Origin: Cyanophora paradoxa CCMP329 | Taxonomy: Eukaryota; Plantae; Glaucophyta | DNA: 64,000 nt | Reading direction: 5' to 3' | NCBI GenBank assembly: GCA_004431415.1 | Contig: QPMI01000039.1 | Span: forward strand, 558,001-622,000 | In this document: in pieces, positions 1-64,000 of the stretch | How the letters are laid out: the number at the start of each line of letters is the position of its first letter | Position numbering within the stretch: position 1 is the stretch's first letter | The notes under the pieces: model-generated | The model's database searches: none | What the model saw: only the letters and a program-made list of their open reading frames with translations | Told to the model about the DNA's origin: nothing | Program-made: the position numbers and the translations under genes

Positions 1-1
1 G

Positions 2-3000
2 GCGACTCTCGGCCACCGCGCACGGGCGATTCGCGTTCGCGACGACGCGAGGGCCGGTGACGTTCGCGCTCAAGCGGCGACTCCGGGCAACGTCCTGGGC
101 GTCGACTTGCCGCCGGAGGAGGCTAAGGATCGCCTTCTGAAGGCCCTGAAGCCCCTGGCCGGCCCGGGCAAGCGCAAGGACATCAAGAAGATCATGATCA
201 TCGGCTCTGGCCCTATCGTTATCGGTTCTGCATGCGAATTCGACTACTCTGGCTCTCAGGCGTGCAAGGCGCTTCGTTCGGAGGGCTACGAGGTCGTCCT
301 GATCAACTCCAACCCCGCCACCATCATGACGGACCCGGAGATGGCGGAGCGTACGTACGTGAACCCGCAGACCATCGACCAGCTGGAGAAGATTCTCCAG
401 AAGGAGAAGCCCGACGCGATCCTCCCGACTATGGGCGGCCAGACCGGCCTGAACGCGGCTATGGACCTCTACCACGCGGGTATCCTCGACAAGGTGCGCG
501 TTTCTTTCTCTTCCTTAATCTTAATCCGGGGCTCTGTTGTTGACCCCGCCCCCGCGCGCAGTACAATGTGGAGCTCATCGGCGCAAAGGTCGCGGCCATC
601 AAGAAGGGCGAGGACCGCCTCGAGTTCAAGGATCTCATGGCGGAGCTCAACGTGCCCGTGCCCAAGGCTGGCATCGCGCACAACATCGCCGAGGCTAAGG
701 ACGTCGCCGAGGTCCGCCGCGAACCGCCCCCCGCCTGAATTCGATCCGCGGTCCGTTCTGATCGGGCGGGCTCCCGTGCGCGCGTAGTACATTGGCTCGT
801 TCCCGCTCATCATTCGCCCCGCCTTCACGATGGGCGGCTCTGGCGGCGGTGTCGCGTACAACGCCGAGGAGTACGAGGTCATGGCCCAGAAGGGCCTCGA
901 CGCCAGCCCGGTCTCCGAGATCCTCGTCGAGCGGTCTCTGCTCGGCTGGAAGGAGTACGAGATGGAGGCGCGCCCGTCCGCTCGGCCGCGCGACCCTTCG
1001 TCGGCTGACCGTTCCCCCGGCAGGTCATGCGTGACACCGAGGACAACGTCGTGATCATCTGCTCCATCGAGAACTTCGATCCTATGGGCGTCCACACCGG
1101 TCCGCGCCGCGCCCGACCGCCCCGCCCCGCTCCCGCCGCGCGCCACCGACGTGCCGCTCGCGCAGGCGACTCGATCACAGTCGCGCCCATCCAGACCCTC
1201 ACCGATCGCGAGTTCCAGGTGCCCCGTGCTCTGACCGCGCCGCGCGCCGCGCCGCGCGGCTCACGCCCCGCCGGCCAGGTCCTCCGCGACGCCTCCATCG
1301 CCATCATCCGCGGCGTCGGCGTCGAGACCGGCGGCTCCAACATCCAGGTACGCTGCGCCGCGCCGCCCGCTCCCCTGCCGCCCCGCCCGCCGCCCCCTGA
1401 CTGACGCGCCCGCTCCCCTCCCCCTCCCTCCGCCCCCCGCAGTTCGCCGTGAACCCCGAGAACGGCGACTACATCGTCATCGAGATGAACCCCCGCGTGT
1501 CGCGCTCCTCGGCCCTCGCCTCGAAGGCCACCGGCTTCCCCATCGCCAAGGTCCGCCCCGACCGCGAGCGACGCTCTGCGCCGCCGCCCGCCCCACGCCC
1601 GCCGACGCGCCCCCGCAGATGGCGGCGAAGCTGGCGACGGGCCAGACGCTGGCGGAGATCCGCAACGACATCACGAAGGAGACGCCGGCGCTCTTCGAGC
1701 CGACCATCGACTACGTCGTCGTCAAGGTCCCCCGCTTCGCCTTCGAGAAGTTCCCCGGCGCCGACGTGCGTAGCATAGCACGCGAGGGCGCGCCCGCTCG
1801 CTCGTGCGACGCCGCCTGACCGGCGGCGCGCCCCGCAGGCGGTGCTCACGACCCAAATGAAGTCGGTCGGCGAGGCGATGTCCATCGGGCGCTCCTTCCA
1901 GGAGTCGCTGCAGAAGGCGCTGCGCTCGCTCGAGGTCGGGCGCGCCGGCTGGGGCGGCGACATGGACGAGGAGGAGATGCCGCTGGACAAGCTGCGCGCC
2001 TCGCTCGCGACGCCCAACCCGGAGCGCGTCTGGCACATCCGCACCGCCTTCGAGCGGGGCATGTCGGTCGAGGAGGTCTTCGACCTCTCCCAGATCGACC
2101 CCTGGTTCCTCCACAAGCTCAAGAACCTCCTCGACTTCGAGGAGCGCCTCCTCCCCAAGGGAAAGTGAGCGGCCCGCGGCCCGCCCCGCGCCCGCCGAGC
2201 CCCCGTCGCCGCTCGGGACTCGTCTCACCGTCGGCGCCGCCCGGGCAGGAACCTGATGGATATCACGGCGGACGAGCTGTTCCGGATCAAGCAGGAGGGC
2301 TTCTCGGACCGCCAGATCGCGTACAAGACGGGCACGAACGAGATGACCGTGCGCGCCTACCGCAAGAAGCTCGGCGTCCTCCCCGTCTACAAGCTCGTCG
2401 ACACCTGCGCCGCCGAGTTCGAGGTCCGTTGACAGCAGTCTTCTTCAAGCCTATCTAGCGAAGCTTAGCTCGAATTGAGCGTAGCTGCCGCCCCGCGCGC
2501 CTCTGACGCGCGGCGCGCGCAGGCCTTCACGCCGTACTACTACAGCACGTACGAGCTCTCCGGCGAGTCCGAGGTCCGGCCCCCGATCGGCAAGCCCAAG
2601 GTCATGATCCTCGGCGGCGGCCCCAACCGCATCGGCCAGGCGAGCCCTCCCCGTGCCCCCTTCAAGACCTTCCCCGAGTCTGAGCCCGGTCGCAGGGTAT
2701 CGAGTTCGACTACTGCTGCTGCCACGCTTCGTTCGCGCTCCGCGACGCCGGGTACGAGACCATCATGGTCAACTGCAACCCCGAGACCGTCTCCACGGGT
2801 GCGCGCCCCGCCGCCGCCCATGTACCCCCCCCCCCCCCCTTCTGACGCGCGGGGCGGGGCAGACTACGACACGTCGGACCGGCTCTACTTCGAGCCGCTG
2901 ACGCTGGAGGACGTGTGCAACATCATCGACGCGGAGAAGCCGGCCGGCATCATCCTCCAGTTCGGCGGGCAGACGCCTCTCAAGCTCGCCCTCTCCCTCC

Positions 3001-4572
3001 AGAAGTACGTGAACGACCACCCGGAGCTCGGCTGCAAGATCTGGGGCACGTCCCCCGACTCGATCGACGTGGCGGAGGACCGCGAGCGCTTCGAGAAGAT
3101 CCTGCGCAAGCTGGACATCGCGCAGCCGCCCAACGGCCTCGCCCGCACCTTCGAGGTGGCCCGCGACGTCGCCTCCAAGGTCGAGTACCCCGTCGTCGTG
3201 CGCCCCTCGTACGTGCTCGGCGGCCGCGCCATGGAGATCGTCTACGACGAGAAGGAGCTCGAGCGGTCCGCCCGCCCGCCCGCCTTTCGCTCAGCTCTGC
3301 CCTGCTGAACCTTGAACCTCGCAGGTACATGGAGTACGTGAAGACGCTGACGGAGGGGCAGGAGCACCCGATCCTCATCGACCACTTCCTCGAGGACGCC
3401 ATCGAGATCGACGTCGACGCCATCGGCGACACCGAGGGCAACTACGTCATCGGCGGCATCATGGAGCACATCGAGCAGGCGAGCAGCGCCAGCCTCCCCG
3501 CCTCCCTCGCGTTCTCCTCTTCGTTCCTCTGACGCGCTGGCGGGGGCAGGCCGGCATCCACTCGGGCGACTCGGCGTGCTCGATCCCGACGCAGTCGCTC
3601 TCGCCGGCGACGCTCGCGACGATCCGCGACTGGACGATCCGCATCGCCAAGGAGCTCAAGGTCGTGGGCCTCATGAACATCCAGTGGGCCGTCCAGGGCG
3701 AGAAGGTCTTCATCCTCGAGGCGAACCCGCGCGCCTCGCGCACGGTGCCGTACGTCTCGAAGGCGATCGGCGTGCCGCTGGCGAAGCTGGCGGCGCTGTG
3801 CATGTCGGGGCGCTCGCTGCCCGAGTTCGGCTTCACGAAGGAGATCGTCCCCAAGCACGTGGCCGTGAAGGAGGCCGTCCTCCCCTTCGACAAGTTCCCC
3901 GGCGCCGACACCCTCCTCGGCCCCGAGATGCGCTCCACCGGCGAGGTCCGTACCCCTCCGCTTTGTCAGCTTTCGAACCCCGCTGAGCCCCGCGTCTCCT
4001 CTCAGGTGATGGGCGTCGACTACGACTTTGGGAAGGCGTACGCGAAGGCGCAGCTGGCGGCCTTCCAGCGGCTGCCGACGCAGGGCACCGTCTTCGTCTC
4101 CGTCAACGACCGCACCAAGCCCAAGATCGTGGACGTCGTCAAGGACTTCCAGGCGCTGGGCTTCCAGGTCGTGGCGACGGCGGGAACGCGCCGCTACCTC
4201 ACCGCCCAGGGCATCGAGGTCGAGTCCGTCCGCAAGGTCTACGAGGGCCGCCCCAACGTCACCGACTGGCTCAAGAACGGCTGGATCCAGCTCATGATCG
4301 TGACGCCCTCGTCGGACCCCGCCGAGCTCAGCGAGGGCCGCTCCGTGCGGCGCACGGCGCTCGCGTACAAGGTCCCAATCGTGACGACGGTGGCGGGGGC
4401 GCGGGCGACGGCGGCGGCGATTAAGGCGCTGAACGAGGGGCTGGACCCCAAGCCGCTGCAGGACTACAACATGGAGACGCACGGGCACCGGTTCGGCTGG
4501 GGCGCCAAGATCAACAAGATCCTCCGCGGCTCCGAGGAGCTCTCCTCCATGTCCGCCCCCGCCGACGCGTGA
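2..4572 (+). CDS. carB: Carbamoyl-phosphate synthase large subunit, 15 introns, start codon upstream of the window, probably plastid-targeted
   Basis: Spliced translation gives [94 protein letters not shown] and a C-terminal MGS-like domain. Stop TGA at 4570-4572. An Arg/Ala-rich N-terminal extension is open to base 2. Confidence 0.97.
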
Positions 4573-5012
4573 CGTCACGGGCCCGCTTTGGCCCGCCCCG
4601 CCCCGGCCCATCTTCAGGCCTCTCGGCCTGCCCGGACCCAGGCGGCGGCCCGGCCGGCCGGCGCGCGGCAGGAGGCGCCGCCTGTACCTTTCTTTTTCGC
4701 GGCCGCCCGGGCCCCGCGCGCCCCCGGCGGCGCGTTGTAGAGTGCGTTCGTTTGTGCTTTCGTTGGCAGCAGGGACCGTAGCGCTAGGGATCGAGGTGAT
4801 TTAACATGTACTCTTACGTATCGTATACGTCTTTCAATGCAGATGGAAATGTGGCGAGAGCCGCTGAGCGCGAAGCTGATGGCTGTGGCTCCAGCGGGAG
4901 CTGTCTTCGGCTTTGACCCTAGCCTTGCCGGCCTGCAGCTGGCCATGGGACTTGATAGAGGGGGGCGGGGGAGGGGGGGTAAAGCCTCCAGAATTGACAG
5001 GTCAACTTCGAC

Positions 5013-7379
5013 ATGGCCAGCCGCAGCACGGGCAAGCGCGCGCGGCAGGAAGCTGATGTCGAAAGCATTGGCACGGATGAGGAGATCACCGTGGCACCCG
5101 CACAGGCATATGCATCCGTCCCGGCGCAAGTGTTGGGCGACTGCAGGCCATCTCCGACGGGAATCACGAGGATAAAAGGTACCATCTCAATCGTTGCGCG
5201 CTTTTGCGAGGCTAAGGACGCGGCAGGTCCGGCGCTCGTCGGTGTGCCGCCTTCCGAGAACTGGCAGCAAGCGCTGCTGCACGCCGCGATGCGCGATCTG
5301 CGCGTCGAGGGCCTTTCAGCAGCAGACTTAGAGCTTTACTTCTACTGGCAGCTGCCGCATCGTCGGAACTTCGCGGTTGTGGGCGCCGGCGCGCGCATGC
5401 CAGCTATCGACGATGGTTTCTTCTACATCGCGAGGAGAGGCGGAGACTGGCCCGAGACGGAGCACCATCCCTTCCTGCATCGCCTGTATTCGCAGACGTC
5501 AGCGCTAGCGTCAAGCGCGCCAGCCGCGGCCGCAGCACCGGTACCGTCGCCGGCTCCGGCTCCGGCGGCCGCGGCGGGAACAGGCGCAGCGAGCGCTGGC
5601 GCGATGTCGGCGGCGGAGGTGGCAGCCATCTTCGCGGCCGCGGCGCAGGCCGTCGTGGCGGCCAGCAGCGCGCAGCCCAGGCAGAGCGCGGGGAGCGCGA
5701 CAGAGCGGGAGCAGGACGTCGACCCGGCCGCTGTCTCGCAGCAAGCTCCGCCCCCGTCGCTGCCGCGCGGCGGGAGCGTCGGCGACAGGCGACAGTCAAC
5801 AAGCAAAGACAATGTGAGCGGCAGAGCAACCAGCCAGAGTCAGGTGGGAGTCCTTTCCTTGAAGAGTCGAGCGGGCCCGGCTGATGCGCGGTCTGCCGCA
5901 GCGGGGCCCCGCGAGCTCGTCGCCGGGGAGCGTCTCTGGGGAGTCCGCCGCAGAGCGCATCGTGTCGGAGCCGTCCTCCGCGCCGCCCACCGCGCCGGGC
6001 CCCAGCGCCGGACCCAGCCAGGTTGCTCCGGCCGCAACGCATGGATCCGTGCGCGGGGCTGACCATGCTGCGCGCAGCCGGCTGCTGCCCCGGAGATTCA
6101 GGTTTTTGGTGGAGAGAGTATCACGGAAGCCGTGGCGCGCGCCGCCCCGGGGCAGACCGTCCGCCTCGCCCCCGGCCAGTGCGCCCCCTGCGCCCCGTCC
6201 GCGGCCCTCAGCCGCGCCTCGGACCAACGCTGCCCCGCAGGTACAAGGAGAAGCTGGTGCTGAACAAGGACGTGCACATCGTCGGGCCGCCAGACGCGGA
6301 GGCCGTCCTCGAGTGGGATAAGGGGCCCACGCTGCACTGCACGGGCCCCGCGGCGCCGAGCGTCAAGGGCATCACGATCCGATGCTCGGCGCCGGAATGG
6401 CCAGCGATTTGGATCACGGGCGGGAGCCGGGCGGCCGTGGAGAACTGCGATGTCTCCAGCACCTGTCTCAGCGGCATCGAAGTCCGCGACGAGGGGACGG
6501 CCCCGACGCTGCGCGGTGGGTGCCCCGCCCCCGCCCCCCGCCCTCGCTGCACAGGAATTCCGATTCCGCGCTGCACAGGAAACACGGTGCACGACTGCGG
6601 CCAAGCGGGCATCGTTTTCCGCACGTCGGCAAAGGGCGTCGCGGAGGGCAACGACGTCTTCGGCAACGCGAACGCAGGCATCGGGATCGCGACCGGCGCG
6701 GACCCCGTTGTGCGGGCCAACAAGGTCCACGATGACAAGCAGGGCGGCATCCTCGTGTACGAGAACGGGCGGGGCACCGTCGAGGGCAACGACGTCTACG
6801 GCAACGCGAGGGCGGGCATCGCGATCTCGACCGGCGCGGACCCCGTCGTGAAGGGCAACAAGGTCCACGACGGCATGGCGAGCGGCATCCTCGTGGCCGA
6901 GAACGGGCGGGGCACGGTCGAGGGCAACGACGTGTTCGGCAACGCGAACTCGGGCATCGCGATCTCGACCGGCGCGGACCCCGTCGTGCGGGGGAACAAG
7001 GTCCACGACGGCAAGCAGGGCGGCATCTTCGTGTACGAGAACGGGCGGGGCACCGTCGAGGGCAACGACGTCTACGGCAATGCGAGCTCGGGCATCCAGA
7101 TCAGGGAGGGCGCGGACCCCGTCGTGCGGGGCAACCGGTGCGCCCGCGAGCTCCTCTATAGCTGCGCCTCCTCCCACCCCATCTCCCCCGCCCCTGACAC
7201 CGGCCCCCCACAGGGTCCGCAACCAGCAGTTCGGGATCTACGTATACGAAGGCGGCAAGGGCACCGTTTCGGGCAACACGATCGAGCGCATCTCGGACCC
7301 GTCCTTCGCGCCCTGCGGCGGCGTGAAGGTCCTCGACGGCTGCACGCCGGTCGTGCAGGGGAACACGTTCCGCCCGTAG
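5013..7379 (+). CDS. Protein with an unknown N-terminal domain, a low-complexity linker and a C-terminal right-handed parallel beta-helix (PbH1/CASH, FBXO11-like repeats)
   Basis: In-frame splice path: 5013-5843, 5902-6021, 6078-6178, then 6241 onward with two further introns, stop TAG 7377-7379. Repeats such as GNDVYGNARAGIAISTGADPVVKGNKVHDG. Confidence 0.8.
6644..7137 (+). repeat. 138-bp (46-aa) coding tandem repeat, 3 full units plus a partial unit
   Basis: GAGGGCAACGACGT recurs at 6644, 6782, 6920 and 7058, exactly 138 bp apart. Confidence 0.95.
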
Positions 7380-7519
7380 CGCTGCGAGCTCGGGCGGAAG
7401 CTCCTTCGAAGATCCCCACCAGTAGCGCCAGCAGCGCTTGCATTGCAGGTGCATTTTTTAATTGCAGATGCGCATTCAATTTACAAGGTTTCTTCTATAT
7501 ATGTAATATGAAGTAGCCG

Positions 7520-10500
7520 GGCGGGGGGCGCGGGGGCGGGCGCGGGGGCTTCGGGCGGGCGGGCGGGTCGACGTCGGTGCACTCGGAGGCAGTGGCGCGC
7601 CGCGGCGCGGGGCTGAGGCCGGCGGCGGCGGCCCCCGGATCGGGGGTCGAGGGGTGGGCGGGGCCCCTCCCTTCGACTCCTGTGGAGCTAGCTATAGAGG
7701 GATCAGGGGTGGAGGGGTGGGCGGGGCAGCTCCCTTCGACTCGGCGACTGCGACGGCGAGCTCCGCTCCCTTGAGCGGAGCATGAGCTTGAGCGGAGGCG
7801 GCGGGGCGCGGGGGTACCGGGCGACCGTACGCGTCCCCGACAGGTGCCTGCGGCCCAGAGGCCCGGGGGTCGGTCGCGGGTCGGGGGTACGTGCCTTGCA
7901 CATGTACAGCTGCAGGTGCTGACGCCAGCCTGACGGCGCGGGTCGCTCGCCGCGCGTGCACGCCAAAGGCGGAATTCAAAGTTCACAGGGCGCGATCTGG
8001 AGCCGGCGAGGGCGGCGAGGGAGCGCGCGGAGGCGGCGGGGCGGGGCGGGCCGCGCGGGGGCGGCGGGCGGCGGCTCGGCCCTCAGACGAGTCGGCCCGC
8101 TGCCCGCCGCGCCGCACCAGAGGCGGTCCAGCGGCGGCCGGGGGAGGAGGCGGTCGGGGCGAGGACGGATCGGAGCCGGCGGGGCGGGGGCGACGGGGCG
8201 CGGGGGAAGCGAAGGGCGGGGGCGCCTCGGGGCAGGGGCCCTGCGGTCGAGCCCGGGGCGAGGGCGGGGGCGGGGGTGGGGGCGGGGGCGGGGAGGGGGG
8301 AAGGGGAGCGGGGAGGGGAGGGGGACGCGGAGCCGGAGTAGGGGGGGAGCAAAGAGAGGGGGAGGGGGAGCCGGAGCGGGGGAGGGCGGGGCGGAGGGGA
8401 AGAGCGTCGGCGAGGCCCGAAGAAGAAGAGATAAGGCGTTCAGGTGAAGAGAAGAGTGAAGGGAGAAGGAAGGAGCGGCTCGCTTGCGGACGGCCGGGCG
8501 GGAGCGGCCCGCGGGCCGGGCGGCTCGGTGGCGGCTAGGGAAGGGCTTCAGAAGGAGGGGAGGGGGAGAAAAGCGCCCTCTGCTGGGGCGGGGCGCGGGG
8601 CGGGGGACGGGGGCGGTGCCGGAGCGGCGCGGATGGGCGGGGCGGGGGCGAGCCGACGAGGGAAGCGGGGTGGGGGTGGAGGTGGGGTGGGGTGGGGGTA
8701 CTGGGCCAGGGACCAGGGGTCGCGTAGCGGGGGGAGGCGAGGCCCCCGCGGAACCCTCGGGAGAGGAGGTCGGGCGGGAGCTTCAGAGGGAGGGCGGGGG
8801 GCGCCGGGGCGCCGGGCAGGGCGGGGAGCGCACGCGTACGGGAGGCGCAGAGGCGGCGGAGGGCCCGCCACAGGAGGCGGGGGCGGGGACCGGAGACGTA
8901 AAGGGCGGCGGCACGCCAGCGGCAGCAACGCGGAGGAGGAGGCCGGCGGGGCGGCCCCGCGGCAGTCCACAGAGGCTCGAGGGGAGAGGCGCGTCGCGCC
9001 GGGCGCCGATGCGGAGCGGCTATGAGCTGAGCGGACGCGTCAGCGGGATCGGGATCGGATCGGGGAGGGCAGGGCGGAGGGATCGGACCTGCTCGGCGTG
9101 CGACTGCGCGAACTCAGGCGGCCTCGGACGGGGGGACGGGGGAGAGGCGGGGCGGGGCGAGGGGCGAGGGCGGGGCGGGGGCGCCCCGGCCCCGCTCACC
9201 GGCGAGCGCGCGGAGGCGCGGGGGCTGCTGAGGCGCCGGCGCAGGAGCGGACTCCGGGAGGTCCACGGCCGCCCCGGGCCCAGGCCCGGCGCGAGGCGGG
9301 GCGGGGGGGCTCCCCGCAGGCGGCCCGACGGGGGCGCCCGGCCCGCCCGCTCGCCCACGCGGCGCCCGCACCGCTCCTGCGCCGCGGGCGGAGGCGAGGG
9401 CCCGGGGCGGGGCGGGTGGGGCGGGGTGGGGCGGGGTGGGGCGGGGTGGGGCGGGACGGGGCGGCGGGGGGTACCCGCACCGAAGGATTACGGGGCGGGC
9501 GGCGGGAAGTGTTCTCCGCGGCCGGCGGCGCCGAAGCCGGCGGCGGTGGGTCCGGCGGAGAGGCGTGGCTTCGGGTTCTCCGCCCTGCGGTCACGGCGGG
9601 ATCAGCGAGAGCCACAGAATCACTGAGGCGGGCGTGCAGGCGGCTCGGCGAGCGCCCTCGGGTCAACGGAGGAGACGGGCGGCGGAGGGGGCCGGTAAGA
9701 GGGGGCTCAAGGAGGGGAAGACGAGCGAACGGTGCGGGTGGTAGGGGGGAAGCGCCAGAGATGTGGAGGGCACGGGGCGCAAGGGAAGGGGAAGTGGTGG
9801 GAAGGGTAGCGGGCGAAGAGGGGTACAGGGCACGGGAGGGGGTACGAGGGAGGGGCAGCAAGGGGCGTGTGCGGGCTGCAGAGAGGACGTGCGCGGCGGG
9901 GGTGGACAGGGGCAGGGGGAGGGGTAGGAAGGGGAGGAGAGCCCGGAGGGCCGGTCCCAGGCGTCTGCGCCCCCCGCCTTGTGCTTATATCAGAGCTGCT
10001 CGCGATCGGAGCTGGAGCCGGGGCGGGGATGGGGGCGGGGAGGCGCCAGGGGCGGGGGCGGGGGAGAGGAGGCAGAGAGGGAGGCGGAGGGCACCCTGCC
10101 GCGGCGCGGCGCGGCTCGGCGGGGGAGGGGCGGGGCGGGGGAAGAGGGTGGCGCTGAGGCGAGGCCTAGGAGCGCCTGCGCGGCCCGCCGACGCGTCCGC
10201 TGGCCGCGAGAGGGGCTGAGGACCCGGGGCGGCCGCGAGGGGCCTCCGGCGGGGCGGCCCGAAGCTGAGCGGGGGAAGGGGCGGCGGAGAACTTCGGAAG
10301 GCGTCCGAGGCGCATCGGGCGGGGCCGCGGGGCTCGGAGGGGGGCGGGGGGCGACGCCTCGAACTCGCCTCCGATGAGGGGCGGAGGCGGCGGAGGCGGC
10401 GGCGCAGGAGGCGCGCGTGCCGGCGCCCCGTGAGCCCGCGAGGGGCGGACGGGGGAGGGGAGGGGCGAGGCCATGGGGCGCCCGAGGCCGGGCGGGGGGC

Positions 10501-11590
10501 GGGGCGGCAAGGAGGGCGTCCCGGGGGAGCCCGAGGGCGGGCTCGGGCCGGCGACCCGGGGAGGAAGGCGCGGGGGAGGAGCGGGAAGAGGAGCGTGAAG
10601 CGGGCGCTTCCTCGCGAACGAAGCCGCCGGCGCGGCCTCCTCCTCGCCCGCTGCGCTCACCACTTCGAGTACCCGGGGGGCGCTTCGGGGGGTACCGCAG
10701 CCCTCTTCCTCCTCCGCCCCGCCCCCCATCGCGGCCTGCGCGGGCGCCTCAGGGGCAGGCCGCGGCGGCAAAGAACGGGAAAGAAGTTGGTACCCTGGCT
10801 GCCTCCTCCCCCGCTGTCCCTCCTCGTCGACTTCGCTCACTCGTCTCCGAGTTGGAGGCGGAGGAGGGCTCAGGGAGGGGGGGGAGGGGGGGGGAGGGGG
10901 AGGAGGAGGGGTTAGGGGGGGGGAGGGGCCGGGGGGGGGGGGGGGCGTAGGAGCGCAGCGCCGGATATGTGGAGGGCAAGGGGCGAGCAGGGGTAGCGAA
11001 AGAGAAGGGGAGGGGCGGGAGGGGGTAGGGGGCGAAGAGGCATGCAGGGCACGGAGGGGGTACGGGGGAGGAGCAGGAAGGAGCGTGTGCGGCTCGAAGG
11101 GCGGGCGCGGCGGGGGCGATGAGAGGCAGGGAGGGGCAGGAGGGGGAGGAGAGCCCGGAGGGCCGGTCCCTGGCGTCTGCGCCCCCCGCCCCGTGCTATA
11201 AGGAGACCGCGAGCGGGGTGGGGTACGGGAGGGCGCACACAGGGGCCTGCGGGAGGCACGGGGGGCCGGCGCTGCGGGCGGACAGGAAGCGCTCGCCCGC
11301 GCCGCCGCGCGGAGGCCCGCCGGAGGCCTCGCCGCCGGGGACCGGGGGCGGGCCCGGGCGGGGAGGGGAGGCCGGGAGGGCCACCGCCCGCCGCCTGCGT
11401 CGCCGCCTGCGCCTCCCGCTCCTCGCAAAGACTGAAAGACTCGCAAAAAAAGAGGGGCCCCGGGCCCTCTCCGAGCTCGGCGCGAGGGGCGCCGCCTCTT
11501 GCGCCCCGCAGGCGCGGCGCCGGCCCCGCGCACCTGCGCCGCAGCGCCCCGAAGCGCGCGAGCGGATGCGGTCCGACGCGGGGCCGAGCA
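7520..11590 (-). other. Possible spliced low-complexity or decayed gene on the minus strand
   Basis: The minus strand shows exon-like stretches (SEVDEEGQRGRRQP; AAMGGGAEEEEGCGTPRSAPRVLEVV) bounded by GT...GTACC donors and CTGA...CAG acceptors. No recognisable domain, and I could not build a complete ORF. Confidence 0.3.
9700..10005. repeat. Diverged partial copy (A) of a local duplication
   Basis: ATGTGGAGGGCA...GGAGGGCCGGTCCC(A/T)GGC(G/A)TCTGCGCCCC matches ~10865-11210 and ~14050-14345. Confidence 0.75.
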
Positions 11591-12110
11591 TTGGCACCGG
11601 CCGCGGCACGCCGCCTCGGCGCGGGGCCCGCGGCAGCCGGCAGCCGGCCCGCTGGCGAGAGTGAGTCTTGCTGGCCGGCCGCGGCAGCTGAGTGAGTCAG
11701 CCGAGTGAGCTAGCGCCGCCGGCTCTCGGAGTGAGCGACCGCGGCCGGCAGCACTGATCGCCTCAGACGCCTCAGATACCTCGAAAAACGCCTCAGATGG
11801 ACGCACCGATCGTCCTCGAGCTCTCGCAGCGTGCCCGGCGGCGGCGCGGCGAGGGTCCACACCGCTGAGAGCCAGGGACGAGCGCTGCGAAGGGAGGCCG
11901 CCGCTGCTGCGGGAACCGGACGCTGCGCGCGCTGCCCTCGCTTTGGATCCTCGCTCCGGTACAGGTCCGGTCCGCGCTGCTGAGAGGCGTCGCTGGAGCG
12001 CGCGAGGGACGAGCGCAGTGTGGGAAAGGCTGCGCCTACTGCGAGAATTGAAATCTCATCACCGCAGAGCTGCGCGAGTCTTCCAGCGGGACCCGCCCTC
12101 GGCTTGGACT
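10555..12110. repeat. Copy B of a ~1.4-1.5 kb direct duplication
   Basis: Colinear blocks shared with 13743-15050, e.g. CCCATCGCGGCCTGCGCGGGCGCCTCAGGGGCAGG, ACTGAAAGACTCGCAAAAAAAGAGGGGCCC and GCGCGAGCGGATGCGGTCCGACGCGGG. Confidence 0.9.
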
Positions 12111-12154
12111 ACCCGTCGGCGCGTCCGTAGACATACCCGTCCCTTAGATGGCCC

Positions 12155-13218
12155 ATGGCCGCGCAAGCAGCGACGGCTGCCGAGCGCGTCCTGAGCCACT
12201 TCAGTAAGTGGCAACCGGCTTACCTCTCCGGAGCCGCTGTCATCGGGATCTTCAGCGCCTTCGGACAGTTTTGCTACAATCTGGGCGCGGCGGTGCGTGT
12301 ATTGCGCATTTCTTCCGCGCACGGCATGCCAACTTGCGTTCGTCCAGGGGAGGGAGCAGGAAGTGAACGTCCTCAAGGCGCGCGTTAATCACATTTCTCC
12401 TCAGCATGAAGCTCACAGCCGCGTGCGCAGGAGAAGCTCGTGCATGAGAAGGTGCGCGTGCTTGAGCTTCGTGCATGCGCGGGGTGCCGCGCGCTGGCCC
12501 GGCCGGGCATGCATCGCGCGCATTTTCGCAACTATAGCTATAGCTAGGAGCGCTAGCTCACTGCCGCGTGCGCAGGAAAAGCGCGTGGGTGCAGAGGTGC
12601 GTTGAGCGTGCACGGGATCCCGCGCGCTCGCCGTGTTCGGGCATCGCATTAGCTGCTTCTCACAGCCGTGTGCGCAGGAGAAGCTCGTGCATGAGAAGGT
12701 GCGCGTGCTTGAGCTTCTTGCATGCGCGGGGTGCCGCGCGCTGGCCCGCCCGGGCACATACATGCATTGCATTTCCGCTTCTAGAAGCTCACAGCCGCGT
12801 GCGCAGGAAAGGCGCGTGGGTGCAGAGGTGCGTTGAGCGTGCGCGCGCGGGATCGATCCCGCGCGCTGGCCGCGCTGTGCGCAGAAGAAGCTCGAGGGCG
12901 AAAAGGTTCCTTCACGAAACGAATTACTCGATCGGCGCCTGACGCATTCGGCCTGAGCCTCGCGGCAGGAGAAGCGAGCTTCGCTGCAGGCGGACCTCGT
13001 CTACGCCCAGGGAAAGGTCCGCAAAGACCAAGACCACGTGCACGGTCGTTGTCTTTGCGAAGACGACCATTCGAATTCTGCAGGCCGCGATTGCGGACGT
13101 CTTTTCTCAATTCTCAAAGCGCCACGACCCTCAGTCTATCGCCAAGACGATGGTGCGCCTGAAATCCTTCTACTCCGTGGATATGTTTGATTTGTTGCCA
13201 CAGGAGCCGTCGGAGTGA
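12155..13218 (+). CDS. Orphan micro-exon gene: N-terminal hydrophobic segment plus a coiled coil from 21-nt exons (~134 aa)
   Basis: Exons 12155-12292, 12348-12377, 12431-12451, 12576-12596, 12678-12698, 12807-12827, 12885-12905, 12969-13016, 13084-13152 and 13204-13218. All are phase 0, with CAG acceptors and GT donors (one GC). The path gives an open frame to TGA. Confidence 0.75.
12408..12860 (+). repeat. Tandem duplication of a two-exon/two-intron unit (~230-250 bp)
   Basis: GCGCAG|GAGAAGCTCGTGCATGAGAAG|GTGCGCGTGCTTGAGCTTC occurs at 12431 and 12678. GCGCAG|GAAA(A/G)GCGCGTGGGTGCAGAG|GTGCGTTGAGCGTGC occurs at 12576 and 12807. Confidence 0.92.
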
Positions 13219-13742
13219 GGGGTGCGGACGTGTTACGAGTGAGGTGTGCGAACTTGTCATGGCCCATCCATCAATTCATCTCCTTTGCCCCAGCTTCAGC
13301 GCCAGCCTGCCCTCTCCTGAACTTGCTCCCTCTCGAAATCCTATTCCGTCCCGCCAGATTCGATCGCGATGTAAGAGCCCGTCCCTCTCCCGGCAGTATA
13401 CGTGCGCATGCATGTACAGTAACGTCAATGTCGATCTTATCTTAAAGGCGCCTTCTTGCCTGGGCGATGCCGATCGACTTTGGAGGCCGGGGTTCCGAGT
13501 TCGACCCTGCGACCTCCCTCGCTGCCGTCCGCCTCTGTGCGAACTAGCTCCGCCCCCGCCACCCCCCCCCCCTCCCCCCCCCCTCCCCCCTCCCCTCCCC
13601 AGTCTACACGCGGTGTACCCTAGTCTACACGAGGGCGGCCGAGGAGGGAGGAGGGGACCCGCGCGAGAAGGAAAGGGCGGCGGGAGACCGGCGGGGAGGA
13701 ACAGAGGGCCCCCGGGCGGGGCGGGGCGGGGCGGAGGGCGGG

Positions 13743-15050
13743 GCCCGGGGAGGAAGGCGCGTGGGAGTCGCGTGGAGGGGAGCGTGAAGCGGTGGCTCCC
13801 TCGCGAATGAAGCCGCCGGCCGCCTCCTCGCCCGCCGCGATCACCCTTTCGAGTGCCCCGGAGACGCTCCGGGGGAGTACCGCCCTCCTCTGCCCCCTCC
13901 ACCTCGTCCCCCATCGCGGCCTGCGCGGGCGCCTCAGGGGCAGGTCGCGGCGGCAGAGAGAGGGAAAGAAGTGGGTACCCCGCCCGCCTCCTCCCCCGCT
14001 GTCCCTCCTCGTCGACTTCGCTCTCTCGTCCCCGCGTTGGAGACGGGGGAGGGCTCAGGGAGGGAGGGAGGGGGGGTGGAGGGGGGAGGGGAGGGGAGGG
14101 GGAGGGGGGGGGGTAGGAGGGCGGCGCTGGAGATGTGGAGGGCAAGGGGCGACAGGGGTAGCGGAAGGGAAGGGGGAGGGACGGGAGGGAGTAGCGGGCA
14201 AAAGGGGGTGCATGGCACGCGGGGGAGGGGCAGGAAGGAGCGCGTGCGGCTTTGAGGGCGGGCGCGGCGGGGGCGGAGAAGGGTAGGGGGAGGGGAAGCG
14301 GAGGGAGGGCCGGTCCCTGGCATCTGCGCCCCCGATAAGGAGACGGCGAGCGGGCCGCGGGGGGTGCGAAACGGCGCGCACAGGAGCCTGCGGGAGGTGC
14401 GGGGGGCCGGCCCTGCGCTTTGGAGCGGACTGGAAGCGCTCGCCATCGCCGCCGCCGGCCCGGGGCGGGGAAGGGGGGAGGGGGCCGGGAGGGCCCCCGC
14501 CCGCCGCCTGCGCCGTCCGCTCCTCGCAACTGAAAGACTCGCAAAAAAAGAGGGGCCCCGGGCCCCTCTCCCGGAGGGGCGCCGCCTCTCGCGCCCCGAA
14601 GGCGCGGCCCCCGCGCACCCGCGCCGCAGTGCCCCGAAGCGCGCGAGCGGATGCGGTCCGACGCGGGACCGAGCATTGGCACCGGCACGCCGCCTCGCGA
14701 TCGGCGCGGGGCCGCGCATTGCTGCCGGCACGCGGCGGCTGAATGCCACGCGGGCCTCGTCTGCCGGCTGGCGGGAGCCATGGCCGGCCGCGGCAGCTGA
14801 GAGTGAGCCGAGTGAGCCGGCGCCGCGAGTGGAGTGAGCCGCCGCCGCGGCCCGCCGGCTCTCGACTCGCGACGCACCTCCTGAGAAAGCGATGGAACGC
14901 GGCGGGACTCAGCGATAGTCCTGCTGAGAGGCGTCGCTGGACAGCGCGGGGACGAGCGCTGCGAGGGGAAGGCCGCGGCTGCTGCGGGGACAGAAGGCGC
15001 TGCGCGAGGCCTCCAGCGGGGCCTGACCTCGGCTTGAACTCTGGCCTGGC
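13743..15050. repeat. Copy C of the direct duplication
   Basis: Colinear with 10555-12110 (see copy B). Confidence 0.9.
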
Positions 15051-15149
15051 GGCTTGGAGCCGTGAGGGGGTAGAGGGCGGTTGTGGCCTGGCCAGGTCGG
15101 CAACAGCCCAGCCGGCGACCAGCTCACTTGAAACGGCTACAACAACGCA

Positions 15150-15721
15150 ATGCCGCCAGGCCCGCGGGCGCAAGAGGCCCTCTCCCTATACCGCGCCATC
15201 CTTCGCGCCGCGAAAGGCATGCCGACGGACAACCGTGTCGGATTCATCAGAGCAAAGGTGCGGCGGCGGCGCTCCTAGCTCACCGCGCGCCCGTCGGCCG
15301 CCGCTAACACGGACCGCCGCGCCGCTCAGACCCGGCATGAATACGATAAGGCACGCGGCGAGACGGACCCCGAGAAGATCGACTTTCTCCTGCGCCTCGG
15401 ATGGACGCAGCTCGACAGCATCCAGGTCCAGGTGACCGCGCGCGCGCCGTGCGACCTTGACCGCGTGCCATGCGCCGGCGAGCGTGGCGCTGTTAGCTAT
15501 AGACGCATCGCGCCGCCGCGCAGCGATGAGCGCGCGAAATCTGAGGCGCGTTCTGCCCGCAGGCGCAGCACCTGACCGAGCTCGCCCAGATGGACATGAG
15601 GCCCTTCAAAGGTCGGCCTGGCCCCCGCGGCCCGCGGCCGCCGCCGGCTCGCCGGCCCCGGCTCGCGCTCATGCTGCGGGTCGCAGGCGTGCGGAACACG
15701 GTGACTCTCGAGGACGACTAG
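15150..15721 (+). CDS. LYR-motif (Complex1_LYR-like) small mitochondrial protein, 3 introns
   Basis: Spliced: MPPGPRAQEALSLYRAILRAAKGMPTDNRVGFIRAK|TRHEYDKARGETDPEKIDFLLRLGWTQL...VTLEDD*. Shows the LYR motif followed by R-x-E-Y and D-P-x-x-I. Confidence 0.88.
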
Positions 15722-16032
15722 CTCGGGGCGGCCCGGCCGCCTGCTCTTCTACTTTAATCTGCTACGGGGATCCTCCCAGCGAGAGCTTTCGCCCAGTTCC
15801 AGCCTGCACTGTTCAGGCTCGGGCGCCGGCTGATCATGAGACGAACAGCTCTGCGCCGATTATCGGCTACGCCGGCTCCCCTCGGCCCCCGCGCCTCCGT
15901 CCTTCCGGCCCTCCCCGATGCAGCTCTACAGCTCTGCGTGATCCATCTATGCCTATCGCACTCCGCAACAGTAACTGTATCTTAGTTTAATAATTATAAC
16001 GAAGACTGAAAGTCGCGTGCGCGCGTGGGCGG

Positions 16033-16828
16033 TCACAGGCGCAGGGGGAAGCCGGCGCCGGCGCCGGAGAGGACGCGCGCCGTCGCGTTTTGGAAGCGGA
16101 CGGTGGTCGGGCGCGGGTTCATGAGGTGCTGGAACTGCGCGCGCGCGCGAGCGCCGCCCAGCGTCACAAGCGGCGCGAGGTCTACTTTAGATGAAACTCG
16201 AAGTTCAGTTCGAACCTTGCGCCTCCTGAGCTTGCTGCGGATCCACTTCACCAGGCCCCAGAGCGCGATGAAGCCGACGACCGCCGCGACGGAGACGCCC
16301 GCGACGCAGCCGCCCCCGCACTCTGAGGCAGCGCTCGAGTCTGAGGCGCCGAGGCGCGGGCGGGCGGGCGGGCTGCGAACGCACGGGCGGAGGTGCTCTG
16401 CGAGAAGCGTTTCACCTGCTGGATCGTCGTGTCGAGCTGCGAGGCGAGGCAGTTGCGCTCCGCGTACACCCAGAGGCCCCCGCAGTTCACCGAGTTCCCG
16501 CTGCGCTGGCCGGCGGGCGCGACGCTGAGCACTCGGGAGGGCCCGCGAAGCGCTCGGGCACCGCAAGCGCTCACCTCCAGAGGCAGCCCTGGCCGGGGCA
16601 CCTGCAGGGCTATGAGATCCGGATGCGCTTCACACGGTGGACGTGTACGCGGCGCGCTAACCACTGGCAGGTGCCGAACCCGTCCCACTGGTAAACGCAG
16701 GCGCTGCAGGAGATGTGTTGGGCGCAGAGCCCCGCCGCGCTCTCCTCCTTCGTCGGCACGACTGTTGCAGAGGCCGACCGGAGCGCCGCGAGGAGGGCGA
16801 GGAGGGCGCCCAGGACCCGCCCCTCCAT
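16033..16828 (-). CDS. Small single-pass membrane protein with signal peptide and Cys-rich PSI-like domain
   Basis: Signal MEGRVLGALLALLAALRSASA. Spliced CAQHISCSACVYQWDGFGTCQWCPGQGC fits the PSI pattern. TM VAGVSVAAVVGFIALWGLV is followed by KWIRSKLRRRK. Confidence 0.75.
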
Positions 16829-17199
16829 AGCGCAGTTCGAGGCGCTTCTGGAAGACGCGCTGGAAAGGCGGCCAGTCTCTGGGACAGGAGGCGGCCGGGC
16901 GTTGTCGCGGCTTGTCGGCCTGAAGCTGTTGGCTGCACGTGTACACTTGTAGCTACGCGAAGGAAGCGCGTTAGCAGAGCGGCGGTGGCAGTGCCGTGCT
17001 CAATCCGGGGTACGTGGGTGCGTGGCCCAACTGGGGTACATCTTAAAGAGGCATATCATCGCCTCTGTTCGTGGTGCGGGCCGGCCCTCCTGCCGTCGTT
17101 TAGACACAGCAGCCTCTGTCTCTGCCCTGCCTCGTCGCGGCACGGCTGGTGCAGTTCTCACTCAATCCGGCTTGTCGGCAGGCCTAGAGGCAGTTCAGA

Positions 17200-20100
17200 A
17201 TGAGCAACGCGTTCGCGACGTTCCTCGTTCCGGTGCGTCTCTTTAGCGACGGCGTCGTGGGCGGTCGGCCGGGCGCCGACGGAATCAACATCATATCTGC
17301 CGCTGGGTTGGGTTGGGGTCATGGGCGACGTTTTCGTTTTCGGGCGGACTGCGCGGTTACGGTTTAGAGCGGCATCAGCGCGGCCTGCCGGCCCAACCGC
17401 CCCGCCGTTCGCTGCGCGCGCACCGACGTCGCGGCTTCGCAGGCCGGCGCCGTCGATGTCAATGCGCCGGCCCGCGGCGTGACGGGCACGCTCGCGGTTT
17501 CTACCTCTCGCAACTTGGCGGCGGCGGCGGCCCTCGCCTCCGGCCGGAAGGCCTTCCTCGGCTCGCGCCCGTCGAGCACGTTCTCTTTCGGCGCCCAGGC
17601 CCCCGCGTTCACCATCAGCAACGAGCTCGAGAGTGCGCCGCTCGGGCACCGGAGCCGACGGCCGCGGCTGATGGCTGGCGGACACGTTGCGCAGCCCCGC
17701 GGGTTAGCTCGGATGGCGCCGGCAAGGTCATCGAGGTCCTGGAGAAGGTCACCGAGAAGGTGAAGACCCAGACTCTGAACTTGTGGAAGAACGCCAACCC
17801 GAAGGTGCGCCCGCGGCCCGGCGCCGACGGCGCGGCGGCGGCGTCGGTCCGACGGCGGTGCGGCGCGTGGGCAGGACGTGCCGGAGCCGCTCTCCAAGGC
17901 CTGGTCGGCCTTCCTGAAGACGGCGCCGAAGATTAAGTCGGTGCTGCCGGCCCCCTACAAGGAGATGAGCGACGACGCCGCCGGCTTCTCCGCCATCACC
18001 GCCGTCATGGGTCCGCGCCCCGCCCGCCCCGCCCCCTGCGCTCCTTTTCCCTTCCTTTTCTGAGGCTCGGGCAGCCGTCCTCCACCTGTGGTACGCCGTC
18101 AACGTCTCGGGCCCGTCCGAGCCGCCCAAGTCCCGCGTCCAGGCGCGTCCCTGTCTTGCCGCGCCGCGCAGGGCGCCGGCAGCCGCGCCCGAGGCTGACC
18201 GGCGGAGCAGGAGGTGCCGAAGGAGATCGTGATGAAGCAGGACACGTCCTCGCCGCGCATCATGCAGGAGCGCGGCCGCACCGCCGAGGTCCGCCCGCTC
18301 TGCCGCACCGCGCCGCGCCTCGGATCGAATTCGAACCGCTCGTCTGACGTCGATGTGCCCGTTCTTTCTCTGCGCAGTCGTACAAGAACGAGTTCGAGCA
18401 GCTGACCAAGGACGTCGAGGCCCAGATCATGTCCGGCATCTCCGAGGTCAGCGTGAGCGCCGCGAAATTTGATCTCGAATTCGGTCGGTCTGCGATTCGA
18501 TCCGGGGAGCTGACGCCGCCGCCCTCGTGCAGGAGAACCTGGACCCGTCCATCGTCTCCCAGATCGAGATCTCCTTCATCAACAGCACCGTCAACGTGAC
18601 CGTCAAGGTCCGTTGTACACGTACCCCTCTTCTTCCCCCTCGCCTCACGCCGCGGGGGGGTACAGGACGACTGGAAGAAGGTCTCGTTCGACGAGCAGGA
18701 GAAGGTCGGCGCCAAGCTGGCCGACAAGGTCTGCCATCTCTCTCTCTCTTCAAATTCAAATTTGAATTCGAATCTAAACCCGTTTTACAGGTCCGCAAGC
18801 TCGAGTTCACCGAGGTCGACGTCCTCGACAAGGACGGCATCCTCCTCGGGTACCACCGCAGGTCCGTCCCCGCCGGGACCCCGTACCCCCGCCCGCCCGC
18901 CGGGGTGCCGCGTACCCCCCTCAAGCGCCGAAGCAGCTCGGAGGTCGCCGTCAACTTCGGCACCCGCTACCGCGCCATCATCGAGTCCCAGGCCGCCTCC
19001 CTCGACGTCCGTACCCCCCTCCTTCCTTCCTTCCCCCCCCCCCCCCCCCTTCTCTTCCTCTAACTTCTTTTCGGTGCAGGCGCTCAAGGCGCAGCTGGAG
19101 ACGACGAACGCGGCGCTGGGCGAGCGCGACGCGCGCATCGCGGCGCTTGAGAAGGAGTCGGCGCAGCGCGGCGAGGGCCTCGCGCAGGCCCGCAGCCAGG
19201 TCCAGGCCCTGGAGCAGGAGAAGGCCGCCCTCAAGAGCACCCAGGCCGAGCTCCAGGCCCAGATCTCCTCCCAGGCCGACAAGCTCAAGAACCTCCAGGC
19301 CCGCCCGGATCAAATCATCCGGCCCGGCGATCTTGATCCGCCCTGACCGGAGTCGATCCCGGGCGCGCAGGCGACTCTGCAGAGCACGATCGTGGAGCGG
19401 GACAACGCCGTCGCGCAGAGCGCTGCGGCGGTGCAGAAGGCGGACGCGGCGGCGGCGCAGGCCGAGCAGCTCAACGCGTCCCTCCTCGACACCCAGGCCA
19501 AGCTCCAGGTCCGCGGGCGGGCGGCTGGAGAGGGGCGGGGGGCGCCTCGCTGACTTGTTCGGTCCAGGCGACCTCGGAGAAGCTGGCGCAGACCTCGTCG
19601 GCGCTGCAGGGCGCCACCGCCGAGCGCGACGCCGCCATCCAGAAGCTCACCGCCGTGCGCCCCGTACCCCCCTCCCCCGTCCCGCCCCCGCTTAACCTGT
19701 ACCCCCTCCCGCAGGTCCAGCAGCAGCTGGAGACGGCGAACGCGGACAAGGCCAAGACCGCCGCCGCTCTCTCCAAGCTCCAGGCCGACTACAACGCCGT
19801 GCAGCCGACCCTCAAGGCCGCCCAGGCCGACCTCGCCAAGAAGGAGACCGAGGTTCGGCTCCCGCTGGGGCCTTTCCATTCTTTCTTCTTCCCCCCGTGA
19901 CCCGGCGCCCCGCCATGCCGGCAGGTCGCCGCGGCGACGCAGAAGCTGCAGGCGCTCACCGCCGAGCGTACCCAGCTCGCCTCCCAGGTCGCCTCCCTCA
20001 AGGTGCCGTACCCCCCTCGTCTTCTCCCCCTCTCCTCCCCCCCCCTCCTTTTATTTCCTGACGGGGCCGGCAGGCCTCGGACGCGTCGCGCGCCTCGGCC

Positions 20101-20858
20101 CTCGGCGCCGCTGAGAACAAGATCAAGGCGCTCGAGAACTCGGTACCCCGTCCCCTCCCCCTCGCCTCGGTAGTACCCCCCCCCCCTGACCCGGCCGCCC
20201 CCTCCCCCAGATCGCCCAGGCGGACGGCAAGGTCCAGTCGCTGTCGGCGGACAAGGCGGCGCTGGCGCAGCAGCTGGCGGGCCTGAAGGGCGCCGAGGGC
20301 CAGATCAAGCAGCTGACGGCGGCGAAGGAGTCGCTGGACGCCAAGCTGCAGGCGGCCGCCGACGAGAAGGCCGGCCTCCAGCAGCAGCTCGCGGCGCTGA
20401 AGGACGCGAGCAGCAAGCTCGCGGCGCTCCAGAGCGACAAGAGCAAGCTCGAGGCGGCCGTGCAGTCGGCCAAGGAGCAGGTCGCGTCGCTCCAGGCGGA
20501 GAAGAAGGAGCTGACGTCGGCGGCCACCGCCGCCGAGCGGACCGCAAAGGCGGCCCAGACGGAGGCCGAGAAGGCGGCGGCGGCGGCGGCCAAGCTGGAG
20601 CAGCAGCTGGCGTCGACGCAGGCGGAGAAGTCGAAGCTCAACTCGGACATCACGGCGCTGAAGACGGAGAAGGGCGAGGCGGTGCGGTACGCCTCCATGT
20701 CCGAGGCCAAGATCCGCGAGCTCACCTCCAAGGTCCCTCCTCCCTCCCTTCTCGACTGACTGATTGCTTCCGAGCCTTCTTCTCCTGCTGATCCCTCTCT
20801 CTCTCTCTCTCGCTCTCAGATCGCGAAGCTCGAGTCGCAGCTCAACGGCGACGAGTAG
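17200..20858 (+). CDS. Plastid-targeted protein: transit peptide, hydrophobic segment, globular domain, long C-terminal coiled coil
   Basis: Starts MSNAFATFLVP, then a Ser/Thr/Ala/Arg-rich transit-like region. Many short in-frame exons and heptad-rich A/E/K/Q/L exons at 19080-20858. Stop TAG 20856-20858. Confidence 0.8.
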
Positions 20859-21760
20859 GCGCCTCTCGGCCCGCCCGGCCGATGCCGGAGCCTCGCGCGG
20901 GCGCGTTCTTCCTCTTCTGGGGCTTGGGGTCGGCCCCCTGTCTGTGTCCGTCCGTCCGTCCGTCTGTCTCGCGCGCGCGCCCCGGAGAGGCTTCCTCACC
21001 CCCCCTCCATGTACTTTCACCAGTTCCAGGATGCTTTTTTGATCGACCGCGTCATAATAATCACGCATGTTTAGAGGCTGTAGCCATGTATGTGATCCCC
21101 TCTCAGGCAGTGCAGGTCGCCCAGATGACCCGTATAAAGTAGTGCGATTTTCTTCGAGCTAGCGCTCCCCCCTTTCCTCCTCCGAGGCTCTCGGGCCGCG
21201 GGGCTGTCCCTCTGCGGCCCCGCGCCCTTGCGCCCGCGTTCCAGCATCGAGCCTGGTCGTGCATTGATGTTCAATGGTTTTTCGTGTGTTCAGAGAGTGC
21301 CTATCTTCGATCCCTTGAAGAGCGGGTGCCTGGCCATGGGGATCTAGATCTACTAGGTCCGGACCCGGGAGCCTATAGACTAGCCTGCGCAAGCCGCGGC
21401 GGGGCCTGAGCGGCGCGGCCCCAGCGAAGCAGTGATTTTTGGCTTAAATCGATATCATAGTATTATCGATATCACATTTTCAATTTTGCAACAGGCCCTG
21501 CTGCCTTCCCAACCAACCTAAGGGCCTTCAAACTTGACAACAAGGCTTTCATCATGTGTTCATCCGATCATGATTATGGCCGGGCCCCGGGCATCATGCA
21601 TATGCATGTGACAGTGTGTTTGTTTTGCATATGTTGCAATGCAAACCGTCACGGCGCCGCGGCATTACTAAAGTCATCATGGCATGATCACGCTATCATG
21701 GGCACGATCAGACGGCGCGCGCGTGCCGGCCGAGGGCGCGGGGCGGTCCGGCGCCGGTGG

Positions 21761-24700
21761 TCAGGTGGGGAGGATGCGGGCGCCGTCGGGCATGGAGGCG
21801 TAGAACTCCCGCATCGCCTCCCGGTCGTTCGTCAGCTGCCAGAAGCCCTGCGCGGGGGGAGGGGGGTGGGAGGGAGAAAGGGGGGTAGCGGCCACTCATG
21901 ATCAGTGACTCGGTGATTTTGGGTCGAGGGAGGGGAGAGGCTGGAACGCGCCTCGGTCTTGGCGACGGCCCCGTAGTGCGTGAAGATGTAGTGCTGCGAG
22001 AAATCCTGCAGGTACCCCTCTGGCGAAAGTGGATCAGTCGGGGTACATCGGATCGGAGTTCGAGGAGGGTACCCGCACCGCGGATGGCGACGGCGCGGCG
22101 GAAGACGTACGCGACGTTCTGAACGTTCACGTTGCGGGGTACGTGCTGCTGGCACAGCGCCTTCGGGGGAGGGGAGGGGGGAAGGTCAGGGGACTACGGT
22201 GGGGAAGGGGGGTACGGGGTTGCACGGCGAGGCGCTTGAGGTGGTACAGCTCCGCGAGTTGCAGCAGGTCGATCGCGATCGCCGCGTCCGTCTTTTTGGG
22301 CACGCGTTCGGGTCAAGAAAGGGGAGGGATCGTGGGGGCGGGGGGGGGGGGGGGGGGGGGAAGGAAAGCTCGGAGGAGTACCTTTACGTCCTCGTTCACG
22401 TCGCCGGTGTACAGGAACTGGGGGCGAGGGGAGGGGGATGAGCCGGGGCTTCCGGGTAGGGAAAGAGGGAGAAAGGGGTACCTCGAGGAGGGCGAAGACG
22501 ACGGGGTACGAGTCGGGGATGCGGAGCTCGGGGAGGGCCTGCGGGGTACGGTGAATTCAACGGAGGGGCGTGCAGGAGAGGGGTGGGGCCGCACGGAGGG
22601 TGGGCGGAGGGGCGGGGGTTGCGGGGCGGCGGAGGGGGCGGGGTGGGGCCGGGTGCCGGAGGATGAGGAGGGGCCGGGGGGCGGGGTGGCGGGCGGGGCG
22701 CCCGGGGTGGCGGGGGTAGGGCCGGCGGGGGCCTTGGCGGGGGTAGCGGCGCCGGCGAGGGAGCCCTGCGGCGGCTCCTCCTGGGAGCGGCTGAAGAGCA
22801 CCTCCAGCTGCGGGCAGCTGCGCCGGCCCCGTCGGCGCCAGCCCGGGCGGAGGAGGGGGGGGGGGAAGTGGGGGGTACCAGGAGAAGAGGATGATCTTGT
22901 GGGCGAAGATCGTCTTCCGCTCCTCAGTCACGATCTGGGGGGTACGGCGGCTCAGGCCTCTCACGGAAGACCCCGGGAGCCAAGGAGGAGGCTTCGAGAG
23001 GGAGCCGAGGGACGAGGCTGAACGGGCCTCGGAGGAGAGGCTTTGGCGCCTAGCAGGGCCCGGAGGGCTGCCCTCTAGGAAAGGAAGAAGCGAGGGATCT
23101 ATCTAGCGGCCACCTTGATCTATCGGCGGGCTGCTTTATCAGAAAGCCCTCGGGCCCTATCTATATATCTGTAGGAAGGAAAGAGGCGATCTATCTGCAG
23201 GAAGGAAAGAAGCGGGGGACGCATCTATCTGGGCTCGGCGGGCCGCTCTACCAGGAAGCTAAGCCCGGAAGGGCGCACCTTGATGTCGGCGAGCTTGGGC
23301 TGGTCCAGCGCCCCCCGCAGGCTCTGCTCGTCGTCGCTCCGCCCCGTCAGGCGAGAGGGGCGGGAGGGGAGGGGGGGGGGGGGGGAAAGGCGCACGGGGA
23401 TGACGGAGGGGGCGGGGACGGGCACGACCCCCGCCGCCGTCAGCTCCAGCACGTACACGTCGCTGCTCACACCAGATCGGGTCGGATCGGATCGGATGTC
23501 GGACCAGAACTGGGGGAGGGGGGCGCGCCTGTAGAAGTAGTCGCCGCCGCCGCTCTCGCCGCCGAAGAGGAGCAGGCGGGAGGCCCCCGCGTGGAGCAGC
23601 GCCGTGTGGCCCGCCCGCGGCGCCGGCGAGGGGCCCGCAGGCACCGCCGGCCGCGTCCACCGCAGCTCCTGCCCCGCGCATCGGAGCGCGACGGGATCGG
23701 GGGCCTGCGGGATTCGAACCTGCAGGTCGAGGACGGCCGTGTCCGCGAAGTACGTGTCGAGTCCTGGGTACCGAATTTCGGGGTTCGGAATGGGAGGGAG
23801 CGGGCCCGAGGGGAGTACGCGCCCTGGTGGTTGGGGCCGTGCCCGCCGAAGACGACGAGCGAGTTGCCCACCGCCACCGCGGAGTGCCTTCGGGGGTACG
23901 GGGATCGGGATCGTCAGGGGGTACACGGATGGGAACCGCGAAGAAGCGCGCACCCGCCGCGCGGGGTCGGAGCGTTGCCCGTCGTCGACAACTCAGTCCA
24001 CGTGAGCGCCACTGGGGCCGGCGGCGTAAGGCGACGCCCCCGGACTAGATATACGTCCGGCGGGATTCGAACCAGGGTCCAGGACGTGCAGATCGTTGTA
24101 CGTCTTCTGACCCCCGTCCCCGCCTGCGCCGCGGCCCGTCGGCGGGGGTACCGCGAACGGGGAGCGGGGGGTACCGAAGATGTAAATCTTTCCGCCATGG
24201 AGGACGGCGCTGTGCCCGCTCCGCTCGGCGGGAGGGGTACCCGACACGTCCGGCTTGGACCACGCCATCGTCTCCAGGCAGAGGACCTGCCAGAAAGAGC
24301 TCAGAGGGGGTACGTGAATCCTTCGGGGGGTACTGCGCGCCCAGACGTCGTTGAAGTAGAGGCCGCTGGAGTCGCCGCCGAAGACCCACATGGAGTCCCC
24401 GACGAGGGTCGCCGAGTGCCCGCTTCGCTCGCAGGGCGAGGTCCCGCCCGTCGCCAGCGCGTCGCCCGCGCAGCTCCACTCCAGCCGGTCTGCGTGCCCG
24501 CCGAGCGCCCCGGTCAGCCTTCAACGCGGGGGGGCAGAGCTGGGGGGTGCCGCGCCGAGATCGAGGACGTAGACGTCCTTGTAGTCTTCCTGGCCGTCTG
24601 CAGGCGGGCGGTCAGGCGGCCCGTGGGGCGGGCGCCCAGGAGCGCGGCGGGCGGGCCGCACCGAAGCCGGCGAAGACGAAGACCCTGTGCCCGTAGAGGA

Positions 24701-25136
24701 CGGCGGAGTGTCCCCAGCGCTCGCTCGGCGCCGTCCCCGCCACGCCCGCTACGCGCGTCCACTGCAGCGCGTCTGCGCGCCGCCCGATGTCAGCGGCGCG
24801 GGGCTCGCGGGAGGATCGAGCTCGAGCGGCGAGGCGCGCGCGCGGGACGGGGGGCGGGCGCGGAGCGCACTGCAGTCGAAGCAGAAGAGGCCGCGTGCGG
24901 ATGTCTCCCTCATCGTCTCGCCCCCTGCGCGCGAGTCACGAAGCTGAATCGCTCGTCCACGCGCTTGGCGACCCGATACTCCGATCCTGCGCTAGCCCGG
25001 GCGCTGGGCGACCCCAAAATCGGGCTCCGATCGCACCGAACACCCACATCTTCGAATCGCTCAGCACGGCAGCATGGCCCCATCGCTCGGCCGGAATGCC
25101 GCTGTCGGGCTTCGCGCGCGCCCTCCACCACGCCAT
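21761..25136 (-). CDS. Kelch-repeat + BTB/BACK protein (LZTR1-like architecture)
   Basis: Kelch motifs ERWGHAAV..MWVFG, MWVFGGDS, ERSGHSAVLHGGKIYIFG, RAGHTALL..LLLFGG. BTB motifs LADIK|IVTEERKTIFAHKIIL, FLYTGDV, LLQLAELYHLKRL, NVQNV. Confidence 0.88.
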
Positions 25137-25250
25137 CTCGGTCCGGTCCGGGCTAGCTGCCTGCGCTACGCTAAGCTAGCTGCGCCGCCGAACGCCCGGA
25201 AACGCTGCGCAGCTTCACCCCACTACCCCCCTGTTTTCGAATTTCGCGAA
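25137..25250. promoter_or_regulatory. Putative bidirectional promoter (Kelch-BTB / EFHC)
   Basis: Only 114 bp separate the two divergent predicted ATGs. Confidence 0.5.
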
Positions 25251-28200
25251 ATGCAGCAGCCAGCCCGGGAGCCCCCGCCGGCCCCGGCCCGCGGCGTGCT
25301 TCCGTCGGGATTGCACTCTATGGGACGGTATCAAGCCGGCAACTTCGCCAAGAAGCAGGCGCGGTTGAGCGCGCCGGCAGCCTTCGCGCCTTAGCTAAGT
25401 CGCCCACAGGTATTTCAGATGAGGGATGGTGCCATGCTGAACCCTGGAGACTCGCTGGCAAAGCGTGCAGCCGCTGCCGCGAAGCAGGCGCAGAGCATGG
25501 AGCCTTACCTGGAGCAGCCGGCGTTCAACTCGGGCGCCCACGACGCCCGCCCGGTGCGTCATGGCTTCTTACATGCCTCTGGCGCTAGCTACGGGTTCCC
25601 CGTTCTCGTTTTGCGACCGACTCTCCTCAGGACTACCGGCACCCGAGCCAGCCGCGGATCGTGCCCGAGCAGGCCCCTGCCGCCGGACACAAGACCTGGT
25701 ACTACCAGAATCCGCAGCCTGCTGGCCCCCGCGTCGGCCACAGCACGGCGGTCGACCCGCTCGGCGTTCCCGCCGAGTTCAAGAACAAGGTCCGGGCGCC
25801 CGGGCGTGGCGCCCCAAAGGGCTCTAGCTAACGGAGCGCGTGCTCCTGCGGCCAGATCCTGCGCTTCGAGGCGTTCTTTTGGGAGAACGTGACGGACACG
25901 GCGTTCGAGCCCGTCCGCATCCGGAAGTGCCTCATGTACTACTTCCTGGAGGACGACACGATGCAGGCGAGCGGGAGGCGACCCGCGCACGCGTTCCGTG
26001 GCCGCTGACGGCGCGCGGCGGGCGGCAGATCATCGAGCCGCGCCAGGACAACTCGGGGATCCCGCAGGGCGTCTTCCTCAAGCGGCACCGCGTCATGAGC
26101 GACACGCGCCAGTTCGTCACGTGGGCGGACATTAACCTCCGATCCGACCTCGTGCTCTACGGCCGCCGCTTCCGCGTCGTCAACTGCGACGACTTCACTC
26201 GGGCGCGCCCTGCCGCTTTCTTTCCTTTTCCGCTCCTTTCTGAGGCACCCGCAGCACTTCTACAAGTGTATGAACCGAACTTTGGAGCCGCCGGAGCCGT
26301 ACCCCGAGGTCCGCTTCTTTTCCCGCCCTCTTCTTCTGCCGCCGCCCGCCTCCCTGCCCACGCGGGCCGGCCCCGGCAGGACCCGCACGAGAAGCACCAG
26401 CGGGAGGAGCGCGAGCGCAGGCTGCGTCCGCCGGGCAAGCCCTCTCCCGCCGTCGACCCCGTCAAGCGGTCCGCCCGCCCCGCCCCACCCCGCCCTTCTC
26501 CCCCCTCCCAACTCTTCTCCCCGCGCCCAGGTACATGGAGGCTCAGCTGGGCAAGCCCACGCACCTGCTGCAGAAGAGCAGCAACCCGCAGCAGTGGCTC
26601 GCCAACGACCGCAAGGTGCCGCCCTTCCTCCCTGAGCTGAACCGAACCGAACTGAACGGGCCCCTGACGCCCCGGGGAACGAAGGTGCTGCGGTTCTACT
26701 GCCAGTGGGACGACCGGGAGCGCATGTACGGCGACCGCCACCAGTTCGTGCGCGGCGCTCGCCTCCCCTCCCCCGCCCTCCCCCACCTTCCGGACCCCCG
26801 AGGCTGGGCGCGCCCCTCGGGGATGCTAGCTAGGCTCTCCTCTCCCTCCCTCCCCCGCTCTCCCCGAAGGCTCGCCTGGCCCTCCCTGAGGCCGCGGCCG
26901 CCCGCCTCCCCGCCTCCTCCCTCGCCTGCCCGCCCCGTCCCCCTCCCTCCGGCCTCTGACGGGTGCTCCCCCCCAGATCCTGCTCTTCTACCTCGCGAAC
27001 GACACGGTGGAGGTCCTCGAGGAGCAGCCGCGCACCAGGTCCGAGGCCCGGGCCGGCGCGGGGCGCGGCGGGGCGGCGCGGGGTGGGCTGGGGCGGGGCG
27101 GGCCGGGGCACGGCGGGGCGGGGTGGGGCGGGGGCCTCGAATCTCATATCTAATACCTTTAAGATCTCGAGAGACTGAGCGGGGCGGCGCGGGGCGGGGC
27201 CTGACGCGCGCTCGCTCGCTGGGCGCGGCAGCCTGGGCTTCGTGCACTACACGCCCGTGCTCCGCCGGCAGCGCCTCCCCAAGGACTACCGCAACGGCGT
27301 CGCTGGTGCGCTCGGGCCGCCCTCCCTTCCCCTCCTCGAAGAGAGGCCGAGCGGGCGGGGGCAGCGTTCGGGGCGGCGGCCTTCTACCAGCCGCAGGACC
27401 TGCGCGTCGGCGACGCCGTCAACGTCTTCGGCCGCAGCGTCCTCCTGTGCGCGCACGAGCGGACGAAGCAAGCGAGAGGCCTCGCTCTGACTTGTATCGC
27501 AGCTACGACTGCGACGACTTCACGCGGCAGTACTACGCCGACGCGTACGGCATCGTGCAGGGCGCGATGCCGACGCCGCGCACGGAGAAGCGCGAGGCGC
27601 CGCCGATGCGCGTCCCCGCGCACGAGGGCTTCATGATCGGGGCGGAGGAGGACACGCTGCAGAACACGCGGGCGCTGCAGCCGAAGCCGCTGCAGCGCCT
27701 GGACTACTGGAAGTTCATGCACTACGACCAGACGGTGCTCCAGTTCAACGCGCGCCTCGACACGCAGCGGCCCGAGGACATCGACCGCGGTCCGCCCGCC
27801 CCCCCCCTCCCATCCCTCCCCTCCCCCTTCCGATCTGACCTGATCTGATCTGATCTGATCTCTCCCCCCCTTCAGACTTCGTGGTGAAGTTCCACCTGGC
27901 GGACGACACGATGGCGATCACGGAGAGCGCCCCGCCGTGCGCCCCCGCCGGCACTGGGAATCACGGAGGGAGGGGCCGGCGCTCGCTCAGATAAACCAGC
28001 TTACGGGATTTAGATTTGTGTATAAACTGGCTTAGATAGACTAGCTTAGGGGATTTAGATTTTTTTAAACAAGCAACTTAGGGGATTTTTAGATTCTTAG
28101 ATTGGGAAGCGGGGCCGGGACCCGGGGCTGACCGGGCGGCCCGGGGTCCCCGCAGGAACTCTGGCCTCCTCGGAGGCAAGTTCCTCCAGCGCGCCAAGGT

Positions 28201-29384
28201 ACCCCCCCCGGTTCGCCCCCGTACCCCGCCGCGGCTCATCCCCCTCCCCCCTTTCTCAGGTGAAGGACCCGCGGACGGGGGAGTACTACAGCGAGCGGGA
28301 CCTCTTCGTCGGGGCCTCGCTCGAGGTCCACCGCCGCGTCTTCTTCCTTACCGAGGCGCGCCCCTCCTTCCGACTGTACCCCCTTTGGATTTGCTGTATC
28401 CCCCCCTGAACCCGCGCGCGGCGCAGGCGGACGAGTTCACGCTGCGTTTCATGGAGTCCAACTCGGAGTACTTCATGGTCGCGCACGGTACCCCCGCTCC
28501 CCGCGCTTCGGTCCCGTACCCCGCCGACGGCGGCGGCGCGCGCGCAGTGCCGGCGATCCACGACAAGCTGCAGCGGGTGTGCCGGGCGCGGGAGGGCCTG
28601 TACGAGGAGCTGCGGGGCCAGCTGCGGGCGGCGGACCGCTCGGGGCGGGGCCTGCTGGACATGCTAGACTTCCAGGTCGTGCTGGGCCAGCTCGAGCTGG
28701 GCCTCGTCGACCACGAGGTCATCACGCTGATGCGCCACTACGACCCCTCGCGCGTCGGGCTCGTCGCCTACGAGGACTTCTGCGCGGCGATCGCCGGCCC
28801 CAGCGACTACGTGCCCCCCGAGGAGCGCCGCGCTGCGCGGGACGCCGCCCTCGCCGCCGCCCAGCAGGGGCTCGCCCTCGCGACGCTGGGGCCCGCCGCG
28901 CAGCCGCGCCCCGCCCCGGCCGCCGCGTGGGGCGACCAGCCCGCCCCGGCGCCCCGCGGGCCCGAGCCGGCCCGCCGGCCCCCAGCCGCAGCCGGCCCGC
29001 GCGGCCCCCGCACCCCAGCACCAGCCGGCCGGTCTGGCCGTGCAGGGCGCCGGCTACGCCCGCGCCGCCCCGGCCCCGGCCCCGGCCCCGGCCCCGGCCC
29101 CCGCGTACGCCCCGGCGCCAGCCTTTGAGTACGCTCCGCCCCCCGTCGCCCCGCAGTACGCGCCGCCGCCGCCGCCGCCGGCCGCCCCCGCGCCGCCCGC
29201 GCAGCCCATCGCCGCGTGGGGCGCGAACACCTCCCAGCCCCACTACGCCCCGCAGCCCGCCCCCAGCCCGCCCACGCCCCGCCCCCGCCCCCGTGCCGCC
29301 CTACGCCTACGGCCCGCCGCCGGCCGCGCAGCCGGCCGCCCCCGCCGCGTCGGTCCACTACCCCTACGCGACGCAGACAGCGGC

Positions 29385-29416
<32 letters not shown>

Positions 29417-30333
29417 GGCAGGCGCCAGGGGTGCGGCCGCCCTCCCCGGGGCGCTTCGGACCCGAGCCGGTCCTCCGCTCCCCAACCAAGGCGGCGGGGC
29501 CCACGCCGCGCTACGTCTCCCCGCGCAACTCGTACGACGGCCGCCCGCCCTCGCCGGGGCCCGCCGTCGCCGCCGCCGTCGCCCGGCCCCCTTCCCCCGC
29601 TCGCGGTCCCGGCGCCCAGGCGTACCCCCAGCAGCCGCAGGCCTACGCGCAGCCGGCGGGCGCCCAGGCGTACACGCAACAGCAGCCGGTCGCCCAGGAC
29701 TACGCGTACCCCCCGGCGGGGGGACAGTGGCAGGAGGTGCCTGCGCCGCAGCCGTCGGAGACGCCGCGCGTGCCGCCGCCCGTCGGCGCCACGCCGCACC
29801 CCGCCGTCGCCGCCGCGCAGAAGGCCGACCCCAACCGCTCCATCTACACCAACCTGATCAACCCGGTACCCCCACCCGCTTCCCGTACCCCCCTCCGCGC
29901 CCCGACCGCCCGGGCGCAGCACCCCCAGGTGCCTGAGGTCCCGGTGGGGTCCGTCCCGGCCCCGCAGCCCCGCAACAACAACCCCCTCTACATGACGAGT
30001 GCGCACACGGCGTACCCCCCCCCAACTCCTCCACTCAGCGTACCCCCCGCAGCGTCCCAGAAGGCGTTCGGGCGTATGTCGGCGGAGGACGTGGCGGCTG
30101 CGAACGCGGCGCCGCGGGGGGCCGCCCCGTACGTCGCCCAGACCGCCCAGGCGCGCCTCTCCCAGACCAAGGACGCCGCCAACGCTGCCGCACTCAAGCA
30201 GGCGCGTACCGTGTACCCCCATCCCTTCCCTACGCCGTACCCCCCCGAGCGGGCCGCGCAGCTCTCGGGCCCCGTGCTGGCGAGGAAGGAAGTCCTGGCG
30301 GCGATGCAGGCGAACCGCTTCGGCAGGCGTTAG
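25251..30333 (+). CDS. EFHC1: EFHC1/Rib72-like axonemal protein: three DM10 domains, EF-hand, long Pro/Ala/Gln-rich tail
   Basis: DM10 motifs [60 protein letters not shown] and VLQFNARL..FHLADDTMAI..NSGLLGGKFLQR. EF-hand-like ADRSGRGLLD. The tail frame is uncertain, and EFHC1 versus EFHC2 cannot be resolved by eye. Confidence 0.88.
27990..28105 (+). repeat. AT-rich degenerate minisatellite inside an EFHC intron
   Basis: CTTA(C/G)GGGATTT(TT)AGATT occurs three times in an otherwise GC-rich intron. Confidence 0.7.
29386..29415 (+). repeat. (CAG)10 microsatellite encoding poly-Gln
   Basis: Ten consecutive CAG in the EFHC tail. Confidence 0.95.
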
Positions 30334-30505
30334 CGAGAGCCGCCCGCCCGCCCGCTCGCCCGCCCACCCTGTATGTCTCCATCCAACGCTTTGCTTTGTC
30401 TTCTTCTTCGTCTCAGCGCGCGCCGCGCGCGCTTTCGAGACGGTACTAGTACTGTTCGATCGGTTCAGGTACATGATAATCGCTTCGGACGGTACAGCCG
30501 CTCGC

Positions 30506-33500
30506 TCACGCCTCGTCCTCCTCGTCGTCCTCGCCGGCGGGGCGGCCGAGGGGCACGCCGCGGGCGGTGCAGCGCTTGGCCTCCGTGAAGAGGTCCTTCG
30601 CCACACGCTGCGGCCGCCCGGCGCGTCAGGCCGCGGCATGCAGTGCGGGCCCCGGCCGCAGGCGCCGGCTAATGCAGGGCGGGGCGGGGCGGGGCGGGGG
30701 GCACCTGGACGTCGGCGGGGGTGACGAGCTTGATGGATCCGATCTCGCGGAAGAGGTTCTTCCAGTCCCCCGTGTACACGTCGTACTGCGCATGCGCCGA
30801 AAGGTGAGGGGGGGGGAGGAGGAGGAGGGGGGGTAGGGGCGCGCCTCGGCGACGAGGGAGGCCATGCGCTCGTTGTCGCGGAGGGCGCCCAGCAGCGCCT
30901 TCCGCGCCTGCCGCGCGCGTGAGAAAGAGAAGAAAGAAAGCGAAGGGAAGGAGGCGGCTAGGACTTGGAGTAGAGGGGGGGCGAGCGGCGGGGGCGGGGG
31001 CGGGGGCGGGGTTGCCTGGCGCTTGAAGCGCTCGACCTCCTCCTCCGAGACGCCGTCCCGCACCAGCCGCGCCAGCTCCGCGTGCAGCGCCCCCTGCCCG
31101 GGGCCGTGGGCGGGGGGAGGAGGGGGGGGGGAGGGGGAGGGGGGACGTGCCTGGAGGTCGTCGAGGGTGCGGCCCGGGGCGGGGCTCCCGTAGAGGCAGA
31201 AGAGGTTCGCGAAGCGCTCCCCTGGGAAGTTGTTGATGACCTGAGGCGATGGCGAGCGCCTCCGGTCGGCGCGGGGCAGCGATGGGGAGAGGGGCGAAGA
31301 GCAGGCGACCCGTGTCCTAGAAGACGCAAAGGCGGGGGGGGAAAGGCGGGGGGGAAAGGTGGGGGCGGGGCGGGGCGTCCCCCCGCGGACCTCGATGGAG
31401 GATGCGACCTTGCGCTCCTCGACGAGGCCCTTGTACAGGCGCGAGAGCCGCCCGTCCGACAGGATCGACGAGAGCACCTGTACGGGGTGGTGTGGGGGGA
31501 TGAAGGGAGGGGGAGGGGGGAGGGGGAGGAGCGCACGGCGTAGGCCGGCTCGTCGGCGCACATGGCGCCCGGGCGGTGGTACCCCTCCAGCAGCAGCGGC
31601 TCGTCCGCCGCCAGTTGCTGCCCGATGGCGGGGCGGGGAGAAGTCAGCGTGCGCGGAGGGCTACCCCTCCGAAGGCGCCGCCCTTCGCCCCCCCCGCACC
31701 CCCCGCGCACCACCTCGATGTCGCGGGGCCCGTTGACCTTCGGCTCGTGCGGGAAGGTCTCCCCGGCCCCGCTCCCCGCTGCGCCCCCGCCGCAAACCCG
31801 CTCAGCGGTGCCGGGCCGGGCCACGGCCGGCTTCCGGGGGCGCCCCCCCGCACCCCGCCGCAGGTTGCCGAAGTGCTTCTCCGCCAGCTCCCGCACCTGC
31901 CGTGCACACGCCGTCAGCCCCCCGCCCCTCCGCCCCTCCGCCCCCTCGCCCCTTTCTTTCTTTTCGCCTCGCCCCCCCTCCCCGCCCGGCTCGCCTGGTC
32001 GTAGGTCACGTCTCCGACCTGCGTGCGGCGGGGGAGGGAGGAGGGGCAGGGGGCGCGCGTGAGCCCCGGAGGAGGGCGAGCGGCCCGGCCCGGCCCGAGC
32101 ATGCGCGCACGATGACGGCGGTGAGGTTGTCGGCGCTGTAGTGCCGCGCGAAGAAGTTCTTGATGTCCGCCTGCGAGCGAGCGAGCGAGGAGTTCTTGAT
32201 GGGAAAGGAAGGAAGGAAGGGAAGGGGAGGCCGTGCGTGCCTCGGAGAGGGCGGCGAAGTCGTCGGGGAAGCCGATCACGGGCCGCCCGTACGCCGTCCC
32301 CGGGAACGCTGGGGGGGGGGGAGGCGCCGTCAGACGGCCCACGAGCGACGCGCATGTAGCGGGGCGGGGCGGAGGGCGGAGGCCCTTCTCTAGCGGGTCT
32401 TCTAGGAAGGGCCTGGACCGCGTCTCTAAAGTGAATCTAATGCGGGGCGAGGGGGGAAGGGGGCGGGGCGAGGGGGAAGGCGGAGGGAGGGGAGCGGGTA
32501 CGTCTCTAGAAGAGGCCTGGGGCGGGCCGGGGCGGTTCGGGCGGGGCGGGGCCGGGTAGGGGCGAGGGGAGGCGGGGCGGACAGGCGGCGAGGAACTTCT
32601 CGACGAGGGTGCCGACGGGGGAGTTGTCCACCGTCAGCCGCCGCTCCTCCTTAATCACCTCCTTCTCCCGGTAGAACTGGAAGGGGGATACGTCAGGGGG
32701 GGAGCGAGGGAGGTGAGGGTACACGGACCTGGCGGAAGACGGGCTCGCGCCAGCGCTCGGACTCGAGGAGGAACCAGAGCTCCGTCTGAGGGGAGGGGGC
32801 TCAGGGAGATGGAGGGGGGTACGAGGGATACGCGGAGGCGGACCTTGTTGGAGGGGAAGGAGTAGAAGTAGCGCGTCGCGTCCCTGGGGGGTACAGCGCG
32901 GGGAAGGTAAGGCGTCGCATCACGTTCGGCTCGCCCCGGGGTCTAGGGCCTCTCTCGTCCGCGCTTGACGACGGGCCCGGTCGCGGGCCGCACGCCCAGG
33001 CTAGCTAGGCTAGCTGGGCGGCTGGGACAGCTAAGGGGATTGGGATCTAGAGCCCGTGGCCTCATCTAGTCTAGGGCTTCATCCTGGCGGGGGCGTGGGG
33101 CCGGGGGGGTACGGACAGGGAGGTGGTGGCGTTGAGGCCGACGCCCCCCGCCTGCTCCACCAGCCGCCCGAACTCGTTCGTCTCCACAAGCTCCTGCGCG
33201 GGAGGCGGAGGGGGGTACGCGGTTCGGATCGAGGTGCGGCGGGTGGGGGGGAAGGGGGGGTAGGGGACCTCGGCCTGGGCCTCGGCGGCCTCGAAGTCGG
33301 CCGAGAGGGACGCCAGCTTCGCCTCCAGCTCTGAGAAGGGGGGGGGGGAAGCTGAGGGGGGTACGCGGGGGAGGGAGGGGGGTACGGCGCACCGGTGCGC
33401 TCCTTGGAGGAGGGCTCGAGCTTCGCGACGCGCGCGGTAAGGGCGTCCTTGTCCGCCGCCAGCTTCTTCAACTTCTCCAGGATCGGCTGCGGCGAAAGGG

Positions 33501-34470
33501 GCTCGGAGGGGGGGAGGGGGGGGGGGGTTGAGGGAGAGGGGGTCACCTGCTCCGTCTTGAAGTCGCGGGTTCCGATGTTGGGAGTGCCCTTAAAGGCGAG
33601 GTGCTCCAGGAAGTGCTGCCGGCGAGGTTCGAAGGCAGCGCGGGGCGGGCCGGGGGTACGCGGCGAGCAGGCGCACCGCCATGCCGGTCTTTCCCGCGGG
33701 CTCTGCGGGGGCGGGCGTGGAGGGGTACAGGATCAAAGGAGACGCGGAGGAGGGATATAGCTGCCGGGAGTCTGACCGTTGACGGCGCCGACCTGCGTGC
33801 CGCGGTCAGGGCCGGGGGGAGGGGGCGCAGGGCTGGGTAGAGGGGGCCGGCGGACGTTGGCGTGGATGTGGCAGGAGACGACGGGCGCCGTGTGGCGCTC
33901 GAGGACGATGAACTTCATCCCGTTCTTGAGCTCGAAGCTGCGCGTCTTGTTGACGAGCTCGGAGAACTCCGGCGGCACGTCCGCCGCGAACGTGAACTGC
34001 GCCCGCTGCGCCGCCGCCGCCGGCGCGCTCGGGCCCGGCACCGCAGCGCTCGCGAGCGCCGCGCCGGCCGCCGCCGCGCCGATGAAGACCCGCCGCGGGA
34101 CCGCCAGCGGGGCCTGCCGCAGCGTCCGGTCAGCTATCATTGAGCGGCGCGTGCGTGCCCCGCCCCGCGCGGCGCGATCCGCCAGGCAGCCGAGCCGCTG
34201 TTGCGTGTTTCGAACGGCGCGGGAGACTCTAAAGCAGTGGGCGACGGGGCGCGGTGGGCGACGCGTGAAGCGCGCCGGTGTGGGCAAGGGGGGAGGGGCA
34301 CAGCGCACCGCGTCGGCGTCGGAGGCGTGTGCGGAAACGACGAAGGCGCAGCGGCGCGGCCGGGAGCGGCGGCCGAGCCACGAGGACCGGGAGAGGCGGC
34401 TGCTTATGCGGAGGCCCCGCAGCAGCCCTGTGACCGGCAGGACTGCCGGAGATGCGAAGGCCGCGTGCAT
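30506..34470 (-). CDS. M16 (insulinase/pitrilysin family) zinc peptidase, bacterial/cyanobacterial type, with bipartite plastid targeting signal
   Basis: ELKNGMKFIVLERHTAPVVS, GMA|HFLEHLAFKGTPNIGT (HxxEH at 33601-33615), GGVGLNATTS, FYREKEVIKEERR, YGRPVIG, GRLSRLYKGLVE. Ends ...DDEEDEA*. Confidence 0.92.
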
Positions 34471-35094
34471 TCTGCCGGTTCGGGCTGACTGCGGATCGAG
34501 GTCAAGCTCCCGGCCGTGCTCTCGACAGGTGCAGGAGCTGAGATGCGCGCTTGTCGGCACTCTCCGTAGGCGAACCCGGCTGCGAACTTGGCTGCGACTA
34601 CGATGCGCTGTACCCGCGGCAGACGTGGGGGGGGGGCGCGGAGGGGGGAATTGGTGAAGGGGGATCCGGAGAAGTTTTCTTGCTTGCATTGCGGACCATC
34701 GGACTTGACTGAAATTCCCCACTACCCCGGTACAGCCTCCGCGAGGGAGCATACCTCGCAACCCCGGCGCTCTCATCAGCTATAGGTCCAGTTCGGAAGC
34801 TTAGCTAAGGCGGGCGTTAACAGGCGAGAGCAGAGCAGCAAAGGGCCGAGCGCCAGCCCGTATACGCCCCGGCTTCGCAACTTCGCCGGCGTTACCTCGC
34901 AACCTGCGGTGTCCGCCGAGCTCTTTTGGGTCCGCTGCACAGCAAGCAGCCGCCCGCTCTGTGCAACACCCGCCAGCAGGCCGCCAGCTCTTAGAGGCGC
35001 TGCCGCGGCCAGCAGGGCGCGCCCGGCCGCTTGATGGCGCGCTGCGGATGACCTTTGGCAGTGCTCCTCTCGACTCGGCGACCATCGGACACAG

Positions 35095-38000
35095 ATGACT
35101 CCCCGCGAGACGGCCGCGGGTGACGCGCGGCCGAAGGGGAAGGAGGATGCGCCCGCGCCCCGCGCGTCGGCCCCCTTGGTCGTGCCAACCGCGAGGGCGG
35201 TGCAGCACAACGGCTGGCAAGTGCGGCCTGACACGGTGATCCCCGTGGAGAATTTGCAGAGCTCGCACGCGACGCCGGAGACCAGCGGCGCCCCATCAGC
35301 GTCCACCTCGGCGGTGGTCGAGGCCGAGGCGCCTCCCGGGCGCGCCGCCGCCGCCGCCGCGGAGGAGAAGGCCGGCCCGGGGCCCGGCGGCGGCCGCGTG
35401 CGGGCGGGGAGCCTGGGGGGCGTCCCCTACAAAGTCTCCCTCGAGAGCGCCGCCTGGAACCCGAGGCGCGCCGCCCGCCCCCCAGAGAGCCCTCGGGCCC
35501 CCGCTTCGCTGAGCCGCGTTCGCGCGCGCAGGCGGGTGAGCATCCGGTGGCTGGTGATCGGGACGAGCTTCCTCTACATCCTGGGCGCGATGGCCTTCAG
35601 CTGGGCCCTCACCTTCACCCTGGGCATGCGCAAGTGCGCCCCCTAGCTCGGCCGGGATCTCGCCTCGGCTCAGCGGGGGCGTGCGGGGCGCAGCGTGCAG
35701 GCGGTGGGCCACATCCTCACCCACAAGGTGAACGAGGAGGCGGTCTCCCGAGGTGCCGCCCCGCCCCGCCCCGGGCCCCGCCCCGGCCCGGCCCGCCCCG
35801 GCCCCGCCCTTCCGCGCTGACGGGCGCTCCCCTCCTCCTTCCCTTGTTCGTTGCGCAGTGGCGGTGCGTCTGTCCTCCCGCCCCCCGCGGCCCCGCCCCG
35901 CCCCCGCCGGCCCCCGACGCGGCTGCCCCCCGCAGGCCGTCATCGACGCTGCGTACTCCGCCTGCGTCTCCGTCCAGAAGGACTTCGAGGCGGTACCCCC
36001 TCCCCCCGCTCCATCCCCCCTCTCGGGTTCCCGCTCAGCGGCCGGCCGCAGGGCGCCCTGGACGCCGCGCGGTGGCGGCCCCTCCTCGACCTCTTCGTGC
36101 AGGTTCGCCGTACCCGTTATTCTTTCTGCGGGATCCGTACCCCCTCCCAACCCCTCCCCCAGCGCCTGGGGCCGGACTCGGTTGTCCATTCGATGTACGC
36201 GGCCTTCACGGACGGGACCGCCCTCGGCGCCATGGTATCTTGCCGTACCCCCATCCTTGCCCCCCCCCCCCTGCCCACGTTTCGCCGCAGTCGTCGCTGG
36301 GCCACGACTCGTCCCCCCACGTCTTCGCTCACAACGGGACGCACATTTCCACGTACCCCGCCAGCGCCCGGGGCCAGCCCGGCGCCGTCCTGGTGCGTAC
36401 CCCTCTTTCTTTCCCGTACCCGGCCCCGTCGAGTCCCCCTGCAGTCCTCGGTGCCGGAGGGGGGCGCCCTGGCGGCGTGGCGCGCGGCGGCGGTGGCGGC
36501 CGGCGGGGCCGCCGTCCTCCGAACCGTGGACGGCATGCCCGCCCCGCACCCAGGCCACGTGGTGCGCCCCCCACGCCGCTCCCTCCCCCCTCCCCCTCCC
36601 CTCAAACCATACCCCCCAGGACGGGATCCACCTGGAGCTGACGGCGGCCTTCCGGGCGCTCCCGAGCCTGGAGGCGGCGCCGCGGCTCGTGCCCCCCGGG
36701 CTGCCCCGCGCGGCCGCTGCCCCGGGCCCCGACGCCGACCCGGAGGCGTCCTCGGCGCCCTCGGCCTCAGCCTTTGGGGGGTCCGTCTCGGTCTCGCTGC
36801 CGCTCTGGGCCCTGCAGCAGGCCGTGGACGGCGTGTGGACGACGGCCGGCGCCAGGCGCCCCGGGGCGAGCGCCTACTCCGAGGCGGCCGAGGACGTCGG
36901 GGGCGGCGGCGTCGTCCTCCTCACCTCCCCGGACGGTGATCGTCCTTTGCCTTTGCTCCTCCTCCCTTCTACTTCTTCTTAGCCGGGTGCAGGGCGCGTG
37001 CTGGCGAGCAGCGGGTTCGAGGAGGGGGCGGCGCGGCCGCTGCTGGCGGCCGGCGAGAGCCCCGACGAGGCCCTCCGGCAGCTCGCCGCCGGCCCCCCCA
37101 CCCGGAGGTCCGCCCCCTTCTAGATTAGCGCAGCGCCCCAGACTAGACTGGTCCCGCTCAACTTGCCGGGGGCGGGCAGCACGGACGGGACGTGGCAGTT
37201 CAGCGCGCACGGCCGCCGCTACTCCGCCGTCCACGGCCGCTACGAGTGCCCTCCCCCGCGCCCCCCCTTCTCACCACCCCCGCCCCTGCCCACGCGCCTC
37301 CCACGGCAGGGTGGCGGGGGGCCGGGGCCCGGCGCTGGGCGTGTACGTGGCGGTCCCCGAGGAGGCGATGGCCCGCGAGCTCCGTCGCTCCCTCATCCTC
37401 GTCTGCGTCGCCAACTCCATCTGGTGCCCCCCCGCCCCGCCCGCCCGCCCGCCTAGACAGCGGACTAGAGTATGGCGCGCACGCACGCACGCGCCCCACC
37501 CCCGCCCCGGCATGGCCGCCCGGCCGGCTGGGCTAAGAGGACGGACGGATTAGAGATGTGCCGTGAAGAAGGGCCGGGCCCTTTACACCCCGCCCCGCCC
37601 CGCCCCGCGCGGCGCAGGCTGGTGCTGGTGCTGGCGTGCTCGGCGGTCGTGGGTACGGCCATCACGCGGCCCCTCTCCGGCATCTATGACTCCCTGTCCG
37701 ACTTCGTCCAGGTACCCCCCTTCCTTTTCTCTCTCTCTTTTTTTCCTTTACGACGCGCGCGCGCAGGAGCTGCTCTCCCTCACGCACGAGATCTCTGCTC
37801 GGCCGGCCGACGGGAGCGCCGCGGCCGCCGCCGGCGCCGCCCTCCCCGGCGCCCTTCAGGGCACCCCCGCCCAGGTGCGGGGAAGAGCGCTTCGGGCTTT
37901 CCCGCCTCCCAGCTGACTTTGAGCCGCCTTTCTTTCAGGCGGCGCCCGCCACGCGCAAGGCATCGCACGGCCGGCGCCGCTCCAGGCGGGCCCCTACCCC

Positions 38001-41000
38001 CCCCGACTCTCCCCCCCGCCCCTCCGTGACTCCTTTCGCAGCTTCGCGCGGATCATCCACTCGCTGCGGGGGCGCGACAGCCCCGCAGGCCCCGCCGCCG
38101 TGCACCCCGCCCCGGCGCCTCTCACCCGCGCCGCCACCAAGCGCTTCCGCCTGCGGTCCGCTGTACCCCCTCCCCTTTCTTCCCCTCCTAACGCTTTCGG
38201 CGCAGCGAGCTGGCGCCGTTCGGCCCCGTGATCCGGGACGTCCAGACGACCCTCCTCGCCTTCAGCCAGGCACGCGTACCCCCCCTAACCAACCTGACCC
38301 CGCTCCTATCCCGACTGACGTACCCCGGCCCGCAGGTGCTCACGCAGGAGACCCAGACCAAGATCGAGATGCGCGTCCGCGTGCGTACCCCCCACCTCGG
38401 TTTGATCCTCCTCCCACTCCGCCGTCCCCTGAGTACCGACGCGCAGGCCGAGTCTACGAAGAAGTTCCTCGCGGTACCCCTTCCCTTCACTCCGTTTCAC
38501 ATTTTTCCCCTCCCCTTGCCGACCCTCGCCCCCCTCCTCGACGACGTAGACGATGTCCCACGAGATGAGGTACCCCTCCGTCTCTTCCCCCCTCCCCCCC
38601 GACCGCCGCCGAAACCCGCCCCGCAGGACACCGCTCAACGGGATTATGGGCATGCTGGCGCGTGCCGCGTACCCCTCCTCCCGCTCTTCCCCCCTGATGC
38701 GGTACTCCAGGAGCTGGCGTTGGACTGCGAGCTATCCCCCGAGGCGGATGACTTCGTTCGCTCGGCGCTCTCCTCGGCGGACCACCTCCTCTTCCTCATC
38801 AACGTGCGTACCCCCCTCCCGATTCCGGTATCCCTTCCCCCTGCAAGCCGACCCACCCCCTCGCCCGCTCGCAGGACGTACTCGACTACCGTGCACCCCC
38901 TGCTGCCTCCTCCTCCCCTGCCCCTCTCCCTCTCCTTTCTGACCGCCGGCCGCCCCCGCCCCCGGTCCCCTTGCAGAGCGAATCGAGGCCGGGGTACGCT
39001 CCTTTTCCCCATTCCGCCTCCCCCTCCCCCCTCCTCACCCCGGGCCAGATGCTGGAGCTGCAGCGGGTGCCGTTCAGCGTGCGGGAGGCCTTTATGTCGG
39101 CCGCCCGCATGGTCCAGATGAACGCCGCCGCTAAGGCGAGCCCCCGCGAACCAGGAGGCAGGCGGGCGGCCTCCCGGCGTCCTTCTTCCTAAGGCGGGCG
39201 GGCGGGGCCGCGCGCGCGCGCAGGGCCTGGAGATCGAGGTGGAGCTGGACGAGGGGATACCCCCCCTGCTCCTCGGGGACCCGGACCGCCTCCGCCAGTG
39301 CCTCCTCAACCTCCTCTCCAAGTCCATCCCTTTCCTTTCCTTTTCTTCCTTTTGCTTTTCTTCTTCTTCTCCTTTCTTATCGGTTTTCGTCGTGTAGCGC
39401 GGTGAAGTACAGCTGGAAGGGCACCATCCGGGGCGCCGCCCGCGTGCAGGAGCACAGGCCGGCCGCCTCCACCTCCGCCCCGGCCGGCGCCGGCGCCGGC
39501 GCCGGCGCCGGGGAGGGGGAGGGGGGGGACGGGGAGGGGGGCGAGGCCTCCGTCGTCGTCTACTTCGAGGTGCGCCTAAAAATAGAACCGGCGGATCAAA
39601 TTCAATTCCGCTGTTGCCGACGGCGCGGCGCGGCGCAGGTGGTGGACTGCGGGCCGGGGATCGACCCTGAGAGCCAGAAGCAGCTCTTCAGCCGGCGCGT
39701 ACCCCCCTTTCCTCCCCCCCGTGCCCCGCGCCCTCTGAGGCGGCCGCAGGTTCTTCCGGGTGCCGCAGCACCAGCGAAAGGACCAACCGGACCCCGGCGG
39801 CTCTGGCGCGCCCGCCCCGCCCCGCCCTCTTTGATCCCGGGGTGCGCTGACGCCCCACCGCCCCCCGCCCCCCCGCAGGGCTCGGCCTGGCGATCACGAA
39901 GGAGATCGTGGAGCGCTCCAGCGGCGCCATCGGCTGCGCCTCCGAGGCCCGCGAATCCGTACCCCCGCACCCGTCCCCGGGCCGTACAGCTCACCCGGGG
40001 CGCGCAGGTGGGTGTCGGCTCACGCTTCTACTTCCACCTCCCCTTCTGCATCCGTGCGCCCCGCGTACCCCCCACCCCTCCCATCCCCCCCCTCACCTCC
40101 TTTCGGGGCAGCGGATCCGGAGGAGGAGGGGGAGCCGGCGGGGCGGGCGTCGTCGGGGCCGACGTCACCCTCCGCCTCCTTCGCCCGCCCCTCCCGCATC
40201 GCCTCCCACCGCTCCGCACGCAGCGACGCCTCCGGCGCCCCCGGGACCGCCGGCGCCGCTGGGGGCCCGCGGCCCTCGTGGCGCCTGTCAGCGGTGCAGC
40301 GGCCCTCGCTGCGGCTCGCGCCGGCGCCCCGCGCCTCCCTCCGCGCCACCGCCGCCCTGCGGCCTCGGAGGGCCAGACCCCGGCGGCCCCGACGCCCTCG
40401 CCGCGGCGGCGGCGGCGGCCGCCGCCGCCATCGGCCGCGGCAACGCCAGCCCGCCCGCCCGCATCCTCGTCGCTGAAGGTCGGCGTACCCCCCTCTCCCT
40501 TCGCCCCGCTTCGTCTGACTGTACCCCCCAGACGACGCGGTGAACTCGCGCATCCTGTGCACGATCCTCCGCAACGCCGGCCACCGGGTACGCACATGTC
40601 TCTCTCATTCCCCCCTCCGCGCCCGCCTCACATCCCCCCCTCCTCCCAGGTGGAGCTGGCGGTGGACGGCGCCGCGGCCGTCGCCGCCTTCAAAGCAGCG
40701 GCTGCGGCCGCCGCCGCCGCGGCCCCGGCCCCCGCAGGGGCCTCGCCTTTGCCCCCGGCGCCCTGCTTCGACGTCGTCTTCATGGACATCATGATGCCCG
40801 CCATGGACGGTCCGCCCATCCCCTCCCGCCCCCCCTCCCCTCTTTTTGAGGGCTGGGGCCTGACGGTGCGGCAGGGTACGCGGCGACGCGTGCGATCCGC
40901 GGGGAGGAGGCGGCGCGGGGCCTCCCCCGCCACGCCATCGTCGCCCTCGTGCGCCACCCCCGCCCCGCCCCCGAAGCCGGCTCACGGCCTCTCTGACGCA

Positions 41001-41826
41001 CGGGGTCGCAGACGGCGCACGCGGGGGCGGAGGACGAGGCGGCGTGCCTCTCCGCCGGCATGGACTCCGTCCTCACCAAGCCCGTGCGCACGCCCAGCCG
41101 CGAGCCGCCCCCGCCAAACCGACGCCGTCTGGCGCGGCAGGTGCGGAAGCAGGCGCTGCTCGCCAAGGTGGACGAGATCGTCGCCGCCGCCCGCGGCGAG
41201 GGCGGGCCCGGCGGGCCCGGGGGCGGGGTCGGCGCCCTCGCCGGGCGCAGCTTCAAGGCCCGCCGCACCGGCTCCTGGCGCGTCGGCGGCTCCTTCCGCG
41301 TCGGCTCCTTCAAGGGTCCGGTGCTCTCCGAGGGGCCCGCCCCCGCCTCCCCCGCCTCCCCGGCCTCCCTCCCCTCCTTCTCGCCCCGCTCCCGCTCGCC
41401 CCCGCTCGCCGGGCGGCCGGCCCCCGCGCCCCACTCGCACAGCTCCGGCCGCCTCTCGGTCCTCGCCTCCTACAGCGCAGTCGGGGGTGCCACCAGCAGC
41501 CGGACCGCCCCGGCCGCCGCCACCGGGGCCTCCCTCTCCTCCTCGCGCCCCGCCCGCCCCGGCCGCCCCAGATGCCCCGCCCCCGCCCCCGCCCCGGCCC
41601 CGGCCCCGGCACCGGCACCGGCTCCGGCACCGGCGGCGCCGGCGCCGGCGGCCGGGGCGCAGCCCTCGCCGGTGGTACCGGGCCCAGGCCCGGGCTCGCC
41701 GCTGGCCGTGGAGAGGCACTGGCGGCCGCTCGCCGGCGCCGCCTCGCACCCCCTCGGCCGGTTCCGGTGCGGCCCGCCGGCCGTCCCGCAGCCGCGCCCG
41801 ACCCCGGGCCGCGCCCGGGCCCTCTG

Positions 41827-41865
<39 letters not shown>

Positions 41866-43231
41866 AGGCACCTCGAGGGAGAGTCCGCGAGGCCCGGCTC
41901 CCCCGCCGGTACCCCCAAGCGCCGCCTCGTGCGCGCCGCCCCCGGCCCAGCCCTTGGAATCCAGCCGACCCGGTACCCCCCGCAGCGGCGGCTCAGCCTG
42001 GACGAGGGGTCGATGGGGGTACCGTCCCCCGCGGGGCCCGGGGAGGCCCCCTCGGCCTCCTCGACGCCGCGCTCGTCGGCCGGGGGCGGGGCGGCCCACC
42101 CGCGGAGCCACGGCCCCCCGCTCGACATCCTCGTCGTCGACGACGTCGACGTGCGTACCCCCCGGCTTGCTCCTACCCCCCTCCCCGCCCCGCCGACGGG
42201 CTTCGGGCTTCCCGGCAGATGAACCGCCGCGTCCTCACCGCCTTCCTCACCAAGGAGGGCCACCGCGTGCGTACCCCTCCCCGGCTTACCCCCGCCATCC
42301 ACCTTTACCCCCCTCACTCCTCCCCCCCCCAGGTGGAGCTGGCGAAGGACGGGGAGGAGGCGGTGGCGGCGTTCGAGGCCCGCGCCCGCGCCCACGTCGT
42401 GCGCCCCGTACACGTACCCCCCTTCATCTCTCGCCCCCTGACGCCCCCGCCAGGACCCCGAGAAGCCGCCGCTGGATCTAATCTTCATGGACATCGGTCA
42501 GTTGTTTCTCAGTTCATCCCACAGCTTCGGCGAGTAGCTGAGCCCCATTCTTTTTTGTGCGCAGCCATGCCCAAGATGGACGGCAACCAGGCGCGTCCCA
42601 ATCCATACGTTGTAGCTGGAGCCGGCGCGACTCTCCGCTGACGGTGTTCGCGGCAGGCGGCGCGGCGCATCCGGGCGCTGGAGGCGGAGCTCGGCCTGGG
42701 CCTCGCCACCCGCACCCCGATCGTCGGTCCGCCCCCCTCCCGCCCTTTCCCCCGGCCTTGGCTTGGCTGACGAGCCTCACGCCCGCCCCCACCGCCCCTC
42801 GCAGCCTGCACGGCCTTCAACTCGCCGCAGGGCGCGCCCCCGCGCCTCGCCCGGGGCCCGCCGCCCCGCCCCTCGCCTGACACGGCGTACCCCGCAGACC
42901 GCGAGGCCGTCATCGCGTCGGGAATGGACGCACACATCGCCAAGGTGCGAACGAAGCGCCCCCCTCCCCCCCCCAAGAGCGCTTCGTTCGCAGAGCGCTT
43001 CGCTCGCAGCCGGTGACGCGGGCGGTCCTGCTGCCCCTCCTGAAGCGCTTCAGCGGGGGGGCGGCCGCCGCCTCCGCCGCCGCCTCGCCGGCGCTGGCGG
43101 GCGGCGAGGGCTTCGTCTCGCGGGGCCGCCGCTCGCGCTCCGAGTCGGCGCTGGAGGCGGTCACGGGCCCGCTGCCCCGGCCCACGCCGCCGCCCTCCAG
43201 GTCGCCCTCGCCGCCCTCCCCCGCCGCCTGA
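35095..43231 (+). CDS. Hybrid sensor histidine kinase: 2 TM, extracytoplasmic domain, HisKA, HATPase_c, two receiver domains
   Basis: Kinase boxes KFLA|TMSHEMR|TPLNGIMGM (H), GDPDRLRQCLLNLLSN|AVKY (N), VVDCGPGI (G1), GSG|LGLAI (G2). REC1 ILVAE|DD..VFMDIMMPAMDG..KP. REC2 ILVVDD..IFMDI|AMPKMDG..K|P. Confidence 0.92.
41829..41865 (+). repeat. Poly-C homopolymer (~37 nt) at an intron 3' end
   Basis: C run between CTGAA and the AG acceptor. Confidence 0.9.
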
Positions 43232-43499
43232 GCGAGACCGGCGAGGAGAGCTTAGGGAGGAGGGGAGGGGGGGAGGAGGCCCCGGGGCCCCGGCGGCGGC
43301 CTCGGCCTCGGCCTCCTCGGCACGGCCACGGCCCACGCGGCCGCCGGCGACCCCGGCGCCGCCGCGGCGCCCCCGCCCCCGGCTGCCCTGGCGCCGGCGC
43401 CCCGGCACCCCGCCTCCTTCGCGGAGAACAGCGCCCAGCTCTAGCCCTCAGGGGCCATCCGCTCACTACATTACATACACTTCGTGTCCACAGTTTATG

Positions 43500-44820
43500 T
43501 AGCTTCAAGAGGGACATTTCCATATATCACCGTCCGAGTCGTTTTTGAGTGTACATAATTGTCACAGTGACCGCAGTGTCTCTCAGTGTCTGCAGTGCCC
43601 CCCTGGGCCTGCCGCAGTGCGGCTGACACCTATTCTCGGTGCTCTGAGCTTTACACTCAGAACAGATGACGGCAGCTCATCGTGTGTTTGCTCTGATCGC
43701 GAGGGCTGAAAACTTCGCGTGTGTGACTTCATACCGTAGTACTACGATATCGAGATATATAGGATCGGCTCTTCAGCCGCATTAATAATCAGAACATGGA
43801 CAGCTTATTGCGATTGTGTATATTGTCTTAAACATTTTGTGAATTGATTCATGTGCACGTGTGCACCGTGTGCACGTGTGCATGTGCAACTATCTGTGCT
43901 ACGGTGGCACGTGCACGGTGTATAAAGGGCCACTGACTTGCCGCGCGCGTCAGTTGGGTCCGGGGAAGGGCATTTAACCTCGGCGAATCCAAGATCATGC
44001 AGCTCTAGATCCGGAGCGGACCGGAGGCTCGAGGCCCAGGGCGACTCATGCCGAGGAGCTCGAGGGGCCGGGGCCGGAGGGGGCTCGCGAGGATGGGCGT
44101 CGGGGCCGAGGAGCGCCGAGGAGCGCTAAAGCTAACCGTTCGACGCCAGGCCGGGGCCAGGCGAGCTGTTTTCGAGGGGAGTTCTAGAATTCGAAAGAGG
44201 AGGCTAGAAGATCTAGAGGTTGGGCGCGGCCGCGGCGCTCGCAAACCTTAAAGCTTGTACATGTACGTGTGCTCCTGCGCTTGCCAGTACTAGTGCGCGC
44301 GCGCCCCGTCGCGCGCGCGCGCGAGACCTAGGCGGGGCACGCGTACTTAAGGCCTGTTACGTACCAAGGGGCGGTGCGCAGTTACGAGCGCACCGTGCAT
44401 ACAGATATGCATGCATAGCGAATTCGAAGGCCACTGGGCCAGGTACGGTTAGGCGCCTGTCCAGATAGCTATAATAGGCGTCGCAATCGGCGCGGCTAGC
44501 GCTGCATGCGCAGCTATAGCTAGCGCTGGTACGGTGCTGCCGCATGCGCAGTGCGCGCGCGCGGGTGCGCGTGCGTGCACGTAGCGCGGAGGTGCGCTGC
44601 TGGTCTAGGGGCCTCTGGAGCTCCTCCGCGATCTGCAGCTGGCGCGGGCGATTGCAAACCTAGGCCTGCGCGGCCGCGGGCGCGAGCACGGGGGTACTGT
44701 CATGTGCGGCTAGTGGGCGCAAGCTAGTGCGGCTGGGTTGCGTCGAACCGAGCCGAGCTATAGCTAGCTGCACGGCGCTAGCGCTGCGAGCTTGCAGCTA
44801 GCACTGCGCATGCAGGCGTC
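43500..44820. other. Non-coding, lower-GC, palindrome-rich intergenic region
   Basis: No credible spliced ORF. Dense GTGCAC, AGCT, CTAG, TGCA and GCGC words. Confidence 0.55.
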
Positions 44821-45431
44821 AAAACCGCGTGGGGGGAGAAAGTGGCCGGGGGAGACCGTAAAAAGACTTTTGCAGGGTAAGTTAACTGACTCTCCAATGT
44901 GATTGGCTAGCGCGCGCGGCGTCCTCCCACGCGACCGCGTTCGCGCCCGGCCTCGCTCTTGCAGTACGGAATGTCGAACATGATGCGCGCAACGACCTCG
45001 AACTGGTCTGGCTCATATATCTGCTCCCTGTGCGTCGCTGGACCCATTTTTGTCCCGGGTGTTGGTGCCTGTTCCTGGATCACCCTTTGGTCGGACGGGA
45101 CCGGGAGACATGGTTTCGGGGTCCCCTGGGAATGCGCTTTCAGGGTGTACCGCGCGGCCCCGGTTTTGCGGAGGTCGGGGAAATGGGATTTGGGGTAGGG
45201 TTGGGCCCAAGGGACAGGGACAGGGGAAGTGTTTTACCCTTCCCCAACAAGCCTTGAAGTTCCGTGGTCTCAGAGCCTCGGAGTTTCCAGCCTCAGGGCC
45301 TGGCAGCTGCAAGGCTCGAGACGTGGATCCGGATCACCGGTACCCCGGCTCGGCATCGGACGCCGGCGTGGTCGCCTGCGCCCGCGGGCTCCTCCCGCCC
45401 CGCACCCCCGCGGGCCGTGCCACGGTGCTAC

Positions 45432-46872
45432 CTAACGGGCAGGAGACTGGGCGAGCTCGAAGTGCCGGGGCTCGCGGGCCGGCGCGCCCCCGGGTCCGGG
45501 GTCCGGGGCCAGCCGCCGGGCCGCCTCCCCTGCGGGGCCGAACGCGAGGAAGCGGCGGGCCCAGAGGCAGAAGGCGCGCGCGAGGGCGCGGCAGCGCGCC
45601 GCCTCCGCGATTTCGGGGTCCGAGCCAAGCGCCGCCGCCCCCTCCACCAGCCCCTCCAGCAGCCCCGCCCCGCCCCCGCAGCCGCAGCCGCAGGCGCCGG
45701 TCTCGGCGCAGCGGCGGGCGAGGAAGCGGCGGTGGAGCCAGAGGGACTCCTTGGCGGGGTACCACTCCGTGACCTGCTCGAGAAAGCCGACCTCGGCGGC
45801 GAGGCGGCAGGCGGGGCAGCCCGGGGCCAGCAGCAGCGCCCGCTGCCGGTAGTGCCACCCGCTGTAGTCCCCCGGGCTCCGCCCCGCCCACGCCTCCGTC
45901 CCCGCCAGCTCCCCCGCCGCCGCCGCCGGCTCCGCCACCGCCGCCCGCTCCAGCGCCCAGCCGCGGTGCGTCCAGGCGTGGTAGTTCTTGGGGTACAGGC
46001 TCCCCACCCGCCTGCCGGCGCCGCCCCGTCTCAGAGGGCCCGGCCGGGCCGTCCCCTCCGAGGGGCGCGGCGCACCCGCAGACTTCGGCCTCGTGGCGGA
46101 ATGTCTCTACGGAGAGTGCCACGCCCCCGCCGGCTCCGGGCGGCCCCGCGCCTCCCCCGCAGAAGAAGCGCTGCAGGAGCCAGCGCCTGATGGAGAATGT
46201 GAAGGCGGGCGGGCGGGCGGGCGGGGCAGCGCCACACCGGTGCGCCCACGCCTCGGCGCTCTTCGTGTGCTTCGTGAAAAGCAGGTCGAGGAAGGCGAGC
46301 TCGGCCGCCGGCGCCTGCGCGCCCGCCTCCAGCGCCCGCTTCCGCGCGTTCCAGGCCGTCCCGTGGTCCGCGTTCACCAGCAGCACGCCCCGCGTGCAGC
46401 TGAGCAGCCGCCGCGCGAGCTCCTGGTCGGGGCGCTCCCCGGCCCGCACGCGCTCTGCGCGGCGGGAGTGAGCCCAGCGCGGCGCCGGGCGCTCGGCGCC
46501 GGCGCTCGGGGGCCGCGCACCGCGCAGAGAAGGGAGGGCCTCGGCGAACGCTTTCCGGGCCTGCACGTACAGCACGGGTATGAACCACGGCGCGACGCCG
46601 AGCTTGTGGTTCTCGACGACGAGCGGCGGATCGCCCTGCGGGCCCAGCCGGGCGGCCAGCGCGAGCACGCCGAGGAGGCTCTTCCCCAGGTCGCGGTTCG
46701 ACTCGAGACCCGAGGAGAGCATCACGCCCATCTCGTCGCTGCCCTCGGGGCCCCCGGCGGGTCAGATCGGCCGCGCGCGGCTACGGACCCGTGCAAAGCA
46801 GCGCAGATCGACGCACATGTCGGGGTCCCGCTCGAACGCCTCGTCCAGGCATCGCAGAGCGTCGACCGCCAT
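45432..46872 (-). CDS. PTAR1: Protein prenyltransferase alpha-subunit repeat protein (PTAR1 / GGTase-III alpha-like)
   Basis: PPTA repeats LLVNADHGTAWNARKR, ELAFLDLLFTKHTKSAEAWAHRRWL, YPKNYHAWTHRGW, DYSGWHYRQ, YPAKESLWLHRRF. Confidence 0.85.
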
Positions 46873-46948
46873 CGATTGAAGTCGACGACCCCGGATCGAC
46901 TCCGTGGGGCGTCCGTTTCTCCGCGCCACCGAGTCTTGCAGCAGAGGC
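46873..46948. promoter_or_regulatory. Very short bidirectional promoter region (PTAR1 / CUL4)
   Basis: 76 bp between the divergent predicted ATGs. Confidence 0.5.
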
Positions 46949-49900
46949 ATGCACGGTGCCGCGACGAGCAGCGGCGGGAAGCGCAAATCTGCAACAGCTG
47001 CAGCAACAGCAAGTACAGGAGCGCCATCTGCTGCTGTTTCGAAGCGAATCAAGCCGGACGAGATGGAGGACGGTGCGGGCGCCGCAGACGGCTCCAGCGG
47101 GTCAGGCACGTCGCCCGTGGGCGGCATGTCGACCGGCAGTTCGAACCTTTCGCGCAAGAAAACCCCTGCGCCCGCCCCTGTGAAGAAGATGGTCATCAAG
47201 CCCTTCAAAGGTACGCTATTCGCCTTCACTCAGCGCTGTTAACCGCCGTTCGCTCGCCTGCGGTCGCCTAGTGGCGCGAACGCGGGCGCCCCGCCCCGCG
47301 TACACTCCCGCGCTGACTGTGCCGCCTGTGCCGCGCGCGTCGAACGCAGTCAAGCCCAAGCTTCCCGAGCAGTTCGAAGCAGAAACGTGGGAGAAGCTTA
47401 AAGGCGCTGTGGCGGCCGTGCACACCAAGCAGCCTGTGTCGTGCAGCCTGGAGGAGCTGTACCGGGTGCGTGTTCACTCACTGTCGCTCGCATGCGATTC
47501 CACACTGCCTGAGGCGGCCGCTCGCCGCTCTTGCCGCTGCAGGCGGTTGAGGACCTGTGCCTGCACAAGATGGCGGAGAACCTGTACAAGCAGCTTCAGG
47601 CCGAGTGCGAGTCGTTCGCCGAGAAGAAGCTCAAGGAGCTGCTCAAATATCCTTGCAACTGCGAACGCCTGCCCTCCGTTCTTGCCGACGAACGCTCGCT
47701 CCTTGACCCGCGCCGCACCCAGACTCCCGATCACGTAGTCTTCCTCGCACAGGTGGAATCCGCATGGCAGGATCATTGCAATCAAATGGTGCGCTTCTGT
47801 GCGGCGCGCGCGACTCCGCGGCCCAGGCCGACTCGCGCCGCCCGCGCAGCTCACCATCCGGAGCATCTTCCTGTACTTGGACCGCACGTATGTCATCCAA
47901 ACGGCTAACGTGCGGTCGCTATGGTGCGTGTCCGCCCGGCCTGCCGCGCGCGGAAAGAGAGGGCCGACGCGGACGCAGGGAGATGGGCCTACAGCTCTTC
48001 CGGAAGTACCTCACGCAGCACAAGGAGGTGGAGGAGAAGACGATTCAGGGCCTGCTCGCGCTCATCGAGAAGGAGCGCTGCGGCGAGGTCGTGGACCGAC
48101 CCCTCCTCAAGAACCTCCTGCGCATGCTCTCCAGCCTCCAGGCGCGCGCCCCCGCGCCCTGCGCGCGCTGGATCCGCGCCGCCTGACTCAAACCAGATGT
48201 ACGCGGACTGCTTCGAAAAGGTCTTCCTGGAGGAGACGAATGCCTTCTACCGCTCTGAGGGCGAGCGCTTCAAGTCCCAGACCGACGTGCGCCGCTCCTT
48301 TTCCTCTTTCCTCCTTTCTCTTCCTTTTCGAGCCGCGGGGCAGGTGCCGGACTACCTGAAGCACGTTGAGACCCGGCTGAAGGAGGAGAACGAGCGCGTG
48401 AACAATTACCTGGACGCCTCCACGAAGAAGCCGCTGATCCAGGCCCTCGAGAAGCAGCTCCTCACCAGCCACGTCGAGCACATCCTCACCGCCGGTGCGC
48501 GGTCGCAGGCGCCGGCGTGGGCGCGAGGCACCTCGCGCGCCCCGTCCGCCGGCTCTGACGGCGGCCGGCAGGCTTCGACGGGCTGATGGACGAGACGAGG
48601 AAAGAGGACCTGCGGAGGATGTACACGCTCCTCAAGAGCGTCATGAGCGTCGAGGAGCTCAAGAAGACGTGGCACAAGTACATCCGGGTGCGCCGTACCC
48701 TTCCCCACCCTCTCGGCGCCACCCCCGCCTGACGCGCGGCGGGCGGGCGGGCGGGCGGCAGACGACGGGCCTGAAGATGGTGGAGGACGAGCAGAAGGAC
48801 AAGCAGATGGTGCAAGACCTTCTGGATTTTAAGGCGCGCCCCCCGAGCCCGCCCGCCCGCCCTACGCTCCCGCCCGCTCTCTTTCTCCCGCTGAGGCGCG
48901 GTGCAGGCGAAGCTGGACGGCATCTGGGACGAGTCGTTCGACCGGAACGACACATTCATGAACGCCCTCAAGGCGCGCCGGCCGCCCCCGCCCCGCCCCG
49001 CCCCTCCCCAACGCCGCTGACGGACGCCGCCCCAGGATGCCTTCGAGTCGTTCATCAACACGCGGCAGAACAAGCCGGCGGAGCTGATCGGTGCGCGCGG
49101 AGGGCGGGCCGGCGCCCGGCGCGGGGCCGGCGGGCAGCGGCTGACCGGGCGAGGGGGGCGCACAGCCAAGTTCATCGACGGGCTGCTGCGGGCGGGCAAC
49201 AAGGGCCAGAGCGAGGAGGAGCTCGAGTCCGCGATGGACAAGGTCATGACCCTCTTCCGGTGCGCGCGCGCGAAGCCGGCGCATTCCCCTCTTCTCTTCT
49301 CTTCTTCTTCGTTGCTCTGGTCCTCCCTCACTCTCCGGCGCCCCTGCAGCTTCATCCAGGGCAAGGACGTCTTCGAGGCGTTCTACAAGAAGGACCTGGC
49401 GAAGCGGCTCCTGCTGGGGAAGAGCGCCTCGACGGACGCCGAGAAGTCCATGATCTCCAAGCTCAAGAACGAGTGCGGGTCGACGTTCACGAACAAGCTG
49501 GAGGGCATGTTCAAGGACATCGACCTGAGCAAGGACATCATGGGGACGTTCCGGCAGAGCTCGCGGCACGCCGAGCTCCTCGGCGACATCGAGCTGCACG
49601 TCTCCGTGCTGACGACGGGGAGCTGGCCGCCGTACACCGCCGACAAGGTGAACCTGCCCCAGGAGCTGGGCAAGGTTCAGGAGGTCTTCTCCCAGTTCTA
49701 CCTCGCCAAGCACTCGGGGCGGCGCCTCCACTGGCAGAACAGCCTCGGCCACTGCGTCCTCAAGGCCTGGTTCCCCCTGGTCAGCACGGCGGCCGGGCCC
49801 AGCCAGCCGGCCCCGCTCGGCGCCGCCCCCGCCCCGCTCAACGCCGCGCGCGCGCTCTTTCTCGCAGGGCAAGAAGGAGCTCTCGGTGTCGCTCTTCCAG

Positions 49901-51007
49901 GCCGTCGTCCTCATGCTCTTCAACGACACCGACTCGATCGGCTTCCAGGAGATCAAGGAGGCCTCCGGCATCGGTCCGCCCGCCCGCCCGGCGCCGTCGG
50001 CGGTCCCTCCGATCCGCGCGCGCGCCTCTGAGTGGGGCGAACGACCGCAGAGGACAAGGAGCTGAGGCGGACGCTGCAGTCGCTCGCCTGCGCCAAGATC
50101 CGCGTCCTAAACAAGCTCCCCAAGGCGCGCTTGATCCATTCCTCACGTCTGAAAAACTAAGATGAGAGCGCGCCCTAAGAAAGAACTAAGAAACTAAGAA
50201 CCAAGAAAACTAAGAAATTAAGAAAGAAAGAACGCGCCCTCAACCAAGGACGAACTAAGAACTAGGACAAGAGCGCGCCCTCAACTCAACGGGGCGGCGG
50301 GGCGCAGGGCAAGGACGTGGCGGACGAGGACGTGTTCCAGTTCAACGCGCAGTTCCAGCAGAAGCTCTTCCGCATCAAGATCAACTCCATCCAGGTCCCT
50401 TTCCTCCTCCTTTTCCTTTCCTTTCCTTTCCGCGTCGCTCACGGGCGCCGGGCGCGGCCGGCCGGGCCGCCGCCGCAGATGAAGGAGACGCAGGAGGAGA
50501 GCGCCTCCACGAACGAGCGCGTCTTCCAGGACCGCCAGTACCAGGCGCGCTTTCCCATTGAAATTGCTCAACATTTCGGGGCGGGCGAATCTGATCCGCG
50601 GGGCAGGTGGACGCTGCGATTGTGCGGATCATGAAGGCTCGCAGTAACCCCATCCCGCTTCTTCCCCCGCCCTGAACTGACGGGCCCTCCTGCAGGCGCG
50701 GAAGACGCTGGCGCACAACCAGCTGCTGACGGAGCTGCTGCCCCAGCTCAAGTTCCCGGTCAAGGTGAATTCGAATTCGAATTTGAATTTGATCCCGCTT
50801 TCGATCTCCCGCGATTCGACGCGCGCGGCAGCCGGCGGACTGCAAGAAGCGCATCGAGTCCCTCATCGAGCGCGAGTATCTCGAGCGCAGCAAGGACAAC
50901 CCGCAGGCGCGCCGGTTTTCCTCGTTTCCGGCAGTCCTCGGCCCCCTTGTTTAGACGCGCCGCTCCTCGCGCTCGCTCGCCCGCAGGTGTACAACTACCT
51001 TGCATGA
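46949..51007 (+). CDS. CUL4: Cullin-4, 21 introns
   Basis: KKMVIKPFK|VKPKLP..WEKLK..SLEELYR|[70 protein letters not shown]|[10 protein letters not shown]|[17 protein letters not shown]. Confidence 0.97.
47647..47718 (+). other. U12-type (minor spliceosome) AT-AC intron
   Basis: 5' ATATCCTT, branch point TCCTTGAC (47700-47707), 3' CAC. Removal restores [25 protein letters not shown]. Confidence 0.93.
50152..50284 (+). repeat. A-rich AACTAAGA-type minisatellite in a CUL4 intron
   Basis: Multiple AACTAAGA variants interleaved with three CGCGCCCT blocks. Confidence 0.8.
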
Positions 51008-51934
51008 GATTTCGATTTCGACGCCGCCCCGCCCCCGCCCCCTCGCCTCGGACCCGACCCCTCGCCGCCTTTTTCAAGCCCTCCTCTGGACCCTCCGATC
51101 GCATCGCATTTCTAATCTTCCCCCCGACTTTGAAGCCCCTTCCCAGGCCCCTGCCCGACCCGGGCCCCGCCGCCCTCTGCCCCCGCGCCGCCCGCCCCGC
51201 CCTCGACGTCGACGTCGGTACCTGCACCTGCAGCTGTCCCCAAATGAACCTCCCGCGCACCGCCCCGCCTCTGTACATTTGTAGCAATTTTCCCGCGTCG
51301 GGCCTCGCGCCGCCCCCCACAGCGCCACGCCGCCAGCGTGATGAGCGAACGCTGAACGGGAACTCCAAATTTGAAATGATTGCCGCCTGCTCCGCACAAT
51401 GTATCTTAACGGACTCTCCGGAACCGCGGAACGAAGATGACGGTGGTTTTTTTTTTTTGCAGGCTTCTTGCTGGCCAGCAGCAGCTGCAGCTTCCAGACT
51501 TAGACCCGCCATCCCACTAGTGATATCGATCCCACGCACATCAGCAGCGTCTCTCTCTCATCAGCTAGCTGGCGCATCCAGCTGCAGCGACCGGTACCGG
51601 GCCTACCGCCGGCACCGTAAGCTTGCAATCCGTCTCTCGAGGCTCGCGTGGTCGGTTGGGCGACCTGGCCCCTACACCATCATAGCTACGTTCGCTCTTT
51701 GTTTAGCACACAGCGACAGCAGCAGCAGCAGCCCTCTCGGGGGGCCTCATGCCGCTCAACAACTTGCAAGGCAGCTTCTGAACGCGCTTCCAATTGCAGG
51801 ACATGCGCGAGCAAGATCTCACGCAGCTGCCTTGGTGCAGCTCATCAATCAGCAGCTTGTCTAGATCAGCCTAAGCCATCAGACGCCGTGGCGCCATCGC
51901 GCCTGGGCGCTGACGGATCTGACCGCTTACCAGC

Positions 51935-54900
51935 ATGGGGTCAGTCTGCTGCGGTGGTGGCGGCGGCACGCACCTGGCCAAGTCCACGACCGTCGTGGGC
52001 ATCGGCTCCCGCGGCCAGCTTGAGCTGGGCGACGCATCCGATGGTGCCTATGCGCCGCCCCGCGCGCCGCCCCGCGCGCGACTTGGCCCCTGTGCCGCTA
52101 ACATGGCGCGCGCGCCCTCTGCCTCAGTGTCGCCGAGCGACCACGATGCGCGGAAAGAGAGCGCGCGGGGAGAGAAAGCCCCCGACGGCCCCGCCGCGAG
52201 CAAGTACAAGAGCCTCAGGAGGCGGCCCTCCTCGTGCGCTGCCCCGCAGTGCACCGCGCTGCTCCGCGCCGCGCCGCGGCGGCCGACGAGCGCTCGCAGC
52301 ATTGCGTTCCTGAAGGCGGAGCTCGGGAACATCAAGACGCTGCAGGGCGAGATCCGCCGCGTCATCGACGACCTCAGCCACGGTGCCTCGAGCTCTCTCT
52401 CTCTCTCGCGCGCGGAGCGTCGCAGCTAAGGCTGCGCCGCACCGCGAGGGGCAGACGCGGAGGGGGAGCGGGGCCTGGCGCTGGAGGTGGCGCAGGACGG
52501 CGTCCACGACATCATCGCCGAGTCCCTCCTCACCCTCCGCCCCTCCGTGCGCCCCGCGCGCGTGCACTAAGCTGAGCGTGCTCGCCCCGCGCTGATCGGG
52601 GGCGGGGCAGGTGGACGCGCGCACGGCCGGCGACGCGTTTCGCGCCCTGCACATGATCTGGAAGGGCGGGCGCAAGGTCCGGGCCCCGCCCTCCCCCCCC
52701 TCCCCCGCGCCCCCCGCTTTGCGAGCCGTACCCCCCCCAGGGCGGGGCGGGTACGATGTTCGAGAGGAACGAGGGGCTGCTGCCCTACGCGCGGGCCTCC
52801 CTCAAGGCCCCCTACGCCGGCCAGGTACCCCGCCCGGCCTCCGCCCCGCCCCCCCCGCGCCTTGGGATCGACCGCCTCGGCAGTACGCGCTGGCGCTGCT
52901 CGCGGACGCGGCGACCTCCACCGCCCCAGGCGCTCCCCATCCCAACTGATTTGATCTCATCCGATCTGATCCGGTCGCGCCGCGCAGTGGCGCAGCGGGT
53001 CTTCGACCTGCTGGGCGGGGACGGCATGCTCGCCCTCTTCCAGATGGCCCGCGAGGCCTCCCGCGTGCGTCCGGCGGCACTCGAACCCGCAGGGGGCCGC
53101 TTTCTTTCTCTCTGTCCTTAAGAGTTCGCCCGCAGGTGGAGGTGATGGAGAAGGCGTACAACCTCATCGCCTGCCTGGCCCAGGCGCTTGCTCTCCTCCC
53201 CTTGCTACTCCGCCGCCGCCCCCCTCTCACAGCTTCCCGCCGCAGTGGCCGGCGCTGCGGGAGGCGTTCGCGGCGGGGAACTACCACGCGATGGCCCTCG
53301 CCGACCTGCGCAACCCCATGCGCCAGAACAAATACGCGCGCCCCGTACCCCTCCCGCCCCGCTCCCTTCCCCTGGGCGCCCGCCTGACGCGCCCCGGCCC
53401 GCAGCGCCGCTCCCCCGCCCGCGTCCTCATGGGCCTCGCCCAGCACGGTCCGCTTCGCGTACCCCCCTCCGACCCCGCGTACCCCCTTCGATCCCTCCCC
53501 CACCGCAGCGCCCATCCACGCGCGGCTCGCCGACGATCGCGCCCTCTCCGCCGCCGTCTCCCTCTCCATGTACCCCCTCCCGCCCCGCCCCGCCCCTTCG
53601 CACCCCCCTGATCCTCCCCCCTCCCTCCCCCCCAAGGCACCCCGAGCAGGATCTGGTGGGGTACGGCCTCCGCGCGATGATCGGCTTCATGCAGGGGACG
53701 CGTGCGCCGCCTTCCCCCCCCTCCCACCCACCCCCTCGTACCCCCCTGACCCCCGCCCCTTTTGTCAGCGTCGTTCCGGCAGAAGCTGGCGTGCGACATG
53801 GCCCATGTCGCCCGCCTCGCCGCCTCCCGTGACCGCGCCGAGGCCCACCTCGTCGCCCCGGGTACCCGAACCCCTCGGCCAGGGCCGGCGGGAGCTGACG
53901 GGGGCGCTGGGGCAGCGCTGCGGTGCGTGCGGCTGGCGGCGATGGACACGGGCGAGGTGGTCTCGCGCGACTGGATCGACCTCCAGAAGGAGCAGGAGGC
54001 AGCGATCCCCGGCCTCAAGGTGCGGGGTGGGCTGGCCGGGCGGGGGCGGCGCGGGTCGGGGCGCCCGGCGCTCCGGATGCGCGGCGGGGCGCCTGATCCG
54101 ATTCGATTCGATCTCATCTGATCCGATCTGAGCTCACCTGATCCGCAGGAGCTGGGCCTCGCGGAGCAGTCCCTCCGCAAGGAGCTCATGGCCCTCAACG
54201 GTGCCGTACCCCCCCGGGGGAGAGGGGGGGCGCGGGCGGCCCTGAAGGGTCCCTCGCTCTCCCCCGCACGCAGGGGAGCGGGCGGTGGCGCGGCTCTTCT
54301 CCGACAGCGACCGCATCTACTCCATGATCCAGGCGAGCGATAGAGCCAGCGGGCGACCGTTCCTCCGCCCCGTTCTCCCGCCCCCTCACGCCGGCGCCGC
54401 AGATCGTGGCGGGGGTGGGCCCCGCGTGGGCCGACGAGGGGGACGAGGCCCTCGCCTCGGGCGGCCGCTGGGCCCCCGTGCGCCCGCCCCGCCGCCCCGC
54501 GCGGGATCGAATCCGACTGCTCGGGCGGCTGCTCACGCGCGGGGCGGGCTCAGAGCGCCGACGCGACGTACATCCTCGCGACCGTCACCGCCCTCGGTGC
54601 GCCCCGCCCGCCCCTCCTCCCCCTCCGAGGCCCGCCGCCCTCATCTGAGAGCGCCCCGCCCGCCCGCCCGCCCCGCCGGCCCCGCAGACGCCGGCCTGAA
54701 GCTGCTGCTCCGGAACACCACCGCCTGCTCCATGGTCCAGGTGCCTTTTCGAAGGGGCGGGCGGCTCGCCCCGCGCCCACCTCACGCCCCGCCACAGGCG
54801 GCGTGCGCCTCGGAGCTCGAGCCGCTGCGCGAGCGCTGCATCGTGGCGACGCGCTGCATCGAGCGCGGCGTGGCCGCCGCCTTCGCCGACCCCGACGCCT

Positions 54901-57900
54901 CCGCCTCCGCCTCCGCCACCGAGGTGGCCCCGCCCCGCCCGCTGCCTTCGCCCCGCGTTCCGCGCCTCACGCGCCGGCGGCGCCGCCTCAGGTGAAGCCG
55001 ATCGAGCCGGGGGCCCCCGAGAACATCCGCAGCGTCGACAGCGACGAGCTCGAGGCGCGCCCTTCAGAGTCTCCTCTCTCTTTGTCTCTCGCGGCGTCTT
55101 ACGCTCTGATCTTCTTTGCAGGCGCGGCGGGCGGCGTCGATGCGGCGCCGCTCGATGACGGGCGCCAGCGGGCGGCGCGGGAGCCTCACCGGCGCCGGCG
55201 GGAGCGCCGGCCCCGGGCCGAGCGCCATACCCCCCTGGGTCGCGGGCCCCGGCGCCGGCCTCAGCAGCGTCGACTCGAAGGACTCGCTCGCCACCGTCAC
55301 GTCGGCGCACGTGCGTACCCCCCTCCCCGCCCCCGCCCGGGGCCGCGCTGACGCGCCCGCTCAGTCCGTGGCGACGGTGGGGCAGCTGAGCCGCCGCGGG
55401 AGCGGGACCGTCAGCCATGTGCGCCCGTCCCGCCCCTTGGACTCTTTCTCGCCTTATCCGATCGGGGCGCAGGTCTGGGCAGACGCGCTGCGGCACGCCC
55501 ACGAGGGCGAGCGCGACTCGCCCGCCTCGGAGCGCTCCGCCGGGCCTGCCACGAGCCACCGCCGCCTCTCGCTCGCCGCGGCGGCCCCGCAGCACCGCTC
55601 CTCCGCCCGCTTCGCCGCGGGGGCGCCCCGCCCGGAGGGCACGGATGCGAGACGGCGGGCGGCGCGGGGCTTGCCCGCTCCCTCAGCGTCCGGCGTGACT
55701 CGGCGCGCGAGGGCCCGCGCACTCCCCGCAGCGCCGTCCCTCCCTCGCCCCCGCCGACCCCGCCGCCCTCCCGCCGCGTGGGGCGAGCAGGGCGCGCCCC
55801 CCGTCGCCTGGGGCGCCCCGCCCCGGGCCCCGCCTCGCCTCGGTGAGAGCGGTACCCCGTACCCCTCCCACGGCCGAGCGAGGCTGAGGCGCCCGTACCC
55901 CCGCAGAACTGGGGCCGCCGCCCCAGCGCCGACATGGCGCACGGCAGCCTTACCGCCGCCGACTTCCACGTGCATTCTCCTGTACCCCCCGCCCCGCCCG
56001 CAGTCTATTTATAGCGCGCGGCAGGCGGCGCAGGCGGCGGCGATCGCGGCGACGATGGCGGCCCTGGGCCTACCCCCCGGCGCCCCCCTCCCCCTCCTGC
56101 CCTTCCCCGTACCCCTCCCCGTTCCCGGCGCCCCTCTTTCCGTCCCCGGCGCGACCCTCCCCCTCCCCGGAGCCCTCCTACCAGCCCCCGTTTCCCCTCA
56201 GCATCCCCCTCCCGTACCCCCGTCCGCCTTCTCCCCCCACGCCGCCGTCTTCGACGCGGGAGCACAGGTACCCCCGCGCCCACTCTCCGATGCTGGGGCA
56301 GCCGCTGATCCGCCCGTACCCCCCCAGGGACGGGTACACCAGCACCGGCACTCGCTGCCGGACCCGTCCATGCCGGCGCCGGCGGAGGACGCGCCCCAGG
56401 ACCCCCAGGCCTTCGCCGCCCCTACCCCCGCGCCCGGCCGCGGGCTGCCCCCCGCCGACTTCTTCCAGCCCGGGACCACCTCCTCCGTGCGCGTACCCCC
56501 CTCCGCCCCGGCGCCGGCCTCACGGCCCCCCTGCGCCGGCGCAGAAGCGGGTGCGGAAGCCGAGCCTGTCGGAGGACGGGAGCCCTGCGACGGCGTCGGC
56601 GGCGGCGGCGGCGCTGGCGGCGGTGGGGCACCCGCACCCCGTGCCCCGCATCCACACCCCGGGCTTCCGCTCGGGCTCCATCAGCATCCGCCCCCCGGTG
56701 CCCTGCTGTGCTGCTCGCGATGCCCGCCGGGGCGCCGGCGTCTGATTCGCCGCAGGAGGACCGCCGTGCGAGCAGCTCGTCGCAGGGGGGCGCGGGGGCG
56801 GAGGAGGAGGAGCAGAGGGGGCAGCGCGGAGGGGCCAAGGAGGGTGCCTCGCCCCCGCTGCACGCGGCGCCGGCGCCGGCGCCGCCCGGGGCCGTGCCGC
56901 CGTCCTCCACGCTGTCGCCGCCGGCCTCGGGCTTCCCCACCGGCGCCGGCCTCTCGCACCGCTCCGAGGGCGACGCCTCGCGCCCCGCCACCGTGCGCCC
57001 CGAAGCTTCGACGGCCGCTCGGACGAGCAACTGAGGCGCCGCAGGGCCGGAGGCCGAGCATAAGCGCCGCAGGCAACGAGGAGCACTCCTCCAGGCCCCC
57101 GACCGTGCGCGCCCTCGCACACGTACCCCCGCCCCGCCCCGAGCAGCGCCTGAGGCCGCCTTTGCGGGCCCCGCAGAGCCGGCGGCCGAGCGTGAGCGTC
57201 GCCGAGCCCGCCAAGGAGGAGCCGGTGAGCATCCTGAAGACATCCAAGGTACCGTACCCCCGCTGAGCTTCGGCACGGTACCCCCCTGACGCCCGGGGGG
57301 TAGAGCTTCAAGGCGAAGTCGTTCCGCTCGCGCTCCGTCTCTATCGACCCCGCCGCCCTCCCCGTGCGCCCCGTACCCCCCTCGCTCCCCCTCCCCTCGT
57401 ATTTAGAGCCCGGCCCGTCCAGAAGCTGGACGACGACGCGGCGGCGGCGGCGGCGGGCCCCGAGACGGGCCGCCTCAGCTCGCGCCGGGCCAGCATGCCG
57501 GCGGCCGGCGGGGCCGCGGACGGCGCGGGGGTACGGCCGCCGCGGCCAGCAGCCTCTGGATCCGGCGGGGAAAGGACCCCGAGCCCGCGCCGGTGCGCCC
57601 CGCACCCCCGCCCCTGTACCCCCCTACCGGGCCTGAGGTTCGATCCGCAGGAGGCGGCGCCGGAGGGCCCGGACCCGGCGGTCTTCGCGGCGAGCCTCTC
57701 GCAGCGGCTGCGGGCGGCGGCGGGGGCGGCGGGGCGCTGGCGGAGGCGGGCGGGGCGGCGGGGGCCCCGGGGCCCTCCCGCTGCTCGCCCGCGTCGACGC
57801 CCACGCCGACGCCCGCGCCGCCGCCATGCCGCAGCCGCCGCCCCCGCCCCAGGCCGCCCCCCCCTGCTCCCCTCCTCCCGCCGCCAGTCCTTCTCCCTCC

Positions 57901-58051
57901 CGCCCCCCTGCCCATGGTGTACCCCCTCCCGACCGCCGCGCCCGTGGCGGTGCCGTACCCCGCGGCGTTCGCGGCGGGCTTCGTGCCGCCCCTGCCTCCG
58001 ATGCCGCCGCCCCCCCAATTCCTCCCGCACGCGTACGCCCCTCACGCGTAG
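51935..58051 (+). CDS. Uncharacterised multi-exon protein: N-myristoyl/palmitoyl motif, alpha-helical (ARM/HEAT-like) region, long disordered C-terminus
   Basis: Starts MGSVCCGG. More than 20 short in-frame exons with canonical splice signals encode amphipathic helices (e.g. VEVMEKAYNLIACLAQ). The 3' exon structure is uncertain. Confidence 0.65.
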
Positions 58052-59295
58052 ACGGCCACACGAACGCTTGGCCGTGAGCAGCATGCTGAGCTTTCCCTCT
58101 TTTCGAATCACTTTCTTTTCTCTACTAAAATTATCCATAGTAGTCATATTTTACACGCCATGGCGCTATGAATTAGTATACGTACTTAGCTTCGAAGTTA
58201 ACAAGTAATGCGTAATGTATGCAATAAAGTAACAGCTCTAGATCTAGATCTGGATTTCAATTCGAACAGACGGCCACGGGCGGCTTGAAAGAACTGCATG
58301 CGCATGCGGATCAGATTCCGCAGACCGTCGGACGGGTATACGTACGGGTCCGGGCCCCGGGCCCCTCTCCGGACTCGAGAGAGAGACGAGAGAGACGCAA
58401 GATCGAGATCTAGAGACGCCGCCGCGCGCCGCCGGGGCCCGGCCCCGGGCGCCGGGCTGGGGCGGTGGCGGCGCCGGGCGGGAAGGCGGGCACCAAGCTC
58501 GGCGCACGATCGAGAGACGCCCGCGCGCGCCGCCGGCGCCCCGGGCCCGGGCACGGCCCCGCACGCCTGCCGTGAGCCGATGCGGCCGGCGCCCCGCGGG
58601 AAGCCCATTCCGCAGCCGCCCGCCCCGTTCCGCAGCGCCCTCGCCCCGCCCCCTCCTCCTCCTCCTCCGCCAGGCAGCCGCCCCGGAGCCCTGCCCCCTC
58701 CCAAGTCCTCCTCAAAGGAGGACTGGAGGAGCCCGGGGCCGGCCCCGGCCGAGGGCGCGGGAGGAGGAGGGGGCGGGGGCTCGCGGGCGCCGGCGCGGCC
58801 TTCGCGCTCCCCTCTGCCGGCCCGCGTTGGTCCCGGGGCGGGCCTCCTGGGGCAGAGGAGGACGGGGATGCGGGGGGCCGGCGCCGGCGAGCGCGGCGCC
58901 GGCCCCACTGACGCGGCGCCGCCCGTGCGCGAAGGCGGTGGAGGCGCCGCTGAGGTCTCCGGCTTGTCCTGCCGCCCCGCCGGGAGGCCTAGGGACAGCA
59001 GCTGTTTTCCGCGCACGCGGCGCCGGCGCCGATCGTCGGCTCCACCTGCCGCCCCGTCGCGACGGAACGCAGCGGCGGCGCAACGGCACGCGGCGCGCGG
59101 CGAGGGCGTACGCGTAACGGCCTGCGCGGAGCCGGAGACCCGCTCGTCGCCCGCGGCCAGCGCGACGGCGCTGCGCGGCGGCGGTGGGCCAGCGGCTCCG
59201 GAACGATCCGAACGGGCGCACCGATCGTCCTCCGGCTCCCGCCTCGCGCCCGGCAGCAGCGAGCTCGAGCACTCGGCTGGACACGGAAAGGCGGA

Positions 59296-59462
59296 AAGGC
59301 CGCGGCTGCAGCGGGGGTCTCTCTCTCATGAGAGGCGCGGCTGGAGCGTGCGGGGGACGAGCACTCGGCTGGAAGGACCGCGGCTGCAGCGGGGAGCGAA
59401 GTTACAGCGCGCGGCGCTGCGCGAGGCCTCCAGCGGGGCCTGCCCTCGCCTTGGATTCTCAC
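59296..59462 (+). repeat. Dispersed ~130-170 bp element, third copy
   Basis: TGAGAGGCG..GCTGGA..GGGGACGAGC..GCGGCTGC..GGCGCTGCGCGAGGCCTCCAGCGGGGCCTG(C/A)CCTCG matches 14920-15045 and, more weakly, 11860-12110. Confidence 0.75.
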
Positions 59463-59941
59463 CTTGGACGTCGACAGCCTTGGACGTCGACTCTCACATG
59501 GTGCCGGGGCGGCGAGCGGCAAGCCGCAAGCCAGGCCAAGCCTTGCAGGGGGGGTGGGGGGGGTAGAGGGCGGTTGGGTCGCGACTGCGTCGGCACTTCG
59601 AGCAGCACACGCGGCGGAGGCGCACTCGGCGGGTCATTTGAGCACGTGCGCAGCTGTACCGGTGCGCACAGCGCGAATCACCTGGGCCGAAGCTTCATTA
59701 GCCTTTTCATGTTTCGTGTTGCTCTTTCCCTCTGAACGAACGAGCTTAGCTCTACTCTAAGCGGTTAGTCGCCTTTGGCAGGCCGGGGCCGCCACGACCG
59801 AGGTCCGGTCTTCGGCCGCTCGGCCGCCTTCAACAGCGGCCCCGTCCGCTGTTACAACCAGCCGCTAGCTCGCATAAAGAATGTCCGCGAAGCCGTCTTT
59901 TTGATGCCAAAGTTGGCGCAGCCAAAGCGCCCGCGTCCGCG

Positions 59942-62354
59942 ATGGACTTCTTCAAAGCGATCAGCGACTTCTTCTCCGGCGACAGTGCCGCCGCCCCGCG
60001 AGCGCAGGTGCGCCGAAGTCGCTAAGTTGTCACACCGCCATCCTCATTGCGATTCCACTGTCCCAGGGCCCGGCGGACGCGGCGGAGTACGACTTCGACC
60101 TGTTCCTCTCGCACAAGCAGACGACCGGCGGTGACCTCGCCGGCCGCATCAAAGTCGAAGTGCGTCACCGCACGCGGCCATGGCCAGCGCGCGCTCGCCC
60201 CGTCCTTACGAGCTCCGCGGGCGCAGCTGGAGGCGCTTCGCCCCGGGATCCGCGTCTTCCTCGACGCCGACGCGCTCGGCGATATCCACGACCTCGCAGC
60301 GATCATCCGAAAGACGCGCTGCTTCGTCCTCCTCCTCACCCCGGGTGCGCCCCCCTTCCATCCCGGCCCTCCAGTCGGGGCCCACCGCCGCCCACGCGCG
60401 CTTGCGCCGCAGAGTGGCTGGAGAGCATGTTCGTGCTGCGGGAGCTCGCGGCGGCCGTCCGCTCGCAGCGCCGCATCCTCGTCGTGTGGGACCGCGAGCG
60501 CCTCCCCAACTTCCCCCAAAGTGCCCCCGCCCCCCCCTCAGCTGCCCGCTCCCCGGCCGCTGAGGCGCCGCCAGTCGACTCGCGGACGGCGCTGCCGCGC
60601 ATCGACGAGATGCATGACGCGGAGCTGCGCTGGACGCTGCAGCGCGTCCTCATGATCAAGGCCCGCCCGCCTGTTCCGCCTCGCCCCGCTGGCCCCGCCC
60701 CGCCTCGAGCCCAGCGCAGGCGGTGCAGTACATGCGGGAGCGGGCGCTGCGAGAGGCGGCGCTGCGGGAGATCCTCGAGCGCTGCGACGCCGCGCAGCCC
60801 TTCCGCATGGACGGCGAGCCGCCGGCCGCCGCCGCCGCCGCCCCGGGGCCCATCAACCACGGGGCCGGCCGGCCCGCGAACACGGCGCAGGTCGGCCCGC
60901 CACGCCCCCGCGTGTCTAGGACCCTCCGCTCACCAGAGCAGCAGGGGGCGGGGGCGGGCGGGGCTGGGGCGGCACGCCCGCCCCCGCCCCCGCAGCTGCC
61001 GCCGGGCTGGAGCGTTGCCCAGACCCCCGACGGGCGCACGGTCCGCCCTTCCCCCGCTCCCCCGCTCGCTTCTCCCCCTCGCTGAGGCCGCCGCGGGCAG
61101 TACTACTGGCACGAGGCGACGAACGAGACGCAGGCGAGCCGCCGGCGCTCTACAGCTCGACGCCGCTGCCCTGGGCTGTGCGGCTGACTGCGGCCCCGCA
61201 GTGGGAGCGCCCCACACCGCCAGCCCCGCCGCCCCCGCCGGGCCCTGCCGGCCCCCAGCGCCAGGCCGCCCCCGCCGCGGTGTGCTGGGGTTGCAATAGC
61301 CTTCCCAGCGGGAAGCAGCTGCGTTCTGACCGGCGCCACGCGTAGGCGGCCGGTGCAGGGGAGATTCTGGTGCGGCCGGGGGAGAGCATCGTGGCCGCTG
61401 TGGTGCGGGCCGCCCCAGGGCAGACCGTCCGCGTCCAGCCCGGCCGGTGCACATGTGCCCCGTCCCTGGTCCCGAGCCGCGCCTCGGACCGACGCGGCCC
61501 TGCAGGTACAAGGAGCAGCTGGTGCTGGACAAGGATGTGCACATTCACGGGTCGCGGGAGGCCGTCCTCGAGTGGGACCAGGACGTCACGCTGCACTGCA
61601 AAGGGCCTGCGGCGCCGAGCGTCAAGGGCATCACGATCTGCAACACGGCGCCGGAGGAGCCCGCGGTGTGGATCACGGGCGGGAGCCGGGCGATCGTCGA
61701 GGGCTGCGATGTGTCCAGCTCTGGCAGCAGCGGATTCCAAGTAAAAGACAAGGGGACGGCCCCGACGCTGCGCGGTGGGCGCCCCAGCCCACCCCCGCCC
61801 CCTGCCCTCCGTTTGACCGATTCCGCGCTGCGCAGGGAACGCGGTGCACGATTGCGGCGGGGCGGGCATCATCTTCCACACGTCGGCGAAGGGGGTCGCC
61901 GAGGGCAACGACGTCTACGGCAACGTGAACGCGGGCATCGAGATCAAGACTGGTGCGGACCCCGTCGTCAAAGGCAACAAGGTCCACGATGGCAAGGCGG
62001 GCGGCATCTTCGTGAATGAGAACGGGCGGGGCACGGTCGAGGGCAACGACGTCTACGGCAACGCGCTGGCGGGCATCGAGATCCGGGAGGGCTCGGACCC
62101 CGTCTTCAAGGGCAACCGGTGCGCCCTGGAGCTCCTCTGTGCCTAGTCCCTCCACATCTCCTCCGCCCCTGACACCCGCCCCCCGCAGGGTGCACGACCA
62201 GAAGTACGGGATCTGCGTGCGAGACGGCGGCAAGGGCACCATTTCTGGGAACACGCTCGAGCGCATCTCGGACCCGTCCTACGCGCCCTGCAGCGGCGTG
62301 AAGGTCCTCGACGGCTGCACCCCGGCCGTGCAGGGGAACACGTTCCGCCAGTAG
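59942..62354 (+). CDS. TIR domain + WW domain + right-handed beta-helix (PbH1/CASH) protein
   Basis: Spliced in frame. TIR: YDFDLFLSHKQTTGGDLAGRIKVE|LEALRPGIRVFLDADAL..CFVLLLTP|EWLESMFVLRELAAAV..ILVVW. WW: LPPGWSVAQTPDGRT|YYWHEATNETQ|WERP. The beta-helix runs to VQGNTFRQ* (TAG 62352-62354). Confidence 0.88.
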
Positions 62355-62767
62355 CGCTTGAATTGTGTTTGTCCTAGCTATGGTTGAATTGTGTGAAGTC
62401 CTCCGGGCGCCGGCTCGAATCCAGGCAAGGCCGACTCGGAGAGAGCGAGCCCGATGCCAATCGCTATGGCGCGGATCGCGAACGACGTCGACGGCCGCGG
62501 TCATGGCCGACGGCTGGAGAGGAGCACGCTGCAATACGCGGAATCGGCGGGGCCGCGAACTCCAAGCCGCCAGCGCACCCGGCCGATGAGAAGAGTCGCC
62601 CGCGCCTCGACCTCGGAGCCCGGAGCCCCGCGGCGAGAGAGGACCGCAGATTCGGTCATATTTCCTATTTGCTAGTTTGTCAAGCGAGAGGCAGCGGTGG
62701 CGTACGCGTGGTCGCCTGGCCGCGCCGCGGCCGGCGGGAGTGGCCGGCCATGGGCGGCCCTGGTCGC

Positions 62768-64000
62768 CTAGATCAGCCTAATTATAAGCCATCAGACGCC
62801 GTTGCGGCAGCGCGCCTTGGCGCTGACGGTTCTGAACGCTGACAAGCATGGGCCAAGGTCGCGTCAGTCTGCGGTGGCGGCGGCACACACTTGGCCAAGT
62901 CCACGACCGTCGTGGGCATCGGCTCCCGCGGCCAGCTTGAGCTGGGCGACACATTCGATGGTGCCTATGCGCCGCCTGCCGGCGCCTGGCCCCTCCGCCC
63001 CGCGCGCCGCCCCGCGCGCGCCTTGGCCCCCAGCATGACAACCGGGGACAGTACTAGTCTGCTGCGGTGCTGGCGGCGGCATGCACCTGGCAAAGTCCAC
63101 GACCATCGTGGGCATCGGCTCCCGCGGGCAGCTCGAGCTGGGCGACGCATCCGATGGTGCAATGCGCCGCCCCGCGCGCCGCCCCGCGCGCGTCTTGCAT
63201 TGGCCCCCGTGCCGCTAACATGGAGCGCGCGCCCTCTGCCTCAGTGTCGCCGAGCGACCACGAGGCGCGGAAAGAGAGCGCGCGGGGAGAGAAAGCCCCC
63301 GACGGCCCGGCCGCGAGCAAGTACAAGAGCCTCAGAAGGCGGCCCTCCTCGTGCGCTGCCCCGCAGTGCTCCGGCCCGCGCCGCCCGCGCCGCGCCGCGC
63401 CGCGCCGCGGCGGCCGACGGGCGCCCCGCGCCCCGCAGCATCGCGTTCCTCAAAGCCGAGCTCGGGAACATCAAGACGCTGCAGGGCGAGATCCGCCGCG
63501 TCATCGACGACCTGAGCCACGGTGCCTCGAGCTCGCGCGCGCGGGCGCGCGGGGCGTCGCAGCTAAAGCGACGCCGGGGTGGGGCGGGCAGACGCGGAGG
63601 GGGAGCGGGGCCTGGCGCTGGAGGTGGCGCAGGACGGCGTCCACGCCACCGCCGCCGTGGCGCAGGACGGCGTCCACGCCACCGCCGCCGTGGCGCAGGA
63701 CGGCGTCCACGCCACCGCCACCCTCCTGGGCGGACGGCCGGCGACGCGATGCGCGCCCTGCACGCGATCTGGAGGGGCGGGCGCAAGGTCCCCGCCCGCC
63801 CCCCTCGCCCCTCCCCCGCGCCCCCCGCGATGCGAGGCGCAGCGGGTCTTCGACCTGCTGGGCGGGGACGGCATGCTGTCTCTCTTTCAGATGGCCCGCG
63901 AGGCCTCCCGCGTGCGTCCGGCGGCGCTCGAACCCGCAGGGGGCCGCTTTCTTTCTCTCTGTCCTTAAGAGGCCGCCCGCAGGTGGAGGTGATGGAGAAG
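62768..64000 (+). pseudogene. Decayed duplicate of the 5' part of the 51935 gene (runs off the window)
   Basis: Matches 51861-53150. Exon 1 is present twice with the original start out of frame, there is an internal 33-bp expansion, and sequence matching ~52730-52990 is deleted. Confidence 0.82.
63624..63722 (+). repeat. 33-bp tandem repeat x3
   Basis: GTGGCGCAGGACGGCGTCCACGCCACCGCC(GCC) at 63624, 63657 and 63690. The parent gene has a single copy. Confidence 0.93.

Follow-up and report, generated by a model that had tools for sequence, protein, structure and literature searches.

In two genes of Cyanophora paradoxa, both on the plus strand of the 64,000-nucleotide stretch analysed here (the window), a right-handed beta-helix forms a 3'-terminal cassette with a phase-0 intron as its upstream limit and the stop codon as its downstream limit. 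The cassette has been copied at the DNA level from gene to gene together with its introns, and its central coil stack lengthens and shortens in two-coil steps of 138 bp. With a probability of roughly 0.55, we regard the two genes as belonging to a bacterial-type family that has expanded specifically in Cyanophora and in which an N-terminal effector or signalling domain is combined with a C-terminal PbH1 helix according to a sensor-effector model.

Structure of the two genes and their common 3' cassette

Gene 1 (tig00000157_g9696; protein P0023, 667 aa) spans positions 5013..7379 of the plus strand, with coding exons at 5013-5178, 5227-5843, 5902-6021, 6078-6178, 6241-6515, 6579-7137 and 7214-7379. 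Its splicing is borne out by RNA contigs from two studies, which connect the module with the exons at the N-terminal end: single spliced contigs of runs X1 and X3 cover 5006/5011-5176, 5225-5840, 5899-6018, 6075-6178 and 6241-6374 with zero mismatches, and the joint 7136/7213 is present in X1. In run X15, the introns are covered unspliced. The original prediction had taken the part upstream of the module as one exon; the contigs reveal a 48-nt intron (5179-5226) and a 40-codon exon (5902-6021) therein, the earlier model being short by two introns and one exon. This upstream part encodes an orphan domain, with a conserved core at P0023 residues 77-140 (5289..5480, plus strand, delimited by identity to paralogues), followed by an Ala/Pro-rich linker leading to the module. 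The domain is common only to two further beta-helix paralogues, P0187 and P0199, whose N-termini match its core with 62.5% identity across 64 residues. No Pfam family, no relatives in word searches and no Atlas lead at or above 0.9 were obtained for it, and its AlphaFold model is poor (pLDDT 48.7). The boundary intron (6022..6077, plus strand, phase 0, GT..AG, 56 nt; RNA joint in X1 and X3) marks the 5' edge of the beta-helix module (6078..7379, plus strand), which was assigned with Pfam, AlphaFold and Foldseek and is composed of an N-cap (6078-6515, with one intron), eight 23-residue coils in the exon 6579-7137, and a C-cap (7214-7379). The internal introns of the module are located at 6179-6240, 6516-6578 and 7138-7213, and its exons match the annotated protein P0023 at 100%.

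Gene 2 (tig00000157_g9712; protein P0158, 573 aa) spans 59942..62354 of the plus strand. Our model, built on reading frames and splice sites, has twelve exons on that strand at 59942-60007, 60067-60159, 60227-60344, 60413-60660, 60720-60890, 60996-61040, 61101-61133, 61202-61279, 61346-61446, 61506-61774, 61836-62118 and 62189-62354. The annotation departs from it in two in-frame differences, with 57 nt removed inside 60413-60660 and with 60891-60995 kept; the module exons match P0158 at 100%. In RNA runs X1-X7, 37-49% of the words sampled from 59900-62400 are present.

The TIR domain of gene 2 is spread over three exons (60067..60660, plus strand; P0158 residues ~33-121) and was assigned with Pfam and solved relatives. 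With 28.6 bits at a cut-off of 28, the Pfam TIR_2 match of P0158 is marginal (0.6 bit over), and the TIR exons scanned singly gave no Pfam match. Among solved structures, the domain is closest to C. elegans TIR-1 and human SARM1 (PDB phmmer, E 5.8e-6); P0158 Glu103 is aligned with the Glu of a His-Lys-Glu stretch in TIR-1, this Glu being the catalytic one of SARM1 and TIR-1. Four paralogues have TIR regions that are 40-82% identical to it. The WW domain (60996..61279, plus strand) is encoded by three small exons of 45, 33 and 78 nt, the middle one with a GC donor, and matches the Pfam profile in full length (P0158 residues 250-279, profile positions 1-31 of 31; 47.8 bits, cut-off 26.9). It is followed by the boundary intron (61280..61345, plus strand, phase 0, GT..AG, 66 nt), whose flanking exons are joined at precisely these borders in the annotated protein, and by the module (61346..62354, plus strand) with its N-cap, four coils (exon 61836-62118) and C-cap, interrupted by introns at 61447-61505, 61775-61835 and 62119-62188.

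As originally predicted, both genes encode the same module, with amino-acid identities of 69-78% when compared exon by exon with tblastn; a tblastn search within the 64-kb window yielded these two copies only, and the genes lying between them look unrelated. The three module introns occupy the same positions, with phases 2, 1 and 2 in both genes, and the module exons measure 101/101, 275/269, 559/283 and 166/166 nt (gene 1/gene 2). Also in agreement with the prediction, a phase-0 intron precedes the module in both, upstream of which gene 2 encodes TIR and WW and gene 1 its unrelated domain. DNA homology is limited to the module, extending from the acceptor of the boundary intron to 7 nt past the stop codon: the internal introns are 72-86% identical, the boundary intron 44.6% and the 3' flank 29%, and exon identity climbs along the module, with 71% for its first exon and 88% for its last. 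Gene 1 is longer than gene 2 by 276 bp, that is, by two 138-bp units or four 23-residue coils, seen as one clean alignment gap.

The predicted unit numbers were confirmed: the tandem array of gene 1 (6644..7135, plus strand) holds 3.6 copies according to TRF (86% matches), and gene 2 about 1.6, under the TRF threshold. The description of a single repeating unit requires correction in that the 138-bp unit consists of two alternating types of 23-residue coil, the four variable strings quoted earlier being precisely the second coil of each unit. By the coil identity matrix, units 1 and 3 of gene 1 are 92% identical; no unit of gene 2 can be clearly paired with a single unit of gene 1.

The beta-helix fold and its variable face

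Against Pfam Beta_helix (PF13229, in one clan with NosD; cut-off 25.9), the repeat exons score 153.3 bits in gene 1 and 64 bits in gene 2. An AlphaFold model of the gene 1 module (pLDDT 96.8) has three strands in each 23-residue coil, at coil positions 2-4, 11-13 and 20-22. Of the three strand faces, two hardly vary, and positions 7-9, 12, 14 and 15, around the middle strand, differ between coils and between genes. Both coil types have their entropy maxima at positions 8, 12, 14 and 15, and five of the six most variable positions (of 23) are shared between types A and B, so that the variation is clustered beyond chance, as had been proposed (hypergeometric p ~0.001, computed by hand from per-position entropies). 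Mapped onto the beta-helix model, the variable residues are confined to one face, that of the middle strand.

The suggestion of diversifying selection received no significant support: omega is 1.16 at the variable sites and 0.15 elsewhere (Fisher p 0.0035), yet it is not significantly greater than 1 (p 0.55), and as this site class was picked by amino-acid variability, dN is inflated. Since bacterial homologues vary at the same coil positions, an exposed face under relaxed constraint would account for the pattern just as well, and the variable pattern may merely mark where a PbH1 coil tolerates change.

Cyanophora paralogues and bacterial relatives

A search for the module family, with a catalogue of N-domains and repeats, returned at least 19 Cyanophora paralogues, not just the two copies. 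Their central coil number ranges from 2 to ~22, with an exact internal duplication of 92 residues in P0014, and their N-termini comprise TIR, TIR-WW, SAM-TIR-ARM (P0014), Sina-RING/zinc-finger/coiled-coil, and hydrolase plus lipase; six are of the RING/Sina type. In a tree of 243 sequences, the 20 Cyanophora module sequences (19 genes and one isoform) fall into a single clade with an SH-like support of 100, within which the five copies from tig00000157 (g9628, g9681, g9696, g9712, g9717) cluster regardless of N-terminus. A tree that unites the three genes bearing the gene-1-type N-domain in one clade was not rejected by an AU test (p 0.118). Of the exon-shuffled, repeat-variable family envisaged originally, the large size, the varying repeat number and the interchangeable N-domains thus stand, but shuffling is not separated from gene conversion at this AU p-value.

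Bacterial and metagenomic homologues are 33-47% identical over 85-96% of the module. Examples such as the Rhodobacter sp. MAG protein MCA3448693.1 and a trypsin-beta-helix protein of Mameliella sediminis contain the same module from N-cap to C-cap, as do metagenomic TIR_2-beta-helix proteins that carry the label 'F-box protein 11' or 'parallel beta-helix repeat protein'. Like the Cyanophora proteins, they carry the effector N-terminally and the helix C-terminally and conserve and vary the same coil positions; the bacterial genes are intronless and single, whereas those of Cyanophora contain introns and constitute their own clade. The most frequent bacterial partner is TIR_2. Precomputed Pfam lists, counted by hand and including a few of Cyanophora's own proteins, contain ~30 TIR, 20 kinase, 11 AAA, 7 trypsin, 3 caspase, 2 CHAT and 1 SIR2 partner domains. 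Relative to this repertoire, WW, SAM-ARM and Sina-RING are eukaryotic partners added in Cyanophora. N-domains of the bacterial homologues match PADLOC models for ThsA-type SIR2, PD-T4-6 kinase, CHAT, caspase and TIR, and the SAVED_TIR model matches P0158 residues 33-111; in PADLOC-DB 2.0, no model spans the beta-helix, P0023 has no match, that of P0158 is local to the TIR domain, and those of the bacterial homologues are limited to the N-domains. At three bacterial loci inspected, we found housekeeping neighbours and no recognisable defence islands. A literature search returned no paper describing a bacterial family of effector plus PbH1 proteins.

The sensor-effector model and its alternatives

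By analogy, the family looks like a sensor-plus-effector receptor family. The variable stripe would be a ligand- or substrate-binding surface, with its length and chemistry tuned by gain, loss and exchange of units, and binding to the helix would control the N-terminal domain. In gene 2, clustering induced by the target could switch on a SARM1-like, NAD-cleaving TIR domain, and the WW domain could bring in a proline-rich partner; the RING paralogues may use the helix as substrate receptor of an E3 ligase, comparable to the CASH beta-helix of FBXO11; for gene 1, the orphan domain would provide the output. To judge from the effector repertoire, the setting is most likely conflict, immunity or regulated cell death, and an immune-receptor reading is plausible. 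We consider it unlikely that Cyanophora and many bacteria have in common an undescribed class of innate-immune or cell-death receptors that consist of a single chain and lack an NTPase, and in which PbH1 would replace LRR, TPR or WD40 repeats for recognition, the middle-strand face would be a programmable stripe diversified by gain, loss and exchange of two-coil units, and the 3' exon cassette would be fitted to TIR, RING, lipase and other heads.

The same modules could make up an ordinary paralogous scaffold family, with a helix of general carbohydrate- or protein-binding (CASH-like) or oligomerising function reused in pathways as unrelated as ubiquitin ligation, lipid metabolism and NAD signalling, its variable positions being the least constrained surface, with no receptor diversification or immune role. 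An omega of about 1, not above, at the variable sites and variability of the same positions across all bacterial homologues are consistent with such a family, as are the abundance of PbH1 proteins (10,044 representatives at E <=0.001), the aptness of the six RING/Sina paralogues for a plain E3 substrate-adaptor role and the unrelated neighbouring genes in the window. We nevertheless regard it as possible but somewhat doubtful: the N-domains in Cyanophora and bacteria are strongly skewed to death and defence types (TIR, caspase, CHAT, SIR2, trypsin, PD-T4-6-type kinase), and the lineage expansion is partly clustered, with rapid change of repeat number. It is far less probable, to the point of being hardly credible, that the beta-helix is a carbohydrate-active lyase, epimerase or hydrolase domain and that the gene products are bifunctional enzymes. 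Among solved proteins, the mannuronan C5-epimerases AlgG, AlgE4 and AlgE6 and PL6 lyases are indeed nearest in sequence and fold (Foldseek probability 1.00 for AlgE4, AlgG and PL6), but the similarity is generic, with <=21% identity, a weak local sequence match (E 5.5e-9 over 111 residues) and a TM of ~0.6, and only the general fold is common. The coils are uniform, 23 residues each, without the long loops that form catalytic grooves, and range in number from 2 to ~22; Asp-Pro-His, the active-site motif of mannuronan C5-epimerases, was not seen in the module on direct reading, an informal comparison. The partner domains are of cytosolic signalling type, with no signal peptide at either N-terminus by inspection.

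A different question is how the cassette came to differ so sharply from its surroundings. It is possible, though less likely than not, that no exons were shuffled and that the N-termini were acquired long ago, gene conversion among neighbouring copies on tig00000157 having homogenised the beta-helix alone and left the sharp boundary at the intron. The grouping of the five tig00000157 copies whatever their N-terminus, the rise in exon identity from first to last, the gene 2 units without clear partners and the non-rejection of a gene-1-type clade by the AU test all suit concerted evolution; the same tree is, however, predicted by tandem duplication with replacement of the 5' part. Conversion and duplication with replacement, considered here from the DNA of two copies, are not mutually exclusive, and a cassette-like module would result from either.

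Among described systems, the analogy originally drawn to NLR, TPR and ROCO families applies in logic only, because an NTPase domain is absent: Pfam scans of both genes and the 19 paralogues revealed no NB-ARC, NACHT or other P-loop NTPase. Shared with NLR/STAND proteins and with other repeat-sensor immune proteins (LRR, TPR, WD40) are a hypervariable repeat surface, variable repeat number, interchangeable death or signalling domains and lineage-specific, clustered expansions; the repeat here is a beta-helix and not an alpha or alpha/beta solenoid, and with the central P-loop NTPase missing, membership in NLR/STAND was rejected. By sequence, the TIR domain of gene 2 is closest to the SARM1/TIR-1 subfamily, with the catalytic Glu aligned, and the paralogue P0014 combines SAM, TIR and ARM; the domain order differs from SARM1, however, SAM and ARM are absent from gene 2, and the C-terminal beta-helix has no SARM1 counterpart. 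In FBXO11, the repeats of the CASH beta-helix are reported to bind substrates. With the F-box proteins FBXO11 and FBXO10, the Cyanophora proteins would share a plan in which a PbH1/CASH beta-helix recognises the target and another domain delivers the output, the RING-Sina paralogues offering the nearest parallel. In domain content they differ from both in having neither F-box nor UBR box; Pfam scans of the Cyanophora genes detected Beta_helix and no F-box.

Gene structures and transcription

The layout of both genes was read from three-frame translation and splice sites, in a window of about 70% G+C with short introns and some GC donors. Gene 1 (tig00000157_g9696, database protein P0023, 667 residues, 5013-7379, plus strand) and gene 2 (tig00000157_g9712, P0158, 573 residues, 59942-62354, plus strand) each end in a PbH1-type beta-helix module of four exons, with lengths of 101, 275, 559 and 166 nt in gene 1 and 101, 269, 283 and 166 nt in gene 2. 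The internal introns have phases 2, 1 and 2 at homologous positions, and exon-by-exon tblastn found just these two module copies in the window, at 69-78% protein identity, all in agreement with the original prediction of one module with the same three intron positions. Directly 5' of the module lies a phase-0 intron, at 6022-6077 (+) in gene 1 and 61280-61345 (+) in gene 2.

A search of 1.84 billion representative proteins with the gene 1 repeat exon retrieved P0023, which is 100% identical to the four module exons and is listed in EukProt as Cyanophora paradoxa tig00000157_g9696.t1, placing the window in this glaucophyte; P0158 (tig00000157_g9712.t1) was returned by a word search using the P0023 module. 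Spliced models were searched exon by exon, and whole-protein scans were run on the database's own P0023 and P0158. In each of the sequencing runs X1 and X3, which come from different studies, one contig (1145 or 1125 nt long) joins five gene 1 blocks with zero mismatches (5006/5011-5176, 5225-5840, 5899-6018, 6075-6178 and 6241-6374), and in X1 the last intron (7138-7213) is spliced and the 3' UTR extends to at least 7505. Gene 1 is thus expressed as RNA, with splicing that follows the annotation. Run X15 was taken to be DNA, since the gene 1 introns are present unspliced there. The RNA contigs confirm the predicted phase-0 intron at the module edge of gene 1, and they reveal a 48-nt intron (5179-5226) and a 40-codon low-complexity exon (5902-6021) that had been overlooked upstream of it. 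Intron 6516-6578 is backed by the annotated protein and by a short-sided RNA joint, which probably derives from a paralogue.

Gene 2 is supported by its annotated protein and by RNA runs X1-X7, which contain 37-49% of the words sampled from 59900-62400. Our model and the annotation differ by two in-frame stretches, one of 105 nt with GT..AG ends (60891-60995, +) that is coding in the annotation and one of 57 nt inside 60413-60660 (+) that is spliced out there; either could be an optional intron. Introns 60661-60719 and 61134-61201, the latter within the WW domain, appear to have GC instead of GT donors, and the resulting junctions, after 60660 and 61133, match the annotated protein.

G-rich tracts of about 20 nt were seen 33 nt 5' of the gene 1 ATG (4961-4980) and about 380 nt 5' of the gene 2 ATG (59548-59565). 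The gene 1 RNA contigs start at 5006/5011, just 2-7 nt 5' of the ATG; further upstream, at 4500-4851, RNA contigs of 3.9-4.0 kb and depth 77-134 end at 4692/4851 and represent a strongly expressed neighbour. Over the repeat exon (6640-7135), contig depth climbs to several hundred, whether the run is RNA or DNA, and position 6778 shows an apparent C>G, both because 31-mers are common to many paralogues; their presence in RNA suggests that several paralogues are transcribed. Logan contigs over the gene 1 repeat are collapsed, short, of high depth and common to paralogues.

The beta-helix cassette and its heads

In a locus-against-locus comparison, the boundary-intron acceptor marks the start of DNA homology, which stops 7 nt past the stop codon: identity is 44.6% for the boundary introns and 29% for the 3' flanks, against 72-86% for the three internal introns and 71-88% for the exons. 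The sole large indel is a clean 276-nt gap, corresponding to two 138-bp units of two 23-residue coils each. TRF found 3.6 copies of the unit in gene 1 and reported nothing above threshold for gene 2, where about 1.6 copies are present; the repeat had been described correctly, the variable strings quoted with it being the second coil of every unit. Identity between the modules (6078-7379 and 61346-62354) climbs from 5' to 3' by exon (71%, 82%, 85.5%, 88%) and dS drops from 0.51 to 0.16, a gradient that would fit gene conversion.

The Pfam Beta_helix model matches the repeat exons with 153 bits (gene 1) and 64 bits (gene 2), and AlphaFold, using a 36-row alignment (A1), predicts a regular solenoid in which each 23-residue coil has three strands (pLDDT 96.8). 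The best solved matches, the alginate epimerases AlgE4, AlgE6 and AlgG and the PL6 lyases, share only the generic fold with it, at no more than 21% identity and a TM-score of about 0.6.

Upstream of the module, TIR and WW domains had been proposed for one gene and an unrelated domain for the other, as the searches bore out. The N-terminal half of P0158 matches TIR_2 (28.6 bits, cut-off 28) and WW (47.8 bits) in Pfam; taken singly, the TIR exons are too short to yield a Pfam match. This TIR domain is closest to human SARM1 and C. elegans TIR-1, whose catalytic glutamate aligns with its Glu103. For the N-terminal half of gene 1, no Pfam family was found at E up to 1, two word searches returned only P0023 itself, and an Atlas feature search gave no lead of at least 0.9, its weak leads (0.77-0.78) being ubiquitin-like domains. 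Within it, a core some 65 residues long (5289-5480) is conserved, being 62.5% identical to the N-termini of P0187 and P0199, two beta-helix paralogues with the same orphan head; for the gene 1 domain AlphaFold gave an unreliable fold from a 3-row alignment (pLDDT 48.7).

What had been proposed as a family from two copies is indeed multi-copy, with at least 19 module-bearing Cyanophora genes in protein searches, five of them on tig00000157 (g9628, g9681, g9696, g9712, g9717). By Pfam scans, the N-terminal heads are TIR (P0152, P0177, P0179), TIR-WW (P0158, P0160), SAM-TIR-ARM (P0014), a Sina-type RING with zinc finger and coiled coil (P0180, P0185, P0188, P0202, P0220, P0235), an alpha/beta-hydrolase with a class-3 lipase C-terminal to the helix (P0001), and the orphan domain of gene 1 (P0023, P0187, P0199); none was recognised in P0008, P0167 and P0169. 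The number of regular central coils is 2 in the RING genes, 4 in gene 2 and P0167, 8 in gene 1, 12 in P0152 and P0008, and about 22 in P0001. P0014 (tig00000455_g1009) carries an exact tandem duplication of 92 residues, or four coils (1002-1093/1094-1185), that stems from an assembly artefact or else from a very recent unequal crossover. The number of repeats is clearly labile and moves in two-coil steps, and module length would change by unequal exchange of two-coil units. The six RING paralogues use a coiled coil to link their Sina/SIAH-like RING and zinc finger with a short beta-helix of two coils, and would be E3 ligases in which the helix probably serves as substrate receptor. Among ten long ORFs between gene 1 and gene 2, searches found only traces of a DM10 domain and of prenyltransferase alpha-repeats (26535-27845; 45337-46731), and thus no local immune-type cluster inside the window.

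A FastTree analysis of the non-repetitive N-cap, covering 243 proteins, puts the 20 Cyanophora sequences (19 genes and one isoform) all into one clade (support 100), which means that the lineage gained the module a single time, by entry or by origin within it, before it passed to different heads. A careful tree clusters the tig00000157 copies irrespective of head, placing gene 1 with P0167 (95/82) and adjoining the TIR genes g9712 and g9717 (94/85). Different heads on one module may reflect tandem duplication with head replacement, or gene conversion of the module between genes that differed already. An AU test of the module tree against a clade of the three orphan-head genes did not reject that clade (p 0.118), so that both histories are compatible with the sequences. 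The anatomy itself, a 3'-terminal beta-helix module behind a phase-0 intron joined to varied heads, supports a cassette model.

Variable positions and selection

In the AlphaFold model, strands occupy coil positions 2-4, 11-13 and 20-22. Among 59 distinct Cyanophora coils, entropy peaks at positions 14, 12, 8, 9 and 15, joined by position 7 in one of the coil types and by position 2 in the second, and is near zero at positions 1, 5, 10, 11 and 19; five of the top six variable positions are common to both coil types (hypergeometric p ~0.001, computed by hand). They comprise the turn preceding the middle strand, its outward residue and the two residues following. Since equivalent positions stack along the solenoid, they would make one stripe on one side, and the predicted clustering on one face thus holds in the periodic model. 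Bacterial homologues vary at the same coil positions, so the pattern belongs to the whole family and not to Cyanophora.

Diversifying selection, also expected from the original prediction, found no significant support. When six disjoint coil pairs from both genes were counted by the Nei-Gojobori method, omega was 1.16 at the stripe (positions 7-9, 12, 14 and 15; 23.3 nonsynonymous and 6.7 synonymous changes), where dN is biased upwards by choosing the sites from amino-acid variability, and 0.15 elsewhere. The contrast between the two classes is significant (Fisher p 0.0035); the excess of the stripe omega over 1 is not (p 0.55). Whole-module omega between gene 1 and gene 2 is 0.35-0.8, at a dS of 0.16-0.5. 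With an omega not significantly above 1 and a biased choice of sites, diversifying selection is unproven, and relaxed constraint on the stripe accounts for the pattern equally well.

Bacterial relatives and proposed function

A search of representative proteins returned 10,044 matches at E ≤0.001 and 795 at ≤1e-30. The closest outside Cyanophora are bacterial or metagenomic, 33-47% identical across most of the module, which in them is usually followed by no more than 20 residues. Partner domains among the matches listed in the word search with the P0023 module, counted by hand and including a few Cyanophora proteins, were about 30 TIR, 20 protein kinase, 11 AAA, 7 trypsin-like protease, 3 caspase, 2 CHAT and 1 SIR2. 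The N-terminal domains of bacterial relatives match PADLOC defence models (ThsA-type SIR2, PD-T4-6 kinases, CHAT, caspase, TIR), and no PADLOC model covers the beta-helix. One other eukaryotic match was a BTB-beta-helix transcript of Ploeotia vitrea. Literature searches returned no description of TIR-beta-helix proteins from algae or bacteria, nor a published description of the beta-helix family.

The heads are of kinds known from immune and cell-death proteins (SARM1-like TIR, caspase, CHAT, SIR2, RING, lipase), and because of this resemblance the most likely function, inferred at every step, is that the helix would act as a ligand-binding sensor governing an effector head. A precedent for protein recognition by a beta-helix fold is the CASH helix of FBXO11. 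NLRs have an NTPase, whereas the Cyanophora family has none and is therefore not an NLR family. If the helix is a sensor, modular immune-type proteins would have a new recognition scaffold, common to bacteria and an early-branching photosynthetic eukaryote, and the family would be a clear eukaryotic case of assembly in which a single 3' cassette, set behind a phase-0 intron, is joined to various effector heads; it would also bear on the bacterial roots of TIR/SARM1-type signalling in eukaryotes and on the diversification of receptor repertoires that lack an NTPase switch. If the helix does not sense, the family still shows a glaucophyte in which repeat number evolves fast and domains recombine in cassette fashion.

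At the three bacterial loci examined, the genes stand singly among housekeeping neighbours. Two bacterial TIR-beta-helix genes have small genes directly 3' of them; these lack homology to one another, and no conserved partner gene was therefore found. In Mameliella sediminis (locus L003, 2248-9282), two further trypsin-like genes on the same strand precede the trypsin-beta-helix gene, a possible three-gene protease cluster.

Follow-up and report, generated by a model that had tools for sequence, protein, structure and literature searches.

Genes that encode one repeat per exon, and that grew by tandem exon duplication, include those for collagen, with its 54-bp Gly-X-Y exons, and those for the modules of nebulin and titin. 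At the protein level, small bitopic proteins composed of an N-terminal hydrophobic helix and a coiled-coil stalk are exemplified by bacterial FtsB/FtsL and by subunit e of the mitochondrial ATP synthase, while single alpha-helix (ER/K) domains are characterized by a very high E/K/R content and the absence of helix breakers. The micro-exon genes (MEGs) of Schistosoma carry about 80% of their coding region in symmetric exons of 6-36 bp, and their products are secreted or anchored and vary through alternative splicing (PMC5825161). MEG families grew by duplication, and some of the MEG products are amphipathic helices (PMC5825161). The improved genome assembly of the glaucophyte alga Cyanophora paradoxa, which was annotated with BRAKER1/Augustus, has a GC content of 67.6%, 9.2 introns per gene and a mean intron length of 86 bp, and the authors of the genome warn that its gene models need curation (PMC6704402).

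In this study, we characterized a C. paradoxa gene in which exons of 21 nt, each the length of one helix heptad, are arranged in a short tandem array. The gene is located in a stretch of 64 kb that was analysed as a whole (hereafter the window; GC ~70%). The original prediction, made from the sequence alone, had described a micro-exon gene that was invisible to ORF-based annotation and that encoded a membrane-anchored coiled coil of splice-tunable length, with one heptad in each of five 21-nt exons. We estimate with a probability of about 80% that the locus is a transcribed gene without relatives, that part of the helix of its product derives from duplicated 21-nt exon units, and that its observed mRNA has a product of 86 aa.

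The coding sequence starts with the ATG at 12155, and an in-frame TAG is found 27 nt 5' of this codon (12128-12130). In the all-spliced model of 134 aa, the coding sequence is interrupted by nine introns, every one of them in phase 0 as predicted, and ends with a TGA at 13216-13218; exons 8, 9 and 10 of this model, the last one counted to the stop, are 48, 69 and 15 nt long (Table 1). The start codon, the 46-aa exon with its hydrophobic stretch and the 30-nt exon of the original prediction all match the sequence, and so do the five 21-nt units, each of which lies between GCGCAG and GT and encodes the expected peptide.

Table 1. Exons and introns of the gene, with the RNA contigs (runs X1, X3 and X8) in which they or their joints were found
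Feature	Position in the window	Strand	Description
Exon 1, coding part	12155-12292	+	138 nt, 46 aa; Gly/Ala/Ser-rich hydrophobic segment at residues 22-46
Intron 1	12293-12347	+	55 nt, GT-AG, phase 0; joint 12291>12347 (cut +1) in X1 and X8
Exon 2	12348-12377	+	30 nt, GREQEVNVLK; RNA contigs and translation
Intron 2	12378-12430	+	53 nt, GC-AG; joint 12375>12429 in X1
Micro-exon 3 (unit A)	12431-12451	+	21 nt, EKLVHEK; spliced on both sides in X1; equals the 21 unplaced letters of the X8 contig
Intron 3	12452-12575	+	124 nt, GT-AG; joint 12449>12574 (cut +2) in X1
Micro-exon 4 (unit B)	12576-12596	+	21 nt, EKRVGAE; X1, X3 and X8
Intron 4	12597-12677	+	81 nt, GT-AG; joint 12594>12676 in X8
Micro-exon 5 (unit A')	12678-12698	+	21 nt, EKLVHEK, identical to exon 3; X8, and also X1 and X3 through alias placement on exon 3
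Intron 5	12699-12806	+	108 nt, GT-AG; joint 12696>12805 in X8
Exon as observed in RNA	12807-12905	+	99 nt, contiguous in contigs of X1, X3 and X8; consists of unit B' (12807-12827, ERRVGAE), 57 nt (12828-12884) and the fifth unit (12885-12905, KKLEGEK)
Annotated 'intron 6'	12828-12884	+	57 nt, 77% GC; near-perfect hairpin; kept in the observed mRNA
Intron 7	12906-12968	+	63 nt, GT-AG; joint in X1, X3 and X8
Exon 8	12969-13016	+	48 nt; to be coding, it requires removal of the 57 nt or readthrough of the TGA
Intron 8	13017-13083	+	67 nt, GT-AG; joint in RNA contig
Exon 9	13084-13152	+	69 nt; RNA contigs and translation
Intron 9	13153-13203	+	51 nt, GT-AG; joint in RNA contig (cut +1)
Last exon	13204-13459	+	stop of the 134-aa model at 13216-13218, then 3' UTR; poly(A) addition site near 13459

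The read search covered 14 runs guessed to be RNA, which belong to eight studies, plus DNA-like runs from 2012. Contigs of three runs from three studies (X1, X3 and X8) were compared with the locus, and a DNA-like run from 2012 (X15) served as the DNA control. The RNA evidence thus consists of assembled contigs, which display the dominant path and drop minor isoforms, and the classification of the runs as RNA, in itself a guess, is backed here by splice joints and a poly(A) tail. Introns 1-5 and 7-9 are spliced out as proposed in the contigs of X1, X3 and X8, with GT..AG joints on the + strand that match the model to the base for introns 1, 3, 4, 5, 7, 8 and 9. A 733-nt contig of X8 reads through exon 1, exon 2, 21 unplaced letters, exon 4, exon 5, the stretch 12807-12905, exon 8, exon 9 and the last exon up to 13459, beyond which five A's and then the Illumina adapter follow; together with the splice joints, this end demonstrates that the runs are cDNA and marks the poly(A) site.

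The 21 unplaced letters of the X8 contig are attributable to exon 3 because this exon is identical to exon 5, and the exon 2-3 and exon 3-4 joints are seen directly in X1. An apparent skip of 355 nt (12449>12805) is likewise an alias of the exon 5-6 joint, since exons 3 and 5 are identical 21-mers; the X3 contig has exon 4 before the 21-mer, and therefore exon 4-5-6 is the sole possible order. No exon-skipping joint was present in the contigs of the three RNA studies, and exons 3, 4 and 5 are joined consecutively and included in all RNA contigs seen. The X15 run covers the whole stretch without differences and contains no splice joints, so the array is unlikely to be an artefact of the long-read assembly. 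Taken together, three successive 21-nt exons are truly spliced in a polyadenylated mRNA from the + strand, and the proposal of a real spliced gene that uses 21-nt phase-0 exons is borne out by a transcript and joints in three RNA studies. The number of such exons has to be corrected: exons 3-5 of the five that had been proposed are verified by RNA, but units 4 and 5 lie in one 99-nt piece in all three RNA runs, and the removal of intron 6 is the one predicted junction that was never seen.

Intron 2 is of the GC-AG type, because the 30-nt exon 2 has GC, not GT, at its 3' side; this was missed in the original prediction. The joint has a 3-letter ambiguity, and canonical ends (GC..AG) are obtained solely with the +2 cut. 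A single T>C change turns the unit donor, GTGCGCGT, into the donor of this intron, GCGCGCGT, and the 3' end of the intron is the shared CTCACAGCCGCGTGCGCAG. At the other end of the transcript, the abundant RNA contigs have their 5' ends at 12143 and 12152, and a low-depth contig extends upstream to 11900. An ATG at 12148, 7 nt 5' of the start and out of frame with it, opens a uORF of 19 codons with the stop TAA at 12205-12207, which is relevant only to transcripts that start upstream of about 12148.

Contrary to the expectation that it would be invisible to annotation, the gene is already present in a public set of gene models. A search with exon 1 (region 1-46 of a 77-aa genomic ORF) returned a single match, the 134-aa EukProt protein designated here as P0001, which is the Augustus model tig00000157_g9699.t1 of C. 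paradoxa and is identical, letter for letter, to the all-spliced model; the style of this name and the traits of the genome agree with the improved assembly (PMC6704402). Word searches with exon 1 and P0001 returned P0001 alone. Pfam searches with exon 1, exon 9 and P0001 gave nothing above noise (sole match, Macoilin, E 0.83), and the PDB sequence search with P0001 gave only noise at E>0.5 and no relative with a solved structure. HMMER found no relative of P0001 among 1.84 billion representative proteins; four weak matches to long coiled-coil proteins of 481-1598 aa, all over the charged helix, were rejected as relatives and taken as compositional. The best score in the ESM Atlas features of P0001 was 0.80, which is below the meaningful level, a metagenome scan with a degenerate unit pattern gave no match, and no assembled contig or transcript encoding exactly P0001 is on record in the collection. 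The gene (tig00000157_g9699) is real, transcribed and polyadenylated, and it is without detectable relatives in these searches.

The surroundings of the gene have features of their own. Its flanks are GC-rich and of low complexity, and the region at 8-12 kb has a GC content of 78-79% and a strong purine skew; on the + strand of 8000-12000, the two 2-kb windows have a GC skew of +0.37 and +0.21 and an AT skew of +0.37 and +0.24, i.e., an excess of G and A. A poly-C tract (13548-13600) is located just 3' of the gene, and a poly-G tract (14057-14121) follows 450 nt further on. The regions 6643-7135 and 61900-62116, 55 kb apart, share in-frame tandem repeats of 138 nt (46 codons) that are 81-89% alike and whose translation resembles a Gly/Asn/Asp-rich protein repeat of the beta-helix type. 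Degenerate repeats at 20224-20667 encode a Gln/Leu/Ala/Lys-rich, coiled-coil-like protein, seemingly in one long exon, in contrast to the micro-exon-encoded helix at 12.4 kb. Two 90-nt copies at 62875-63160, 196 nt apart and 90% alike, may represent a duplication of an exon+intron unit. Pfam revealed no family in nine long flanking ORFs, and Rfam revealed none in the whole 64-kb window.

Repeat finding and alignment agree with the original proposal that the array grew by tandem duplication of exon+intron units. The pattern GYGCAG-N21-GTGCG has four matches in the 64-kb window, all inside the array, where 0.21 would be expected from shuffles. Adjacent exon+intron units are homologous, including their splice signals: introns 2, 3, 4 and 5 share a 3' motif of ~19 nt, CTCAC(A/T)GCCG(C/T)GTGCGCAG, and the 5' portions of introns 3-6 are homologous as well, over some 35-45 nt. 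The similarity of unit A (EKLVHEK) to unit B (EKRVGAE) is 65-76%, and together they form a block that recurs after ~247 bp. The copies of this two-unit block are 93% identical over the aligned columns and 97% identical over the first 98 nt, with 1 base change in 42 exon bases and with indels confined to the introns; the intron ends next to the duplicated exon pairs are preserved to about the same degree as these pairs. The fifth unit shows similarity in its acceptor and exon (81% over 32 nt), and the intron on its 3' side is unrelated. The array escaped Tandem Repeats Finder owing to the indels between its units. The alignments show that the exon+intron unit went through at least two rounds of duplication, the last of which was recent: an older split produced units A and B, and a recent duplication of the A-B pair produced the copies that are now 93-97% alike.

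Like the MEGs of Schistosoma, the gene has a run of short symmetric exons, with lengths that are multiples of three, between longer terminal exons, as well as a hydrophobic N-terminal exon and a history of growth by duplication; the short exons are of 30 and 21 nt, and the nine introns are all in phase 0. Unlike in MEGs (~80%), the micro-exon share is ~36%, that is, 93/258 coding nt in the observed mRNA and 147/402 in the all-spliced model, where exon 2 (30 nt) and the 21-nt exons are counted and the latter figure adds the 12 coding nt of exon 10. Alternative inclusion of exons is documented for MEGs, whereas none was seen here in the contigs of three RNA runs, from which rare variants are dropped. 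In addition, no sequence relation to MEGs was detected among the 1.84 billion representatives, and the gene belongs to a glaucophyte alga, whereas MEGs are genes of a flatworm. Its way of working could in principle be that of a MEG, but the gene is not a member of this group.

The class of repeat-per-exon genes formed by tandem duplication is a better fit than the MEGs. The gene shares with this class the presence of one structural repeat per exon, introns of the same phase and position, and unequal tandem duplication of exon+intron. The duplicated exons are found as such in the mRNA in the case of exons 3, 4 and 5, but no splicing takes place between units 4 and 5 in the observed mRNA, unlike at the unit boundaries of repeat-per-exon genes. 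The gene also differs from those of the collagen/nebulin/titin type in that its unit exon is only 21 nt, equivalent to one helix heptad, and that its array is short (4-5 units).

The structure of P0001 was predicted with AlphaFold2 without an alignment. The model consists of a short helix at residues 2-17 and a long helix of 95 residues at residues 26-120, with a mean pLDDT of 80.8 and values of >90 over residues 50-110. The predicted order of a hydrophobic N-terminal segment (residues 22-46) and a long helix is thereby reproduced. As for the proposed membrane anchor, the hydrophobic segment is indeed present at the N-terminus, but its Kyte-Doolittle maximum in a 19-residue window is 1.45 (residues 22-40 of P0001), below the usual transmembrane threshold of about 1.6; a putative membrane anchor is possible and plausible, though marginal. 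With 49% charged residues and five glycines in 61 residues, the region of residues 47-107 does not have the composition of a single alpha-helix (ER/K) domain. Strongly hydrophobic residues occupy two adjacent heptad columns instead of an a/d pair, with one consistently hydrophobic position per heptad.

Two copies of residues 47-120 modelled as a homodimer gave a score of 0.41, compared with 0.00 for the best of three controls, in a test that eukaryotic proteins may pass through memorization by the model. Among microbial proteins, the dimer mark was attained by 21 of 30 whose solved structure is a pair of one chain and by 0 of 23 whose solved structure is a single chain. The corresponding figures for eukaryotic proteins were 17 of 29 pairs, with only 1 of 7 among those without an older solved relative, and 0 of 30 single chains. 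Contact agreement in the dimer runs was at least 96%, and the pLDDT of the partner was at least 86. In the model, the two chains run parallel and in register, and the heptad pattern, in which each 21-nt exon begins at heptad position f, continues without a break over residues 48-112. In the micro-exon part of the dimer, L and R alternate at position a and E and A at position d, and an invariant V occupies position b; the predicted core is weak and polar. The in silico model supports self-association of the helix, and the coiled coil is a prediction of moderate confidence. The idea of one coiled-coil heptad per exon holds arithmetically, at one heptad per 21 nt, but is weakened by these polar residues in the core. 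Like FtsB/FtsL and ATP synthase subunit e, the product would be small, and its hydrophobic segment, rich in small residues, would precede a charged helix for which parallel pairing is predicted. It differs from these proteins in that it has no Pfam, PDB or profile match, that its transmembrane status is marginal, and that its core positions are polar.

The observed mRNA and the annotated model part ways at intron 6 of tig00000157_g9699.t1. Its joint, 12827>12885, is absent from the contigs of X1, X3 and X8, and the annotated 134-aa product thus requires a splice that is seen in no contig. The 57-nt piece reads GTG CGT TGA in frame, with the TGA at 12834-12836; therefore, the observed mRNA encodes 86 aa, ending in ERRVGAEVR, rather than 134 aa, and the last three exon junctions are formally in the 3' UTR. 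The retained 57 nt flag the public gene model as a likely error, or as a minor isoform.

The CTCAC motif found at the ends of the sister introns 2-5 is missing from the retained piece, the fold of which has a minimum free energy of -37.7 kcal/mol (z -2.86); the last 28 nt of the piece are free of A except for the A of the acceptor AG itself. The hairpin and the missing motif may lie behind the retention, an explanation that we hold loosely, since introns 1 and 8 are spliced though they, too, have no strict yTnAy motif. Positions 12845-12868, within the retained 57 nt, form a perfect palindrome of 24 nt around GGGATCGATCCC, whereas the sister intron 4 has only GGGATCCC at the corresponding site (12611-12626). 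The difference between the two sites looks like the result of a 4-nt GATC duplication and an expansion of a GC repeat.

Downstream of the TGA, a coding signature is still discernible. The GC content at the three codon positions of exons 8-10 (GC1/2/3) is 0.63/0.42/0.77, and 21 of 5000 shuffles reach this difference in any frame. In frame 0, GC3 is 0.77 compared with a GC2 of 0.40, and exon 1, exons 2-7 and exons 8-10 each show the periodicity on their own; there is none in the 3' UTR and the 57-nt piece. From the codon pattern in exons 8-10, it follows that these exons would have been coding until recently, or would still be so in a minor isoform. A minor form with exons 6 and 7 spliced, or a low-level skipping ladder, might exist, given that contigs drop minor isoforms.

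The same periodicity, which is in the right frame at a level reached by so few shuffles, is also what would be seen if retention of the hairpin were a regulated switch, in which the unspliced form encodes the 86-aa stalk and the spliced form, produced in unsampled conditions or at a low level, adds 48 residues. The length of the piece, 57 nt, is divisible by three, its ends provide a GT donor and a GCGCAG acceptor, its fold is stable, and it was called an intron by Augustus trained on RNA-seq. However, the splice appears in no contig of the three studies, the collection holds no assembled transcript for the 134-aa product, the piece is devoid of the CTCAC of the four spliced sister introns and of A in its last 28 nt bar the acceptor AG, and periodicity would outlast a recent loss of splicing as well. 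We regard a switch of this kind as unlikely.

Another view is that the transcript is spliced but non-coding, or that the gene is in decay or has only begun to arise, with an untranslated ORF and with 21-nt units that are a minisatellite with chance splice sites. It would account for the absence of relatives in Pfam, PDB, the word search and the 1.84 billion representatives, for the stop in the major mRNA, which is premature relative to the annotated model, and for the out-of-frame upstream ATG at 12148; moreover, long frames arise by chance at such a GC content, and frame 1 of the mRNA is open over ~190 codons. This view is difficult to reconcile with the frame-0 GC periodicity, which all three exon groups display, in contrast to the UTR and the retained piece, with the coherent succession of a hydrophobic segment and a helix of high predicted confidence, and with phase 0 in nine of nine introns. 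The exon pairs of the recent duplication, differing at 1/42 bases, speak against it too, although the adjoining intron ends are about as well kept. We consider it improbable that the locus is non-coding in this sense.

It is quite improbable, in our judgement, that the 57-nt hairpin piece is conditionally spliced or that the 21-nt exons are skipped in conditions beyond those sampled. If this were true, the alga would set the length of a helical stalk, or its C-terminal end, by splicing, and MEG-like variation would occur outside animals.

In organisms whose introns are very short, exon skipping should be a rare event. Regulated skipping of the 21-nt exons that yields a ladder of helix lengths, as in the splice-tunable ruler or variable surface protein of the original prediction, is highly improbable: every unit is 21 nt long and in phase 0, so that any skip preserves the frame, and such exons serve protein variation in schistosome micro-exon genes (PMC5825161), but the contigs of the three RNA studies contain no skip joint apart from the alias 12449>12805 of the identical exons 3 and 5, the micro-exons account for only ~36% of the coding sequence, and the introns of the host are very short (mean 86 bp; PMC6704402). 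Since all RNA contigs are consistent with the inclusion of every one of exons 3-5, variable protein length through splicing is unsupported.

We thus favor a transcribed gene without relatives whose array of 21-nt units was built by duplication and whose observed mRNA encodes 86 aa. The product begins with the 46 aa of exon 1, which include a marginally hydrophobic, Gly/Ala/Ser-rich segment, and then, as predicted by modelling, forms one long charged alpha-helix; part of this helix is encoded by the arrayed 21-nt exons, all in phase 0 and each accompanied by a short intron. Such a protein could function as a small helical stalk, possibly membrane-associated and possibly a parallel dimer, and the length of the stalk would shift over evolutionary time via unit duplication, not via regulated exon skipping. 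The downstream exons would be a remnant of a recently longer coding sequence, or part of a minor isoform.

The gene is a young one that was lengthened by exon+intron duplication; it is ordinary in kind, and no long-standing question is opened by the locus. Of greatest use among the new findings are the three 21-nt exons proven by RNA, the GC-AG sister intron, and the retained 57 nt that distinguish a product of 86 aa from one of 134 aa. The locus provides an RNA-backed case of three consecutive 21-nt spliced exons, each corresponding to one turn-pair of a helix, and a gene caught in the act of lengthening its helix by exon+intron copying, with the most recent copies 93-97% identical; micro-exon arrays are accordingly not confined to schistosomes.
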